Positions 1 through 64,000 are shown, numbered from the stretch's first letter. The stretch is 64,000 nt of DNA from Marinicella sp. (GCA_965230295.1 OZ246001.1:3040001-3104000), one strand, 5' to 3'. Program-made: numbers and translations. The notes: generated by a model not told the origin, from the sequence alone.

Positions 1-113
1 TATTTCACCTAATGAAAACATGGGTGTTATTACGAATTCTGAATGATTCCTCATGTATTTCTTTAGTGCTGTTTATGCATACAGTTAATTAATATATCGT
101 ATAGAGGTGAATA

Positions 114-620
114 ATGTTAAAACTTTTTAAGAAAACCAAACCAGTCGAAATTCAAGAAAACCAAAAGGATTTTACTGCTCCAGGAACAAGCATCAAATTT
201 TCTCCAAGTTTAATCAATAAACTTGAAGATGATCATAAAACGCTCTTAAGTATTTTTACTCAAATTCAAGACGCATACAAAGCGAGAAAATACAAATTGG
301 TCCAAGTAAAACTTAAGCATTTTAAGATGAACTTGATGGATCATTTATTGGTTGAAAATTTGAAGCTTTATGTATATTTAAGTCATTGTTTGGTTAATGA
401 CGATGTCAATTCTCAATTGGTCAGAGAGTTTCGTACTGAAATGGATGGGATTGCTAAAGCTGTAATGACGTTTGTAAAAAAATATGAAACCATCGGCGTT
501 AATAAAGAATTGGCACATTATTTTGAAAGAGACTTAGAAAAAATAGGAATTGCATTGGTTGAAAGAATCATGAGAGAAGAGAAAACACTCTATCCGTTAT
601 ACATTCCTGGTAATTACTGA
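114..620 (+). CDS. Hemerythrin-like (HHE) domain protein
   Basis: LEDDH..L, LMDHLLVENLKLY and RIMREEKTLYP pattern; GAGG RBS upstream. Confidence 0.7.
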   Translation: MLKLFKKTKPVEIQENQKDFTAPGTSIKFSPSLINKLEDDHKTLLSIFTQIQDAYKARKYKLVQVKLKHFKMNLMDHLLVENLKLYVYLSHCLVNDDVNSQLVREFRTEMDGIAKAVMTFVKKYETIGVNKELAHYFERDLEKIGIALVERIMREEKTLYPLYIPGNY

Positions 621-698
621 TCCTTTATTTATGAAAATCAAGTAACAAGTGGTAGGTCTGTAGTAAAGAAGTGATTAATAAAATTTCAACAAGCAGGC

Positions 699-1196
699 TT
701 ACCCCACTTTTTCCCTGTTGTTTAGTAATGCTATTAGTTGGTTTGCAAACTCTTCTCCTTTATCAATTTTAATTGACTCAAGTTCAAGAAACTTGTCATT
801 ACCCAATTGTAATGTTAATCGATCTGCAAATTTTCCAGGTAAGAAAGTTACCCCATTAATATCAAGCAATCGGATTTGACCAATTATTCTTTTTGTCCTT
901 CCAGTGAATGCAGACCTTGCCCATACTAATATTCTCTTGTTACATAATCCAAAAACCATTTGTTGAGCAAGCACAATTTGATTGCTGTCTTCTTTTGTTT
1001 GTTCACTTTTGAGGTTATCTGCTCCAATTAATAAACCTGAAAGATCATTAGTTTTTTTGTGTGTTGACAAACCAACCCGTAATGCTGGTTTTTTAAGGTT
1101 TACCCTTAGACCAATTAATAGTTCTTCATCTGTTAACAGGTATTCATCAATTAATCTATTTAGTTTAATAGTGATCTCATTCATTACAATTTTCAT
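699..1196 (-). CDS. Hypothetical protein (possible PH-like C-terminal domain)
   Basis: 165-aa ORF; start uncertain because it abuts the hairpin at 1198-1254. Confidence 0.55.
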   Translation of the reverse strand: MKIVMNEITIKLNRLIDEYLLTDEELLIGLRVNLKKPALRVGLSTHKKTNDLSGLLIGADNLKSEQTKEDSNQIVLAQQMVFGLCNKRILVWARSAFTGRTKRIIGQIRLLDINGVTFLPGKFADRLTLQLGNDKFLELESIKIDKGEEFANQLIALLNNREKVG

Positions 1197-1197
1197 G

Positions 1198-1297
1198 AAA
1201 AGAGGAAAAGGCTCGTTAGGAAAACAACAAAGTTGAACTAGGGGGAACGAGCCTCTTCATTTTGAACTCACATTTAGTGTGTGATAATTGAGTTCAT
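1198..1297 (-). ncRNA. Candidate sRNA copy 1 (two hairpins, GGCUCG/CGAGCC terminator stem)
   Basis: TGAACTCA/TGAGTTCA stem; AGGCTCGTT(1209-1217)/AACGAGCCT(1246-1254) stem followed by a U-rich tail on the minus strand; same architecture as 4527-4628; phased promoter upstream. Confidence 0.5.
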
Positions 1298-1302
1298 TTC
1301 CA

Positions 1303-1356
1303 ACAATACTCTAATTATGAAGTTTTTCCCTTATATAAATCTGATGAATTTCTGAT
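1303..1356 (-). promoter_or_regulatory. 11-bp-phased ATCAG promoter
   Basis: + strand CTTAT 1330, CTGAT 1341, CTGAT 1352; -10-like TATTGT at 1308-1303. Confidence 0.65.
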
Positions 1357-1741
1357 TTGTATAAGGGAAAAAATATTAAGTGAAACGTTCGAGTTTACCT
1401 AAGGTGCAGAAACTCAAAGGCATATAATTATTTATTTTGAAATTAAAGTTTTCTAATGAGTGCAATTTATAGAATTAAGTAAATAATACCTAAACTTAAC
1501 TCCAAATATTATCATTACTTAAAAGAGGCTAATATAAAAATGAATACTTAACATAAATAAAAGCAATTTAACCGATAAATATCTGCTATGGATCACTATA
1601 TTAATAATAATTTTTAATTAGAACCAACTTTGATTTTCATACCTGACGTTCCTAATATTATTCTGATTATTTAGTATATGATTATAGAAATTAACATTAT
1701 TAAGTGGCTAGATCGAAATCATTAATCTTTCAGTTTTAGTA

Positions 1742-2011
1742 TTACTGGTTGTTAATTTTAGAATTTATGTATTCAATCAATGCAGAAACTTTTAAGTTTG
1801 CTTCAGTCAGCATTATTTTCAATTGTTTATTTTCCTTGTCATAATCTAATTGGTTATTATGCTCATTATTTAGATGGTCTTTAAACTTATACTTCCATTT
1901 TAAAAATGTGCTTTGTGCAATGTCATTTTTCTGACATATGTCATATACAGATTTTCCATTTTGATTTAACTTTAACAATTTAATTCTGTCTTCATCAGTA
2001 AATCTTTTCAT
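1742..2011 (-). CDS. IS3 OrfA-like helix-turn-helix protein (stand-alone)
   Basis: KRFTDEDRIKLL...SVYDICQKNDIAQSTFLKWKYKF...KENKQLK pattern; no DDE OrfB nearby. Confidence 0.65.
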   Translation of the reverse strand: MKRFTDEDRIKLLKLNQNGKSVYDICQKNDIAQSTFLKWKYKFKDHLNNEHNNQLDYDKENKQLKIMLTEANLKVSALIEYINSKINNQ

Positions 2012-2019
2012 AATGCAAA

Positions 2020-2232
2020 CTACCTTATAACATTTAGTTCAATTGGTTTGAAACCAATGGCTTTGAGTTTATTTATTGGTATGATTATTGATATGGTTGG
2101 GTAATTTAGAACTAAGGTTCCACCAGATACCCGAAATTTAACACTCTCTATCATTTCTCCCGATTTCAAATATGCAACCAAATGTTTATTGGAATCAGAT
2201 TTAAACATATTGAGTAAAACAGCACTCACCAT
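2020..2232 (-). CDS. Small Sm/Hfq-fold-like protein A
   Basis: N-terminal helix, then LVAYLKSG, TLVL, IIIPINKLKAIG strand pattern. Confidence 0.5.
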   Translation of the reverse strand: MVSAVLLNMFKSDSNKHLVAYLKSGEMIESVKFRVSGGTLVLNYPTISIIIPINKLKAIGFKPIELNVIR

Positions 2233-2262
2233 TTACATTTCTTCTATATCTTGAGTCGCTTT

Positions 2263-2417
2263 ATTATGAGAACATGGTATAAAAAAAACCTGATCAAAAC
2301 CCAATATTAGCCGGATTATTTTCTATTCATGAAAATTACTTTTTTTAAAGTGATCAGGAAATAATCAAAATTAAATCAAACATTAATCAGGTAAAAGAAA
2401 TGTACAAATATGAAAAT
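2263..2417. promoter_or_regulatory. Divergent pair of 11-bp-phased ATCAG promoters
   Basis: Minus: CTGAT 2290, CCAAT 2301, CGGAT 2312 with CATAAT 2268-2263. Plus: ATCAG 2353, ATCAA 2364, ATCAA 2375, ATCAG 2386 with GAAAAT 2412-2417. Confidence 0.7.
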
Positions 2418-2444
2418 TCAATTTTAAAAATAATATTTACGTCA

Positions 2445-2630
2445 ATGAGTAACTTAATTTTCAAATATGTAACAGGTAGAGATGGGGTTAAACTTTATTT
2501 GTCCAACGGTAGCGTCTTAAAATGCTACATCAGTAGTGTATCAAAACACTACATTTCTGTCAGTTCTTCATCTGGGAATTCTGATGTGATGTTGTCAAAC
2601 ATCAGTGCCATTGGTTTGGAGCCTAGATAA
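2445..2630 (+). CDS. Small Sm/Hfq-fold-like protein B
   Basis: VKLYLSNGSVLKCYISSVSKHYISV...VMLSNISAIG resembles Hfq VSIYLVNGIKLQGQI..F.ILL...HAISTV; start moved from 2400 to 2445 because of the promoter position. Confidence 0.55.
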   Translation: MSNLIFKYVTGRDGVKLYLSNGSVLKCYISSVSKHYISVSSSSGNSDVMLSNISAIGLEPR

Positions 2631-2733
2631 ATATATATTTACACTTTTGGGCCCTCTATTCAATTTTGATCAGCTATTTACCCTAGTGAGGGCTCAGGGG
2701 TGTTTTTAAAGATTTTTTTACAGGTCATAAATA

Positions 2734-2809
2734 ATCAGAGTTTAGTCAGAAAAGACACAGCATTAAATCATGATTTGATCAGGCTTAATCAGACTGAACA
2801 TCATAGACT
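2734..2809 (+). promoter_or_regulatory. 11-bp-phased ATCAG promoter (5 boxes)
   Basis: ATCAG 2734, GTCAG 2745, CACAG 2756, ATCAT 2767, ATCAG 2778; TAGACT 2804-2809. Confidence 0.7.
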
Positions 2810-2847
2810 GGAATTAAATTATATACACAATAAATTAGAGGTGAATT

Positions 2848-3531
2848 ATGAATACCAGGTCTAAATCAGATAATTATGCAGATATGCAATTAGAGTTTTA
2901 CCATCAACCTATTGTTGACGAAATAGGATCCAAACATGATTGGGTTGAGCTACTGGCCCGACCCAAAGTTAATCAGATGCCTATAGGGTTAGATGTGTTC
3001 TTTGGTGCCATGTCTGACAATGAGAAAGTTGATTTTGATATCATGGTTATTAATCGACTTCCACATGTCCAAAAAGAAACTCAATACAAAAGAATCAGTG
3101 TTAATATTTCTCCCTTGAGCATAACAGATCCTTTTTTTATTGAAGTCATTAATCGGCACTTCAACAATCGAACCATAGATTTTTCACGTATTTGTCTAGA
3201 GATTGTAGAAACTGATAAGTTACAAAAGTTAAACAAAAAGAGTATTCAACTGATCAAGCAACTTCGAAAATCAGGTGCTTGGATTGCCCTAGATGATTTT
3301 GGTACATGACACGCCCACTGGGAGCTTTTGCACCATGATTTAGTGGATGTGATTAAAGTAGTTAATGTAAATGTAAATAAATCTGTCAGTTCAATTGATT
3401 TGATTGCATCATTTTCATCATTTGCTCAATCAAATGGTTTTATAACCGTCTTAGAAGGGATTGAAACTGACCAGGATTTAAATCAGGGTATAGAGCAGGG
3501 GTTTAACCATTTTCAAGGCCATTTATTTTGA
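2848..3531 (+). pseudogene. Stand-alone EAL-domain protein with one in-frame TGA
   Basis: YHQPIV, ELLAR, SVNISP, LEIVE, IALDDFGT-TGA(3307-3309), same frame continues to IKV, VLEGIET, FQGHLF. Confidence 0.8.
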
Positions 3532-4526
3532 AATTTTGAAAAAGAATATCTATTTACCGTGTTTGGGTATAAAAACTTTAATACTGATTAGCCGAGACCT
3601 GTTTCAAGGTTTTTATAGCTATTAACAATACAAAGTAGAATGTCCAAAAATCGGGCTTTTTCCTCAGTACATGTTCAATGTACTGATTCTACTTAGAACA
3701 TTCCCCGAATCCTATTTCTATATCAGACATATTCCCACTGAATTCATGGCCAGAATTGGCGGGTTAAATTCATCAAAATACCATTTGTATAAAACTATTT
3801 TGCTGAAAAGATTTGTTATCTCATAGCCAATTAAAGAATAATTTATGGATATATTTGTTTATATACTTTTTATTTAAAACATTAATTGAGAAAGGATTGA
3901 TTGAAAAGAACACTTGGTGTGTATCTAATTAATAAAATTATGATTTCATCGGTTAATACCCCAAATATTCAAGGGCTAATACTAGTAAAAGTACGGCAAT
4001 CCAAGTTGCCTGGAGCGTAAAGAACTGAATCGTTGTTTCTAGTCACAAATATTATTGTTTATTATTTTTGAACTCCAGTGGTTCAAGAAGTGATCTCGAC
4101 AGCATAAATACTGGCTCCGTTCATCATATTGGCAATGACCCGTATATTATCGTCTTTCATACCTGCAAATAGCATGGCTTCTTGGAATGTTATCAGCTAA
4201 TATATGAAGTAATTTCAATTTATTTGAGTTTAACTGAACCCATACTATGCCATTGAAAGGTCATAAATATTGCAATCCTTGCCACAAAGCTATTGACTAT
4301 CCATGCGAATGATTAAATCTTGTTAACATATTTCTCTTTCACAATATTTTTTACTAGAGTCAAATAGAACAATCGGTGAAAGACTCAAAATTATTTTTAA
4401 TTTAAAACAAGGTTTCTGGTTGATAGGGTTCCCTCATTGAGCATACCTGAGAGGTGGAAAATAGGCAGGTAATTTGGTAAGGGCTCAAATCAGACTTGGT
4501 TTCTCATTAGTTCTTTGATTAAATTG

Positions 4527-4628
4527 AAAAGGCTCGGATGGGTAACGAGGGTGAAAAAGGGGGGAACCACCCGAGCCAGTCCAAAATTGAACCCATAAGT
4601 AGAGAGAGAAAAAACTTATTGGGAACAT
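4527..4628 (-). ncRNA. Candidate sRNA copy 2 (two hairpins with CU-rich loops)
   Basis: CCCAATAAGT/ACTTATGGG stem; GGCUCGGGUGG/CCAUCCGAGCC stem (the G-U pair works only on the minus strand) plus UUUU; no long ORF downstream. Confidence 0.55.
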
Positions 4629-4633
4629 GATGT

Positions 4634-4687
4634 ATTATGTTGAAGCAGCAAATAATATTCCTTATAACCAGCTGATTATTTTCTGAT
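4634..4687 (-). promoter_or_regulatory. 11-bp-phased ATCAG promoter
   Basis: CTTAT 4661, CTGAT 4672, CTGAT 4683; CATAAT 4639-4634. Confidence 0.7.
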
Positions 4688-4695
4688 TTAATTAT

Positions 4696-5103
4696 TTATT
4701 GAATGAATCTAACAAGCATTGTGATACTTAAACCAAAAAGAATGAGACCAAAGACACCTTGATATACCGCCAGTTTATTTCTGATCAGTTCTCCTTTGAT
4801 TAAAGCCTCTTTTGATTTAGAAAATAAGACTGAACCTAATAATAAATTCAAACTCAGTAAAAAACCAACATTCACCATCACTACCACCGTTAATATAGAT
4901 ATCAGGTCAAAAAAACCTTGTGACAGTGCCTTTGCTAACATGATGGCGTTATAAATACCCCAGCATAGTAGAGTCAAGCCAATAAGACCTTGATAAGGAA
5001 CCAGTTTCTCAAAAAACTTTTGACTTGCAGGTTTGATTTTAAGAACCAATGACGCTGCAGCAGTCAATCCACCCAAAATGGAAATTAATATACTAAACAT
5101 CAT
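4696..5103 (-). CDS. Hypothetical membrane protein (about 4 TM)
   Basis: Hydrophobic segments; KLVPYQGLIG / KLAVYQGVFG internal repeat. Confidence 0.75.
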   Translation of the reverse strand: MMFSILISILGGLTAAASLVLKIKPASQKFFEKLVPYQGLIGLTLLCWGIYNAIMLAKALSQGFFDLISILTVVVMVNVGFLLSLNLLLGSVLFSKSKEALIKGELIRNKLAVYQGVFGLILFGLSITMLVRFIQ

Positions 5104-5110
5104 TTAATTC

Positions 5111-5365
5111 CTATTTGATTGATAGCTTTCCATTTTCAATGACAACCTTGTCAGACCCGCTGGCTTCTATACTCCCTACGCCCTCAACAATGATTTCACA
5201 TGAACTACAGATTTTGCCTTTAACTGTCCCGCCACTGATTGAGGTTGACATAGTAGATGATTCTCCTTTGACCTTAATGTCATATGATTGACTGTCTTTG
5301 TTATGTAAGCTAACTGCTTGTGAACAAGAACTAAAGAATGCCAATGTTAAAACTAAATATTTCAT
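5111..5365 (-). CDS. Small secreted protein with CSSC motif
   Basis: Signal peptide MKYLVLTLAFFSSCSQA; GGAG RBS before 5365. Confidence 0.7.
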   Translation of the reverse strand: MKYLVLTLAFFSSCSQAVSLHNKDSQSYDIKVKGESSTMSTSISGGTVKGKICSSCEIIVEGVGSIEASGSDKVVIENGKLSIK

Positions 5366-5599
5366 AATATACTCCAAAAAATAAGACAAGATTCGTCCAT
5401 ACGTTGATGGACGTGTTGGGTTTTAGGATACGAACTAAGAAAGTGGTTTACCTTAACAAAACCTACTTTTTTCTGATTTTTTGTTGATCAATGGCTGAAA
5501 CCATAATTTTAGTTTAGAATTGATCAGTTTCTATTGTTCAAGTTTGAACAGAATTACAAAAAAAGATCAATACAGCATTGTATTGGGTTGTCTATTAAA

Positions 5600-5731
5600 G
5601 TATTAAATTTGGATCTACTGGTAAATCAATGGTTAAGTCAGTTGTTGTGTCCTCCCTTGTAGTGATGAATTCAGCTGTGCAGAAGACGGCATCTATACTA
5701 AGCACATCAGGGATAGGGTGGTATATTTCAT
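5600..5731 (-). pseudogene. Decayed 5' fragment of a DUF285 paralog
   Basis: Similar to 7330-7448 and 8820-8880 with a stop and an indel; a degenerate phased promoter remains (CTGGT 5789, CTAAT 5800). Confidence 0.75.
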
Positions 5732-5807
5732 GGTTTTCCCTACTGAATTAAAATTAAATAAATGATGGGTCAGGTTTTCGAATAACAACTGGTCTAAACC
5801 TAATTTT

Positions 5808-7448
5808 TTATTGAGTGGATATCAACCCATCAAAACTGTTTTCAAATATTGATTTGATGATGCGAATATTTTTGTCAAACATATTATCCGCAGGATAACC
5901 GTCTACAAGTCCAATTTCTGGAGTAACACTGCCTGAAACGTTGTTCTCATCGCCATCATCGGCCGAAGTTTCGAAATATATGGTGTAAGTCACAACTTCG
6001 CCTGGACCCATCGATGAAATGGTGTCAGTGACATCTCCAGATCCTCCGCCAACTCCTAAACATAAAGGACCGGCATCACAACTCCAAAGTATGTTAGAAG
6101 CAGTGGTGTCTAACATGATTTGAACTTCAATGTTATTTGAAAAGGCAAATCCTGAATTTTGTACCAACACCGTAAGCTGCGCATCATTTCCATCAATTAC
6201 TTGATTACTTGGTAAATGAATTGAAACATCTGGAATACCACAATTCAATCCTCCATGTGTGACAGTCCATCCATATTGATTAATTAAAGTGCTTAGCCCC
6301 GAACCTTGGCAATAAGGTGTGGAAGCAGCACTGAAATTTACATTGTTCATCACATTTTGAGTAGCAAAGTTATTCAGCAAGCTGTCAAAGTTCCTGGTTG
6401 ATAGCCCGGAATTATTGAACATACCAGTCATGTCTTCTACTAAAGGTATTTGCCAACTTGCAAGGTCTGGATTGGCATTTGCTGCCCCATTAAACATGTA
6501 TATCATAGTAGTTACAGATGATACATTCCAATTGCTGACATCAGGGTTGGCAATACCAGCGTTATTAAACATGTAAAACATAACATTTACAGATGACACA
6601 TCCCAATTGCTGACATCGGGGTTGGCAATACTAGCATTATTAAACATGTAGGCCAAATTGGTTACAGATGATACGTCCCAATTGCTGACATCTGGATCAG
6701 CTATAGGAGTACTGTTAAACATATAAGTCATACTGGTCACAGATGACACGTCCCAATTACTTACATCAGGATTGGCAACAACAGCACCTGCAAACATACT
6801 GCTCATATTAGATACTGATGACACATCCCAATCACTCACATTTGGATTGGCAACCATTGCGTTGTTGAACATGGATCTCATATCAGTAACAGATGACACA
6901 TCCCAACTGCTCACATCGGGGTTGGCAACGGCTGCGCCAGCAAACATATGCGACATATTTTTTACAGCTGACACGTCCCACCCACTTACATCGAGGTTAT
7001 TGATTGCACTGTCAGCAAACATATGTGACATATCAGTGACTTGAGATAGATCCGGCACATCTGTGGCAATAAAATCTGTGTTTACCCCACTAAAGGCGCT
7101 ATTCATTGACTTCCATTCAATAGCGCCCCATTGATTTACGCTGGTCAACTGTTCGTTTTGAGCGGCGGCTGAATCAATAAGGTATGTGCTGGGGTAATCG
7201 CCAATGATTCTGATGGTGTGTGTGCCTGCACTTGGAAATGTATACTGAAAAGGTCCTGTTATTCCAGTGAAGTCATACACGCCATCATCATCAATATCCA
7301 CGTCATAATTGTATTGACCTGAATAGTTTGGATCTATGGGTAAATCGATGGTTGGGTATGGAATTGTATTCCATGTGGTGATGAATTCAGCTTGTGCTGA
7401 AGACATCATCCATACAGAAAACATCAGGGATAGGATGGTATATTTCAT
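5808..7448 (-). CDS. Secreted DUF285/BspA-like repeat protein with DUF11-like Ig domain (paralog A)
   Basis: Signal peptide, FITTW, QWGxIEW, 25-aa WDVSSVTxMxxMF repeats, IFENSFD near the C-terminus; start MKYT matches paralog C. Confidence 0.9.
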   Translation of the reverse strand: MKYTILSLMFSVWMMSSAQAEFITTWNTIPYPTIDLPIDPNYSGQYNYDVDIDDDGVYDFTGITGPFQYTFPSAGTHTIRIIGDYPSTYLIDSAAAQNEQLTSVNQWGAIEWKSMNSAFSGVNTDFIATDVPDLSQVTDMSHMFADSAINNLDVSGWDVSAVKNMSHMFAGAAVANPDVSSWDVSSVTDMRSMFNNAMVANPNVSDWDVSSVSNMSSMFAGAVVANPDVSNWDVSSVTSMTYMFNSTPIADPDVSNWDVSSVTNLAYMFNNASIANPDVSNWDVSSVNVMFYMFNNAGIANPDVSNWNVSSVTTMIYMFNGAANANPDLASWQIPLVEDMTGMFNNSGLSTRNFDSLLNNFATQNVMNNVNFSAASTPYCQGSGLSTLINQYGWTVTHGGLNCGIPDVSIHLPSNQVIDGNDAQLTVLVQNSGFAFSNNIEVQIMLDTTASNILWSCDAGPLCLGVGGGSGDVTDTISSMGPGEVVTYTIYFETSADDGDENNVSGSVTPEIGLVDGYPADNMFDKNIRIIKSIFENSFDGLISTQ

Positions 7449-7476
7449 GGCTTTACCTTCTGTATTAATGGACTTA

Positions 7477-7530
7477 ATTATGGAATCAGTCACAAAAATA
7501 AAACTGATTGAACCCTTATTTTTTGCTGAT
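7477..7530 (-). promoter_or_regulatory. 11-bp-phased ATCAG promoter
   Basis: CTGAT 7504, CTTAT 7515, CTGAT 7526; CATAAT 7482-7477. Confidence 0.7.
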
Positions 7531-7547
7531 TTTTTATTGGGTGTGGT

Positions 7548-8942
7548 TCATTCAAAATTGCTTTTAAATATTGACTTGATGATACGAATGTTTTCATCAA
7601 ACAAATTATCTGCAGGGGTAGGATCTACAATTCCTGGTTGCGGTGAGACAGAGCCTATAGCATTGACCTCTTGGCCATCACCGGTCGAAGTGTCGAAATT
7701 AATGGTATACGTCACAACTGCACCTGGGACCATCGATGAAATGGTATCAAAGATTGGGCCAGATGTTCCGCCACATGAATATCCACTATGGTCACAAGTC
7801 CAGAATGCATTAGAAGTGCTGGTGTCTAAAACCAAACTAACGGCAACGTTGTTTGCAGTCAGATATCCTTGATTTTTTACCAATACCATCAGTTGTGGGT
7901 TGTTTCCATCAAGCACCTGAACATTTGATAATTCAATTGCAACATCAGTGATAAGGCAATTAAAGCCTCCATCTGTGATGTTCCAATTATAATTATTAGT
8001 TAGAATCGTTCGAGACGTCGTTTCACAATAAGGTGTGTTGCCGGCACTGAAGTTTACGTTGTTCATTACATTTTGATTGGCAAAATTACTCAGCATGTAG
8101 TCATAGTTCCTGGTTGATAGCCCAGAATTGTCGAACATTTCAGACATGTCGACTACATCAGTTATCTGCCAGTTTGAAAGATCAGGATTGGCAGAGGTCG
8201 CTTCTAAGAACATTCCAGACATATCAGTTACAGATGATACAACCCAATTGTTTACATCGGGATTGGCCCTAGTTGTGTAATAAAACATATAGCTCATGTC
8301 AGTAACAGAAGATACGTCCCATCGACTTACATCAGGATTGGCAACAGTAGTACCGCCAAACATAAAACCCATGTCGGCTACTGAAGACACATCCCAATTA
8401 CTTACGCCGGGATCTGAAACATCAACGCCAAAGAACATGGCATACATATTGGAAACAAGTGACACATCCCATCTACTTACATCGAGGTTATTGATTTCAC
8501 TGAAAGAAAACATATATGACATATCAGTGACTTGAGATAGATCCGGCACATCTGTGGTCAAAAAGTTTGTAGTCACACTAGAAAAGGCAAATTTCATTGA
8601 CTTCCATTCAATATCGCCCCATTGATCTAAGCTGATCAACTGGTCGTTTAGGGCAGCGGTTGAACCAATAAAATAAGGGTTGGGGTAATCTCCCTTGATT
8701 CTGATGGTGTATATACCAGCACTTGGAAATGTATGCTGAAAAGATCCTGTAATTCCAGTGAAGTCATACACGCCATCATCATCAGTATCTATGTCATAAT
8801 CGTATTGAGTTGAATAGTTCGGATCTACTGGTAAATCAATGGTTAAGTCGGTTGTTGAGGCCTCCCATGTAGTTATGAACGGCCGAGCATCTGCATAAAA
8901 AGTCACCAGCAAAAAACATATAGTAGTTATTGTCAATCTCAT
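7548..8942 (-). CDS. Secreted DUF285/BspA-like protein (paralog B)
   Basis: Same architecture; ends IFKSNFE. Confidence 0.9.
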   Translation of the reverse strand: MRLTITTICFLLVTFYADARPFITTWEASTTDLTIDLPVDPNYSTQYDYDIDTDDDGVYDFTGITGSFQHTFPSAGIYTIRIKGDYPNPYFIGSTAALNDQLISLDQWGDIEWKSMKFAFSSVTTNFLTTDVPDLSQVTDMSYMFSFSEINNLDVSRWDVSLVSNMYAMFFGVDVSDPGVSNWDVSSVADMGFMFGGTTVANPDVSRWDVSSVTDMSYMFYYTTRANPDVNNWVVSSVTDMSGMFLEATSANPDLSNWQITDVVDMSEMFDNSGLSTRNYDYMLSNFANQNVMNNVNFSAGNTPYCETTSRTILTNNYNWNITDGGFNCLITDVAIELSNVQVLDGNNPQLMVLVKNQGYLTANNVAVSLVLDTSTSNAFWTCDHSGYSCGGTSGPIFDTISSMVPGAVVTYTINFDTSTGDGQEVNAIGSVSPQPGIVDPTPADNLFDENIRIIKSIFKSNFE

Positions 8943-8971
8943 GGAATTCTACCTCTGAATTAAGAGATTTA

Positions 8972-9025
8972 ATTATGGAACCAGTCACAAAAGAATTACT
9001 GATCGAATCCTTATGTTTGACTGAT
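8972..9025 (-). promoter_or_regulatory. 11-bp-phased ATCAG promoter
   Basis: CTGAT 8999, CTTAT 9010, CTGAT 9021; CATAAT 8977-8972. Confidence 0.7.
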
Positions 9026-9027
9026 TT

Positions 9028-10572
9028 TTATTCAAAACCATTGGCGAATATGGGCGGATAGATGATCTGAATGTATTTGTCAAACGTGTTATCCGCAGGA
9101 AAATCTTCGCTGGCTGATAGCAGCACAGCACTGCCTGAAATATTGAGGTATTCTCCATCACCGATCAACGCATCAAAATTCACCGTGTAGGTCACAGCTG
9201 TATTAGGGGGTATTGATGGAATGGTATCTAGAACGGACCCGGATGTTCCGCCACATGAAGAACCGCCATGATCACAAGTCCAAGATATATTGGTTGCTGC
9301 ATTCATGTCTAGATCAACCATAACCTCAACGTCATTTAAGACCAGAATGCTATTGTTTTTCACTAGTATCGTTACCTGTGGATTATCACCATCAATGACT
9401 TGGTTTGACACTTCAATTGAAACATCATGATAAATACATTCAACACCTCCATCTGTGATGATCCAATTCTTACCATTGATTAAAGTGTCTTTACTTGGAC
9501 CTCCAGAGCAATAAGGTGTTGTTCCGGCACTGAAGGTTACGTTCTCCATAACGGTTTGGCCAGCAAAGTTATCCAGCATATCATCATAATGCCGGGTTGA
9601 TAATCCGGAATTGTCGAACATTTGGTCCATATCAGTTACTGATGATACATCCCAATTGCTCAAATCGGGGTTAGCATTAGCAGCAGCATTAAACATGTAT
9701 CTCATGTTATTTACAGATGACACATTCCAATTGCTCACATCAGGATTGGCAACATTTGTGCCGTTAAACATAAAGCCCATATTGGCTACAGATGACACAT
9801 CCCAATTACTCACATTTGGATTGGCAACATTAGCGGTATTAAACATGGAACTCATATTAGTAACAGATGACACATCCCAATTACTCACATCAGGATTGGC
9901 AAGAAAAGCTGCAGCAAACATGCTGCCCATACTGATAACAGATGATACATCCCAATTACTCACATCTGGATTGGCAAGAAAAGCTGCAGCAAACATGCTA
10001 TCCATATTGGTAACAGATGACACATCCCAATTACTCACATCTGGATCGGCAAAATCAGCACCGCTAAACATGCTTCTCATATTAGTTACAGATGACACAT
10101 CCCACCTGCTTACATCGAGGTTATTGATTGCACTGTTAGCAAACATATATGACATATCAGTGACTTGAGATAGATCCGGCACATCTGTGGCAATAAAATC
10201 TGTGTTTACCCCACTAAAGGCGCCATTCATTGACTTCCATTCAATAGCGCCCCATTGATTTACGCTGGTCAACTGTTCGTTTTGAGCGGCGGCTGAATCA
10301 ATAAGGTATGTGTTGGGGTAATCGCCAATGATTCTGATGGTGTGTGTGCCTGCACTTGGAAATGTATGCTGAAAAGGTCCTGTTATTCCAGTGAAGTCAT
10401 ACACGCCATCATCATCAATATCCACGTCATAATTGTATTGACCTGAATAGTTTGGATCTATGGGTAAATCGATGGTTGGGTATGAAGTTGTATCCCACGT
10501 GGTGATGAATTCAGCTTGTGCTGAAGACATCATCCATACAGAAAACATCAGGGATAGGATGGTATATTTCAT
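9028..10572 (-). CDS. Secreted DUF285/BspA-like protein (paralog C, chimeric)
   Basis: N-terminal part nearly identical to A, C-terminal part nearly identical to D; ends IFANGFE. Confidence 0.9.
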   Translation of the reverse strand: MKYTILSLMFSVWMMSSAQAEFITTWDTTSYPTIDLPIDPNYSGQYNYDVDIDDDGVYDFTGITGPFQHTFPSAGTHTIRIIGDYPNTYLIDSAAAQNEQLTSVNQWGAIEWKSMNGAFSGVNTDFIATDVPDLSQVTDMSYMFANSAINNLDVSRWDVSSVTNMRSMFSGADFADPDVSNWDVSSVTNMDSMFAAAFLANPDVSNWDVSSVISMGSMFAAAFLANPDVSNWDVSSVTNMSSMFNTANVANPNVSNWDVSSVANMGFMFNGTNVANPDVSNWNVSSVNNMRYMFNAAANANPDLSNWDVSSVTDMDQMFDNSGLSTRHYDDMLDNFAGQTVMENVTFSAGTTPYCSGGPSKDTLINGKNWIITDGGVECIYHDVSIEVSNQVIDGDNPQVTILVKNNSILVLNDVEVMVDLDMNAATNISWTCDHGGSSCGGTSGSVLDTIPSIPPNTAVTYTVNFDALIGDGEYLNISGSAVLLSASEDFPADNTFDKYIQIIYPPIFANGFE

Positions 10573-10598
10573 GGCTTTACCTTCTGTATTAATAGATA

Positions 10599-10652
10599 AT
10601 TATGGAATCAGTCACAAAAGAATTACTGACCGAATCCTTATGTTTGACTGAT
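10599..10652 (-). promoter_or_regulatory. 11-bp-phased ATCAG promoter
   Basis: CTGAC 10626, CTTAT 10637, CTGAT 10648; CATAAT 10604-10599. Confidence 0.7.
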
Positions 10653-10654
10653 TT

Positions 10655-12136
10655 TTATTCAAAACCATTGGCGAATATGGGCGGATAGATGATCTGAATG
10701 TTCTTGTCAAACACGTTATCCGCAGGAAAATCTTCGCTGGCTGATAGCAGCACAGCACTGCCTGAAATATTGAGGTATTCTCCATCACTGATCAACGCAT
10801 CAAAATTCACCGTGTAGGTCACAGCTGTATTAGGGGGTATTGATATGGTTTCTAGAACGGACCCGGATGTTCCGCCACATGAAGAACCGCCATGATCACA
10901 AGTCCAAGATATATTGGTTGCTGCATTCATGTCTAGATCAACCATAACCTCAACGTCATTTAAGACCAGAATGCTATTGTTTTTCACCAATATCGTTACC
11001 TGTGGATTATCACCATCAATGACTTGGTTTGACACTTCAATTGAAACATCATGATAAATACATTCAACACCTCCATCTGTGATGATCCAATTCTTACCAT
11101 TGATTAAAGCGTCTTTACTTGGACCTCCAGAGCAATAAGGTGTTGTTCCGGCACTGAAGGTTACGTTCTCCATAACGGTTTGGCCAGCAAAGTTATCCAG
11201 CATATCATCATAATGCTGGGTTGATAATCCGGAATTTGTGAACATGTCATCCATATATAAAACATTAGGTATTTGCCAATGCTGTAGATCAGGGTTTGCT
11301 GATGTGGCGCCCTCGAACATTCGTGACATTTCGATCACTGAACTTACATCCCACCGGCTCACATCGGGATTGGCGACACTGGTATCAAAAAACATAGCAG
11401 TCATATTAGTAACAGCTGACACATCCCACCGGCTTACATCGGGATTGGCAGCTGAAGCACCAATAAACAAACCGCCCATATCGGTCACAGCTGACACATC
11501 CCAGCCACGCACATCAAGATTAGCAACATCAGTAGACAGGAACATAGATGCCATATTCATTACAGATGATACATCCCACCTGCTCACATCGATATTGGGA
11601 AATTGAGTATCTCCAAACAGAGATACCATATTGGTAACAGCTGACACATCCCAGTCGCGCACATCAATGGTAGGAATATCACTTGAATAAAACATTTCGT
11701 ACATGCTAGTTACTTGTGACAAGTTCGGCACATCGGGTGCTAAAATTTCTGTTTTAACATAGCTAAATGCATTACTCATTGACTTCCACTCGATATCGCC
11801 CCATTGGTCTATACTTATTAATTGTTCACCTGTATATCTTCTAGCGGATCCTGAAGAACCAAAATTAGGGTTAGGGAAATCCCTGCTGATTTTGAGAGTA
11901 TAAAGGCCTGGATTATCAAAAATGTAAATAAAATCTCCAGTGATTTCAAATTCTTCATACACCAAAAAAAAATTGGCATCTAAAATTTCCACATCATAAT
12001 CGTATGAGAGGTTTGTGGCTGCAATGATGTCTATTTCTAAATCGTTTGATGTGGCCTCCCATGTGGTTATGAAAGGTCGAGCATCCGCAAAAAAAGTCAT
12101 CAGCAATAAACATAGCGTTGGATTTGTCAATCTCAT
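10655..12136 (-). CDS. Secreted DUF285/BspA-like protein (paralog D)
   Basis: Same architecture; ends IFANGFE. Confidence 0.9.
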   Translation of the reverse strand: MRLTNPTLCLLLMTFFADARPFITTWEATSNDLEIDIIAATNLSYDYDVEILDANFFLVYEEFEITGDFIYIFDNPGLYTLKISRDFPNPNFGSSGSARRYTGEQLISIDQWGDIEWKSMSNAFSYVKTEILAPDVPNLSQVTSMYEMFYSSDIPTIDVRDWDVSAVTNMVSLFGDTQFPNIDVSRWDVSSVMNMASMFLSTDVANLDVRGWDVSAVTDMGGLFIGASAANPDVSRWDVSAVTNMTAMFFDTSVANPDVSRWDVSSVIEMSRMFEGATSANPDLQHWQIPNVLYMDDMFTNSGLSTQHYDDMLDNFAGQTVMENVTFSAGTTPYCSGGPSKDALINGKNWIITDGGVECIYHDVSIEVSNQVIDGDNPQVTILVKNNSILVLNDVEVMVDLDMNAATNISWTCDHGGSSCGGTSGSVLETISIPPNTAVTYTVNFDALISDGEYLNISGSAVLLSASEDFPADNVFDKNIQIIYPPIFANGFE

Positions 12137-12163
12137 TGAATTAACCTGTGGGAAAAAAACTTG

Positions 12164-12217
12164 ATTATGGGTTCGGTCATGAAAAAATAACTGATCGAAT
12201 CCTTATCTTTAGCTGAT
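12164..12217 (-). promoter_or_regulatory. 11-bp-phased ATCAG promoter
   Basis: CTGAT 12191, CTTAT 12202, CTGAT 12213; CATAAT 12169-12164. Confidence 0.7.
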
Positions 12218-12457
12218 TTATTATTTAGTCATATGGCCAAGTCATATAAATGCCTGAAAGAATATGGTCCGCCTGACTGCCTTGGCATACGATTTCTGCA
12301 ACTGGACTACAAACCCGGGCATAGAAAATCCGTATCAGGGTCTGAATAATATAGCTGACAAAGGTTTTTCAAGAATAGACGTTCCATTCACACAACAATT
12401 CTTAGACCGTTCAAATTTAAAAGCATATTCAAGACTGAGCTTTTCCTTTTCTTTTAT

Positions 12458-15136
12458 TTATTCAAAATCACTTTTAAACAATGCCATGATGATCGGAATA
12501 TTTTTGTTGAACGTGTTATTTGCTTGAAAACCATCATCAATGCTTGGTTGTGTTGATACACTGCCTGAAATATCCAGTTCATCGCCATCATTACTCACAA
12601 TGTCGAAATTCACTGCGTATGTCACAACTGAATCTGGGGGCATAGCCGAAATAGTGTCATATACAGTTCCAGATGTTCCGTTACATGACAAACCGGCATG
12701 GTCACATGTCCAAAAGATGTTAGATGTATTGCTGTTGTCTAATGTGACTTCGACAGCAACATTATTTACATACTGATTTCCTGAGTTCTTTACCCATATG
12801 ATCAACTGCGGATTATTTCCATCAAGAACTTGACCACTTGGTAAGTCAATTGATACATCTGTAATAAAACAATCCAAGCCGCCGTCAGCGATTGTCCACC
12901 CTTTGTCATTGATTAAGATTTCTCTGGCAAAACCTGCTGTACAATAAGGTGTATTGCTGGCACTGAAGTTAATGTTGTGCACAACATCTTGACCTGCAAA
13001 GTTCACCAGCAAGCTGTCATAGTTATTTGTTGATAGCCCAGAATAGGCAAGCATATTTTCCATGTCATTTACATTTTCAATTTCCCAGCTTCCAACTTCA
13101 GGATTAAACAAAGTGGCGTTTAAGAACATACGAGACATATCAGTCACAGATGAGACGTCCCATCTACTCAAATCGGAATTGGCAAAAGTAGCGTTACTGA
13201 ACATGTTTTTCATATCGATTACGGATGAAACATTCCAACTGCTCAGATCGAGATTGGCGGCAACTGCTCCATCAAACATGTAACTCATATCGGTTACATT
13301 TGACACATCCCAACCACTCAAGTCAGGTTCAGCACCTCTTGCTTCACTAAACATGTTACCCATATCAGTTACTTTCGTTACATCCCAATCACCCAAATTG
13401 GGGTTGGCAATACGTGTTTGGCTAAACATGCTGTTCATGTTGTTAACTGATGACACATCCCAAGTGCGCAGTTCTGGGCTGGCATCATCGGCACCCCAAA
13501 ACATGCCGGCCATGTTGGTTACATTTGACACATCCCACCCATCAACAACTGGATTGCCAATGGCGTTCCAAAACATATAGCTCATATTGTTTATTGATGA
13601 CATGTCCCAATTGCTCAAAACTGCGAGGTTTCCGACATTACTATTAGCAAACATATATGAAGCATCAGTTACTCGAGTTAGATCAGGCACATCTGAGGTT
13701 GAGAGGTCTGTTGTTATTCCAAAAAAAGCGCGATTCATTGACTTCCACTCGATATCGCCCCATTGATCTACGCTGATCAACTGGCCATTTAATGCGGCGT
13801 TTGAACCAAAAAAATATGGGTTAGGGTATTTCTCACCGTTTATCCTGATGGTGTAAATGCCTGGGTTTGGAACTGTATACAAAAAAGCCCCATTTATTCC
13901 AGTGTAGTCACCCACAATGTTATTATTATTATCTAGGATTTGTATGTTAAAGTTATAATCACTTGAATAGTTCGGGTCAACCCCTAAATCAATACTTAAG
14001 TTGGTGGTTGTGTCCCAAGTCGTGACGAAATCTTTACCTGTAACACGTGTTTTTGATAATCTCAAATTGTCGAAGTTGACTTGAGGACCAGAGCCTGTGG
14101 CTGTAGGAGATAGTGAGTTCAAGCGAATAGATAATGGTTGTCCAATGTGTGTTGGCTGAGCTGTATAAGAAATACTTACTGAATTAAACCTTCCATCTGG
14201 CACAGGTTCATTACTTATACTTGCTAATACTTCACCATTTGACTCTAATGCAATGCTGTAATCAGAAAAATCAACATTTAATCGATTCCCAACATCGACT
14301 ATTAAACAATATGTAGAACCTTCCTCAATAATTTCGCTGGTAGCTTGAATTAATGAGTTTGGACCAAGATTGATATAAGCGACATTTGAACCTTCTGGAA
14401 CAGGATCAATAAAGTCAGTATTTCTGGGGTTATAAGTCCCTTTGCCCAAATTCGGAAACTCGACCCAACCAGGTACATTACTGTTCCAACTACCATCATT
14501 AACTGAAACCTCTTCAAAACCTGGGTTCTGTAAAATGATGCCTTGTATTTTCGACAATCTCACATTATCAAAGTTGACTTGAGGTCCAGAGCCTGTGATA
14601 GAAGGTGAGAGTGAATCCAGGCGAATAGATAATGGTTGTCCAATGTGTGTTGGCTGAGCTGTATAAGAAATACTTACTGAAATAAACCTTCCATCTGGCA
14701 CAGGTTCATTACTTAAACTTGCTAACACTTCACCATTTGACTCTAATGCAATGATGTAATCAGAAAAATCAACATTTAATCGATTTCCTACATCTATAGT
14801 TAAACTATAAGTCGCCCCTTCCTCGATAGTTTCACCCGTTGTTTGTAGCAGAGAGTTTGGACCAATATTGATATAAGCAACATTAGAGCCCTCTGGAACA
14901 GGATCAAGGAAATCAGCATTTGTCGGATTATAAGTACCTTTGCCTAAATTTGTAGACTCGATCCAACCAGGTGCATTACTGTTCCAACTACCATCATTAA
15001 CTGAAACCTCTTCAAAACCAGGATTCTGCAAAATGATGTTTTCTGCACTTGTTTCATGACAGATATTTTGTGCATTCGTTTTACTGCACAAAAGCAAAGT
15101 GAGCAAAAGAGTTTGTATTAAAGCAATCGTTCTCAT
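12458..15136 (-). CDS. Secreted DUF285 protein with two tandem N-terminal HpiC1/Stig-cyclase-like beta-sandwich domains (paralog E)
   Basis: Two ~166-aa repeats NPGFE...PEGSNVAY...DVGN...GQPLSIRL...FDNVRL, then DUF285 and Ig-like domains; ends LFKSDFE. Confidence 0.85.
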   Translation of the reverse strand: MRTIALIQTLLLTLLLCSKTNAQNICHETSAENIILQNPGFEEVSVNDGSWNSNAPGWIESTNLGKGTYNPTNADFLDPVPEGSNVAYINIGPNSLLQTTGETIEEGATYSLTIDVGNRLNVDFSDYIIALESNGEVLASLSNEPVPDGRFISVSISYTAQPTHIGQPLSIRLDSLSPSITGSGPQVNFDNVRLSKIQGIILQNPGFEEVSVNDGSWNSNVPGWVEFPNLGKGTYNPRNTDFIDPVPEGSNVAYINLGPNSLIQATSEIIEEGSTYCLIVDVGNRLNVDFSDYSIALESNGEVLASISNEPVPDGRFNSVSISYTAQPTHIGQPLSIRLNSLSPTATGSGPQVNFDNLRLSKTRVTGKDFVTTWDTTTNLSIDLGVDPNYSSDYNFNIQILDNNNNIVGDYTGINGAFLYTVPNPGIYTIRINGEKYPNPYFFGSNAALNGQLISVDQWGDIEWKSMNRAFFGITTDLSTSDVPDLTRVTDASYMFANSNVGNLAVLSNWDMSSINNMSYMFWNAIGNPVVDGWDVSNVTNMAGMFWGADDASPELRTWDVSSVNNMNSMFSQTRIANPNLGDWDVTKVTDMGNMFSEARGAEPDLSGWDVSNVTDMSYMFDGAVAANLDLSSWNVSSVIDMKNMFSNATFANSDLSRWDVSSVTDMSRMFLNATLFNPEVGSWEIENVNDMENMLAYSGLSTNNYDSLLVNFAGQDVVHNINFSASNTPYCTAGFAREILINDKGWTIADGGLDCFITDVSIDLPSGQVLDGNNPQLIIWVKNSGNQYVNNVAVEVTLDNSNTSNIFWTCDHAGLSCNGTSGTVYDTISAMPPDSVVTYAVNFDIVSNDGDELDISGSVSTQPSIDDGFQANNTFNKNIPIIMALFKSDFE

Positions 15137-15164
15137 TGGGATATTCCTAAATTTAGCAATTATT

Positions 15165-15228
15165 ATTTTCTATAGTTCCCTGGATTAATAACTGATCAAA
15201 AACTGATTTAGTGATGATTTTTTCTGAT
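15165..15228 (-). promoter_or_regulatory. 11-bp-phased ATCAG promoter
   Basis: CTGAT 15192, CTGAT 15203, ATGAT 15214, CTGAT 15224; GAAAAT 15170-15165. Confidence 0.6.
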
Positions 15229-15245
15229 TAATTTATCTCTGTAAT

Positions 15246-15420
15246 TTATTCAAAATCACTTTTTTGTATTGATTTGATGTTTGAATGCTTCTATCAAACA
15301 TATTTGTCGAAGGTTTCCCTTTAATTAGATACAGAATTAAATCAGGTAAAAACAAGGGTTTAATCAGGACATTATCCTGATGTTTCTCGATAATGACCGT
15401 TAAGGAGCAATGCTTTGGTA
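15246..15420 (-). pseudogene. Decayed 3' fragment of a DUF285 paralog
   Basis: Frameshifted NMFDRSIQ / IKSIQKSDFE-stop, compare NLFDENIRIIKSIFKSNFE in paralog B. Confidence 0.55.
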
Positions 15421-16879
15421 CACACACTCTCTCTATTGCGTCGCTCTTTATTTGTTCCGCAAGGGTGTCGAGGCTTTTACATTCACCCCCTTATGTACCT
15501 CGTCACTCTTGTGACTCTATCCATACGAGCATTTATTTTTAGACAAACCCTTATCTTGCTTTGTACCCCAACAGGACATGCCATTACTTTGTTAAAAGAA
15601 TTTTCAAAACCATATACAGGGTGTTGTCATTAGTTGTTAATTATTTCTGTTATTTTCTTCATATCTGGCCATTTGAATTAAAGGGTTCAATTTAATTTTG
15701 TTATTTGTTTTGAATACTGTAAAGGTTGTTAGTAGCCCAGTGAGAAATGGTACTTTTCTACATCGTAGGCTATCACAATGGATTAATTTCTTGGCTGTAT
15801 CAGTTAAGTCTCTTTAACAATGCTGATTCATTACGGCCGTTCTGAATTTGCCATTAAAGCTGTTATTAAATGTGATTTATGTTGGAGTGCCAGGTTGAAT
15901 AAATGGTTATCTAACACTCTGTTATATAACCCTGAAGAACATAGCTTCGTAAGTATATTCAGTCCTGTAGAAAAATTCGATTGTATTTGGGCCTGTTTCT
16001 TGGTATTCAATCTCTAGATCAAGGGAGCGTTCAGCCACAGCGCTATTAATCAATGAGGCCAAAAATTTGCCAAAATAATTGTGGGGGCAAGTGATTAACT
16101 AGACTTAACACTTCGAAGTGCCTTCAACCTGATTCTATATTTGAAATAAAACCTATTGCCTTCCCTTTGATGACTAAGCTCATTGGGTGTTTTCAACTTC
16201 TCTTTTAGTAAAATGTTAACCTGCATCTTTTCCTCCATGTACATGCAGTACATTTACCTTGCATTATCAATCAAGATTTTTATGCATTGCATGCTACAGC
16301 AAATCCGAATGATGCTCTGTTTCATTTTAGGAGAAAATATACTTTGCCATGGTTAAGTTCTTTGGTGGAAAGGACATTCCCTCTTCAAGGAATTTGTTTA
16401 TGGGTAATCTTGGATGTCCTATTAATAAGCATCTTAGAGAGGTTGTTAACCGTTCAGTTAACGATTGCACTAAGTGAACATTGGAATAAAGCTAATTTAG
16501 AATGATTTAATGTGCTGAAGTTAATTTTGAATTAATGACTAGATTAATTTTTTACATAGGTAAAATTTGTCTGATGAATCCTTTTCAAGTAGCTTTTCTG
16601 CAAGTGTATCTAATTGGTTTTTCTGAAAGATTGTTTCTTAACACAACGAAAATAAAGTCCATTATAAATGAAGTTTTTCTAAGCACATTAATGGTATCAA
16701 GACCCTTGAAGTCTTTTTCAATACTTTGGTACCTCAAGGGTCTTACATAGAATCTAAAATTTTCCATTGCTTATTTTGAAAAGTTCTGATTAGATTTTTC
16801 AACATTAAAAATCAAGTTACTTACATTTATTTAGATTAATTGTTAAAAAATAATACAAGATATTTTTTAACAAACAAGC

Positions 16880-18160
16880 TCATTCATCAAAACCGTTTTT
16901 AAATATTACAGATTCTGCATAATTGACAGTTATAAGTCTATCAATTACATTGTCAGCAGGAAAATTCTCAGAAGCTATTGTGGCATTGCCAGTAACTAAA
17001 ATATAATGATCATTACTACTGGAACCCGAAAAGTCGAAATTCACGTTGTACGTCACAACTGAGCCCCCATTGAGTGTTGGTATGTAAGATATAATCGCGT
17101 CAGTGCCTGAACCACATGAAACACCATCATTATCACATGTCCAAGTAATATTAGAAACTTCGGCTGAGGCTATAAAAAAACTTACATCAATGCCATCTAA
17201 TATAGGTATAATCCCAGAAGAGTTTCTTACAATAACCGTCAGATTAGGATCGTTAGCATCAATAGAATCTACACCAGTTGGTAAATAAATTGAAACATCT
17301 CGTGCAACACAATTACTACCATCATCAATGATCGACCAACCCTTATTAGTAATTAAATCATCTCTTGGGACGGAAGCGCAGTGTGGAGTATCTCCTGCAT
17401 TCAAGTTAACGTTTTGCATTACGTCTTGTTCTGAAAAGCTATGCAACATTTGGCTGTAGTTAAGCCTTGATAGACCGGAAGTAGGGTAGAACATTTCACC
17501 CATTGTGGTTACATTTGTCACATCCCAATTTTCGATATTAGGGTTGGCATCCGTTGCATTACCAAATAGATAACTCATATTAGTAACTTGAGATGTATTC
17601 CAGAGATCTACTATTGGATTGAAACCGTGTGAACTTACAAACATACCCTCTAATGTGATTGCAGCAGATGTATCCAAATGAGTCAATTCAAGATACGGTA
17701 ATGTAGAGTAAGCAAACGCATACTCGAAACTTGATACTTGAGAGGTATTAGGCACATCTGTGGCAGAAAAAAATGTACCATTTAAGATCGAAAATGCATT
17801 TTCCCATGATTTCCATTCAATATCTCCCCACTGTTTTAATTCGGTAAATTTGTTATGCGCACCTGGGGAGTTGCCCATGTTGGGGTTTGCAAATGCACCA
17901 TAGATTTTGACTTCATAAGTACCCGGATTTTGATAAATGTGGTTAACGTCCCCGGTTTGATTTAGAAGTTCTGGGGTTCCGTCACCGAAATCTATTCTGT
18001 AGTTGTATTCGGATAGATGATTTTGATCTCTAGGAATCACAAGATTCAAATCAGATGGATCTACAGTCCATTCGAATATGAAAGGCTCTGCCTGTGCATG
18101 TGCAGAAGTTGTCATGAGAATTGAAAATAAAATAAAAATCGTAAAGTATATAAGTTTCAT
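16880..18160 (-). CDS. Secreted DUF285/BspA-like protein with PKD-like N-terminus (paralog F)
   Basis: YRIDFGDGT..HIYQNPGTYEV, QWGDIEW, repeats; ends IFKNGFDE. Confidence 0.9.
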   Translation of the reverse strand: MKLIYFTIFILFSILMTTSAHAQAEPFIFEWTVDPSDLNLVIPRDQNHLSEYNYRIDFGDGTPELLNQTGDVNHIYQNPGTYEVKIYGAFANPNMGNSPGAHNKFTELKQWGDIEWKSWENAFSILNGTFFSATDVPNTSQVSSFEYAFAYSTLPYLELTHLDTSAAITLEGMFVSSHGFNPIVDLWNTSQVTNMSYLFGNATDANPNIENWDVTNVTTMGEMFYPTSGLSRLNYSQMLHSFSEQDVMQNVNLNAGDTPHCASVPRDDLITNKGWSIIDDGSNCVARDVSIYLPTGVDSIDANDPNLTVIVRNSSGIIPILDGIDVSFFIASAEVSNITWTCDNDGVSCGSGTDAIISYIPTLNGGSVVTYNVNFDFSGSSSNDHYILVTGNATIASENFPADNVIDRLITVNYAESVIFKNGFDE

Positions 18161-18186
18161 AATGTTACTACCTAGTAAAAAAAATT

Positions 18187-18240
18187 ATTATGGGTGGTGT
18201 GTGAATAAATAAACTGACTCAAACCTGATTTTTTACTGAT
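18187..18240 (-). promoter_or_regulatory. 11-bp-phased ATCAG promoter
   Basis: CTGAC 18214, CTGAT 18225, CTGAT 18236; CATAAT 18192-18187. Confidence 0.7.
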
Positions 18241-18255
18241 GATTGATTCAACGTT

Positions 18256-20217
18256 TTATTCAAAGCCGTTTTGGAATATAAGTTCATAAGTAACAGGAAT
18301 GTTCTTGTTAAACATGTTGTCAGCAGGATAACCATCAGCACCTGTAAGCATTGAGACGCTACCCAAAATATTCACTTCTTCGCTTTCAGCTGCCGATGTG
18401 TCAAAATGGATGGTAAAAGTTGTCCCTGTATCAGGCGGCATGTTCATAAGCGAATATGAAATCTCACCAGATGTTCCACCAACTCCAACACATGCAGGGT
18501 CGAAATCACATGTCCAGGAAATATTTGATGTATTGATAGGGTCTAGTGTAATGAGAACTTCTATGTCCTCTGTTTGGTAGCCTGAATTTTCAACATATAC
18601 GATCAACTCAGGAGCATATCCATTCAGAGTTTGAATGTTTTGTAACACAGCTCTGGCATCAGGAGTATAGCAACCAATCGGACCTGCATCGATGATGGTC
18701 CATCCTTTTAGATTGATTAAATCGTCTCGTGCAGAACTCGACTCGCAGTAAGGTGTACCATCAGCATTGAAAGTGACATTACTCATTACATTTTGTGAAG
18801 CGAGGTTAGACAGCCAGCGGTCATAGTTTCTTGTTGAAAACCCTGGTATCAATGACGTGTCGAAGTAACCAAACATGTTAGTCATGTCACTGACATTTTG
18901 CACATCCCAGAACTGAAGGTCCGGGTTAGCTTTTGGAGTGTGTAAAAACATGTGGAACATGTCAGTCACATTAGAAACGTCCCAATTGGTCACATCAGGA
19001 TTGGCTTCGTCAGCTCCAGCAAACATGGCATTCATAGTGGTGACTGATGATGTATCCCAATTTTCAACTTCGGGATCGGCAACATTCGCGTCAATGAACA
19101 TTCTACTCATATCGACCACATTGGAAGTATCCCATTTTGATACGTTGGGGTTAGCAATTTCAGCACTTGCAAACATAACACTCGTGGTGGTGACAGATGA
19201 TGTATCCCAATTTTCAACATCAGGGTTGGCGCAACAAGTTCCACTGAACATGCCGCCAATGGATTCTACATTTGAAATATCCCATCCACTGACATCTGGA
19301 TCGGCATCAGAAAGACTGAACATTGAAGACATGTTAGTTACATTTGATACAACCCAACTACTCACATTCGGAGTGAAATTGACCCCAAAAAACATACCTG
19401 ACATGTCGGTTATGTTTGAAACATCCCAACTTCCTACATCATAAGTGCCAGTGGAGTAATAAAACATGCTCGACATATTTGTTACACTTGACAAATTCCA
19501 GTCTCCTACATCTGCTTCTCCAGATGCGCCAGCAAACATAAAGCTCATATTTTCAACACTACTTGTAATCCAATCGCCAGTATCAGGTACAAATGACTGA
19601 ACCCCATCGTCATTAATTCCTCCTGTTTCTCTGAATGTACCGCGCATATTTGTTACATTACTAACGTCCCATGAACCAAAGCCCCGAATATTGCCAGCTG
19701 CTTTCCAGAAAGCATGATCCAAATTTCTTGCAGATGACATGTCCCAATCACTTAGATCGACATCAACTTCACAATTTCCACACATATATGTAAAGTCAGT
19801 TACTTGAGATAGGTCAGGTGGGTTTTGTAGTGCAAATGTAATGCCTTTCGCTTCTCTGAAAGCGGATTTCATAGACAACCAGGGCATGTCCATTTCAAGT
19901 ATGCGGATTATTTGGCGGTTCCGAGCAGAGCGAGAGCCAAATAGATAAGGATTTGGAAAATTTCCAGTGATCCTAACAGTATAGATTCTAGGGCTAAAAT
20001 ATGTGTACTGAACATTTCCAGTTTGCCCAGTGAGTTCAGGATTACCATCATTATCGAGATCTACATTAAAATTGTATGGAAGGCTAGGATCAGTCCTTAT
20101 ATCGAGAGTTAATCCGTCGGGTAATTGGTCATTCGCTTCGAATTCAAAGACGAAATCAGCATTTGCCGAGAACGATACAAGAATAAGAAATAAAATGGAA
20201 GAAATTGTATATTTCAT
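18256..20217 (-). CDS. Secreted DUF285/BspA-like protein (paralog G)
   Basis: More than 10 repeats; ends LIFQNGFE; GAGG RBS. Confidence 0.9.
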   Translation of the reverse strand: MKYTISSILFLILVSFSANADFVFEFEANDQLPDGLTLDIRTDPSLPYNFNVDLDNDGNPELTGQTGNVQYTYFSPRIYTVRITGNFPNPYLFGSRSARNRQIIRILEMDMPWLSMKSAFREAKGITFALQNPPDLSQVTDFTYMCGNCEVDVDLSDWDMSSARNLDHAFWKAAGNIRGFGSWDVSNVTNMRGTFRETGGINDDGVQSFVPDTGDWITSSVENMSFMFAGASGEADVGDWNLSSVTNMSSMFYYSTGTYDVGSWDVSNITDMSGMFFGVNFTPNVSSWVVSNVTNMSSMFSLSDADPDVSGWDISNVESIGGMFSGTCCANPDVENWDTSSVTTTSVMFASAEIANPNVSKWDTSNVVDMSRMFIDANVADPEVENWDTSSVTTMNAMFAGADEANPDVTNWDVSNVTDMFHMFLHTPKANPDLQFWDVQNVSDMTNMFGYFDTSLIPGFSTRNYDRWLSNLASQNVMSNVTFNADGTPYCESSSARDDLINLKGWTIIDAGPIGCYTPDARAVLQNIQTLNGYAPELIVYVENSGYQTEDIEVLITLDPINTSNISWTCDFDPACVGVGGTSGEISYSLMNMPPDTGTTFTIHFDTSAAESEEVNILGSVSMLTGADGYPADNMFNKNIPVTYELIFQNGFE

Positions 20218-20266
20218 GGTTCACCTCGTTTTACTTAATTTAAAGTTCATTGATAATGAAATGCTT

Positions 20267-20449
20267 TTAAAGAGATTCAAAACATTTGATTTCACTGAGT
20301 AATAGGATTGACCGAAGAGAAGACTCAGAGTCGACAATCACAAAATAATGCATGACATTTTTGAGGGTGCAAATGGCCTGATCACCATTTTTTAAGAAGA
20401 TTCTGATGTTGGCATTGTGTTTAAATTGTTCTAGTAATTGATTTCTCAT
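20267..20449 (-). CDS. Small Sm/Hfq-fold-like protein C
   Basis: QLLEQFK helix, IRIFLKNG, YFVIVD, ILLLSEIKCF strands; AAGGG RBS; phased promoter upstream. Confidence 0.6.
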   Translation of the reverse strand: MRNQLLEQFKHNANIRIFLKNGDQAICTLKNVMHYFVIVDSESSLRSILLLSEIKCFESL

Positions 20450-20483
20450 GGCACACCCTTAATTGGTCGTTAAACTTGAAACC

Positions 20484-20537
20484 AGTTTAAGATGCATGGT
20501 TTATATTGACCTTACCGAAACCGGATTAATATCTGTT
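20484..20537 (-). promoter_or_regulatory. 11-bp-phased promoter (degenerate boxes)
   Basis: CTTAC 20511, CGGAT 20522, CTGTT 20533; TAAACT 20489-20484. Confidence 0.5.
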
Positions 20538-20732
20538 TTTATCTTTAAAAACTTGAAAAAAACCTAAAAAAAATAAAAATGACAGTTTTAGACTGGATAT
20601 ATAAAAACCTGGCTAAGTTGTAGCTGACTTAAAGGAAATTTGTTAATCAGTAACAGAGGCTTTATCTAAATTTTGAATGAAAATGGTTACTACATAAATA
20701 ATTAAGAAGTTATTAGGAGGTATGTTTAATAA

Positions 20733-20797
20733 ATCAGGTATTAATTAAGTAAAGGTCAGCAATAGATCAGGATTATGATTTAAATATATTCAATAAT
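20733..20797 (+). promoter_or_regulatory. 11-bp-phased ATCAG promoter
   Basis: ATCAG 20733, ATTAA 20744, GTCAG 20755, ATCAG 20766; AATAAT 20792-20797. Confidence 0.65.
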
Positions 20798-20845
20798 TAA
20801 ATTGATGCAATGGATGTGTCTTATTAATTTAGTGAATTACAAATC

Positions 20846-21952
20846 ATGAGTGTGTATATGTTGAAATCATCAAGTCGTATCGAAAAGAAGGTTTTGCCTC
20901 CATATTTTTTAAACCTCCCAGTTTATATGCTGATATATTTTGGTTTATTAACTATCCCTAGATCAGCCTTTCCAGAAACACCTTCTTCTGAATATAAATC
21001 AGATCCAGATTACTCTGTTGTTATAGATGGGATACCTAATCAATACGATGATGTGTTGAACACACCAGAAATAGATAAAGTGGATTTGGAAGCATTGATA
21101 TGGGAACCAGAAGTGGCCGGTATCTATCCGGCAATCATTATGCTACATGGGGCAGGTGGCTTGTATTACCAAAGTGATGACTCATGTGATGATGCTGACA
21201 GGAGTTGTTGGGGGTTATCTGGCAAATTTCGATACTGGGCTCATTTATTAAGTAAAGGTCACCCATACGATTATTCGGATAAATTTATCATCATTGCAGT
21301 TGATTCCCACACCCCACGAGGTTATGACCATCATGGAGTGTCTCAAATAGCCAGTGGATCCAGACCTGCAAATGTCACAGCTCATCTTGGTAGGCCTTGG
21401 GATTTTTATGCAGCACTGAATTATTTAAAGTCACGAGATGATGTGATTCAAAATGAAATTTTTGCTCTGGGGTTTTCTGATGGCGGTGGGGGGGTGTTGA
21501 GTGCAATCGCTGCATCAGATCAAGCCGTTATGGTTAATGAATCTGATTATTTTCATGGAATTGATAACAACTCTGAAGAGGGGCGTGCAGTAATGGCCGA
21601 TGATTCAGTCAGCGGCGCTGTAGTTTTTTATCCAAGTTGTGGTCTTCAAGGTTATTTTAATGGTGCATACACTCATTTTGGACAACTATTGGTCCAAGTT
21701 GGCAGTGATGATGACATCACTGTGCCGTCAAGATGTATTGAACGCCAATCTGAATCCATTGGTTTAGGAATAAGCCCGACTGATTTTGTTATTGATATTT
21801 ACGAAGGGGCTGATCATGGTTTCGATTATTTTGAATCTGAAACTCAAAATGCCTGTATTGCAACAGAAAAGGCTATTTCATTTTTTTCAGCAAAAGTAGG
21901 TGACAGCATTTTTTCATCTCACTTTAACTCTAATGTTTGTGCAGAAAATTAA
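20846..21952 (+). CDS. Dienelactone hydrolase-family alpha/beta hydrolase, probably exported
   Basis: PAIIMLHGAGG, GFSDGG, FYPSC, GSDDDI, YEGADHGFD; DSIFSSHF near the C-terminus; start uncertain. Confidence 0.8.
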   Translation: MSVYMLKSSSRIEKKVLPPYFLNLPVYMLIYFGLLTIPRSAFPETPSSEYKSDPDYSVVIDGIPNQYDDVLNTPEIDKVDLEALIWEPEVAGIYPAIIMLHGAGGLYYQSDDSCDDADRSCWGLSGKFRYWAHLLSKGHPYDYSDKFIIIAVDSHTPRGYDHHGVSQIASGSRPANVTAHLGRPWDFYAALNYLKSRDDVIQNEIFALGFSDGGGGVLSAIAASDQAVMVNESDYFHGIDNNSEEGRAVMADDSVSGAVVFYPSCGLQGYFNGAYTHFGQLLVQVGSDDDITVPSRCIERQSESIGLGISPTDFVIDIYEGADHGFDYFESETQNACIATEKAISFFSAKVGDSIFSSHFNSNVCAEN

Positions 21953-22166
21953 TCGCCAGCTTTGAAATGATCCGTTTTGTGCTGAGAATTAAGATAGGTT
22001 GAGAGTGAAGTAACCGAGAATGTAAACTAACTTGAGTACGCCTTGGTTGATTATATTTTGAAGACAACGTAACGTGATACATTTATAAATCAAGGGTCAA
22101 CTAAAATCGGGTGTGTGCGCTGAAGGGCTCCCTATCCATTGAAGCCCCAGAAGCTTGCTTATTTGG

Positions 22167-22697
22167 TCATTCCAGTACAGCCAGTAAGTGATCAAACCCT
22201 TTACTGCTGGCGATTTCTGCTGCCGATAAACCCTCGGTGGTTTTAATGGAAGCATCTGCGCCATGGTCAACCAGGCTTCTGGCAACCTCTGCATGGTTAT
22301 AAAATACGGCGTACATCAAAGCAGTCCACCCATCTGATGTCGTTATATTCATATCAGCACTCATGTCGATCAACAACTTGGCTGTATCGTGATGGCCATT
22401 CGAAGCGGCAAAATGCAAAGCTGTCCAATCGCTGCTGTCGATTTTGTCGATTTCCGCACCATGCATTAGCAACATTGAAACAGTGTCAGTATGACCTGCC
22501 CCGGCAGCATATGACAACAAAGAAACATTTTCCTTTTCAGACACCGTGTTTACATCAGCACCATCGATGATGGCTTTTTCTAAAAATTCAGTTTTGCCAT
22601 TATAAGCGGCACTGATCAGCTGTTTGTCAGTGGTTCCCCCACAAGCTTGAAGGATGATTAAAGTAAAGCATACAATGCTTAAATATATAAATTTCAT
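22167..22697 (-). CDS. Ankyrin-repeat lipoprotein
   Basis: Lipobox LQAC; TALHFAASNGH and TALMYA repeats. Confidence 0.9.
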   Translation of the reverse strand: MKFIYLSIVCFTLIILQACGGTTDKQLISAAYNGKTEFLEKAIIDGADVNTVSEKENVSLLSYAAGAGHTDTVSMLLMHGAEIDKIDSSDWTALHFAASNGHHDTAKLLIDMSADMNITTSDGWTALMYAVFYNHAEVARSLVDHGADASIKTTEGLSAAEIASSKGFDHLLAVLE

Positions 22698-22729
22698 TTG
22701 ATTCTCTCCTGTAACTATTTACAGCTGCC

Positions 22730-22783
22730 AGCTTAATACAGAGCTATGGTATTACCCTGACTTAAACCTGATGAATTCCTGAT
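22730..22783 (-). promoter_or_regulatory. 11-bp-phased ATCAG promoter
   Basis: CTGAC 22757, CTGAT 22768, CTGAT 22779; TAAGCT 22735-22730. Confidence 0.7.
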
Positions 22784-23128
22784 TTATGGCAGGTAGTCAT
22801 TTTTTTTTTTGATTTTTACTGATTTTAGTATTGGAAGCCTCTATAAGTAATCACCTTCATTTTCAGATATTGCTGAAAACCTTTCGCACATTTAATTGCA
22901 GCGGTCTCAAGCAGTGTTCTGATAGTCAATTACAAATTGCATGTCAGGCTGTTGGCTTTTTTGTCTGCATCATCAGATTACTGGAAAAGAATGGTTTCAG
23001 GCAATCAATTGACTGCTTGTTCGGTTTTGAGATCAAACCCTGCCACAGGCTGCTTCTCAGTTGAGAAATTTCATCTCTGGATCTTTAATGACATGTACAA
23101 TAGACAAGAGTTCAATAATCGATTTTGC

Positions 23129-23836
23129 ATGTTACACCCTGTTATGAATCAAGCCGTGGTTGCTGCTTTAAGAGAAAATGTCTTATTTTCGGGCATGGAT
23201 GATGAGCAGTTTAATCAAGTCCTCAGCCATGCCGATTTATTAAATAAACAACCGGATCAAATGTTGTTCCAACAAGGCATGGATTTGAGTCACTTTTATT
23301 ACGTTTATGACGGTGCGATCAAATTAAGCAGAAGCACCATACGCGGCGATGAAAAAATCATTGAAGTGGTGTTCGCGGGTCGTACATTTGCTGAAGGAGT
23401 CTTGTTTTCTGGTGCACCGAAATATCCGGTCACTGCCACAGCACTCAAACCATCGGTGGTGGTTGGTATCCAAGCCAAACCGTTTTTAAAATTACTGCAA
23501 AGTTCTGCTGATTTATGCATCAATATGTTGGGACACCTGTCAGTCAAGCTGCATTGGATGGTCAAAGAACTGGACAACCAAACTTTACACAATGCTTCAT
23601 TCAGGGTGATTGATTATTTCTTGGCTCAGGTAGAGCAGGGGTCCAGTGAACAATACACATTGAAACTGTCGGTTCCAAAGCGGGACATTGCTTCCAGGTT
23701 GTCTATCAAACCTGAAACCTTTTCACGGGCTTTAAAGTCCCTGGAAAAAAAATCGCTGATAGAGGTCAAAGAAAAGAAAATCATCCTCAACAATGTCGAT
23801 GAACTCCGTTCAATGTTAGAAACCGAAGCTCTGTGA
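23129..23836 (+). CDS. dnr: DNR-type Crp/Fnr NO-responsive regulator
   Basis: TFAEGVLF..YPVTA, IASRLSIKPETFSR HTH; no FNR Cys cluster; next to nirS; start 23129 or 23144. Confidence 0.85.
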   Translation: MLHPVMNQAVVAALRENVLFSGMDDEQFNQVLSHADLLNKQPDQMLFQQGMDLSHFYYVYDGAIKLSRSTIRGDEKIIEVVFAGRTFAEGVLFSGAPKYPVTATALKPSVVVGIQAKPFLKLLQSSADLCINMLGHLSVKLHWMVKELDNQTLHNASFRVIDYFLAQVEQGSSEQYTLKLSVPKRDIASRLSIKPETFSRALKSLEKKSLIEVKEKKIILNNVDELRSMLETEAL

Positions 23837-23859
23837 GGTTGGTTGTAGTTTAATTCAAC

Positions 23860-23893
23860 AAAAAAAAGCGCTGCCCTCGGAGGAAGCCAGCGC
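23860..23893 (-). terminator. Intrinsic terminator after nirS
   Basis: GCGCTG..CAGCGC stem plus U8 on the minus strand. Confidence 0.7.
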
Positions 23894-23965
23894 CAAAGTA
23901 AAAAAATGTTTATTTGGTCAGACCTGAACCCTCCCATCCCTGGGTTTTCAGGTCCAGCCAATTAA

Positions 23966-26104
<2,139 letters not shown>

Positions 26105-26211
26105 CTACTGCTTAGTAATGTGATGCTGAGAAGATCTGTGTTTACCCACGCAAAATGATCCCAGCTAATAACTCTTGTCAGTTAATTTATAAGTTTTGCT
26201 TCGGAATGTAA

Positions 26212-26225
26212 TTGACATACATCAA
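26212..26225. promoter_or_regulatory. FNR/DNR box upstream of nirS
   Basis: TTGAC-ATAC-ATCAA. Confidence 0.85.
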
Positions 26226-26258
26226 TTATGACCAATCAATTTGCCACACCCACTGTGT

Positions 26259-28439
26259 TCACCACTCTATGGTATAAGCCAGTTTGACATGTCTGGATGC
26301 CTGGGTCATGGCTTCGATGATTGGGTCAAAGTTGTCGAAATTTCTGACTTGTTGCCACAACCAATATTTCTTGTCTGTCAGGTTATAAATGCCCAGACGC
26401 AGCTGGCTGTTGTGACTGATTTGATAACCCAGCATCAAGTCGAATGTGGCGTAACCTGGTGTTTTGAATAACTCATCGTCTTCATCATCCACTCGATTTT
26501 GTGCTTGGCTGAAGATGCCATATAGACCAGCGTCCCAATTCCCATCGGGCGATTGCCATTTCACATGACCTGTGGCTTTTGGAGGTGAAATGTGATTCAG
26601 TGGTTGGCTGGTGTTGTCATTTTCACCACGGGTGTAAGCCAGTTGCCAACCCGATGACCAGTGATCGGTGATTTGCCACTGGAAATCCAGTTCAGCACCA
26701 TATATAGTGGCATCTTCTACATTTCTTGACTGGAAAATCAAAGCCCCACTGTCAGGATCGGCTCCAACCAAGTCACGACTGACAATTAAATTTTGATAAT
26801 CGTTATGGAATACATTGAAATTGATTTGATGGGCATCGCCACTGTACCTGAATCCAATTTCCAAGCCATTGGAAGTTTCAGATTTGAGGTCGGGGTTTGG
26901 AATGGCTTGGTAATTGAACAAGGCCAGGTTAAAACCAATGTTCACATCATCATAGGGTGGGGCTCTGAAGCCTCTTACATACTGCGCATAGACATTGATT
27001 TCATCGTTCAGATCATACATGACACCTAATTTTGGTGAGAAATCAGACTCAATGATGGAGACAACTTCTGCATCACCAGAGCCATTGTCAAACAACTGAT
27101 CCCGATTGGGGGACAAATCATAATGATCAAACCGGAGGGCAGGGACCAAGGTCCAGGCAGAATCACCGAAGGTGATTTCATCATGGATGAATAATCCCAA
27201 CTCTTTGACATCTGTGATGGGGAAATCCCGCAACGGGAAATTTTCTCCCAGCACCACATTTGTCGTGATGTTGGTGTCCAAGTTGGTTTCTCGCGCATCT
27301 CTGGATTCTGTGACTTCAGTTGAAACATATTCCAAACCATAAATCAGCTGATGTTGGGTGCGGTCAGTCGAAAAAGTCTTGGTGAAGTTCAGTTCCAAGC
27401 CGGTTCGGTTGCTGTCAAAATTGAATTGTCGAAATTGAAACAAGGGTGTCCCACGCCGAGAGAAGCGGTTTTCAAAAGTGTCCTGGGTCAATTCTGTCCC
27501 GGCGTGATAGACCAGGGCAGTGCCTTGATCTGCCCACCCGGAAGACAGGTTGAAATCATAACTCAGACTGAATTGATGGTCTTTTGATTCGTCCTTGCCA
27601 CTGAGTGCGGTGGTGCGGATAAACCGGCCCTCGCCTATGAATGAGTTGATCTGGGTGAACTGATCTTTTTGTTGGGCCCGAAAACCCAAAGACCAAGTGT
27701 TGCCATTGGCCGTGTCAATGTTCCACTTGCCAAAAATGGATTGTGAATCCCAATCGGCTGTGTCTTTGGGTAGGTTTGAATTTTCATTGACCACACCTTT
27801 GCCATCGCGCTGTGTGACAGACAGCAGCAACCCATGGTTTTCATGGTCCCAAGCCGAACTCAGGGTGACAAAACGACCGTGACGTTTGCCATCGTATCCC
27901 AAACGCAAGCGGGTCCAGTTATCATCCGGATGGTTGGCCAACAACACATCCGGATCCCAGGTGTTGATGGCAACAATGCCACCCAAGGCGTTACTGCCAT
28001 ACAGGGTTGAAGCCGGTCCTTTGAGGATTTCAATGTTTTGAATCAAATCAATTTCCGGGAAACTGGATGTGGCAAAGGAATAGGAACCTAAATCAAAGGT
28101 TTTGGCGTTGGGTGCACCATCAATTTCAATCGCCACACGGTTACCACCGATGCCGCGGATGTTGATTCCTGAGGTGCCGAATCGAGTGCCCCCATCCTCA
28201 ATATGGATGTTGCCCTCATATTTGATTGCATTGGCAATGTCCTGACTGAGGGTGGTTTCAATCTGCCCGGCTGAAATCACTGAAACATCACCAACCACCT
28301 CTTGCACCGGTCGGGCTTGTTTATAGGCGACAACCACCATGTCATCCAGTACAGTGGTGTCTTCCGGTGGCGGACTGGTTTGTGCGTGAGCACCCATCGA
28401 CAGTGCCAGTAAGGCACCCATACATGCTTTAACTTTCAT
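26259..28439 (-). CDS. TonB-dependent heme/hemoglobin-family receptor
   Basis: IEILKGPASTLYGSNALGG plug, GFRAP and PNPDL motifs, C-terminal W. Confidence 0.85.
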   Translation of the reverse strand: MKVKACMGALLALSMGAHAQTSPPPEDTTVLDDMVVVAYKQARPVQEVVGDVSVISAGQIETTLSQDIANAIKYEGNIHIEDGGTRFGTSGINIRGIGGNRVAIEIDGAPNAKTFDLGSYSFATSSFPEIDLIQNIEILKGPASTLYGSNALGGIVAINTWDPDVLLANHPDDNWTRLRLGYDGKRHGRFVTLSSAWDHENHGLLLSVTQRDGKGVVNENSNLPKDTADWDSQSIFGKWNIDTANGNTWSLGFRAQQKDQFTQINSFIGEGRFIRTTALSGKDESKDHQFSLSYDFNLSSGWADQGTALVYHAGTELTQDTFENRFSRRGTPLFQFRQFNFDSNRTGLELNFTKTFSTDRTQHQLIYGLEYVSTEVTESRDARETNLDTNITTNVVLGENFPLRDFPITDVKELGLFIHDEITFGDSAWTLVPALRFDHYDLSPNRDQLFDNGSGDAEVVSIIESDFSPKLGVMYDLNDEINVYAQYVRGFRAPPYDDVNIGFNLALFNYQAIPNPDLKSETSNGLEIGFRYSGDAHQINFNVFHNDYQNLIVSRDLVGADPDSGALIFQSRNVEDATIYGAELDFQWQITDHWSSGWQLAYTRGENDNTSQPLNHISPPKATGHVKWQSPDGNWDAGLYGIFSQAQNRVDDEDDELFKTPGYATFDLMLGYQISHNSQLRLGIYNLTDKKYWLWQQVRNFDNFDPIIEAMTQASRHVKLAYTIEW

Positions 28440-28510
28440 ACTTTAATTCCAAAAAGATATTGCTTTTAAAAAGAACGTATTCAGTTTAGAAAGGTGGAAA
28501 TGATTTGTAT

Positions 28511-28572
28511 TTGACTTGAGTCAAGTGTGTGATTATGGTGCCTATAAATGCCAATTGTTTGATTTGAATCAA
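28511..28572. promoter_or_regulatory. Two FNR/DNR boxes upstream of the TonB receptor
   Basis: TTGAC-TTGA-GTCAA 28511-28524; TTGAT-TTGA-ATCAA 28559-28572. Confidence 0.8.
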
Positions 28573-28696
28573 GCATTTGAACGTAAGGTATCTTGTCGTT
28601 GCTATTGAGTTTTTTGAGTTAGTTAGCGTGAATTCGGACAATTTTTTACTCAATTCTTATGTCAAATAATTGGCTTGAAACATATATAATTGCCAG

Positions 28697-28843
28697 ATGA
28701 ATGAAAACCAAGCAAAACAAGAAAATGGCAAACAAAGCCCTGCCAAGTTGACTTTCCTTTTTATCTTACTGCCCATCTTAGTGGTGGCATTGATGGTGAT
28801 TTTCTGGGTCATTTTCAAGGAAACCAGAAAGCAAACCTTGTGA
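28697..28843 (+). CDS. Putative 48-aa single-pass membrane peptide (or pseudogene start)
   Basis: MNENQAKQENGKQSPAKLTFLFILLPILVVALMVIFWVIFKETRKQTL. Confidence 0.35.
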   Translation: MNENQAKQENGKQSPAKLTFLFILLPILVVALMVIFWVIFKETRKQTL

Positions 28844-29220
28844 CCACAATGGTGGCCCCTATTTCGACAAACCTGGTTGTACAGGAAAACGTTAACAAGA
28901 GGTTGTACCCGATCAGAACAATGGTCTGATATGACTTCTGTATTCTTGAATCCATTCAAAAAGGAAGTACCAAGGGCATTCCTTAATAACGAACTCATGC
29001 TTTTCATTGATAAGAGGGTGTAATTGTCTGGATTCAACTTTTTGCAGAAGAAATGAGCATCGGAGGATGAAGAATCAAAGGTTAAATTTCTGAAGCTAAA
29101 GTATGAAGAAAACTTCAGAAAAATAAACCCAGAGACATGTATGTACCGATGCTCATTGTCGGTTAAAGGTAACAAAGGCCAATTGCTTCCTTGCAACCAG
29201 CCCTTATTCCTTGATTAAAG

Positions 29221-30648
29221 TTAAACTTCTATCTGATCACGGGTTTCACGTTTACCCAGTACGGCCAAATCCCATACCAGTAAAACGACACCCAGGGCAG
29301 TCACATAGCCAAAGATTTGACGCCAGTACATACCTTGAACAAACCATTCAGATATTTGGGCTTTGAAGTAACCAGCCCATGAAGCACCTTCAAGCGCACG
29401 TTCAATAAACGCTTGGTCATAACCAGAAACCAGCATCCCAATGGTCATACCCATGACGCCGATGTTCAATAAGGCCAGAGACCACTTCCATCGCCAAGCA
29501 CCCTGGATGCCACCACTCATGTAAACTCCGCCTCGCCATTTCTGGATGGCCATGTAAAAGACCGCGATGTTGATGGTTGCATAAGCGCCGAAAAAGGCCA
29601 GATGGCCATGTGAAGCAGACCATTGGGTACCATGTGTGTACAAGTTAATTTGGGGCAGGGTGTGCATGAAGCCCCAAACACCAGCACCAAAAAAGTTCCC
29701 AAACGCATGGGCAATCAACCATGCCATGGCTGGGTGGTTGTTATTTCTGAAGCCATGTTTACCAGAGTCATAGACCGCATGGACAACCATGGCAACAAGC
29801 GGTATCGGCTCGAGTGCTGAGAAAAAGCCGCCTATGGACAGCCAGTATTCCGGCGTTCCAATCCAAAAATAATGGTGTCCGAGTCCCAATATGCCGGAAC
29901 CAAACATCAAGGCCACTTCAATGTATAACCAAGTGGTCACAATCTTACGTCTGGCGCCCAGAACCTTGATCAGGCCCCATGCCATGATACACCCAACCAG
30001 GACTTCCCAAGTGGCTTCTACCCACATGTGGATCACCCACCACCACCAGTATTGATCAACTGAAATATTAGGGGTGTAAAACATCCCGCATAAATACAGA
30101 CCGGCCAGTGCCACCAAATCGAGAACCAAAACACCAGAAATACCACTCCATTGACCTTTCATAAAGGTACCAGCAATGTTATAGAAGAAGATCAATACAC
30201 AGATCACAATGCCGATGTCAGCCCATCTGGGCGCTTCGATGTATTCACGTCCTTCATTAATCAGCCAAAGGGTCTCGTGTGTACCAGGTCCAATTTGAAC
30301 AAACAAATAGACCAGAACCACGATGGCCACTGCGATGACAAATAGCCAATAGGCCAGGTTGGCCAGGAATGCGCCCACCAAAGTGGTGCCCGATTCATCT
30401 TCTACCAACCAATAACAAGCACCCATGAAGCCAAACAGCATCCAGATGATCATGGCATTGATGTGAACCATCCTTACCACATTGAAATCAAGTTGATTGT
30501 AAAAGAGTTCAGGCATCAGGTATTGTGCGCCTGCAATCAAACCGAACAGGATTTGTGCCACAAACAACAGTACAGCAGCCACAAAGTATTTAATGGCCAA
30601 CTTTTGCCCGGGATTCAGATGGGCTGAATTGAATTTTCTAATAGTCAT
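29221..30648 (-). CDS. norB: Nitric oxide reductase large subunit
   Basis: RMVHIN, GREYIE, WWVIHMWVEATWE, GHHYFWIG, HGHLAFFGAY; start MTIRK with GGAGG RBS. Confidence 0.95.
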   Translation of the reverse strand: MTIRKFNSAHLNPGQKLAIKYFVAAVLLFVAQILFGLIAGAQYLMPELFYNQLDFNVVRMVHINAMIIWMLFGFMGACYWLVEDESGTTLVGAFLANLAYWLFVIAVAIVVLVYLFVQIGPGTHETLWLINEGREYIEAPRWADIGIVICVLIFFYNIAGTFMKGQWSGISGVLVLDLVALAGLYLCGMFYTPNISVDQYWWWWVIHMWVEATWEVLVGCIMAWGLIKVLGARRKIVTTWLYIEVALMFGSGILGLGHHYFWIGTPEYWLSIGGFFSALEPIPLVAMVVHAVYDSGKHGFRNNNHPAMAWLIAHAFGNFFGAGVWGFMHTLPQINLYTHGTQWSASHGHLAFFGAYATINIAVFYMAIQKWRGGVYMSGGIQGAWRWKWSLALLNIGVMGMTIGMLVSGYDQAFIERALEGASWAGYFKAQISEWFVQGMYWRQIFGYVTALGVVLLVWDLAVLGKRETRDQIEV

Positions 30649-31246
30649 TGTCACCCTCCTGAGGAATGGTTGGGAAGCTGTTAGGGAAGCCGTTGGTGTT
30701 GATCGAAGACATCCACTTGAGGAAGGCCACAATGCCCCGAGCCTCTTCCTCTGTGATGTTTAAGTTTGGCATCCGGCGGGAAGAACCGTAGCCCCTACCA
30801 TAAGTTTCTGGGTCCATCAAAAAGTTGATCATCAGCTCTTCACGGACCGCCTCAGAACCCCATCCCTGATCCAGCCAGGCTTTGGTCAGGTCAGGCGCGT
30901 AGTAAGCACCATTGCCCAACAAAGTATGACAGTTCATGCAGTTCTTGGCTTGGGTGGTCAGTTTGCCTAAACTGACCAAGGCTTCGGCTTCTTCTTCCGT
31001 TAATTTTTTGCCAAACAGCGGTGCTTCAGCACCTATCACAGGCATCATATGACCTTCTTCCCGGTCATATTTGTAGTAAATTCTGTTGTTGATGACGCTG
31101 TAAGCTGGCACACGCTCAGACCCAGCGGTTATTTGTCTCATGGTGTCAAACGTAAGCACCATCAAGACCAACAACATAAAGGCTGTGACCCATATGGCAG
31201 TTTTTCGCCAAAATGATTCACTTGCCCACCATTCTGTTTCACTCAT
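30638..31246 (-). CDS. norC: Nitric oxide reductase cytochrome c subunit (long type)
   Basis: N-terminal TM; NCMNCHTLLGNGAYYAPDLT; RRMP. Confidence 0.9.
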   Translation of the reverse strand: MSETEWWASESFWRKTAIWVTAFMLLVLMVLTFDTMRQITAGSERVPAYSVINNRIYYKYDREEGHMMPVIGAEAPLFGKKLTEEEAEALVSLGKLTTQAKNCMNCHTLLGNGAYYAPDLTKAWLDQGWGSEAVREELMINFLMDPETYGRGYGSSRRMPNLNITEEEARGIVAFLKWMSSINTNGFPNSFPTIPQEGDNDY

Positions 31247-31247
31247 A

Positions 31248-31577
31248 TTATTTTCCTCCTAGCTCGGCTTGATGCTCTGCTTCAGATTGGTGTGTTCCCT
31301 CACACAAGTACCAAATTCCATGTGGAGCCAATAAATAGCCTATCAACATAACCACCACAATCGAGAACCAAAAACCAGTCAGGTTTAAGGTAAAAGCCAT
31401 GACGGCTGTCGAAATTGCAAAGAGCAGGTATGACACATAGGCGCCTATCATCAGGCGGGGATAGTTTTTGAGCTTTGACCAAGCAAAAAAGAATGCATAA
31501 AAAGCGCCAAACAATATAACCATAGCGCCTGCCATGGTGGCCAACATGATGTGTTGTGCCGAAACTGGATCTGTCAT
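31248..31577 (-). CDS. Small 3-TM protein, NorH-like
   Basis: Three hydrophobic helices; directly upstream of norC. Confidence 0.65.
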   Translation of the reverse strand: MTDPVSAQHIMLATMAGAMVILFGAFYAFFFAWSKLKNYPRLMIGAYVSYLLFAISTAVMAFTLNLTGFWFSIVVVMLIGYLLAPHGIWYLCEGTHQSEAEHQAELGGK

Positions 31578-31634
31578 GATTATCCCCTGGACTTGATTTA
31601 TTCACCAGTCTAGCTAACAGTGGAAAAAAACTAA

Positions 31635-31648
31635 TTGACCTAAATCAA
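31635..31648. promoter_or_regulatory. FNR/DNR box upstream of the nor operon
   Basis: TTGAC-CTAA-ATCAA. Confidence 0.85.
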
Positions 31649-31748
31649 TTGGGTTAATTTTTTGTTTTTTGTTGGATTTTCGTTGTCTGTGGCGCTTTAA
31701 TACATAAAAAAAAGCATTGGATGTCGTAACCATGCCTTATTGCACAAA

Positions 31749-31862
31749 TATTTTATTTGGCATGACCACAGAATCCAGGCAATATGAATTATCAAACTTT
31801 TTTTAATCTAACTATACTGTTATTTCTACTACCTGGATCCTACGGTCAAGCCGTAGGATGAC
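31749..31862. repeat. Short derivative of the REP-flanked GIY-YIG element
   Basis: TGACCACAGAATCCAGG...CCTGGATCCTACGGTCAAGCCGTAGGATGAC. Confidence 0.7.
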
Positions 31863-31904
31863 GGTTTTTTTTGGATTTTCGTTGTCTGTGGGGCGTTAAT
31901 ACAT

Positions 31905-31935
31905 AAAAAAGGCCGCGGTTGCATCAACCACGGCC
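31905..31935 (-). terminator. Intrinsic terminator
   Basis: GGCCGTGGTTG..CAACCGCGGCC plus U6 on the minus strand. Confidence 0.7.
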
Positions 31936-31960
31936 CCAGGGCACAAGCTATAAGGCTTGT

Positions 31961-33175
31961 TTAAAAGTTGGCACTGAGCATGATCCAGTATTTGTTGGTA
32001 TCGGCTTTGATGTCTTCGGCGTCGTACTGGGCCGCTTTGACCAAGGCAGAAAAGTTTTTGTTGAGTTTCCTGGCCACCGAAAAGTCCAGTTCGCTGCCAA
32101 AATCACCGGTGCCACTTTCGGCATCAAACTGGTGGTATTTGACCATCCACTTGAAGCCTTCAATGTTGCCTTTGGCGCCGACGAATGTGTCTTCTAAACC
32201 TTGGTTGGGTGTGGCCAGGAACTGATCTGCCCAACCGTTGAAGGCGTGCAAGGTAGCCAATGGTGTGCGGAATGCAGCACCAGCCAAAGCATCATCACCT
32301 TCCAGCACTTCATAACCACCAAAGAAAGTCATTTGTTCAAAGGCCAAGCCTAAATCCAGCCGCATATAATTGGCGTCATAATTGACCGGGTTGTTGTGGG
32401 CATCTGACTGAGCAGCCAATTCAGCACCAAAAGTCATTTTATTTTCACCGATGGGCCAATGGGTTTTGAATGAGGCACCGAAAGTGGCGGTTGAAAAAGC
32501 GGCCGCATCTTGATTGTCGATGTTGTAGTAATAAACGGTTAATTTGTGCCGATCTTGCCATTTGTTCGACCAATTCGCTAAAAAGCTTTGGTTGTCATGG
32601 CCACCAGCTGCCACATCATCACCAAATATGCGGTTGATGTTTTCAATGTATGACAAAAACAATTTGCTGCCAGCAATTTGGGTATCAAATGACACCGCAT
32701 CATAAGTTTGTTCATTTTGGCGCCAGCCCACACCGCCAACAAATCTTTGATTGTCCAACAAAATGCGTTGACGACCGAACTTCAGATGACTGTTGTCATT
32801 GAAGGCATAGTTAAACCACGCCTGGTTGATTTCGGTGCCTGTGGGGTCAGCCACTACGGGGTATTGGCCATTGTTGGGTGTGTTACCCGCACCGGCATTG
32901 TAGTTATCTCCGAACACTTCCATCACGTTATCGGCTTCGATGAAGAGCTTCCAGCCTTTATAAGCCTCAGTGGTGTAGTTCAAACGGGTACGCAAAGTCG
33001 AGGCATTGGCATCACGATTAAAATTATCCTGATCAACCATTTCAAATCGATAACGGAAAGACAAATTGGCATCGCCATTGCTGAAGGCATCAGATAATGT
33101 ATCAGCTGATAAAACAGGAGTAGAGAGGACACTCATACCCAGTGCCGATAGTAAGATGAGGTTGTGTTTTTTCAT
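31961..33175 (-). CDS. Alginate-export-family outer membrane porin
   Basis: FRYRFE, TLRTRL, GRQRILLDNQRFVGGVGWRQNEQTYD, TPLATLHAFNGWAD; C-terminal F. Confidence 0.8.
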   Translation of the reverse strand: MKKHNLILLSALGMSVLSTPVLSADTLSDAFSNGDANLSFRYRFEMVDQDNFNRDANASTLRTRLNYTTEAYKGWKLFIEADNVMEVFGDNYNAGAGNTPNNGQYPVVADPTGTEINQAWFNYAFNDNSHLKFGRQRILLDNQRFVGGVGWRQNEQTYDAVSFDTQIAGSKLFLSYIENINRIFGDDVAAGGHDNQSFLANWSNKWQDRHKLTVYYYNIDNQDAAAFSTATFGASFKTHWPIGENKMTFGAELAAQSDAHNNPVNYDANYMRLDLGLAFEQMTFFGGYEVLEGDDALAGAAFRTPLATLHAFNGWADQFLATPNQGLEDTFVGAKGNIEGFKWMVKYHQFDAESGTGDFGSELDFSVARKLNKNFSALVKAAQYDAEDIKADTNKYWIMLSANF

Positions 33176-33232
33176 ATTATTCTCCAGGTAACACTTTTAC
33201 GGGAAAGTTTAATGATTGGTAAAAATTCATCA

Positions 33233-33246
33233 TTGACTTAAATCAA
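33233..33246. promoter_or_regulatory. FNR/DNR box upstream of the porin
   Basis: TTGAC-TTAA-ATCAA. Confidence 0.85.
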
Positions 33247-33381
33247 TTCCTAGCAAAAATTAACACATGAAAAACTCATCCGAATCAATCAGCACATTAA
33301 CCAGCCCGGACCCCCAAAGTTCCACATGACAAAGTGTGGATTAATCGTTATGATTACGCTTTTTTCAGGGAAAATTTAAAC

Positions 33382-33714
33382 ATGAGAAAGACTATATTTT
33401 TGTTGGGTATGTTGTTAGTTACACCTTTGTGGTCGGCTGAGTTTGCAGCTGAACTCAAAGCCGAATCATTGGAAGGTGCCTGGTTGATCGTCAGCATGGC
33501 CGGTATGGCCGATGATGAAGGTGACATGTGGGAATTTGAGAACGGCTTGTTCTACCAAAATTTGGGTGGTCGTCGCATTGCTCCGGATAAATACACTGTT
33601 CAAGGGGATGTGGTGGATCTCGATGGTTATCATTTCAAAGTTTTGGCCTTCGATGGCAAGACCATGAAAGCGGACATGGCTGGATTTGTCTATGAGTTGA
33701 AGAAAAATAATTAA
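33382..33714 (+). CDS. Secreted lipocalin-like hypothetical protein
   Basis: Signal peptide; LEGAWLI motif. Confidence 0.65.
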   Translation: MRKTIFLLGMLLVTPLWSAEFAAELKAESLEGAWLIVSMAGMADDEGDMWEFENGLFYQNLGGRRIAPDKYTVQGDVVDLDGYHFKVLAFDGKTMKADMAGFVYELKKNN

Positions 33715-33860
33715 GAATGTTCTTGGGGCTTCATTCACTTTTGTTTCAGACAAAAGTGAAAGCGACCACGGCGAACATGGCATTGTGCCTCATGCACGTA
33801 GCCTCTGATTCGCAAGGCTCACCAACCGGCTCCGGCGGTTTAAGCTGCAGAGCAGCTTTC
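33713..33860. repeat. Modular MITE-like repeat, copy 1
   Basis: GAATGTTCTTGGGGC...AAGCTGCAGAGCAGCTTTC; colinear with 62496-62641. Confidence 0.8.
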
Positions 33861-33871
33861 TTAGAAATCGA

Positions 33872-33885
33872 TACATTTAGTTACA
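33872..33885 (+). promoter_or_regulatory. RstA-box-like site
   Basis: TACATTTAGTTACA fits the TACATNTNGTTACA consensus. Confidence 0.7.
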
Positions 33886-33945
33886 TATTGGCATCTTGGG
33901 ATCAGTCCCGATATACTTCAGGTTCAGAAATAACTTTCAATTAAC

Positions 33946-34818
33946 ATGAATAACTACCTTAAAGCTTGGCTGTTGATATCTGCTTTGTGGCTGACATCCG
34001 GCTATAGTGAAGAAACGGAACAGGTCGATCGCTTCTGGGATTTTGGCATTGGCATAGGTTTTGGTAAACAATCCAACCCTTTTCTTGGTTCTGACAGTGT
34101 TCCCGGCTATATCACCTTGGATCTGGCCTTGTATGGAGACAGGTTCTTTTTTGATAACGGAGAGTTTGGCTTCACTGTCATTGATAAACCCAACTTTGGC
34201 TTCAATCTATTGGCCAATTACAGCAGTGAGCGGATCTATTATTCATATTTCAATGATTTGGAATTGTTCAGTTCAACCAATGCAATAGGTGGTGCTGGTA
34301 GCAGTGTATCTGTGGTTCCACTGGATCGTTTTAATGGTACGCCCTCACCCAACCCAGGTACCGAAGTGACACAATTAAACTTGTCTGATCGCGATTTTTC
34401 GATCAATGTGGGTTTGGAAGTGCTCTGGGGTACCCCCAAAGGGCAATTGCAATGGCAGATCTTTCAGGATGTTTCAAATACACATGACGGCTTACAAATG
34501 GAATTAGATTTCAGTCATACCTGGGCCAAAGGCCGGTGGGCGTTCAAGCCAAATGTGGGCTTGAGTTGGAAGTCCGCAGATTTGGTGGATTATTATTATG
34601 GAATAGACCGCTCATCTTCGACAACCGGGATCAGCTATGAAGGCAAACAGACCACCCATGTCAATGTAGGCGGATTGATCAGTTATCGAATCAATAATAA
34701 CCTCAGTTATGTCAATCAATTCAAATACACTTTTTTAGGTGATGCGGTGCGAAACAGTCCATTGATTGATGAAGACCGTACCCTGTCATATTTTTCTGGT
34801 GTTTTTTACAGTTTCTAG
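33946..34818 (+). CDS. MipA/OmpV family outer membrane protein
   Basis: YGDRFFFDNG, WKSADLVDYYYGI, NSPLID; C-terminal F. Confidence 0.85.
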   Translation: MNNYLKAWLLISALWLTSGYSEETEQVDRFWDFGIGIGFGKQSNPFLGSDSVPGYITLDLALYGDRFFFDNGEFGFTVIDKPNFGFNLLANYSSERIYYSYFNDLELFSSTNAIGGAGSSVSVVPLDRFNGTPSPNPGTEVTQLNLSDRDFSINVGLEVLWGTPKGQLQWQIFQDVSNTHDGLQMELDFSHTWAKGRWAFKPNVGLSWKSADLVDYYYGIDRSSSTTGISYEGKQTTHVNVGGLISYRINNNLSYVNQFKYTFLGDAVRNSPLIDEDRTLSYFSGVFYSF

Positions 34819-34825
34819 GTGAACG

Positions 34826-35260
34826 ATGCATAAAGTCATGATCTACACAGGGATGTTGGTATTGATACTTTTGATTCCTGACCCTTCATTTGCTGTGCAA
34901 CCTGAATCAAATGAAAGCATTGAAGACGTTAAATTAATCATAAGACCTCACATTTGCATTGCCCCCAGAGGACAAACCAGTTGTATCAGTCGCATTGAAG
35001 TGCTTTGGGAAAGTCCTTCGTTGTTGGATGTTTGCTTATACAGCAGCTTGGCCCAGGAACAACTACAGTGTTGGGAACAGGCTCAATCCGGGAACTATGA
35101 GCACAAAGTAACGATCATCAGTGACCTGGAGTATTGGCTCACCCCATTTGATCAACAACTTAAGCTCGCACATTCATTGGTGAAATTTGTTGCGCTTAAA
35201 CCGCATCGTAAGTACAACCGCCGCAGAAATCACTTGCCATGGAGTATTCAGTCATTATGA
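34826..35260 (+). CDS. DUF3019-like protein
   Basis: PHICI...C...W...CLY...LQCW...RRRNHLPW; typical position between mipA and a response regulator. Confidence 0.65.
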   Translation: MHKVMIYTGMLVLILLIPDPSFAVQPESNESIEDVKLIIRPHICIAPRGQTSCISRIEVLWESPSLLDVCLYSSLAQEQLQCWEQAQSGNYEHKVTIISDLEYWLTPFDQQLKLAHSLVKFVALKPHRKYNRRRNHLPWSIQSL

Positions 35261-35961
35261 ACAAAGAACCTAAATTATTGATTGTTGAGGATGATGAGCG
35301 GCTGGCTTCCTTGGTAGAAACTTATTTTTCACGAGCCGGGTTCATCACTCAAGTGGTTGGTTGTGGTGAAAATGCCATCACGGCTTGTCAGGATAACTTA
35401 CCAGATTTGGTGATTTTGGACTTGATGTTACCTGATATGGATGGCATCACTGTGTTGCGGCAAATACGTAAGTTCTATGCAGGAAAAGTTTTGATGTTGA
35501 CTGCTTCAGGCAGTGACATTGATCAAGTGATGGGTTTTGAAACCGGTGCAGATGACTATGTGATTAAACCAGTAGAGCCCAGGGTGCTGTTGGCGCGTGT
35601 CAATTCACTGTTGAAACGTCGCGCCATCGACAAACAACACAACGAGCACCAAATGGTGTTTGGCACAATGACCATTGACAACCAATCCAAGACGGTCCAG
35701 TTGAACAACCAGGACGTCAATCTGACCACCCACGAATTCGACTTGTTGTTTCTTTTGGCCAGTCATGCCGGAACCGTACTGACACGGGATGATATATATT
35801 CTAAGTTGCGTGGCTTAGATTATGATGGAACAGATCGAGCCGTTGATATCAAGATATCACGCTTGCGTAAGAAACTCGGCGATGATGCCAATGAACCACA
35901 AAGGATTAAGACCATCTGGGGCAAAGGATATTTGTTTGTGCCCACAGCATGGACTTCTTGA
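35257..35961 (+). CDS. OmpR-family response regulator (RstA/BfmR-like)
   Basis: VEDD, LDLMLP, GADDYVIKP, ISRLRKKL..IKTIWGKGY. Confidence 0.9.
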   Translation: MNKEPKLLIVEDDERLASLVETYFSRAGFITQVVGCGENAITACQDNLPDLVILDLMLPDMDGITVLRQIRKFYAGKVLMLTASGSDIDQVMGFETGADDYVIKPVEPRVLLARVNSLLKRRAIDKQHNEHQMVFGTMTIDNQSKTVQLNNQDVNLTTHEFDLLFLLASHAGTVLTRDDIYSKLRGLDYDGTDRAVDIKISRLRKKLGDDANEPQRIKTIWGKGYLFVPTAWTS

Positions 35962-37268
35962 TGAATCAACCAGAAAAAGCCGCCCAATTTTCCAACCGAA
36001 TTTTCACCCGTTTTTATGTGGTGATCGTGATCACCCTCATTGTTTTGGGGTCATCGTTGGAGTATATCCTCAATCAAATGGATCAGTCCGATGCACTCGA
36101 AGACATCAAGCGAACCAATCAGCCCACATTTGACCTCATCAGTTATGCGCTGCAAAAGGGTGATGAAAGTCAATGGGATGAACTTTTGGTGGAATTACAA
36201 AACCAGGTGGAAGTGCCATTGATGTTGATGCAATTGGCTGATTTTGCTGCCGATGAATGGACATCTGAAAAGCTCAGCAGTGGCGATATGTTGGCTTTGT
36301 TTGATGTCAATGACAATTTAACTTTGTACCAGCGAATGGGAGACACCGATGCCGTTTTGGCCATCGAAGCCCAATTGTTGGAGGTTAAAGATCAAAAGGC
36401 TTGGGTCCTCCCGGTTTTTTATTTGTTGTTGGCGGTGGTGCTTTACAGTTTGATCAGACCCTTTGCCAATCAATTGTTTCAATTGAAAAAAGCGGCCGTT
36501 GATTTGGGCTCAGGAGATTTTTCTGCCCGTGTTGAAGTGCCTGCCAGTACCACGCTGGCCCCAATTGCTGATGCTTTCAACACCATGACTCATAAAATCA
36601 AACACCTGATGCTGACGCAAAGGGATTTGGTTAATTCAGTGTCTCATGAATTACGCACACCCTTGGCCAGGCTCAAATTCAGCTTTGAAGAATTGGCTTC
36701 TATTGAAGACGAGCAGACCCTCAATCAAACCATCACTGGCATGAAAGCTGATGTCAGTGAATTGGAATTATTGATTGATGAAATGCTACGGTATGCAGAA
36801 GTGAACCAAATAAAGTCTTTTGTAAAGAAATCTGTGAACATAAATTTGATGTTTAAGGAATTGGTCAACATTTATGAAAACCCCAACATCAGCCTGACCA
36901 CAGAAATCAGTTCCGACATCACACCAGATGCCCAGTTGCCATGTCACGAACTATCGATGAATCGTGCTTTTTCTAATGTCATCAGGAATGCCATCAGCTT
37001 TGCCAAAGCTCAGTGCATCATCCGGGTACAACAAGAAGCTGATAACTTATTGGTTGATATTTGTGATGATGGTGTGGGGCTTGGAGGTGTCAATTTAGAC
37101 AGGATATTTGAACCTTTTTTCAAAGTGGCCAACAAACATCGCAAGGCAGGGTATGGGTTGGGGCTGTCAATTGCCCACACCATTGCCAAGAAACACCAAG
37201 GTACCTTAGAAGTCATTGATGGTCCTTTGTCTGGAGCCTGCTTTCGATTTGTGATTCCGCTTCAGTAA
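35961..37268 (+). CDS. Sensor histidine kinase (RstB-like)
   Basis: Two TM, HAMP, SHELRTPLARL, DDGVG, GYGLGLSI. Confidence 0.9.
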   Translation: MNQPEKAAQFSNRIFTRFYVVIVITLIVLGSSLEYILNQMDQSDALEDIKRTNQPTFDLISYALQKGDESQWDELLVELQNQVEVPLMLMQLADFAADEWTSEKLSSGDMLALFDVNDNLTLYQRMGDTDAVLAIEAQLLEVKDQKAWVLPVFYLLLAVVLYSLIRPFANQLFQLKKAAVDLGSGDFSARVEVPASTTLAPIADAFNTMTHKIKHLMLTQRDLVNSVSHELRTPLARLKFSFEELASIEDEQTLNQTITGMKADVSELELLIDEMLRYAEVNQIKSFVKKSVNINLMFKELVNIYENPNISLTTEISSDITPDAQLPCHELSMNRAFSNVIRNAISFAKAQCIIRVQQEADNLLVDICDDGVGLGGVNLDRIFEPFFKVANKHRKAGYGLGLSIAHTIAKKHQGTLEVIDGPLSGACFRFVIPLQ

Positions 37269-37288
37269 TCAAAACCAACCAGAAACAA

Positions 37289-37491
37289 GGAATGCTATAT
37301 TACAGCTTGACCTGTCGAGCCGGTTAGGCAGCGCAGGTGATGAAAGGTTGGCGGTTTCATCGAAGATGAAGAAGCCTACCTAGAATGCCGTAGCGCGTGC
37401 ATGCAATCATGGCGGTTTGAAGAAGTCAATAAGCCTTGATGAAATGAGTGATTAGCCGTGAGCTTTTGTTATAGCGCCCCAAGAACATTCC
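37289..37491. repeat. Modular MITE-like repeat, copy 2
   Basis: CAGCTTGACC..GAGCCGGTTAGGCAG...CCCCAAGAACATTCC. Confidence 0.75.
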
Positions 37492-37496
37492 ATTGT

Positions 37497-37510
37497 TACA
37501 TTCGGTTACA
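37497..37510 (+). promoter_or_regulatory. RstA-box-like site upstream of the SIMPL gene
   Basis: TACATTCGGTTACA (one mismatch to consensus). Confidence 0.6.
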
Positions 37511-37597
37511 TTTTCAAACATTTGTGCTACATCATTTTTGATTCGCTTCCCCTATACTTTGTTTTGTACTCATTAGAGCACGGAGTTTTAAGGAGAA

Positions 37598-38296
37598 ATG
37601 GTTATGAACACATCACCCCGAAAATTAATCGCTTTATTCGCCTTGATTGCATGTGGTTCCCTACATGCCCAGCAAACGGAAAACATCATTGTTGTGCAAG
37701 GGGTCGGAGCTGTGACCATAACCAATGCTGAAGGAAGGATAAATGCTTCAGTGAGTACCCTAAATCAAGATGCTGAAGTGGCCTTGAGTAACAACAATGC
37801 CATCGTCAGTAATATCGTAAGCGAATTGAATGGTGTGGGCATATCACCGGATGATATCAGCACCAATCGATTTGATTTTTACCCCGAATACCGCTGGTCA
37901 GAAGGTCAGCAAGTATTTGAAGGCTATGCTGTGACCAATGGGATTTCTATCCTGGTCAAAGAAGTGGCCGCCATGGGGGCGATCTTGAATTTACTGGTTG
38001 ATGCCGGAGCCAGCCGTATCAATTCGGTTGGGTTTGGTTCGTCAAACTTAGCAGAGGTCAGGAAGCAGGCCTTAGAAAAAGCCACGGAAGATGCATTGAC
38101 CAAAGCCACTATTTTGGCCAATGCCAACGGTGTGAATTTAGGGAAAGTGATTCAGGTAAAACTGTCATCACAGAATTCAGTGCTCAATCAAACATCCAGC
38201 AACGGTGGTGTTTCAGCGGCCAGTCCTGTACCTATTTCGCCGGGTCAGAACACCATAACTGAAAAATTAACTGTGACTTATGAATTGATTGATTAG
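37598..38296 (+). CDS. SIMPL/DUF541 domain protein
   Basis: IVVQGVG, GYAVTN, ALEKATEDA..KA, PISPGQ. Confidence 0.85.
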   Translation: MVMNTSPRKLIALFALIACGSLHAQQTENIIVVQGVGAVTITNAEGRINASVSTLNQDAEVALSNNNAIVSNIVSELNGVGISPDDISTNRFDFYPEYRWSEGQQVFEGYAVTNGISILVKEVAAMGAILNLLVDAGASRINSVGFGSSNLAEVRKQALEKATEDALTKATILANANGVNLGKVIQVKLSSQNSVLNQTSSNGGVSAASPVPISPGQNTITEKLTVTYELID

Positions 38297-38350
38297 GAGA
38301 TAAATATATCAGTGGAGAAAACGTCAACCCTTTCTTTCTCTTTTTGTTTC

Positions 38351-38378
38351 AGGGCAATTTAAAATTGCCCTTTTTTTT
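38351..38378 (+). terminator. Intrinsic terminator
   Basis: AGGGCAATTT-AAAATTGCCCT plus T-run. Confidence 0.8.
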
Positions 38379-38420
38379 GGTCAGCTAGTATGTGCATTTG
38401 TTTGGAAAACCTCTCCTGTT

Positions 38421-38666
38421 GTCATTTTTTGGCTTCTTTAAAGTACTTATTTTTGGTGACCAAAGAATCCAAGCAGTTGAGTTTTTCAATCTAAGATTTA
38501 TTCGTTTTAAGAAATTATGGATGACAACTGATTTTAAATGACAATACTGGTAAACCCAATTTAACGTTTGTTCGTATCAGATGAATAAGAAATTTTAGGC
38601 ATACATCATGGCCTAAGAATTTGAGACATCACGTACCTGGATCCTGCGGTCAAGCAGCAGGATGAC
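38421..38666 (+). mobile_element. Internally deleted derivative of the REP-flanked GIY-YIG element
   Basis: Aligns to 41958-42130 (including the first ~11 codons, ATG 38581) and is joined to 42415-42460. Confidence 0.7.
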
Positions 38667-38704
38667 GAGTATGAGAATTCTTTATAAAATTTGAAATAGC
38701 TTCA

Positions 38705-40084
38705 TCAACATTCAATGATGTTAACTGCCAGTCCGCCACGTGACGTTTCTTTATAGTGTTCCTTCATGTCATCACCGGTTTCTTTCATGGTTTTGATGAC
38801 TTTATCTAATGATACAGTATGGCTACCGTCATTGCGGTCTGCCATTCGTACCGCATTGATGGATTTGATGGAACCCATGGCGTTGCGCTCAATACAAGGA
38901 ATCTGCACCAAGCCACCGATGGGGTCACAAGTCAGTCCCAGGTTATGTTCCATGGCAATCTCGGCAGCATTTTCCACTTCGTCAGGGCTTAAATTCAAAG
39001 CGGCGGCCAAGCCAGCTGCAGCCATTGAAGAGGCCACGCCGACTTCACCCTGACAGCCCACTTCAGCTCCGGAAATAGATGCTTTGGTTTTATACAGAAT
39101 ACCGACGGCTGCTGCTGTGAGTAGAAAGTTTCTGATGCCCTGCAGGTCGCTGTCGGGGACAAACTCTTTGTAATAGTGTAAGACGGCCGGAATGATGCCT
39201 GCTGCGCCGTTAGTTGGGGCGGTTACCACGCGACCACCGGCGGCGTTTTCCTCACTGACAGCCAGTGCGTACATATTGACCCAGTCCAGAACAGTCAGTG
39301 GATCGGCCAGGTCTTTCTCAGATCGCTTGTCTAAATCACGAAATATTTTTGGTGCCCGACGTGCCACTTTCAAGCCACCTGGTAATACGCCATCTGCTTT
39401 GATGCCGCGTTTAACACAGGCCTCCATGGCTTCCCAGATGGTGTCTAGTTCTTGGTTGACTTGTTCAAGTGGTCGCCAGCTTTGTTCATTGGCATACATG
39501 ATTTCAGCAATGGTCATTTTGTGTTCATGACACAATTCAATCAACTCATCACCTGAGGTGAAGTGGTAGGGCAGTTTCGAATCATCCTCCATGATGTGCT
39601 GTTTGGCCAAATGGGTGTGTGACAGGATAAAGCCACCACCCACTGAGTAATAAGCTTTGCGCAACAGTTCATTGCCTTCATGGTCTTTTGCAGTGAATTG
39701 CATGCCGTTGGAGTGGAGTGGTAGCTTCTTGCGCTTGTGCCACACCAAATGTTTTTTTATCTTGAATTGTAAAGTCAATTCGTCATTGGCTTGGATCTGT
39801 TGGGTTTCTTCAACATCGTCCAACATTTTTTCAATCTTGTCCGGGTCAACCTGATCAGGTTCTTCCCCTAATAAACCCAAAATGATGGCTTTATCGGTGC
39901 CATGACCTCGACCTGTGTGACTCAGTGAACCATACAGTTCGGTGGTGATGCTGTGGGTGCGTTCTTGTAGTTGGTGAGACATGATTTGAGCAATGAACAT
40001 GTTGGCCGCTCTCATGGGGCCGACGGTGTGTGAACTGGAAGGACCGATACCAATTTTAAAGAGGTCAAATACACTGACTGCCAT
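38705..40084 (-). CDS. sdaA: L-serine ammonia-lyase (Fe-S)
   Basis: [43 protein letters not shown]. Confidence 0.97.
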
Positions 40085-40098
40085 GATAAACTACGCGC

Positions 40099-40332
40099 AT
40101 GAAAAAACTGAAATTATACAGCAGAATTGAGTGCCCGTTGTGTGAGTATGCAGAAGAGTTATTGCTTGAGGGTGGTATAACTTACGAAACCGTAGACATC
40201 GATGATTCTGAACAATTAACCCGTCAATACCACGTCAAAATTCCTGTTTTGGCCAATGAGTCTGATGAGTTGAATTGGCCCTTTACCCTTGAACAAGCTC
40301 AAGTTTTGTTACAGGAGCTTGATAATGGCTAA
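40099..40332 (+). CDS. Glutaredoxin-like protein (DUF836 type)
   Basis: CPLC, IPVL, LNWPF. Confidence 0.85.
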   Translation: MKKLKLYSRIECPLCEYAEELLLEGGITYETVDIDDSEQLTRQYHVKIPVLANESDELNWPFTLEQAQVLLQELDNG

Positions 40333-41689
40333 AGCCAAAACCCAATTTGTATGTAATTTGTGCGGCCATAGTACCTCGAAATGGTCGGGTCAATGTGTGG
40401 CTTGTAAAGAATGGAATTGTATCGATGAGATTAAAATCCAGCCCACCACCTCTGGCGCCAAGGTCAATCGATATGCCAATTACTCAGGTGACTCATCTAT
40501 TCAGAAGCTGGGAAAGATCAGTACCAAGCAACAGCAGCGCACCTCATCACACATCAAGGAATTGGATCGTGTTCTGGGCGGCGGTATTGTCCCTGGTTCG
40601 GTGATTTTACTGGGTGGTGATCCAGGCATTGGTAAATCAACTTTGATGCTGCAAGTGTCAGCACAAATTGCTGAAGTCATTACACCTTTGTATGTGACCG
40701 GTGAGGAATCATTGTCCCAAATTGCCATGCGGGCGTCACGCCTGGGCCTGCGAGCCGATGATTTAGACTGTATGGCAGAAACATCGGTGGAAGCCATCAT
40801 TGCCACTACTTTACAAAAAAAACCTGATTTGGTGGTGATTGATTCCATTCAGACATTATTCAGTGAACAACTCACTGCCATACCTGGCTCAGTCTCTCAG
40901 GTCAAAGAGGCCGCAGCCCAATTGGTCCGCATGGCCAAACAAAGCAAAATAACCGTCATTTTGGTGGGTCATGTCACCAAAGACGGTGCCATCGCTGGCC
41001 CCAGGATGTTGGAGCACATGGTGGATACCGTGTTGTATTTTGAGTCAGATGGCAACAGCCGATATCGGGTATTGCGTGCCTTGAAAAATCGTTTTGGTGC
41101 GGTGAATGAAATTGGGGTTTTTGCGATGACCGAAACCGGTGTAAAAGAAGTGGAGAACCCATCGGCGATTTTCTTGAGTGAGCGCCAAGCCGATAAAGCC
41201 GGTTCAGTGGTGATGTGTACCCGCGAAGGTACCAGGCCCTTGTTGGTAGAGATTCAGGCTTTAGTGGATCAAAGCCCTTTGGGTAACCCGCGTCGCTTAT
41301 CGGTGGGCCTGGAGCACAACCGCTTAGCCATGTTGTTGGCCGTGTTACACCGCATGTGTCACTTGGCCATCCATGACCATGATGTGTTTTTGAATGCAGT
41401 TGGCGGCATGAAAATCACCGAAACAGCGGCTGATTTGGCCATCATCATTGCCATCATTTCCAGTTTTAAAAACAGGTACTTGCCAGCAGGGACCATTGTT
41501 TTTGGTGAGGTGGGGCTGACTGGAGAGGTCAGACCTGTACACAATGGTGAAGACCGCCTCAAAGAAGCAGCCAACCACGGCTTCAAAACCGCCATCATCC
41601 CCAAAGGCAACGCGGGTAAATGGGTCAAAGATCTGAACATCAAAATCATCACCGTTGATCAGGTGAGTGAGGTGGTGGATTTGGTCTAG
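40325..41689 (+). CDS. radA: DNA repair protein RadA/Sms
   Basis: Zn finger, GDPGIGKST, KNRFG, Lon-like C-terminus. Confidence 0.97.
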   Translation: MAKAKTQFVCNLCGHSTSKWSGQCVACKEWNCIDEIKIQPTTSGAKVNRYANYSGDSSIQKLGKISTKQQQRTSSHIKELDRVLGGGIVPGSVILLGGDPGIGKSTLMLQVSAQIAEVITPLYVTGEESLSQIAMRASRLGLRADDLDCMAETSVEAIIATTLQKKPDLVVIDSIQTLFSEQLTAIPGSVSQVKEAAAQLVRMAKQSKITVILVGHVTKDGAIAGPRMLEHMVDTVLYFESDGNSRYRVLRALKNRFGAVNEIGVFAMTETGVKEVENPSAIFLSERQADKAGSVVMCTREGTRPLLVEIQALVDQSPLGNPRRLSVGLEHNRLAMLLAVLHRMCHLAIHDHDVFLNAVGGMKITETAADLAIIIAIISSFKNRYLPAGTIVFGEVGLTGEVRPVHNGEDRLKEAANHGFKTAIIPKGNAGKWVKDLNIKIITVDQVSEVVDLV

Positions 41690-41692
41690 CCT

Positions 41693-41878
41693 GTCATCAT
41701 GAGCGCTGCACAGCGAAGTCGAATGATCTCCTGTATCCGAAATTGAGTTTAAAAACCATTACGTGAAATTCAGGAGATTGCCACGGTTTCTTCGAAACCT
41801 CGCAATGACAGTTTAAGAACGGTCATTGCGAGGGAGGAAAGACCGATGTTGTCATCATGAGCGCAGTCGAATGATCTC
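41693..41878. repeat. Cluster of GTCAT-type REP-like palindromes (second family)
   Basis: GTCATCATGAGCGC..GAATGATCTC twice; GAGATTGCCACG..CTCGCAATGAC; GTCATTGCGAG. Confidence 0.7.
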
Positions 41879-41957
41879 TTGAAGCTGGGGTATATTTTCA
41901 ATTAAGCAATACGTGAAAATAAAATGATCTTACAAAACACACATTTTCTATCTAACC

Positions 41958-42460
41958 GTCATTCTTTGGCTTGACCAAAGAATCCAGGCAGTATGATTTA
42001 TCAGTCTAAAATTTATTTCTTTTAAGAAAATATGGGTGGCTCCAAATTACAAACGATATTACTTTTAAAGCCAATTTAAAGTTTGTTTGTATTAAATGAA
42101 GAAGGAGTTTTACGTGTACATCATGGCCTCAAAAAAGAACGGTACTTTATATATTGGAGTGACTTCTGATTTAATAAAAAGAGTTTGGCAACATAAAAGT
42201 AATGTTGTTGATGGCTTTACCAAGACACATGGCGTACACAAACTGGTTTACTTCGAGCAATTTGACGATGCTTTGAGTGCCGTTGCCAGGGAAAAACGCC
42301 TTAAAGTATGGAAGCGACATTGGAAGTTAGAATTGATTGAATCTAGCAATCCATTTTGGGAAGATTTGTATGCATCAATTGTATGAGGCTTCTTTAGTTA
42401 AGAGTTAATATAGGATCAGATATCACGCACCTGGATCCTGCGGTCAAGCCGAAGGATGAC
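41958..42460 (+). mobile_element. GIY-YIG nuclease cassette bounded by inverted 31-bp REP-like hairpins
   Basis: GTCATTCTTTGGCTTGACCAAAGAATCCAGG ... CCTGGATCCTGCGGTCAAGCCGAAGGATGAC. Confidence 0.65.
42096..42386 (+). CDS. GIY-YIG nuclease family protein
   Basis: FYVYIMAS..GTLYIGVTSDL..R..QHK, REKRLK.WKR.WK. Confidence 0.92.
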   Translation: MKKEFYVYIMASKKNGTLYIGVTSDLIKRVWQHKSNVVDGFTKTHGVHKLVYFEQFDDALSAVAREKRLKVWKRHWKLELIESSNPFWEDLYASIV

Positions 42461-42518
42461 ATGTTATGTAATTTAATGATTCTTTGGCTTGTCGTACTCG
42501 ATCAGAATGACAGGGTTC

Positions 42519-44726
42519 TCACCTTTTCCAAGCATAGCTGAATTTCATGAACACGCTTTTGTCGGTTGTAACAAAGGATTCGATGTCATCAAATTCGGTG
42601 CCGGCGTCGGAATAACCGACAAACAGCAGCGTCCTGGGGTTGACCTTGTATGAGTAAATCAATTGGGTAGCGACGTTTTCGCTGTTTTTATCGAAATCAT
42701 CCGGTTCGTTATACAAACTCAGGTCTCGATTGACATCGGTCTGGATGATGGCCAGTCGTAAGCGCTGTCTGATGTTGAATTGATATGACAGCCGGATGTC
42801 CGTTTGATTGGCGGTAAAAATATTGCCTTCAGTTAAAGACAAATTGCGGTATCGGTGGTTGATGCGGGCATTGAAATGTTTTCCAATGTTGGCATTGACA
42901 TACATGCTGCCTCTTAAAGAGTCTGCCAAACGGTTGTTACTGAAATCAACGTCATGGCCTTGGTTGATAAAAATTCCCAGTGACAGACCGGAAATGGGTT
43001 TGATGTCAAAATCGAAAAACCGGAAATTCTCACGAAATAGATTGTCTTCCCAAAAGCGATCTCGCACGCCCAAGCCCACTCGGTAAAAGGACTGCAAGGG
43101 ACCATTAACGCCGAAACTGCCTTCAAACTCTTTTTCTAATACGGTGCCTTCCTGGTCGTGGGTGATGTCCCAGTCAGAATAAACGTCCATGCGGTTCCAC
43201 CAGTTGTCTTGATCACCAATCCAGGCATAACCACCGCCAATGACGGACTTTCTGGTACCGACTTGACTGATGAAGCCACTGTCTGCCCGAAAGCCATCGT
43301 CTTTGTTTTGGTGGAAGGCATTGAAGCGCCAATTACGACCATTGTGCTGATATCTGGCCAGGTAAGTGTTACCCGAAAATTTACCTTGTCGTTGGTCAAA
43401 TTCATCGACCACCTCATCCGGATATTCAGTCTCTGAATTGGCTATTTGAAAACGAATCAGGTCTTTAGGTGTGAGGCGAAAGTTGACATCACCTGAGACC
43501 ACGGTGTTGCTGTAGCCGCCGCCGTCCCGGCTGGTGATTGTGCCACCGAATGTGGAGGCATATTTACCGAAATCGCGTCGATACCGGCCTACTATATTAT
43601 TCGATTCATTTTCTATGGTGGTGAAATCAGAACTCAATGTACCTGGAATCAGTACATTGGTGATGGTGTCTTTGGCGTAGTAAAAGCCATAGGCATTGGC
43701 ATCATTTTTACCCACCAGTCGCACACCATAGTCCGGATCAGCAATGTTCCTGGTATAGACCAATCTCATGTTGGAATCAAAATAATCTGAGTTTTCTAAA
43801 AAGAAGGAGCGCCGTTCAGGAAAGAACAGGGCAAAGTTCTGATTCACATTCAGTTGAGCTGAATCCGCTTCTACTTGTGAAAAATCCGGGTTGATGGTGG
43901 CATTCAGAGTCAGGTTTGAATTGATGCCCCAGTTGACATCGACACCCGCTTCAAAATCGGTGTCGCTGGGACCGTAATCAGCGTCTTCGGGCTCTCTGCT
44001 TTTTGAAGCGAGGCCTGTGATGGTTGGGGTGATTTCCAAATCCATGCCTCGGTCGGCATTGGCAAACCCAACGACCTTTTCTGTTTGGCACAGAAAGCAG
44101 TCATTGTCTCTCAAGATTTTAACGTTGCGGTATTGGCGTCGGTCATCTCTCGGGTGGGTCCTTTGAACGAACAGCCCCCAGGTTTTTTCTCCAACTGAGT
44201 CGGGCATTTGTAATTCGTTGTAAGGAATCTCCATTTCTACCACATAACCAAATTCTGTGATGTTTCCAGCTGACTCCCAGATGGCATCCCATGAGTCGTC
44301 TTCATTGTTGCCACTTTGAATCAGGTCCATTTGAACCCCCAGTGGATTGGTGAAAAACTCTAATGCACGTCGTTCATCATTGTATGTGTCAAGTACAACA
44401 CCGACAAAATCATCACTGTAGGATGAATCTCTATCGCGCAGGAAAGCCCTGATTTTTTCGGGTTCCGGGTCTTCAGCCCTGAACCCTATCACCAAGGTGT
44501 TACCCGTATCAATTAAGAAGGCTTCGGTTTTAACTTGTGCGGGTATGTTTTCAGCCGGGCTGGTTTCCCACACCAGAGGGATGAGCAGTGCTTGTTCCCA
44601 AGCAGGTTCATCCATGTAACCGTCAATTTTGATGTTGGTGTTTTCCAGTAATGGAACGCGTTTGTTGTCGATTTCTTGTGCGTTGATTAAAAAACTGCAC
44701 AACAATAACCAAATGCTCTTTTTCAT
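42519..44726 (-). CDS. CBM9-like/DUF5916 outer-membrane protein
   Basis: IDGYMDEPAW, WDAIWES, TINPDFSQVEAD, FFPERRSFFLE. Confidence 0.85.
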   Translation of the reverse strand: MKKSIWLLLCSFLINAQEIDNKRVPLLENTNIKIDGYMDEPAWEQALLIPLVWETSPAENIPAQVKTEAFLIDTGNTLVIGFRAEDPEPEKIRAFLRDRDSSYSDDFVGVVLDTYNDERRALEFFTNPLGVQMDLIQSGNNEDDSWDAIWESAGNITEFGYVVEMEIPYNELQMPDSVGEKTWGLFVQRTHPRDDRRQYRNVKILRDNDCFLCQTEKVVGFANADRGMDLEITPTITGLASKSREPEDADYGPSDTDFEAGVDVNWGINSNLTLNATINPDFSQVEADSAQLNVNQNFALFFPERRSFFLENSDYFDSNMRLVYTRNIADPDYGVRLVGKNDANAYGFYYAKDTITNVLIPGTLSSDFTTIENESNNIVGRYRRDFGKYASTFGGTITSRDGGGYSNTVVSGDVNFRLTPKDLIRFQIANSETEYPDEVVDEFDQRQGKFSGNTYLARYQHNGRNWRFNAFHQNKDDGFRADSGFISQVGTRKSVIGGGYAWIGDQDNWWNRMDVYSDWDITHDQEGTVLEKEFEGSFGVNGPLQSFYRVGLGVRDRFWEDNLFRENFRFFDFDIKPISGLSLGIFINQGHDVDFSNNRLADSLRGSMYVNANIGKHFNARINHRYRNLSLTEGNIFTANQTDIRLSYQFNIRQRLRLAIIQTDVNRDLSLYNEPDDFDKNSENVATQLIYSYKVNPRTLLFVGYSDAGTEFDDIESFVTTDKSVFMKFSYAWKR

Positions 44727-44839
44727 GGGTCCCCTACGAAGCTTGCTTTAAATGCCAATAAGAAATTCTAATTTATGGTCATTAACGCGCTCAACCCCCC
44801 AAAGGTAACGAATTAATTTATAATTCTTGAGTTTTTTAA

Positions 44840-45163
44840 TCAGGCGTCTTGAGGGCAGGCTTCTTCGCAAAACAATTCATGCAACAAATGAATGATGCTC
44901 ACAGCTTTGCTGTCAGTCAGAGAATAAAATATGGTTTGGGCATCTCGTCGGATTTTGACCAGATCAGCTTTTCTGAGTTGAGCCAAGTGTTGGGAGAGGG
45001 CTGATTGACTGAGTTGGGACAAAGTGTTGTTGAGTTCAGAGACTGACATTTCCTGTTCATGTAATAAGCACAAAATCAATAACCTTTGTTGGTTTGATAT
45101 GAGCTTTAACAACGCTGAGGCGGAGCCAGAATGCGTCATCATGTCTTCCATTGATTGTCTCAT
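44840..45163 (-). CDS. ArsR/SmtB regulator, SqrR/BigR-like
   Basis: RLLILCLL, SQSALSQHLAQLR, ELFC; two-Cys layout. Confidence 0.85.
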   Translation of the reverse strand: MRQSMEDMMTHSGSASALLKLISNQQRLLILCLLHEQEMSVSELNNTLSQLSQSALSQHLAQLRKADLVKIRRDAQTIFYSLTDSKAVSIIHLLHELFCEEACPQDA

Positions 45164-45231
45164 AAAATGCTTTAACCCTCTAAAAACAGAGGCTATTTTG
45201 CATGATTCTGAACTGATTAACAACTGTTTGA

Positions 45232-45251
45232 ATATTAGAAAAAACTAATAT
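45232..45251. promoter_or_regulatory. Palindromic operator, probably for the ArsR regulator
   Basis: ATATTAG-N6-CTAATAT abutting TATAAT. Confidence 0.6.
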
Positions 45252-45293
45252 ATAATGCAAGCAAAAATAATGAACAATGGCTGGTAGGTAAAA

Positions 45294-47807
45294 ATGCAAG
45301 ATAAAATCACTGATTATGTATTGAAACAACCGAAAATGATATTCCTTGTGGTGCTTATGGTTTCAATGCTGACTGCTGCCTTGATCCCACTCATTCAGAT
45401 TGATACGGATCCGGAAAACATGCTGCCTGATGATCAGGTTGAGCGGTTGTTTCATAACCGGATTAAATCACAATTCAATTTACATGACATGATTGTGGTG
45501 GGTGCCATCAATCAGTCCGAGCAGGGCATTTACAACCCTAAATCATTACAAGATTTGTTGAACATTGCAGGTCAAGTGTCGAAGATTGACGGCGTCATCG
45601 AACATGATTTGATGGCTTTATCACATGTGGACAACATCACCCAGAAAGGACCTGGTGAGATCCAGTTTGAGTGGTTGATGAAACAGGCACCAAACGATCG
45701 TGCAGGTGCCCTGACCATTGCTGAGCAGGTTGAACGCCTACCACTGCTGAAAAATACCCTGGTCTCTGCAGATCAAAAAGCTGCCAGCATCTATGTGCCC
45801 ATAGCTGATAAGAATGAGAGTCATCGAATAGCGACTGAGATTGAAGCCATTGTAGACAATGCTCAAGGTGATGATGAATACCACATCACAGGGTTACCCG
45901 TGGCTGAAGATACGTTTGGATATCAAATGTTCATACAAATGGGCATTTCAGCACCCTTGGCAGGACTGATGATTTTTATATTGATGTGGTATTTTTTCCG
46001 AAATTTTAAATTCATTGCAGCCCCCATGATAGTTGCTATGGCCACTGTTATCATGGTGATGGGTACCATGATTGGCATGGGTTATACGGTGCACATCATG
46101 AGTTCAATGATCGCCATTTTTCTGATGCCCATAGCGGTGGTGGACTCCATTCACATCATGTCAGAGTTTGTGGAGAAGTATGCAGAAAACAGCAGCCGTG
46201 AACAGGTGATCAGAACTGTGATCGCTGATTTATTCAAACCCATGCTGTTCACCAGTTTGACATCGGCGGTGGGTTTTTTCTCTTTGATGTTAACCCCCAT
46301 TCCACCGGTGCAAATTTTTGGTGCCTTTGTTGGGGTCGGTATATTATTGGCTTTTGTCTTAACCATTCTATTCATACCGGCGTATTTGGTGGTTCTCAAA
46401 CCAGCCGCATTGCGCTCTTTGAAATCCATTCACCATTCAAAGTCAAAGTTATCTAACACCATCAAGGTCATCGGCCAGACGAGCCTCAAGAACAACAAAA
46501 CAGTGGTTTTGTTGTTCTTGGTGGTTCTTTTGATCAGTGTCTTGGGCATCGTAAAAATTCAAATCAATGACAACCCGGTCAGGTGGTTTAAATCTGACCA
46601 TCCTATCAGAATAGCAGATCAGGAATTAAATCAACATTTTGCTGGAACCTATGATGCCTATTTGGTGCTTGAGTCTGATGTGTCAGCGACAGAAAATACA
46701 TTCACACAGCAACTCGAACAAGATCTAGTTTGGTATGAACAGTTTGAAGTGTTTAAAACGACTGAACCCGGATTTCAAGCTCAATTGAATGCCATGTTGT
46801 TTTGGGCTGAAGACCAAATGTTTGACGCCGATGCTGAAACAACCGAAAAACTCGATGCCTTATTGGTCATGATAGATGCAGCCAGCGCACAATTGGCATT
46901 TTTTAAGTCACCAGATCATTTAGCTTATGTTGCACAATTGCAAAATGCTTTGCAAAGCAGCGGCTTGGTGGGTAAATCCAATTCATTGGCAGATGTGGTT
47001 AAAACGGTTAATCGAGAACTTCAGGGAGGCAATGAGTCTGAGTTTAAATTACCAACCAGTCAGGCCGGTGTTGCACAAACATTGTTGCAATACCAGTCTT
47101 CACATCGGCCTCATGATCTGTGGCATTTTGTGACCCAGGATTACACCAGCACGGTCATCTGGGTACAGTTGACCAGTGGTGATAATCAGGACATGACCCA
47201 AGTGGTTAACTTCATGAAGAATTACATTGAGGATCACCCACCAGCCACAGGTGTCCAAATTAATTGGGCCGGTAAAACATATTTAAACAAAGTCTGGCAG
47301 GAAGAAATGGTGGCAGGCATGGGGATGAGCCTGGTCAGTGCATTCGTGGTGGTGTTTGTGATGATGGTTTTGTTGTTCAGAAGTTTGGTATTTGGCATGT
47401 TGGCGATGTTGCCTTTGACCATTACCATTGCTTTTATTTATGGGTTGATTGGTTGGCTGGGTAAAGACTATGACATGCCGATTGCAGTTTTATCAGCCTT
47501 AACTTTGGGTTTGTCAGTTGATTTTGCCATACATTTCTTGCAACGAGCCAGAGACATCTACAGCGAGAATCATGATTTTAAATTGACCATGCAGATGATG
47601 TTCGAAGAACCCGCTGCGGCCATCAGCAAAAACGCAGTGGTGATTGCGATCGGGTTTACGCCATTGCTGTTTGCACCATTGGTACCATACATAACAGTCG
47701 GCTTTTTCCTGGCCACCATCATGGCCGTTTCTGCACTGGTCACATTGATGATGTTACCGGCCATGCTTAAGTTGTTGTATCACTGGACTTTGGAGATTAA
47801 ATCATGA
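45294..47807 (+). CDS. MMPL/RND family transporter
   Basis: Two TM clusters with IAVVDSIH and GLSVDFAIHF. Confidence 0.9.
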   Translation: MQDKITDYVLKQPKMIFLVVLMVSMLTAALIPLIQIDTDPENMLPDDQVERLFHNRIKSQFNLHDMIVVGAINQSEQGIYNPKSLQDLLNIAGQVSKIDGVIEHDLMALSHVDNITQKGPGEIQFEWLMKQAPNDRAGALTIAEQVERLPLLKNTLVSADQKAASIYVPIADKNESHRIATEIEAIVDNAQGDDEYHITGLPVAEDTFGYQMFIQMGISAPLAGLMIFILMWYFFRNFKFIAAPMIVAMATVIMVMGTMIGMGYTVHIMSSMIAIFLMPIAVVDSIHIMSEFVEKYAENSSREQVIRTVIADLFKPMLFTSLTSAVGFFSLMLTPIPPVQIFGAFVGVGILLAFVLTILFIPAYLVVLKPAALRSLKSIHHSKSKLSNTIKVIGQTSLKNNKTVVLLFLVVLLISVLGIVKIQINDNPVRWFKSDHPIRIADQELNQHFAGTYDAYLVLESDVSATENTFTQQLEQDLVWYEQFEVFKTTEPGFQAQLNAMLFWAEDQMFDADAETTEKLDALLVMIDAASAQLAFFKSPDHLAYVAQLQNALQSSGLVGKSNSLADVVKTVNRELQGGNESEFKLPTSQAGVAQTLLQYQSSHRPHDLWHFVTQDYTSTVIWVQLTSGDNQDMTQVVNFMKNYIEDHPPATGVQINWAGKTYLNKVWQEEMVAGMGMSLVSAFVVVFVMMVLLFRSLVFGMLAMLPLTITIAFIYGLIGWLGKDYDMPIAVLSALTLGLSVDFAIHFLQRARDIYSENHDFKLTMQMMFEEPAAAISKNAVVIAIGFTPLLFAPLVPYITVGFFLATIMAVSALVTLMMLPAMLKLLYHWTLEIKS

Positions 47808-48586
47808 AACAAGCCATGTTGTTGCTCTTTTTTGTAGTGACCGCCAATGCGGGTTCAACATCCTCGGTTGAGCAAATCATCGAACAAGCCAATCTGGCGT
47901 CTTTTTATGCAGGAACCGATGGTCGCGGCGAAGCCCGGATGATCATCGTTGACGGCAAAGGTAACAAGCAAATGCGACAATTTGTGATCTTACGAAAGAA
48001 CCTACAAGCCGGTGATGAGCAGAATTTCCTGGTGGTGTTTTCCAGGCCATCAGATGTGAAAGATACGGTTTTTTTGGTGCACAAAAAGATCGAACAAGAT
48101 GATGATCGTTGGTTGTATTTGCCGGCTTTGGATCTGGAAAAACGCATCTCGGCCAGTGACAATCGCACCAGTTTTGTGGGGTCCGATTTCTTTTATGAAG
48201 ACGTTTCTGGACGCGATCCAGATGTTGATGTGCATCAGTTATTGAACCAAGATGGCCAGTACTATTATTTGAAAAGTACCCCTAAAGATCCATCAAGCGT
48301 TGAATTCAATCATTACACCATGAAGATTGACCAACAAACCATGTTGCCGATGGTGATCGAATACCATGATGAGTCAGGACAAGTTTATCGGCGCGTTGAA
48401 GTGGTTGCTGTGGAGTCGATTCAAGGCCATCCAACGGTGATGAAATCCAAAGTATCCAATTTAAAAACCCAGGGGTATACTTTGCTCGAATTCAGGCGAC
48501 CCGGTTACGATTTGGGCCTGGAGGACTCGGTGTTTACCATCCGGTCTTTGCGCAACCCTCCTAAACAATGGCTGCGAATGAAGTGA
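47804..48586 (+). CDS. LolA-like outer membrane lipoprotein-sorting protein
   Basis: DDRWLYLPAL..KRI..SFVGSDFFYED. Confidence 0.85.
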   Translation: MKQAMLLLFFVVTANAGSTSSVEQIIEQANLASFYAGTDGRGEARMIIVDGKGNKQMRQFVILRKNLQAGDEQNFLVVFSRPSDVKDTVFLVHKKIEQDDDRWLYLPALDLEKRISASDNRTSFVGSDFFYEDVSGRDPDVDVHQLLNQDGQYYYLKSTPKDPSSVEFNHYTMKIDQQTMLPMVIEYHDESGQVYRRVEVVAVESIQGHPTVMKSKVSNLKTQGYTLLEFRRPGYDLGLEDSVFTIRSLRNPPKQWLRMK

Positions 48587-49860
48587 GTCGTGTTTGGTTG
48601 ATTCTGCTGGCGTTCAGCCTCAATGCGCAACAGTCAAAAGATGATTGGGGTGATGGTTGGTCAGAAGGTTGGGATGATTTGGCATCACCCTGGACCCATT
48701 CTGGGTTTGTAGAATGGGCCCACGGTGAACGCATCCAAATGGACGACTTATTTTCAGACCAAACCACATTGAGTGAATCGCGTTGGCATCAGCAGTTTGA
48801 TTATGCCAATGACCAAATGAGTTTCCATTGGGGACATGATGTTTGGTTTGATGATGTCCCCAGCAGCGATGAATCTGGTTTGAGTTTTGACCTTCGCGAA
48901 TTCAATTTTCAATTTTCTCTTAAAAACACAGATTTAATCCTGGGTCGGCAGATTACGACATGGGGCACCGGTGATCTGTTGTTCATCAATGACATGTTCC
49001 CAAAGGATTGGGTGTCTTTTTTCAGTGGCCGTGATGACAGTTACTTAAAAGCACCCGCTGATGCGATCAGAATTACCAGCTATTTCAATGCCGTCAATGT
49101 AGACTGGCTCATCACACCGCATGCTGAACCCGATCGTTTCATCAATGGTGAGCGGTTTTCTTTGTATTCACCGATGGTGCAAATGAACATGGGTGGATCT
49201 GAATTGATTAATCCCAGAAACCCGGACACAGCAGAGTATGCCTTGCGTTTGTTTAAAAACATCAATGGGCATCAACTGGCATTGTACGCATACCACGGCA
49301 TCGAAAAATCTCCCGTGGGTGTCGATGATGATTTGCAGGCTTATTTCCCCGCGAAAGGAGTCTGGGGTGCCAGTTATCAAGGTTCATTGGGCAAAGGGCT
49401 GATCAATCTGGAAGCAGGCTATCATCAGGCACTGGATGATCGCCAAGGCACCAACCCGCGGGTGCCCAATTCACAATGGCGGTTCATGGCTGGTTACCAA
49501 AGAGAGCTGCGCAAAAAACTCAACTGGGGTTTACAGTATTATCTGGAACACACATTGGACCATAAGCAGTTGATCATGCAATCTCCATTTCCTGACGCTG
49601 AACCTGAACAAAACCGACACGTGATCACCAACCGCTTCACTTATCAGGCCTTGCAAGATAAATTAACCTGGTCCTTGTTTGTGTTCTATTCACCCACGGA
49701 TGAAGACAGTTATTGGCGGCCATCTGTGAATTACCGACACAATGACCAATGGCAGTTCACTGTGGGAGGGCACATTTTCACTGGCCAAAAAGAACATACG
49801 TTTTTTGGTCAGTTTGAAGATTCAAGCAGTGTTTTCAGTCGCATCCGCCACCAGTTCTGA
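48583..49860 (+). CDS. Putative outer membrane beta-barrel (DUF1302-like)
   Basis: GTG start, signal peptide, GRQITTWGTGD, FFGQF, C-terminal F. Confidence 0.7.
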   Translation: MSRVWLILLAFSLNAQQSKDDWGDGWSEGWDDLASPWTHSGFVEWAHGERIQMDDLFSDQTTLSESRWHQQFDYANDQMSFHWGHDVWFDDVPSSDESGLSFDLREFNFQFSLKNTDLILGRQITTWGTGDLLFINDMFPKDWVSFFSGRDDSYLKAPADAIRITSYFNAVNVDWLITPHAEPDRFINGERFSLYSPMVQMNMGGSELINPRNPDTAEYALRLFKNINGHQLALYAYHGIEKSPVGVDDDLQAYFPAKGVWGASYQGSLGKGLINLEAGYHQALDDRQGTNPRVPNSQWRFMAGYQRELRKKLNWGLQYYLEHTLDHKQLIMQSPFPDAEPEQNRHVITNRFTYQALQDKLTWSLFVFYSPTDEDSYWRPSVNYRHNDQWQFTVGGHIFTGQKEHTFFGQFEDSSSVFSRIRHQF

Positions 49861-49943
49861 ATAAAACTGATGACTCAAAAATAATTCATGACTGCTGGCA
49901 CGCCAAAAATTGATTGTGATGGGTTAAATTAACTCTTTCATTT

Positions 49944-50324
49944 ATGGATAAAAATTTTACAGACATGAATTCTAAACAAATACTCGTTTGGGCTCTGGCA
50001 GGGTTTCTGATCGTCTATCACACGGTGAAGATATATTCAGGGATGATTGAAACACCGAATATTGGCCAGGTTTTTTCAGAGAATTATTACCAAAACACGA
50101 TTCGATTGTTGATTGTTTGTAGTTTGTTTCTGGTGTTGATGTTCAGTCGAATTGGTTTGGGGTTGATGTGGGTTTTTATTGTGTCATTGATTGTGACGCA
50201 GTACCTGATGTTGCCGACTGATAAAAACCTGGCGGCCTTGTTGGGGCCGCTGAAAGGGTTGATATTTCCAACAGTCATCTCTTTGATTTTCTGGCATCAA
50301 CGAAAACCACAGCAACATGAATAA
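49944..50324 (+). CDS. Hypothetical membrane protein
   Basis: About four hydrophobic segments. Confidence 0.6.
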   Translation: MDKNFTDMNSKQILVWALAGFLIVYHTVKIYSGMIETPNIGQVFSENYYQNTIRLLIVCSLFLVLMFSRIGLGLMWVFIVSLIVTQYLMLPTDKNLAALLGPLKGLIFPTVISLIFWHQRKPQQHE

Positions 50325-50392
50325 TCGATTTTTACAATTCTCATTTAAATTCTGTTGTAGAATAGGTTTCGTAGATTGCAAATTTTACCACC

Positions 50393-51193
50393 ATGACTAA
50401 ACTCTGTGCGACACAATCATATAAATTGCCTCAATTGAAGCCGTTTATTGATTCGGTCAGCTTTTATCACAATCAACACCAGAGCGACAGCAAGTCATTG
50501 TTGTTTGAAGGTTGTCCTGAAGGTTTATTCGAGTTGATATTTCAAAGTGATAAAACGGTTTGGCAAAAAGACCAAAAAGATGGTGTTTGGCGTCAACGCG
50601 ATGAAGCTTTTCTCGGTGGCTTGCATCAACAAGGGTATCAGTTGAAATTACCGCCGGACACTGAAATCATGTCAGTGCGTTTCAACCACGGTGCATTTAA
50701 ATATGTGTTTTCTGGTCAATTGAACGATTTTATCAATCAAAAAGTACCCATTACTGATTTGTGGTCACACACTGGCAAACAACTGATTCACAAGCTGAAA
50801 AAATCCGATAATCACAAAGGTAAGCTACAGGTGATTGCAGCTTTTCTTGAGTCAAAAATCAACGCAGACAAACATTCAGTCATTGATCAAACCGTACAAG
50901 CCATACTGGACTGTCATGGCATGATCGACATGCAGGTGTTGGAACAGCAATCTGCTTTGAGTTCAGCGCAATTCCGCAAGCGCTTCAGGGAAGAGGTGGG
51001 TTTGCCACCAAAAAGTTTTGCCAAGGTCATTAAAATGAATGCCATCATGAATCAATTAGAGCGCCAAAAAGGGAAACAATTGCTCACGGATGTGGTTTAC
51101 GATTTTGGTTATTTTGACCAATCCCATTTCATCAAGGATTTTAAATCGGTTATCGGTAAAACGCCCTCACAATTCAATTTAGCTATTTCTTAA
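50393..51193 (+). CDS. AraC family regulator
   Basis: RFREEVGLPPK, GYFDQSHFIKDFK..GKTP. Confidence 0.9.
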   Translation: MTKLCATQSYKLPQLKPFIDSVSFYHNQHQSDSKSLLFEGCPEGLFELIFQSDKTVWQKDQKDGVWRQRDEAFLGGLHQQGYQLKLPPDTEIMSVRFNHGAFKYVFSGQLNDFINQKVPITDLWSHTGKQLIHKLKKSDNHKGKLQVIAAFLESKINADKHSVIDQTVQAILDCHGMIDMQVLEQQSALSSAQFRKRFREEVGLPPKSFAKVIKMNAIMNQLERQKGKQLLTDVVYDFGYFDQSHFIKDFKSVIGKTPSQFNLAIS

Positions 51194-51195
51194 AT

Positions 51196-51549
51196 GGAAA
51201 GCTGCTGAGCAGCTTGACCCGCCGAGCCGGTTAGGCAGTGAGTGGAATAAAGGTGGTTTTGTGAAGCAAAGAAACCTTTATGCAATGAGCGATAAGCCGT
51301 GAGCTATTGATGTTGCGGCCGCTATCGCTCCTTGCTATCGCGGCAGACCTACATCCATGTAGGCCAATCAGAGGCGAAGAGCGCGAGATAGCAAGTTATG
51401 TTTGCCGTGGTCGTTTTCACTTTTGTCTGGAACAGACATGCAGTGCGAAGCAACTGCTCAGACAATAGTCTGTAAAGGTCGGTTTATTTGCGCAGCAAAT
51501 ATGAAGACCTGTCAGACCATGAACCAGAATGGAGCCCCAAGAACATTCC
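51196..51549. repeat. Modular MITE-like repeat, copy 3 (longest)
   Basis: GGAAAGCTGCTGAGCAGCTTGACCCGCCGAGCCGGTT...GCCCCAAGAACATTCC. Confidence 0.8.
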
Positions 51550-51782
51550 TTTATCCCTGTCTGTTGAATTTATTAGAGCCAAGTGCAGCTCAGTTATCAT
51601 GTGATTCTATCCAGCCTATCTAATCGATTATATTTGGTTGGCATAATCGAAATTTACTATACCGGAAAAAGTCACTGTTATTTAATGGCCACAAGCGGCT
51701 GAATAAGTTAAGAGTTGGTTAAAAAATGGTTTATTGCTCTTAACAATCAGTCATTTAATATTTATTAATTGTGGAGATATCA

Positions 51783-54485
51783 ATGAAACAAAAGTTTCTG
51801 ACTGAAGCCATACGAAAATCGTTACTGCTGGGTGTGGTTACGACCGGTTTTTATGGTCCTCAAGCGTTTGCTCAAGACGGTGACGACGATTCGGTTGAAG
51901 AGCAAGGTAAAATTACTGTTACGGGTTCGCGTATTAAGCGTTCAGACATTGAGGGTGCGGTACCGGTAACAATCATTACTCGTGAACAACTAGAGCTCAG
52001 CGGTGAAAGTAATGCTGCTGACTTCTTAAGGAACACCACTTTTAACACTTCCGGTTCTTTCAGACCTCAGTCTGGTAGTTCGATCCAAAGTGTATCAACA
52101 CTTAGCTTACGTGGTATTGGTTCAGCCAGAACATTGATTCTGATTGATGGCCGTCGTATTCCTAAAGCACCTACTTCCGGTTCAGCACAAGATTTGAACG
52201 CCATCCCATTGGGTGCGATTGAAAGAATCGAGATTTTGACTGACGGTGCATCGGCTATTTATGGTTCTGACGCCATCGGTGGTGTTGTTAACGTGATCAC
52301 ACGTACCGATTATACCGGCGCCGAAATCACGTTAGGCGCTCAAGAAGTCAGTATTCCGGCTAATGGTGGTGAAAGAGAAGAAGGTTCTGTACTGTTTGGT
52401 GCAGCCAATGACCGCTCTAGCGTTATTGCTGGTATTTCCTGGAATGATCGTGAGATTATTTTTGAAAGGGATTTGCCTTGGTATGTGCCAGGTGGTTCTA
52501 CTTTCAGTAACAACTTCCGCGCAGTTGCGGCTGCTGGTAACGAAACAGGTCCATTCATTTCAGCCACAGCTTGTGATTTCCCTAACACCGGTTTTTATAC
52601 CTTGAATCCTGGTGCTGGCGTTGCTGGCGGTGAGCGTTGTGCATATGATTTTAATTTAGAAGCAGCCAATGAAGCCTCGATTGAAAACCAATCTTTCTAT
52701 GTGAAAGCACGTCATGAAATCAATGACAATTGGGAATTGTGGGTTAATGCCGGTGTTTATGAAACCAAATCATTTGGTCGTTATGCACCAGTACCAGATG
52801 GCAGTGCGTTCTCAGGAACAGGCTTACCATTAAGTGCTTCAAGCCCTAACAACCCAAGTAACCCAGCCAGCCCATTGTATGACCCAGCAAACTGGGCCAC
52901 ACCTCAAGTGGTTCACTGGAGACACCGTTTTGATGCGTTAGGTAATCGTGATAACAACATCACCACCACCAACACCAGTTTTGAAATTGGTACCACTGGT
53001 CAAGTAGGCAGAGCTGAAGTAGAGTTTGGTGTAACCAGAGCCAACTCTAACAGTGTGAACATTGGTAGAAACTACTTGTTAAGATCTGCTGCAGCTGCTG
53101 CTGTTGAAAGTGGTGCTTACAACTTGGCCAACCCATATGGTTCATCATCTACCTTGTTAAATGCATTAAGGGTGACGACCAACCGTGACTCTAAATATGA
53201 TCAGGACTCCATGTTTGGTTCTGTTGCATTTGATTTGTTTGACATGGCTAACGGCCCTGTATCAGTTTACATTGGTGCAGAGTACCGCGATGTGAAATAT
53301 CAAGACAGATATGACTCATTGTCAGAAGCGGGTCAAGTTGGTGGTTCATCAGGTTCGAGTGCCGGTGGCGGACGTGACGTAACTTCTGTATTCTTCGAGG
53401 GCTTGGTGCCATTGTTGGATAACTTGGAAATGTCAATTGCTGGTCGTTACGATGACTACTCTGACTATGGTAATGACTTTTCACCTAAAGTATCTTTCAG
53501 ATATCAACCTCTGGATAACCTGACTTTACGTGCATCGTACGGAGAAGGTTTCAGAGCGCCAACTTTGCCAATTTTAACAGCACAACCAGCCAGTTCAGCT
53601 GATACCATCAACGACCCACGTACTTGTATCGCTTCGGGATTGCCAAGCAATTGTTTGATACAAACACAGAATACAGTGATTGCTAATCCAAACTTGAGTT
53701 CTGAACAGTCAGAACAATTCTCATTGGGTGCTGCCTATGAGCCATTTGACTGGTTGAACTTCACTGTTGATTACTGGAACATTGAAATCACTGATCAGAT
53801 CAGAAACATCACTGCACAAACATTGGTCAATGAAGATAATCTGATGAACTTCAGCAGGCAACCCCTCGGATGTACCCGTGATGTGGCAACGGGTGCCATC
53901 ATTACCTGTGTTCGTGGTGCTGTTAACGAAGGATTGATCAACGCTTCTGGTGTTGATATCAACGCTCGATTCACTTACGAAGCTTTGGCGGGTAATTTCT
54001 CTCATCAGTTCCAATGGTCTCGTGCTTTGTCTCAAAAGCTTGATAAGAACCGTGAGTTGGTTGATGACCCGGGTCTTCCAGCCAATCGCATCATCATTAA
54101 CAACAGCTACACCTATGGTGATTGGCAGTTTGCTTATAACATGAACATTGTTGGTGATCAGTTCAATAACGTCAGCTCGTTCAATACATCTGCCGCTGCA
54201 GATGCTTACATAGCTGGTTTGGCTCCGGGTACTGATGTTGACAGAGAAGTAGGAAGGGATGGTTTGACATACGTTAAAGATGGTCACAATCCAAATTGGA
54301 TCACCCATGACTTCCAGTTGAATTACTTTGCGCCTTGGGACGGTAAATTCACAGTCGGTGTGCAAAACGCTGGTGAGAAATTCCCGCCAATTGGGTTAGG
54401 TAACACCACCAACCGTGCTTATGATTTCAACTTATACCATGGTTATGGTCGGATCACTTACTTCAGATACACACAAACATTTTGA
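51783..54485 (+). CDS. TonB-dependent receptor
   Basis: ITVTGSRIKR, IERIEILTDGASAIYGSDAIGGVVN, GFRAP; C-terminal F. Confidence 0.93.
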   Translation: MKQKFLTEAIRKSLLLGVVTTGFYGPQAFAQDGDDDSVEEQGKITVTGSRIKRSDIEGAVPVTIITREQLELSGESNAADFLRNTTFNTSGSFRPQSGSSIQSVSTLSLRGIGSARTLILIDGRRIPKAPTSGSAQDLNAIPLGAIERIEILTDGASAIYGSDAIGGVVNVITRTDYTGAEITLGAQEVSIPANGGEREEGSVLFGAANDRSSVIAGISWNDREIIFERDLPWYVPGGSTFSNNFRAVAAAGNETGPFISATACDFPNTGFYTLNPGAGVAGGERCAYDFNLEAANEASIENQSFYVKARHEINDNWELWVNAGVYETKSFGRYAPVPDGSAFSGTGLPLSASSPNNPSNPASPLYDPANWATPQVVHWRHRFDALGNRDNNITTTNTSFEIGTTGQVGRAEVEFGVTRANSNSVNIGRNYLLRSAAAAAVESGAYNLANPYGSSSTLLNALRVTTNRDSKYDQDSMFGSVAFDLFDMANGPVSVYIGAEYRDVKYQDRYDSLSEAGQVGGSSGSSAGGGRDVTSVFFEGLVPLLDNLEMSIAGRYDDYSDYGNDFSPKVSFRYQPLDNLTLRASYGEGFRAPTLPILTAQPASSADTINDPRTCIASGLPSNCLIQTQNTVIANPNLSSEQSEQFSLGAAYEPFDWLNFTVDYWNIEITDQIRNITAQTLVNEDNLMNFSRQPLGCTRDVATGAIITCVRGAVNEGLINASGVDINARFTYEALAGNFSHQFQWSRALSQKLDKNRELVDDPGLPANRIIINNSYTYGDWQFAYNMNIVGDQFNNVSSFNTSAAADAYIAGLAPGTDVDREVGRDGLTYVKDGHNPNWITHDFQLNYFAPWDGKFTVGVQNAGEKFPPIGLGNTTNRAYDFNLYHGYGRITYFRYTQTF

Positions 54486-54674
54486 TATGACTGAAGTCTA
54501 ACTGAGTCTATGGGCTGCTAATGATTTGAATCGTTAAAAGCCCATAGACTTACAACCGGTTTGTATCACCACTCCAAAAACACTGAATCAGTGAATTAAG
54601 TGTTGATTTATGTTCTCTTTCAAAGAATTGCATCTATATAGTGAACATCAGGGTGGTGATACAATTTATTAATA

Positions 54675-54942
54675 GGAATGCCCTTGGGTCTTCTCTGAAA
54701 TTGTTCCAAACAATGCTCTGCATCCACCCCGTCCTGGGGATCGGTTCGGAAGCAACCAGTGACACTTCACGGATTATTGATCATTTCATCAAGGCTTCTT
54801 GACTGTGTCAAAAAGCCATTCTTATATGGTCTGCCTAACCGGGTGCACACGCTGCGGTATTCAAGCAAGGTTTATGACCTTTCAAGGTAAGCCACCATAC
54901 TTTCACATTACCTGTGCCGGTCAAACTGATCACCAGTTTTCC
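54675..54942. repeat. Modular MITE-like repeat, copy 4 (diverged)
   Basis: Shares ends and the CCGGTTAGGCAG and AAGCCTTGATGAAATGA modules with copy 2, in reverse orientation. Confidence 0.7.
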
Positions 54943-54977
54943 ATCGAGAACCACAGGGGGGTGACACAGTGAACCAC

Positions 54978-55008
54978 AAAAAAGCCCAATCAAGAATGAA
55001 TGGGCTTT
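54978..55008 (-). terminator. Intrinsic terminator
   Basis: AAAGCCCA..TGGGCTTT plus U-run. Confidence 0.65.
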
Positions 55009-55030
55009 CTGAACTGCGGTATTTCGGTAA

Positions 55031-56272
55031 TTATTTATAAATCTTGAACTCAGCATAACAATTGTTGGTGACAAACAATTCTCCTCGCTGATTAACGCCC
55101 CAATTGCCTTCACAAGGGTATTTTCCTTTACTGATTTCACGTTTGAATTCAACGTCCCTGAATGGACCATCGGTGTCGCAAATTTTCAAGTTATTGCGTC
55201 GTGATTTACATTTGATGGTAAAGGGTGGACGTACCGGTGTCTGGCTGACCGATCTGCCAGGATAAGTCACGAAACGAGCCCGACAACCGTCTTTAACCCA
55301 AATGCCATTGGCGTCATAGCCCCAGCGCTGATCACAGTTGGCAGATCCTAAGTTCTGGACAAACTCCACCCCACCTGAAGTGTCGGCCTGACAAGTTCTG
55401 ACTTGGCCATAATTGGATTCACAGACGATTTCCTGGCGGGCATTTCCTGGATAATTGGGAGATCCCTGATGGTTGTTGAGCTGATATTCCACCACTCTGA
55501 ATTTTGCATGGCAGCCGTTCCTGACCCAAAGCCCGTGGGCCGATATGCCCCAGTTTCCGCGACAAGATTGATCGTAGCCTCGGCCCATTTCTTCAATTAA
55601 TTCAACGCTTTGGAGTTCTGGAACTTGACAGTTTTGGACTGTTCGCCCGATGGCTCTACATTCAACAATGCCATCGCCATATACTGAACCAGGATTATTG
55701 TAGCCAGATCCGGAAACCCAAAAGTCTGCTTTACAACCATTGGCCACCCAAATTTCATTTTGGTTGTAACCCCAGTTACCACGGCAACTTCTGTTACTGA
55801 GTTGATGAATCAGTTGTACTTCAGCACCATTCAAGTTCCGTGCACAGGTTTGTCTGCGGTAACTGTAAGATTCACACCTGATGATGTCGTCTGTACGACC
55901 ATAGTGATCCTGATACCGGTCGATTTGGAATTCCCCACGACAACCGTTGGTGACCCAGACGCCATAATAATCATAGCCCCAATTGCCTTGACAAGAGTTG
56001 TAGCCTATTTGTCTGACCAGCCTCACACCACCACTGGTGTCAGCTCGACAGTGTTGTCGGCCTCCGCGGTATGATTCGCAGACAAAGCGATCACCTGAAC
56101 CGTAGTTATTTTGGCCGTAAGATTTCTCGCTTTTGCTTTTGTTGAACTGTTCTTCCGTTGAGTTGTTTTCAGTTGACAGCTGTTTAAGTTCTTTGACTGC
56201 TGTGGCCTTGTCTTGTGCAGCCATTGCCGAACTTGCCAACAGAATCATGCCCCATATGATGTACTTTTTCAT
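55031..56272 (-). CDS. Secreted protein with five DUF3011 repeats
   Basis: CES...C...V.LVRQ...C...WG....IWV..GCRA.F repeated five times. Confidence 0.85.
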   Translation of the reverse strand: MKKYIIWGMILLASSAMAAQDKATAVKELKQLSTENNSTEEQFNKSKSEKSYGQNNYGSGDRFVCESYRGGRQHCRADTSGGVRLVRQIGYNSCQGNWGYDYYGVWVTNGCRGEFQIDRYQDHYGRTDDIIRCESYSYRRQTCARNLNGAEVQLIHQLSNRSCRGNWGYNQNEIWVANGCKADFWVSGSGYNNPGSVYGDGIVECRAIGRTVQNCQVPELQSVELIEEMGRGYDQSCRGNWGISAHGLWVRNGCHAKFRVVEYQLNNHQGSPNYPGNARQEIVCESNYGQVRTCQADTSGGVEFVQNLGSANCDQRWGYDANGIWVKDGCRARFVTYPGRSVSQTPVRPPFTIKCKSRRNNLKICDTDGPFRDVEFKREISKGKYPCEGNWGVNQRGELFVTNNCYAEFKIYK

Positions 56273-56372
56273 TGTTATTCTCCGTATTCATGCTGCCAAT
56301 TATTTTAGCAACTAAGGCACGAATTTGGAGAACAAATTGTAAACAAGTGAAAAGTAGTTCAGATAGCTATGT

Positions 56373-56777
56373 CTAAGAATTATTTAGTTGCAACAATTCA
56401 TACATTTTCTGTTGCACCAAAGTCAAGGCTTTGAGCGGTCTGAGCATCACTTTGAAGTCGATGATTAGACCTTGGTCGTTGAACTCAATCATGTCTACCC
56501 CGTTGATGATCAGGCCATCAATCTCAGCTTGAAACTCCAACACAGCCTGATTTCCATCAAAAACTTCTCTTAAGTATTTAAAGTCATTGGGTAACAGCAC
56601 GTGAAAAGCAGCGGTTAAGTACATTTTTACCAGTGGCTTACCCACTTGCGGCGTGTGTAACACCGGAGAGTGGAACACCACTTCATCCGCCAAAATTTCA
56701 TTGAGTTGATCGGGATTTCCATCCTGAATGATTTGGTGCCATTGTTCAATGGTAGTTTGACTGGTCTGTGAACTCAT
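56373..56777 (-). CDS. SnoaL/NTF2-like protein
   Basis: VVFHSPV, INGVDMI..VMLRPLKA. Confidence 0.85.
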   Translation of the reverse strand: MSSQTSQTTIEQWHQIIQDGNPDQLNEILADEVVFHSPVLHTPQVGKPLVKMYLTAAFHVLLPNDFKYLREVFDGNQAVLEFQAEIDGLIINGVDMIEFNDQGLIIDFKVMLRPLKALTLVQQKMYELLQLNNS

Positions 56778-57526
56778 ACCAAATACCCACCATCGACCGG
56801 CAAACTGACACCCGTGATGTATTTGGCCGCATCAGATGCCAAAAATAAATAGGCCGGGGCGATTTCTTCAGGTTGTGCCATGCGGCCCAGTGGTATCTGC
56901 GGTAGGATCATTTTCAACATGGCTTCATTTTGAGTCAGGGCTGAGGCAAATTTGGTATCAGTCAGGCCCGGTAATACGGCATTGACACGAATGCCAAACG
57001 GTGCGCACTCTTTAGCGAAACTTTCAGTCATGGAAATGATGGCGGCTTTGGAGGCGGAATAGAGTGATTGGTTGTAGCCTGTGATGCGGCCATTGACAGA
57101 TGAGGTGTTGATGATAACACCTGCTTTTTGTTCACGCATTTGCTGTCCGGCCAATTGGCTCATATGAAAATAGCCTTCAATGTTGACTTCGATGGTTTTT
57201 TGAATGGCCGCAAAGCCCATATCCAAAACATTACCGAAATAGGGGTTGGCCGCTGCGTTGTTGATCATCACATCAATGCGACCCAGCTCAGCCACAGTTT
57301 GTTTTATCAGTTGTTCACGTGATTCTCGATCGCCATTGTGGCAAGTGATGGCTGATGCCAGACCTCCCTTGGCTTTGATGGCGTTTGCTACGGCATCAAT
57401 ACCTTCTTGAGAACGTGAACTGACCACCACATGGGCTCCTTGGTCAGCAAATTGGCGGGCGATGGCTTCACCAATGCCACGGCTGGCGCCAGTAATAAGG
57501 ACAACTTTATTTTTGAATTCGGTCAT
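56774..57526 (-). CDS. Short-chain dehydrogenase/reductase
   Basis: TGASRGIG, NNAA, YSASK. Confidence 0.92.
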   Translation of the reverse strand: MTEFKNKVVLITGASRGIGEAIARQFADQGAHVVVSSRSQEGIDAVANAIKAKGGLASAITCHNGDRESREQLIKQTVAELGRIDVMINNAAANPYFGNVLDMGFAAIQKTIEVNIEGYFHMSQLAGQQMREQKAGVIINTSSVNGRITGYNQSLYSASKAAIISMTESFAKECAPFGIRVNAVLPGLTDTKFASALTQNEAMLKMILPQIPLGRMAQPEEIAPAYLFLASDAAKYITGVSLPVDGGYLV

Positions 57527-57558
57527 GTGTTTTCTCTTCTTATGATGTGGTTAATGGT

Positions 57559-58560
57559 TTATTTGATTTGTCTGATCGCTTGTTGCAACATCAAGTCACG
57601 GACCATGCTCAGCGGTTTGAAGGCCGGGTTGTCGGTTTGCCCTTTTTCATAGCGGTAAAAAATTTGTTGCACAATCACCGCCAGTCGGAACAAACCATAG
57701 ATGTAATAAAAGCTGTAGTCATCAATGGTCATCCCGCTCAAGCTGGCGTATTGGTGGACCACCTCATCGCGGGTCAACATGCCATCCAAGTGGGTGGGCA
57801 TCATGCCCATTTGTTTCAGCACCTCGTGATCGCCATCCTCAATCCAGTAGGCCAATGAACAACCCAAATCCATCAACGGATCACCGATGGTGGTCATTTC
57901 CCAATCCAGCACGCCAATGATGGACTGTTGATTGTTTGGATCAAACACCACATTGTCGAACTTATAGTCATTGTGAATCAGGGTGTAATCACGCTGGTCT
58001 TCTGGTTGGTTGTTGACCAACCATTTGATCACTGGTTCAGCGATGTCTTGTTCAGGCGCAACACGGGTGTAACGATGAACCCAACCAGCGATTTGTCGGT
58101 CAATGTAGCCCCGACCCTTGTTGAAATGTTGCAGACCATCAGTGGGTGCTTGGTGCAATTGGTTATGGACTTTGATCAGTTCATGGCATAACAGCGACAA
58201 ATCAGCGCCTTGATAAATGTCAGGTAATGTCTTGCGAATGATGATCCCGTTGATGGGTTTCATGACATAAAACTCACGATCAAATACATCACTGTCGCCG
58301 CAAAACAGCACCACCTCAGGGCACAGTGGAAAGGCTGGATGCAACTTTTCAAGCAACTTATACTCCCGGTGCATGTCATGAGCGCCTTTGGCCTTGGTGC
58401 CAGGTGGTGAGGTCCTTAAGATCCATTCATTGGCCTCATCTTTTAATGAATAGGTGAGGTTGGATGCACCACCTTTGAATGCTGTGAAATGAATGTGGCC
58501 AACCACGTCCAGGTGCTGGGTTAAGTAATTGGCGATGTTATTTTGTTGTTGTGGGTTCAT
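57559..58560 (-). CDS. APH-family phosphotransferase (LvaA/ACAD10-kinase-like)
   Basis: GGASNLTY, AHDMHRE, HNDYKFDN, LDWEM..GDPLMDLG. Confidence 0.88.
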   Translation of the reverse strand: MNPQQQNNIANYLTQHLDVVGHIHFTAFKGGASNLTYSLKDEANEWILRTSPPGTKAKGAHDMHREYKLLEKLHPAFPLCPEVVLFCGDSDVFDREFYVMKPINGIIIRKTLPDIYQGADLSLLCHELIKVHNQLHQAPTDGLQHFNKGRGYIDRQIAGWVHRYTRVAPEQDIAEPVIKWLVNNQPEDQRDYTLIHNDYKFDNVVFDPNNQQSIIGVLDWEMTTIGDPLMDLGCSLAYWIEDGDHEVLKQMGMMPTHLDGMLTRDEVVHQYASLSGMTIDDYSFYYIYGLFRLAVIVQQIFYRYEKGQTDNPAFKPLSMVRDLMLQQAIRQIK

Positions 58561-59250
58561 TTATTTGACTTGGATGAGTTGATAAACAGTCAGCAGCAAA
58601 TTGGCTACGTATTGGTCGGCATTGATGTTTTTTTGTTGGTATTTCCATGATTTCAAATACCATTCTTGCAGCATGACTTTCAACATGGCAGAGACAAAAT
58701 CAGGGTTGGTACACTGGCTCAATCCCTGGGCATTGGCATCCATGATGCGTTCCAAAATGGCTGTTTCCATGAACTGCTCAGATGCGATGATGGTTTCCAT
58801 CAATTCTTTATCCAGACTTTTGCACTCCATGAACACAAAGTAGAACCATTTTTTTAATCTTTCGCTGATGTAAATATGCCGCGCCAACAATTCATTGAGT
58901 TCAAAAACCGGATCCTGGTGACGGTATTTTTTGATCTTCAAACAGGTTTCTGCCATATGGATCATGGCTGCATGGATCATTTCGGCAATTTGATTTTTAT
59001 TGGCAAAGTATTTATATAAGCCACCCATACTGATGTCGGATTCCTGGCTGAGATCCCGCAAAGTCATGGCTTGAAAGCCTTTGGTCTGGGACAGCTTAAA
59101 CACACTCTCTATGATGGTTTTGAATTTTTTGGTGGCGATGTTGCGGTTTTTTAAGTTGAGTTTTTGGTGGTAGAGGTCAAACATACATGACCATTCATCT
59201 CCAATCAAGGCTTCATATTCTTGCAAAAAAGTTTCGTAACTGAGGTTCAT
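58561..59250 (-). CDS. TetR family regulator
   Basis: GFQAMTLRDLSQESDISMGGLYKYFANK. Confidence 0.88.
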   Translation of the reverse strand: MNLSYETFLQEYEALIGDEWSCMFDLYHQKLNLKNRNIATKKFKTIIESVFKLSQTKGFQAMTLRDLSQESDISMGGLYKYFANKNQIAEMIHAAMIHMAETCLKIKKYRHQDPVFELNELLARHIYISERLKKWFYFVFMECKSLDKELMETIIASEQFMETAILERIMDANAQGLSQCTNPDFVSAMLKVMLQEWYLKSWKYQQKNINADQYVANLLLTVYQLIQVK

Positions 59251-60431
59251 TGATGGTGGCTTTTTAACAGGCTCTTGGCCAATGATATTTTATGTACTTC
59301 ATCCGGGCCGTCATAAATTCTTGCCGCCCGTTCTTCACGATAGAAGAACGCGACCATGCTGTCATCGGTCATACCCAGTGCTCCCATAGACTGTAACGCT
59401 TTATCCACCACTGATTGTAACATGTTGGCACATTCGAATTTAATCATTGATATGTGGTGCTTGGCGGCATCAAAGCCTTGTTCGTCGATGATGCGAGCTG
59501 TTTCCATCACCAAACACCGGGATGCATTCATCGCTGCAAAAGATTCAGCAATCATGGTCTGAATAACGGCTTGATCTGCCAGCACACTGTTGGCTGTTAT
59601 CGGTCTTTGTTTGACATGACTACACATCAAATCAAAGCACCTTCTGGCTATACCGATCCAACGCATGCAGTGTTGGATGCGACCAGGTCCCAGGCGTTGT
59701 TGGGCCATTTTAAAGCCAGTACCTCGTTGGCCGATTAAATGATTGGCGGGTACTTTGCAATCAGTGAACTCAACTTCGCTGTGTGAGTAATACCCGGACC
59801 CACTGTGGCCCATAACTGGGATGTTTCTTATGTTTTTATATCCAGGGTTGTCCAGCGGCACAATGATCATGCTGGCTCGTTTGTGCTTGGGAGCGTCTGG
59901 ATCTGTCACGGCCATCACGATGGTGAATGTGGCACCATCTGCAGCCGTGGTAAACCACTTTCTACCATTGATCACCCAATGGTCATCAATCAATTCTGCT
60001 GAGGCCTCTAACATGGTTGGATTGGACCCGGCTGTGTGTGGTTCTGTCATGGCAAAACAGCTGCGTATCTTGCCCTGGGCTAACGGCAGTAGGAAGTTAT
60101 CTTTGATGAAGTCATTGGCGTATAAATGCAACAACTCCGCGTTGCCTGCATCGGGTGCCTGGCAACCGAAACAGTAATGTCCCAGAGGTGATTGACCAGT
60201 GACCTCCGAGATTTGACCCAACTGGCTGGTGGTTAATGACATGCCGCCCACAGAAGCGGGTAAATTGGGTGCCCACAACCCGGCTGCTTTGACCTGTTCG
60301 CGCACTTGGTCCAATTGCGAATAGAGCTCATCCCATTGTTGGGTAAGGAATAAAGGCTCCAGTGGGATGACTTGTTGCTTGATAATGGTCGCAATGGCTT
60401 GCAACATGTCTTGAAAGTTATTTTGGCTCAT
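59247..60431 (-). CDS. Acyl-CoA dehydrogenase (ACAD10/11, LvaC-like)
   Basis: CQAPDAGNAE, FAMTEP, RLGPGRIQHCMR, IYDGPDEVH; start MSQNN. Confidence 0.9.
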   Translation of the reverse strand: MSQNNFQDMLQAIATIIKQQVIPLEPLFLTQQWDELYSQLDQVREQVKAAGLWAPNLPASVGGMSLTTSQLGQISEVTGQSPLGHYCFGCQAPDAGNAELLHLYANDFIKDNFLLPLAQGKIRSCFAMTEPHTAGSNPTMLEASAELIDDHWVINGRKWFTTAADGATFTIVMAVTDPDAPKHKRASMIIVPLDNPGYKNIRNIPVMGHSGSGYYSHSEVEFTDCKVPANHLIGQRGTGFKMAQQRLGPGRIQHCMRWIGIARRCFDLMCSHVKQRPITANSVLADQAVIQTMIAESFAAMNASRCLVMETARIIDEQGFDAAKHHISMIKFECANMLQSVVDKALQSMGALGMTDDSMVAFFYREERAARIYDGPDEVHKISLAKSLLKSHHQ

Positions 60432-60590
60432 GTGTTGTTCTGATTGTGGGATGAAGTATCTGACCGGTTGGTTCGTGCACCAAAGTACATCAAAGGTTGG
60501 GCTGCAGGTACTGTATTTGTCTTCATGGAACTGCTTATGTTCGGGTGAGTAAGCAATGCCCAAAGACACCAATTTTCGATGATTATAACA

Positions 60591-60614
60591 AAAAGCGAGT
60601 GAATGTTCGCTTTT
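60591..60614. promoter_or_regulatory. Palindrome in a divergent promoter (candidate TetR operator)
   Basis: AAAAGCGA-GTGAATGT-TCGCTTTT. Confidence 0.5.
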
Positions 60615-60631
60615 TTTGTTAAGATGCCCCG

Positions 60632-61432
60632 ATGAAGAAAAAAGTCATGGTAATAACTGGTGCTGCCAGTGGTTTGGGACGGGCGATCGCGTTGGCAGCG
60701 GCCCAAGATGGGTACGACATTGCTGTTGTGGATGTGCAACAAGAAGCTGGTCTTGAGACGGTCGAAGAAATCAATCATTACGACGTTGAGGCGGCCTATT
60801 TTCATTGTGATGTAGGCCAGGCAGATGCCTTGTTAACTCTCAAAGATCAAGTCATGTCTCACTTTGGTCAAGTTGATGTCTTGATCAACAACGCCGGTGT
60901 GGGATCTCAGGGTACTGTGTGTGAATCTGATGAAGCCCAATGGCAACGCCAATGGCAAATAAACCTGATGGGTGTGGTCAGAGGCTGTCAAGCGTTTGTA
61001 CCTCAACTGAAGCGCAGCCCATCTCCAGCGATTGTTAATGTGGCATCTTTTGCAGCAATTGCTTTGGCGCCCGGGGTGGCCTCATATAACGTGGTCAAGG
61101 CAGGGGTTTTGGCTTTGAGTGAAACGCTCAGGGGAGAACTGGCGGTGGACAACATACATGTATCGGTGGTTTGCCCCGCCTTCTTCAAAACCAACTTGGT
61201 AGAATCGATGCATGATGCCAATGATAAAATCAAAAATCAAATCAACCGTTGGATGGACAACTCCAATTACACCGCCGATGATGTGGCCCGGATGATTCTG
61301 GCTGCTGTCAAAAACAAACAGTTTATGGTGTTGTGCGACAGCCAAACCAAATGGCAGTACCGCATTTCACGCTGGCTGCCCAACTACTTTTTCAAACAAA
61401 AACTTAAAATGGTCAAGAGGATGTTCAAATGA
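60632..61432 (+). CDS. Short-chain dehydrogenase/reductase
   Basis: TGAASGLG, NNAG, YNVVK. Confidence 0.92.
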   Translation: MKKKVMVITGAASGLGRAIALAAAQDGYDIAVVDVQQEAGLETVEEINHYDVEAAYFHCDVGQADALLTLKDQVMSHFGQVDVLINNAGVGSQGTVCESDEAQWQRQWQINLMGVVRGCQAFVPQLKRSPSPAIVNVASFAAIALAPGVASYNVVKAGVLALSETLRGELAVDNIHVSVVCPAFFKTNLVESMHDANDKIKNQINRWMDNSNYTADDVARMILAAVKNKQFMVLCDSQTKWQYRISRWLPNYFFKQKLKMVKRMFK

Positions 61433-62490
61433 ATGAAGCCGCAAGTAACTGGATGATTTATGGAGCCACCGGTTATTCTGGTGAGCTGATTACGGCACAT
61501 GCAGTGGCGTCTGGCTTAAAACCAGTCCTGGCAGGGCGGAATGAAAACAAAGTCAAAGCATTGGCCGAAAAATATGGTCTGGATTACCGTGTATTCAGTA
61601 TCGATATGTTGTCACAATCAGATGCTTTGATTGCTCAAATGGACTTGGTACTGAATTGTGCCGGTCCTTTTTCACAGACGGCAGATGTGGTGATGCAAGC
61701 TTGTTTGAAACAACAAGCGCATTACCTGGACATCACCGGTGAGATTGATGTTTTTGAATTGGCTGCCAGTTTAGACGCTGCTGCGAAAGAACGTGAAGTG
61801 GTATTGTGCCCTGGTGTCGGGTTCGATGTGATACCTACCGATTGCGTGGCAGGAAAATTGAAGACCATGATGCCTGATGCCACAGATTTGACCCTTGGGT
61901 TTGACTCTCGTTCTGGGTTCAGTCCAGGAACTGCAAAAACATCAGTTGAAGCCTTGCCGCATGGAGGCAAAGTGAGAAAGGCAGGAGAGATAGTGACTGT
62001 GCCTTTGGCAGCGAACACCCGAAAAATTGACTTTGGTGGTGGTGAAAAGTTAGCGATGACCATTCCTTGGGGAGATGTTTCTACCGCCTATCACAACACC
62101 AACATTCCAAATATTGAAGTGTATATTCCCGCATCACCAGGCATGATCAAACAAGTCAAAAGAATGAACTGGTTTAAACCTGTTTTGGGGTTGGGCTTTG
62201 TACAAAATTTCTTGAAGAGGCGCATTGAGAAAAAAGTCAAAGGTCCTGACCAGGCAACCCGGGCAAAATTAACCACATTTGTGTGGGGTGAGGTCAAAAA
62301 TGCGGCCGGTGAGGTCAACACGTACCGCATCGAAGTGGCCAATGGTTATGAGGTGACTGCGACTGGATCGGTCTATGTGGCACAAGCTTTGTTGGGAGGC
62401 CTTGCTGAGTCTAATGGTTATCAGACGCCATCAACATTGTTAGGTATTGATTTGATTGAGAAATTACCAGGCACAACAATCATTGGCTGA
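61429..62490 (+). CDS. Saccharopine dehydrogenase-family oxidoreductase
   Basis: IYGATGYSG, NCAGPF, YLDITGE, GFDVIPTD. Confidence 0.88.
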   Translation: MNEAASNWMIYGATGYSGELITAHAVASGLKPVLAGRNENKVKALAEKYGLDYRVFSIDMLSQSDALIAQMDLVLNCAGPFSQTADVVMQACLKQQAHYLDITGEIDVFELAASLDAAAKEREVVLCPGVGFDVIPTDCVAGKLKTMMPDATDLTLGFDSRSGFSPGTAKTSVEALPHGGKVRKAGEIVTVPLAANTRKIDFGGGEKLAMTIPWGDVSTAYHNTNIPNIEVYIPASPGMIKQVKRMNWFKPVLGLGFVQNFLKRRIEKKVKGPDQATRAKLTTFVWGEVKNAAGEVNTYRIEVANGYEVTATGSVYVAQALLGGLAESNGYQTPSTLLGIDLIEKLPGTTIIG

Positions 62491-62495
62491 TATGA

Positions 62496-62641
62496 GGAAT
62501 GTTCTTGGGGCTTCATTCACTTTTATCCCTGACAAAAGTGAAAACGACCGCGGCGAACATGACTTGCTACTTTGCGCTCTTCGCCTCTGATTCGCTATGC
62601 TCACCAACCGGCTCGGCGGGTCAAGCTGCTCAGCAGCTTTC
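62496..62641. repeat. Modular MITE-like repeat, copy 5
   Basis: Colinear with 33713-33860. Confidence 0.8.
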
Positions 62642-62659
62642 AGTTGTGTAATACGAATT

Positions 62660-62673
62660 TGTAACTACATGTA
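62660..62673 (-). promoter_or_regulatory. RstA-box-like site
   Basis: Minus strand TACATGTAGTTACA fits the consensus. Confidence 0.45.
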
Positions 62674-62769
62674 TTTGACTGTTGGTAAAATGTTGCATTG
62701 ACCTATAAACATACCTTTTGCTATTGATTTATTGGTATCATGTATCTGTTGATAATAACGGATGTACCA

Positions 62770-64000
62770 ATGAAATATACTTTTTTGGCGTTTTTTCTGA
62801 TTCTTAGTGGTTGGGCTCAGTCTGCATTGAAGCCTGCAGATGGGCTGTGGCGAAGCACTGATGATCCGGACATTGGATCTGGTTTGATGATGGTGACACA
62901 AGGCGACATTACACTGATCAGTATTTATTCTTACACCCTTGAAGGTAAACCTAAGTGGTATCTGGCAGTCGGCCAAGTAGATGAAAATGGATTATTAACT
63001 GCGGATTTGATAGAAACATTCAGTGGAACTTCCATTTTGGCTGATCATCCTGATTCAGCTTCTGTTGTGAGTGAAGTAAGGCAGTTAACCATCCAATTTG
63101 ACGGGGTACAAACTGCCAGATTTGCCATTGATGACAGTGACTATAAATCAATCCAACCGCTTACATTTGGACACTCGTCTTTCATAACTGAACACCTCAA
63201 CCTCAGTGATGGAACATTTTATGCGGTACCTGACCCAACGGGATCTTGGGCTCTTGCAGATCCAAGTGGTGGAGATGCTTATGTTTTAACACTTGCGGAA
63301 GTCGACGGTGATTCAACTGAACCATTTCTACAAAAGTATTATTCCAGCAGCCACAGCAGTACAGAAAACTGGTTGCTCAAATGTCCTCATCAATTCTTTC
63401 CAAACACATTGCCATTTTCTCAGCCATTTTGTGTTTTAGATAGAAATAACGAAAATCTGGAGCCATTGCGATTACCCTTCAATGAATTGAGTTATGGTCA
63501 CATGGCTTTGAAATCTCAGAACGATGTTACTTTCGTTGGCCATCGAACTCGCTTTGATCATGGTTTGAAACCCAATGATGGGTATTGGCGCCCTGAAGAT
63601 GATCCTGACATCGGCAGTGGTGTGGTGATGACCACCCAAGGTGATGTGACAGTGGTTTTGATTTACAGCTATGATGATCTGGGCCTGCCTGTTTGGCAAA
63701 TTGCCAGCGGGGTGTTTGATGCTCAAGGTCTACTTCAGACGCCTTTGATTTCGACCACAGGCGGTTCACCGATAGAGGTCAATGGTAAGACCACAGCAAT
63801 TGTGACTGGGTTAACCCAAAGCTTAGAAATTCAATTGATTGGCACAGAGCTGGCCACTTTCAGTATCGACGGTTCAACCCCTAAACACATCCAAGTTAAT
63901 AATTTTGGAGCTGAACTGTATTCAACAGAGCAAGTTCAAGTGAATGAGAAATCCTATCAATTTCCTGATCAAGCCGGACAGTGGCTGGTGGTTGATAATC
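62770..64000 (+). CDS. Secreted protein with a duplicated ~250-aa domain (runs off the window)
   Basis: MKYTFLAFFLILSGWAQSA signal; LKPADGLWRSTDDPDIGSG...TQGD..IYSY repeated as LKPNDGYWRPEDDPDIGSG...TQGD..IYSY. Confidence 0.8.
   Translation, partial: MKYTFLAFFLILSGWAQSALKPADGLWRSTDDPDIGSGLMMVTQGDITLISIYSYTLEGKPKWYLAVGQVDENGLLTADLIETFSGTSILADHPDSASVVSEVRQLTIQFDGVQTARFAIDDSDYKSIQPLTFGHSSFITEHLNLSDGTFYAVPDPTGSWALADPSGGDAYVLTLAEVDGDSTEPFLQKYYSSSHSSTENWLLKCPHQFFPNTLPFSQPFCVLDRNNENLEPLRLPFNELSYGHMALKSQNDVTFVGHRTRFDHGLKPNDGYWRPEDDPDIGSGVVMTTQGDVTVVLIYSYDDLGLPVWQIASGVFDAQGLLQTPLISTTGGSPIEVNGKTTAIVTGLTQSLEIQLIGTELATFSIDGSTPKHIQVNNFGAELYSTEQVQVNEKSYQFPDQAGQWLVVDN

Follow-up and report, generated by a model that had tools for sequence, protein, structure and literature searches.

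Knowledge of ToxR-type transmembrane regulators comes chiefly from a small number of pathogens, and the direct targets listed for such proteins are few. Tandem sites of the OmpR/PhoB family consist of 11-bp direct repeats, each made up of a conserved core and a tail rich in A/T, that replace the -35 hexamer; 10 bp separate the end of the pho box from the downstream -10 element. HilA is a soluble protein that carries a TPR region. It is an OmpR/ToxR-family winged helix-turn-helix (wHTH) protein, encoded in the horizontally acquired, A+T-rich island SPI-1 of Salmonella, where it activates island promoters (PMC5655915). At Vibrio cholerae's toxT promoter, two TcpP protomers bind in tandem to two TGTAA sites between -52 and -35, and ToxR occupies the equivalent position at the ompU promoter (PMC12802830). 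CadC of E. coli, from the ToxR-like receptor family, has a wHTH DNA-binding domain and directly activates its target promoter; its Cad1 and Cad2 sites lie far upstream and are quasi-palindromic and A/T-rich (PMC5430869).

We analyzed a 64,000-nt stretch of Marinicella sp. DNA (GCA_965230295.1 OZ246001.1:3040001-3104000), hereafter the window, from whose first nucleotide coordinates are counted unless given as genome positions. The original prediction was that ATCAG boxes phased at 11 bp precede a -10 element by a fixed 21 nt at about 14 promoters. The boxed sites are very probably genuine co-regulated promoters with a winged-helix protein as the binder. The motif and the regulon are new, and the mechanistic kind is known.

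The strict three-box pattern ATCAG-N6-AT[CA]AG-N6-[AG]T[CA]AG has 16 matches in the 4.0-Mb genome. In the window it has eight, compared with 0.00 expected from 100 dinucleotide-preserving shuffles of the window, so phased hits stand above the shuffled background. When the two spacers between boxes were varied over the genome in a matrix of 3–10 nt by 3–10 nt, the 63 other combinations totaled 17 hits (0–4 each), compared with 16 at 6/6. These controls were preferred to a reversed-sequence control, which is weak here because the reversed word GACTA is nine times rarer than ATCAG. Within the island described below, ATCAG words on the same strand are 11 nt apart in 11 cases, 22 nt in 7, and 33 nt in 3, and any other spacing between 5 and 35 nt is found at most once; period 11 was likewise ahead of the others between 8 and 14. 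The boxes are thus direct repeats one helical turn (10–11 bp) apart on one strand. Each 11-bp unit reads ATCAG at positions 1–5 (a core of 5–6 bp, written ATCAG(G)) and continues into an A/T-rich segment, with A or T at position 9 in 62 of 66 units and at position 10 in 60. Such units resemble those of the pho box in their conserved core and A/T-rich tail, but the core sequence differs. All eleven example sites of the original prediction were found where it had placed them, each on the strand of its downstream unit.

The -10 hexamer sits 21 nt past the proximal box. Over 19 offsets, the hexamer at 21 nt ranked first or second as a -10 match for 14 of the 15 unique strict hits and was the best or joint best in ten. 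Box-N21-nATAAT matched the window ten times, compared with 0.76 expected. In a matrix of period against spacer, the combination of 11 and 21 yielded 31, 22, and 15 hits at >20, >24, and >28 bits, respectively; wrong periods gave at most 5, 1, and 0, and period 11 with other spacers at most 22, 9, and 4. A spacer of 21 nt is therefore the clear mode in both the offset test and the matrix, which bears out the claim of an exact gap. Every hexamer reported beforehand was recovered (CATAAT seven times, GAAAAT twice, and TAGACT, TAAACT, TAAGCT, TATTGT, and AATAAT once each), and one further site, at 15341, has GATAAT. At 31 of the 33 sites scored genome-wide, TTGACA was matched at three or fewer of its six positions, and an extended -10 (TG) was absent save at one of the 33. 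Judged by sequence, with start sites assumed, the proximal repeat stands in fixed register within a promoter that has no -35 hexamer. Unlike in the pho box, the proximal 5-mer ends 21 nt upstream of the -10. Once the boxes are set aside, the 33 sites group into 28 clusters of unrelated sequence, at a median identity of 32%; because the sequence beyond the boxes is unrelated, duplication does not account for the sites, in agreement with the earlier argument that gene duplication alone does not explain them.

On balance, we favor a model in which these would be activator-dependent promoters of the sigma-70 type, with a -10 hexamer and a missing -35 hexamer, driven by a ToxR-like activator, namely a 764-aa protein in the case of the island sites. 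If transcription starts about 7 nt past the hexamer, as we assume, the boxes would lie at about -60, -49, and -38. Winged-helix (Trans_reg_C) protomers would bind them head-to-tail on one helix face, and the promoter-proximal protomer would then recruit RNA polymerase in the manner of ToxR/TcpP. As in those systems, the direct repeats are one helical turn apart, with the proximal two boxes at about -49 to -34 relative to the assumed +1. The differences are the box itself, ATCAG(G) rather than TGTAA or the A/T-tract sites of ToxR, the presence of three to four boxes rather than two, and a regulon of about 30 predicted promoters. Unlike the distant CadC sites, the phased repeats here abut the -35 region.

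Nearly all sites lie just upstream of a same-strand gene or sRNA-like unit, and for 36 of 37 first-pass sites an ORF of ≥40 aa on the same strand starts within 500 nt. The predicted promoters in the window, all with the 21-nt gap, serve several kinds of unit. DUF285 genes form the largest set: the minus-strand promoter at 7477..7530 (ATCAG/ATAAG/ATCAG, CATAAT, 36.0 bits) precedes the gene at 5808-7493, and minus-strand promoters of the same architecture at 8972..9025 (33.6 bits), 10599..10652 (31.1 bits), and 12164..12217 (33.3 bits) precede those at 7548-8942, 9028-10572, and 10655-12136, respectively. Also on the minus strand, 15165..15218 (ATCAT/ATCAG/ATCAG, GAAAAT, 26.3 bits) precedes an 892-aa HpiC1-like and DUF285 gene (12458-15136), and 18187..18240 (ATCAG/ATCAG/GTCAG, CATAAT, 34.5 bits) a PKD and DUF285 gene (16880-18160). 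Three promoters precede ORFs of the Hfq fold: 2263..2316 on the minus strand (degenerate distal box, proximal ATCAG, CATAAT; 21.1 and 18.7 bits in two scorings), upstream of a 70-aa ORF (2020-2232); 2353..2417 on the plus strand (ATCAG/ATCAA/ATCAA/ATCAG, GAAAAT, 21.5 bits), upstream of a 76-aa ORF (2400-2630); and the weaker 20484..20537 on the minus strand (AACAG/ATCCG/GTAAG, TAAACT; 25.8 bits with the full-length PWM and <17 in the other scoring), upstream of a 60-aa ORF (20267-20449) and then a DUF285 gene (18256-20217).

The sRNA-like units comprise that at 4525-4627, behind the minus-strand promoter 4634..4687 (ATCAG/ATCAG/ATAAG, CATAAT, 33.6 bits), a structured one at 15402-15520, behind the plus-strand promoter 15341..15394 (ATCAG/ACAAG/ATCAG, GATAAT, 31.7 bits), and a leader with a 165-aa ORF (699-1196), behind the minus-strand promoter 1303..1356 (ATCAG/ATCAG/ATAAG, TATTGT, 28.2 bits). 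This last site also has an alternative register, with CATAAT 21 nt past its middle box. Two plus-strand sites are weak: 20733..20797 (ATCAG/ATTAA/GTCAG/ATCAG, AATAAT, 17.3 bits) before a dienelactone-hydrolase-like gene (20846-21952), and 2756..2809 (CACAG/ATCAT/ATCAG, TAGACT, 13.3 bits) upstream of an EAL gene (2848-3531) that has an in-frame TGA. Degenerate boxes accompany lower scores at the sites 2756(+), 20744(+), and 20537(-). The gene at 114..620 on the plus strand, encoding a hemerythrin/Rsd-like 168-aa protein, has its boxed promoter just left of the window at genome position 3,039,950 (32.5 bits). At the other extreme, the minus-strand promoter 22730..22783 (ATCAG/ATCAG/GTCAG, TAAGCT, 31.1 bits) precedes an ankyrin-repeat lipoprotein-like gene (22167-22697) and forms the right-hand end of the island.

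A score combining boxes and -10 element found 33 sites in the genome, of which 22 are in the island and 13 in the window. The island had been placed in the first 23 kb of the window; its right end at 22783 was upheld, but its start lies some 36 kb to the left of the window, and it spans roughly 60 kb of low GC content (29–43% compared with 44% for the genome). Likewise, the proposed island-wide regulon holds for the 22 island sites, but about 11 more lie elsewhere in the genome. The scan of relatives that had been suggested returned 0–3 strict sites in each of 40 genomes, compared with the 16 here. The site model defines where a species-specific island of surface proteins begins and ends and what it contains. 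It is conceivable, though on present evidence doubtful, that this ~60-kb island was horizontally acquired with its own membrane-anchored ToxR-like master switch, firing more than 25 promoters directly via one promoter design, with surface proteins (DUF285/PARCEL, FG-GAP, Ig-like, ankyrin) as targets and with four Hfq-fold paralogues and three C-rich-loop small RNAs as a private post-transcriptional layer. If true, the island would combine transcriptional control and riboregulation in one self-contained module that remodels the cell surface upon a periplasmic signal.

The A+T-richness of the island also bears on whether the boxes might be operators of a repressor or of a non-winged-helix nucleoid or anti-silencing protein, given that H-NS-like proteins usually silence such DNA (PMC5655915), or might be bound by an unrecognized small island protein, several island ORFs having no family hit. 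We regard this as very improbable: the constant register relative to the -10 hexamer and the missing -35 fit an activator standing in for the -35 contact, and directly repeated 11-bp units ending in an A/T tail are the winged-helix signature.

There are 23 Trans_reg_C matches in the genome, 12 C-terminal (response-regulator type) and 11 N-terminal. A classical OmpR/PhoB-family response regulator seems a poor prospect as the binder. The genome encodes twelve, including one at 35239-35961 in the window, and tandem 11-bp direct repeats are standard for the family, but none of the twelve genes has an array >12 bits within 1.5 kb (maximum 11.1 bits), and box arrays adjoin ToxR-like genes both here and in other genera. 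Of the 11 genes with an N-terminal wHTH, three lie no more than 700 nt from a three-box array >12 bits, at 24.3, 24.8, and 13.4 bits, where about 0.39 would be expected. Nine of ten N-terminal-wHTH proteins tested have a single hydrophobic segment (Kyte-Doolittle >1.6) at residues ~114-162, and the tenth reaches 1.58. The activator is likely to be a ToxR-like transmembrane regulator.

Two such proteins are of particular interest. The island encodes a 764-aa protein (genome 3,018,107-3,020,401, some 20 kb to the left of the window) with Trans_reg_C at residues 37-107 and TPRs, and a gene at genome 1,436,200 encodes a 706-aa protein with Trans_reg_C at residues 26-98 and PD40. By hydropathy alone (Kyte-Doolittle >1.6), each has one transmembrane-like segment after the wHTH (residues 126-148 and 133-162, respectively), followed by a large C-terminal TPR or PD40 region predicted to be periplasmic; neither has a Response_reg hit, leaving an N-terminal OmpR-type wHTH, predicted to be cytoplasmic, without a receiver. 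They would share this layout with TcpP/ToxR and, as ToxR-like wHTH proteins, resemble CadC, but their putative periplasmic domains are TPR or PD40 rather than of the ToxR/TcpP type. The 764-aa protein pairs wHTH with TPRs as HilA does; a HilA-type soluble identity was rejected in view of the predicted transmembrane segment right after the wHTH. A SARP (wHTH plus BTAD) was also considered, and no BTAD hit was obtained in either protein at E ≤ 0.001. For the activator, the original prediction had seen no obvious gene in the window, and the ToxR-like 764-aa candidate, whose winged-helix type the site features fit, is encoded outside it. It is the best candidate for the island-type sites, although we can propose this specific identification only tentatively. 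No boxes were found upstream of its own gene, where the left flank scored 9.5 bits at best.

The expectation of one activator may not hold strictly, as the boxes seem to come in two classes, each probably with its own paralogous regulator. At island-type sites the boxes number three, and the spacers are A/T-rich and variable. Those of the 706-aa type have at least four boxes, with C(C/A)AGAA as the conserved spacer and GAC-TTCAGG as the proximal unit; this genome has two, both before PF00756 esterase genes, which the 706-aa paralogue (wHTH, TM, PD40/TolB-like) would probably serve. We consider it unlikely that the 706-aa regulator activates all ATCAG promoters while the 764-aa protein binds something else. 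It is the only type linked to (A/G/T)TCAG boxes across genera, and the site adjoining its gene here (ATCAG/ATCAG/GTCAG/TTCAG) obeys the 21-nt rule. Seven of eight such loci, from Marinicella, Kangiella, Aliikangiella, Pleionea, and one Kangiellaceae MAG, retain, between the divergent genes, three to five phased boxes and then a -10-like hexamer; by hand count at six of the seven, the gap is 21 nt in four, 20 in one, and 21 or 22 in one. The two classes nevertheless differ as described, and the relatives G005 and G024 have 706-aa orthologues with phased boxes and a -10-like hexamer at these loci too, yet contain 2 and 3 strict sites, respectively, compared with 16 here.

The pairing of regulator and boxes recurs in Marinicellaceae and Kangiellaceae. 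Together with an information-rich site model of three phased boxes in fixed register and about 30 candidate direct targets, it makes specificity, oligomeric binding, and signal input directly testable in a large, unstudied branch of the family, the regulators with TPR and PD40 domains predicted to be periplasmic, which have up to 15 matches per genome in the relatives. The 764-aa protein itself is 33% identical to its closest relative in the 40 genomes and, among 1.84 billion cluster representatives, reaches 36% identity with the best one. Its recognition helix (AMHRTVSLVRVAL) is unlike that of its homologues beside TCAG boxes (TIDQCISKLRKAL) and unlike that of the 706-aa type (TLQRSIAQLRKAL); synteny at homologue loci is therefore not transferable to sequence specificity. 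Boxes occur at only about half of the 764-aa homologue loci: a period-11 array >15 bits is present at six of 11 loci in relatives, compared with 0–3 of 11 for other periods (periods 8 and 12 reaching three) and a chance of about 0.11 per locus, and boxes are present at two of five metagenome loci, two of the five being near-identical. When the sequences were read directly, the array was followed by a 21-nt gap and a -10-like hexamer at L018, L020, L021, L022, and L026, and likewise at the metagenome locus L049.

The ATCAG box pattern is real and highly non-random, and about 30 promoters that share a single design carry it. The original prediction described three or more ATCAG-like pentamers, spaced 11 bp apart, ahead of almost every unit in the first 23 kb of the window; all of its example sites were found, each on the strand of the respective downstream unit. 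The strict pattern ATCAG-N6-AT[CA]AG-N6-[AG]T[CA]AG matched 8 times in the window, compared to 0.00 expected from 100 dinucleotide-preserving shuffles, so that the phasing is non-random and such hits do not arise at the background frequency of shuffled DNA of this composition. There were 16 strict matches genome-wide, while the 63 other combinations of spacer lengths (3–10 nt each) gave 0–4 matches per combination and 17 in total. Within the island, the distance between same-strand ATCAG pairs was 11 nt in 11 cases, 22 nt in 7, and 33 nt in 3, compared to 0–1 cases for each other distance between 5 and 35 nt. These spacer-shift and shuffle controls were used in place of a reversed (and complemented) genome, which gave 0 matches but was too lenient to be relied on, since ATCAG occurs 9 times as often as its reversal GACTA. 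A genome scan for boxed promoters, i.e., phased boxes followed by a -10 hexamer, returned 33 sites above 17 bits after merging of shifted registers (22 in the island, 13 in the window); three weaker window sites, at 2756 (+), 20537 (-), and 20744 (+), also obey the 21-nt rule.

The proposed fixed distance of 21 nt between the proximal box and the -10 element held. At 14 of the 15 unique strict sites, the hexamer at this distance ranked first or second as a -10 match when 19 offsets were compared, and it was the best or tied best at 10; Box-N21-nATAAT occurred 10 times in the window compared to 0.76 expected. We also scanned periods of 9–13 and spacers of 17–25, adding up the scores of three 7-mer boxes and of the -10 hexamer. 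The combination of period 11 and spacer 21 gave 31, 22, and 15 matches above 20, 24, and 28 bits, respectively, compared to at most 5, 1, and 0 for the wrong periods and at most 22, 9, and 4 for period 11 with other spacers. Every -10 hexamer named in the prediction was recovered, with GATAAT at 15341 in addition.

At nearly all first-pass sites (36 of 37), an ORF of ≥40 aa on the same strand starts no more than 500 nt from the hexamer, with a gap of mostly 8–155 nt and of 26–32 nt for many; the remaining site, plus some with short ORFs, precedes strongly structured units about 100 nt long. At 31 of the 33 scanned sites, the sequence 16–18 nt from the hexamer matches TTGACA at three or fewer of six positions, and an extended -10 TG is present at one; boxed promoters should therefore need an activator. 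An alternative sigma factor was rejected as the explanation, since the ECF-like gene at L001:4093-4827 (a locus left of the window) cannot account for three phased boxes and a 21-nt gap. Duplication, which had been judged insufficient from the dissimilar targets, does not suffice either: the 33 sites show no relationship in the sequence around their boxes (median identity 32%) and form 28 clusters at ≥55% identity, such that duplication accounts for a few site pairs only.

The source genome is a single contig of 4,008,074 bp with 44% GC, in which the window occupies G000:C1:3,040,001-3,104,000. GC content falls to 29–41% in the first 23 kb of the window, and the low-GC stretch extends from about 3,004,000 to 3,064,000; the island thus spans about 60 kb, with its left edge about 36 kb before the window. 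The left edge of the low-GC stretch (L001:4093-8650) carries a 234-aa ORF and genes for a protein with sigma-70 region 2 only and for a 1,062-aa TPR-CHAT protein, followed by a subtilase. At its right border (window 22937-26095), the island adjoins genes for a Crp/Fnr-type regulator and a cytochrome cd1 nitrite reductase (nirS-like). A tRNA gene or integrase as island border was dropped from consideration, as no tRNA genes were found in the stretches searched (L001, L002, and window 1-30000).

The repeat unit reads ATCAG(G)nnWWn, with A/T at positions 9 and 10 in 62 and 60 of 66 units, respectively. A core followed by an A/T tail is the layout used by winged helices of the OmpR/PhoB type. The suggestion that a winged-helix activator is responsible is supported by the sequence evidence, and candidate regulators were located. 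The source genome has 23 matches to Trans_reg_C, of which 12 are C-terminal (as in response regulators) and 11 N-terminal. Nine of the ten N-terminal proteins tested have exactly one hydrophobic segment (KD >1.6) right behind the domain, and the segment of the tenth peaks at KD 1.58; this predicted arrangement is the ToxR/CadC architecture. Arrays above 12 bits lie within 700 nt of 3 of the 11 N-terminal winged-helix genes, compared to about 0.39 expected, and within 1.5 kb of none of the 12 response-regulator genes. As anticipated, the candidate regulators lie outside the window. The 764-aa candidate is encoded within the island at genome 3,018,107-3,020,401 and contains Trans_reg_C (37-107), a TM-like segment (126-148), and then TPRs; a three-box promoter begins 216 nt past its stop codon. 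The 706-aa candidate (genome 1,436,200) combines Trans_reg_C with PD40 and is divergent from a four-box site.

The association between 706-aa-type genes and boxes extends across genera. Orthologues with 52–71% identity occur in a Marinicella MAG, Marinicella sp. W31, Kangiella, two Aliikangiella, Pleionea, and a Kangiellaceae MAG. At seven of the eight loci, the divergent intergenic region contains a phased array of 3–5 (A/G/T)TCAG boxes with a -10-like hexamer behind it, the exception being the box-less locus of a Colwellia-labelled MAG. The box-to-hexamer gap, counted by hand for six of the seven boxed loci, was 21 nt in four, 20 in one, and 21 or 22 in one. Two relatives' genomes (G005 and G024) have the same box arrangement at their 706-aa orthologue. 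The gene downstream of these boxes encodes an esterase-like protein, and both four-box sites of the source genome (1,436,117 and 3,694,385) drive PF00756 esterases. In sites of this class, at least four boxes are separated by a conserved C(C/A)AGAA spacer and the proximal unit reads GAC-TTCAGG; in island-type sites, the boxes number three and the A/T-rich spacers vary.

Proteins of the 764-aa type are more divergent, and homologues in relatives are 24–33% identical. In 6 of the 11 loci of relatives, a period-11 array above 15 bits was present, compared to 0–3 of 11 at other periods; the arrays either follow the gene closely or are divergent from it, and direct reading of the sequence showed the 21-nt gap and a -10-like hexamer after the array in L018, L020, L021, L022, and L026. 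Arrays were found in two of five metagenome loci, two of the five being near-identical, and the exact geometry in one (L049). Ahead of a homologue in relative G019 lie four GACAA boxes, phased at 11 bp, in place of TCAG boxes (L025:1295-1340). The family to which the organism belongs (Marinicellaceae) shows a strong expansion of winged-helix-TM-TPR proteins of about 760 aa: among relatives G001-G040, matches at E ≤ 1e-10 reach 15 in G024 and 14 in G017. The closest relative of the island protein in these genomes is 33% identical, and the best HMMER match among 1.84 billion cluster representatives is 36% identical; a word-based search gave nothing at E ≤ 1e-20 among 8000 word-sharing candidates.

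Strict sites number 16 in the source genome compared to 0–3 in each other genome, and the source genome is the only one of the 41 with this particular 764-aa protein. Because both the abundance of strict sites and the protein are confined to this genome among the 41, the 764-aa protein is the favoured candidate activator of island-type sites. However, its recognition helix differs from those of box-associated homologues, and its own gene is not preceded by boxes. A comparison of recognition-helix and box sequences across homologues, from which four loci (L020 and L022-L024) were left out, gave no clear rule.

If transcription starts about 7 nt past the hexamer, the boxes would lie at about -60, -49, and -38. 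In cryo-EM structures, a tandem pair of TcpP protomers occupies -52 to -35 of toxT, ToxR has the same position at ompU, and the downstream protomer contacts RNA polymerase (PMC12802830). We infer that the boxes are protein-bound in the manner of TcpP/ToxR: the two proximal boxes would take the place equivalent to these protomers, whereas the third, which is extra relative to those systems, would host one more. The winged-helix activators ToxR and HilA of A+T-rich acquired islands are described as counteracting H-NS silencing (PMC5655915), and by analogy the island promoters may likewise be relieved of such silencing. The mechanism belongs to a known class. The motif, regulon, and regulator branch are new as far as searched; the literature covered reports no ATCAG-type site.

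Targets in the window include six DUF285/PARCEL-repeat secreted proteins, an ankyrin protein, a dienelactone-hydrolase-like protein, an EAL gene, a hemerythrin/Rsd-like protein, small proteins, and RNA-like units. Those in the left part of the island include secreted proteins with FG-GAP, Ig-like, and CarboxypepD_reg repeats, a glycosyltransferase, and a second hemerythrin-like protein; outside the island, they include a 3,388-aa protein, more DUF285 and FG-GAP proteins, and two esterases. The EAL-domain gene (window 2848-3531, +) has an in-frame TGA at 3307-3309, inside the DDFGT-G motif, which is probably a nonsense mutation that makes the gene a pseudogene. The hemerythrin-like proteins are a paralogue pair (window 114-620, +; L002:18102-18572, -) that both match Hemerythrin HHE, and the former also matches Rsd/AlgQ at 34 bits (cut-off 35). 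An anti-sigma-70-like function of this pair among promoters without a -35 element would be interesting if true, and is unsupported.

Four mutually paralogous small proteins of 60–76 aa, none with a Pfam match, are encoded directly behind boxed promoters (window 2400-2630, +; 2020-2232, -; 20267-20449, -; L002:18936-19124, -). When the 62-aa member was modelled with AlphaFold (pLDDT 87.7), the top of the Foldseek list consists of Hfq structures only (TM about 0.8, E about 2e-3); on the basis of this model, the island therefore seems to encode four Hfq-fold genes. An IS3-type transposase HTH fragment within the island (HTH_Tnp_1, 89 aa; window 1742-2011, -) is co-directional with the gene at 2020-2232.

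Three structured units of about 100 nt right after boxed promoters are candidate small RNAs or leaders, with fold z-scores of -5.3 (window 4525-4627, -), -5.1 (1200-1296, -), and -6.1 (15402-15520, +). Two of them share a 5' hairpin and a second, terminator-like hairpin (GGCTCG...CGAGCC-UUUU) whose loop is C-rich; Rfam gave no matches in window 1-24000 at E ≤ 0.1. Three other boxed promoters in L002 and just left of the window (genome 3,020,617, 3,027,399, and 3,039,950) share a leader of about 110 nt in which a GAAAACATG...CATG hairpin is conserved ahead of the start codon.

A C-terminal D(L/V)IFxDGFE tag was rejected as a regulon marker, since only 12 of the 91 ORFs (≥120 aa) retrieved genome-wide with a loose regex have a strong box array. 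Most of these 91 visibly end in a D(L/V)IFxDGFE-like sequence, e.g., window ORFs 9028-10572, 10655-12136, 16880-18160, and 18256-20217, and many have signal peptides. The same ending occurs on relatives' proteins (L031, L035), and the tag may serve in sorting or secretion. One tagged protein matches the choice-of-anchor Q domain. Two identical boxed-promoter copies lie about 1 Mb apart at genome 1,629,122 and 2,683,818, and both include the beginning of a gene for a choice-of-anchor-Q protein.
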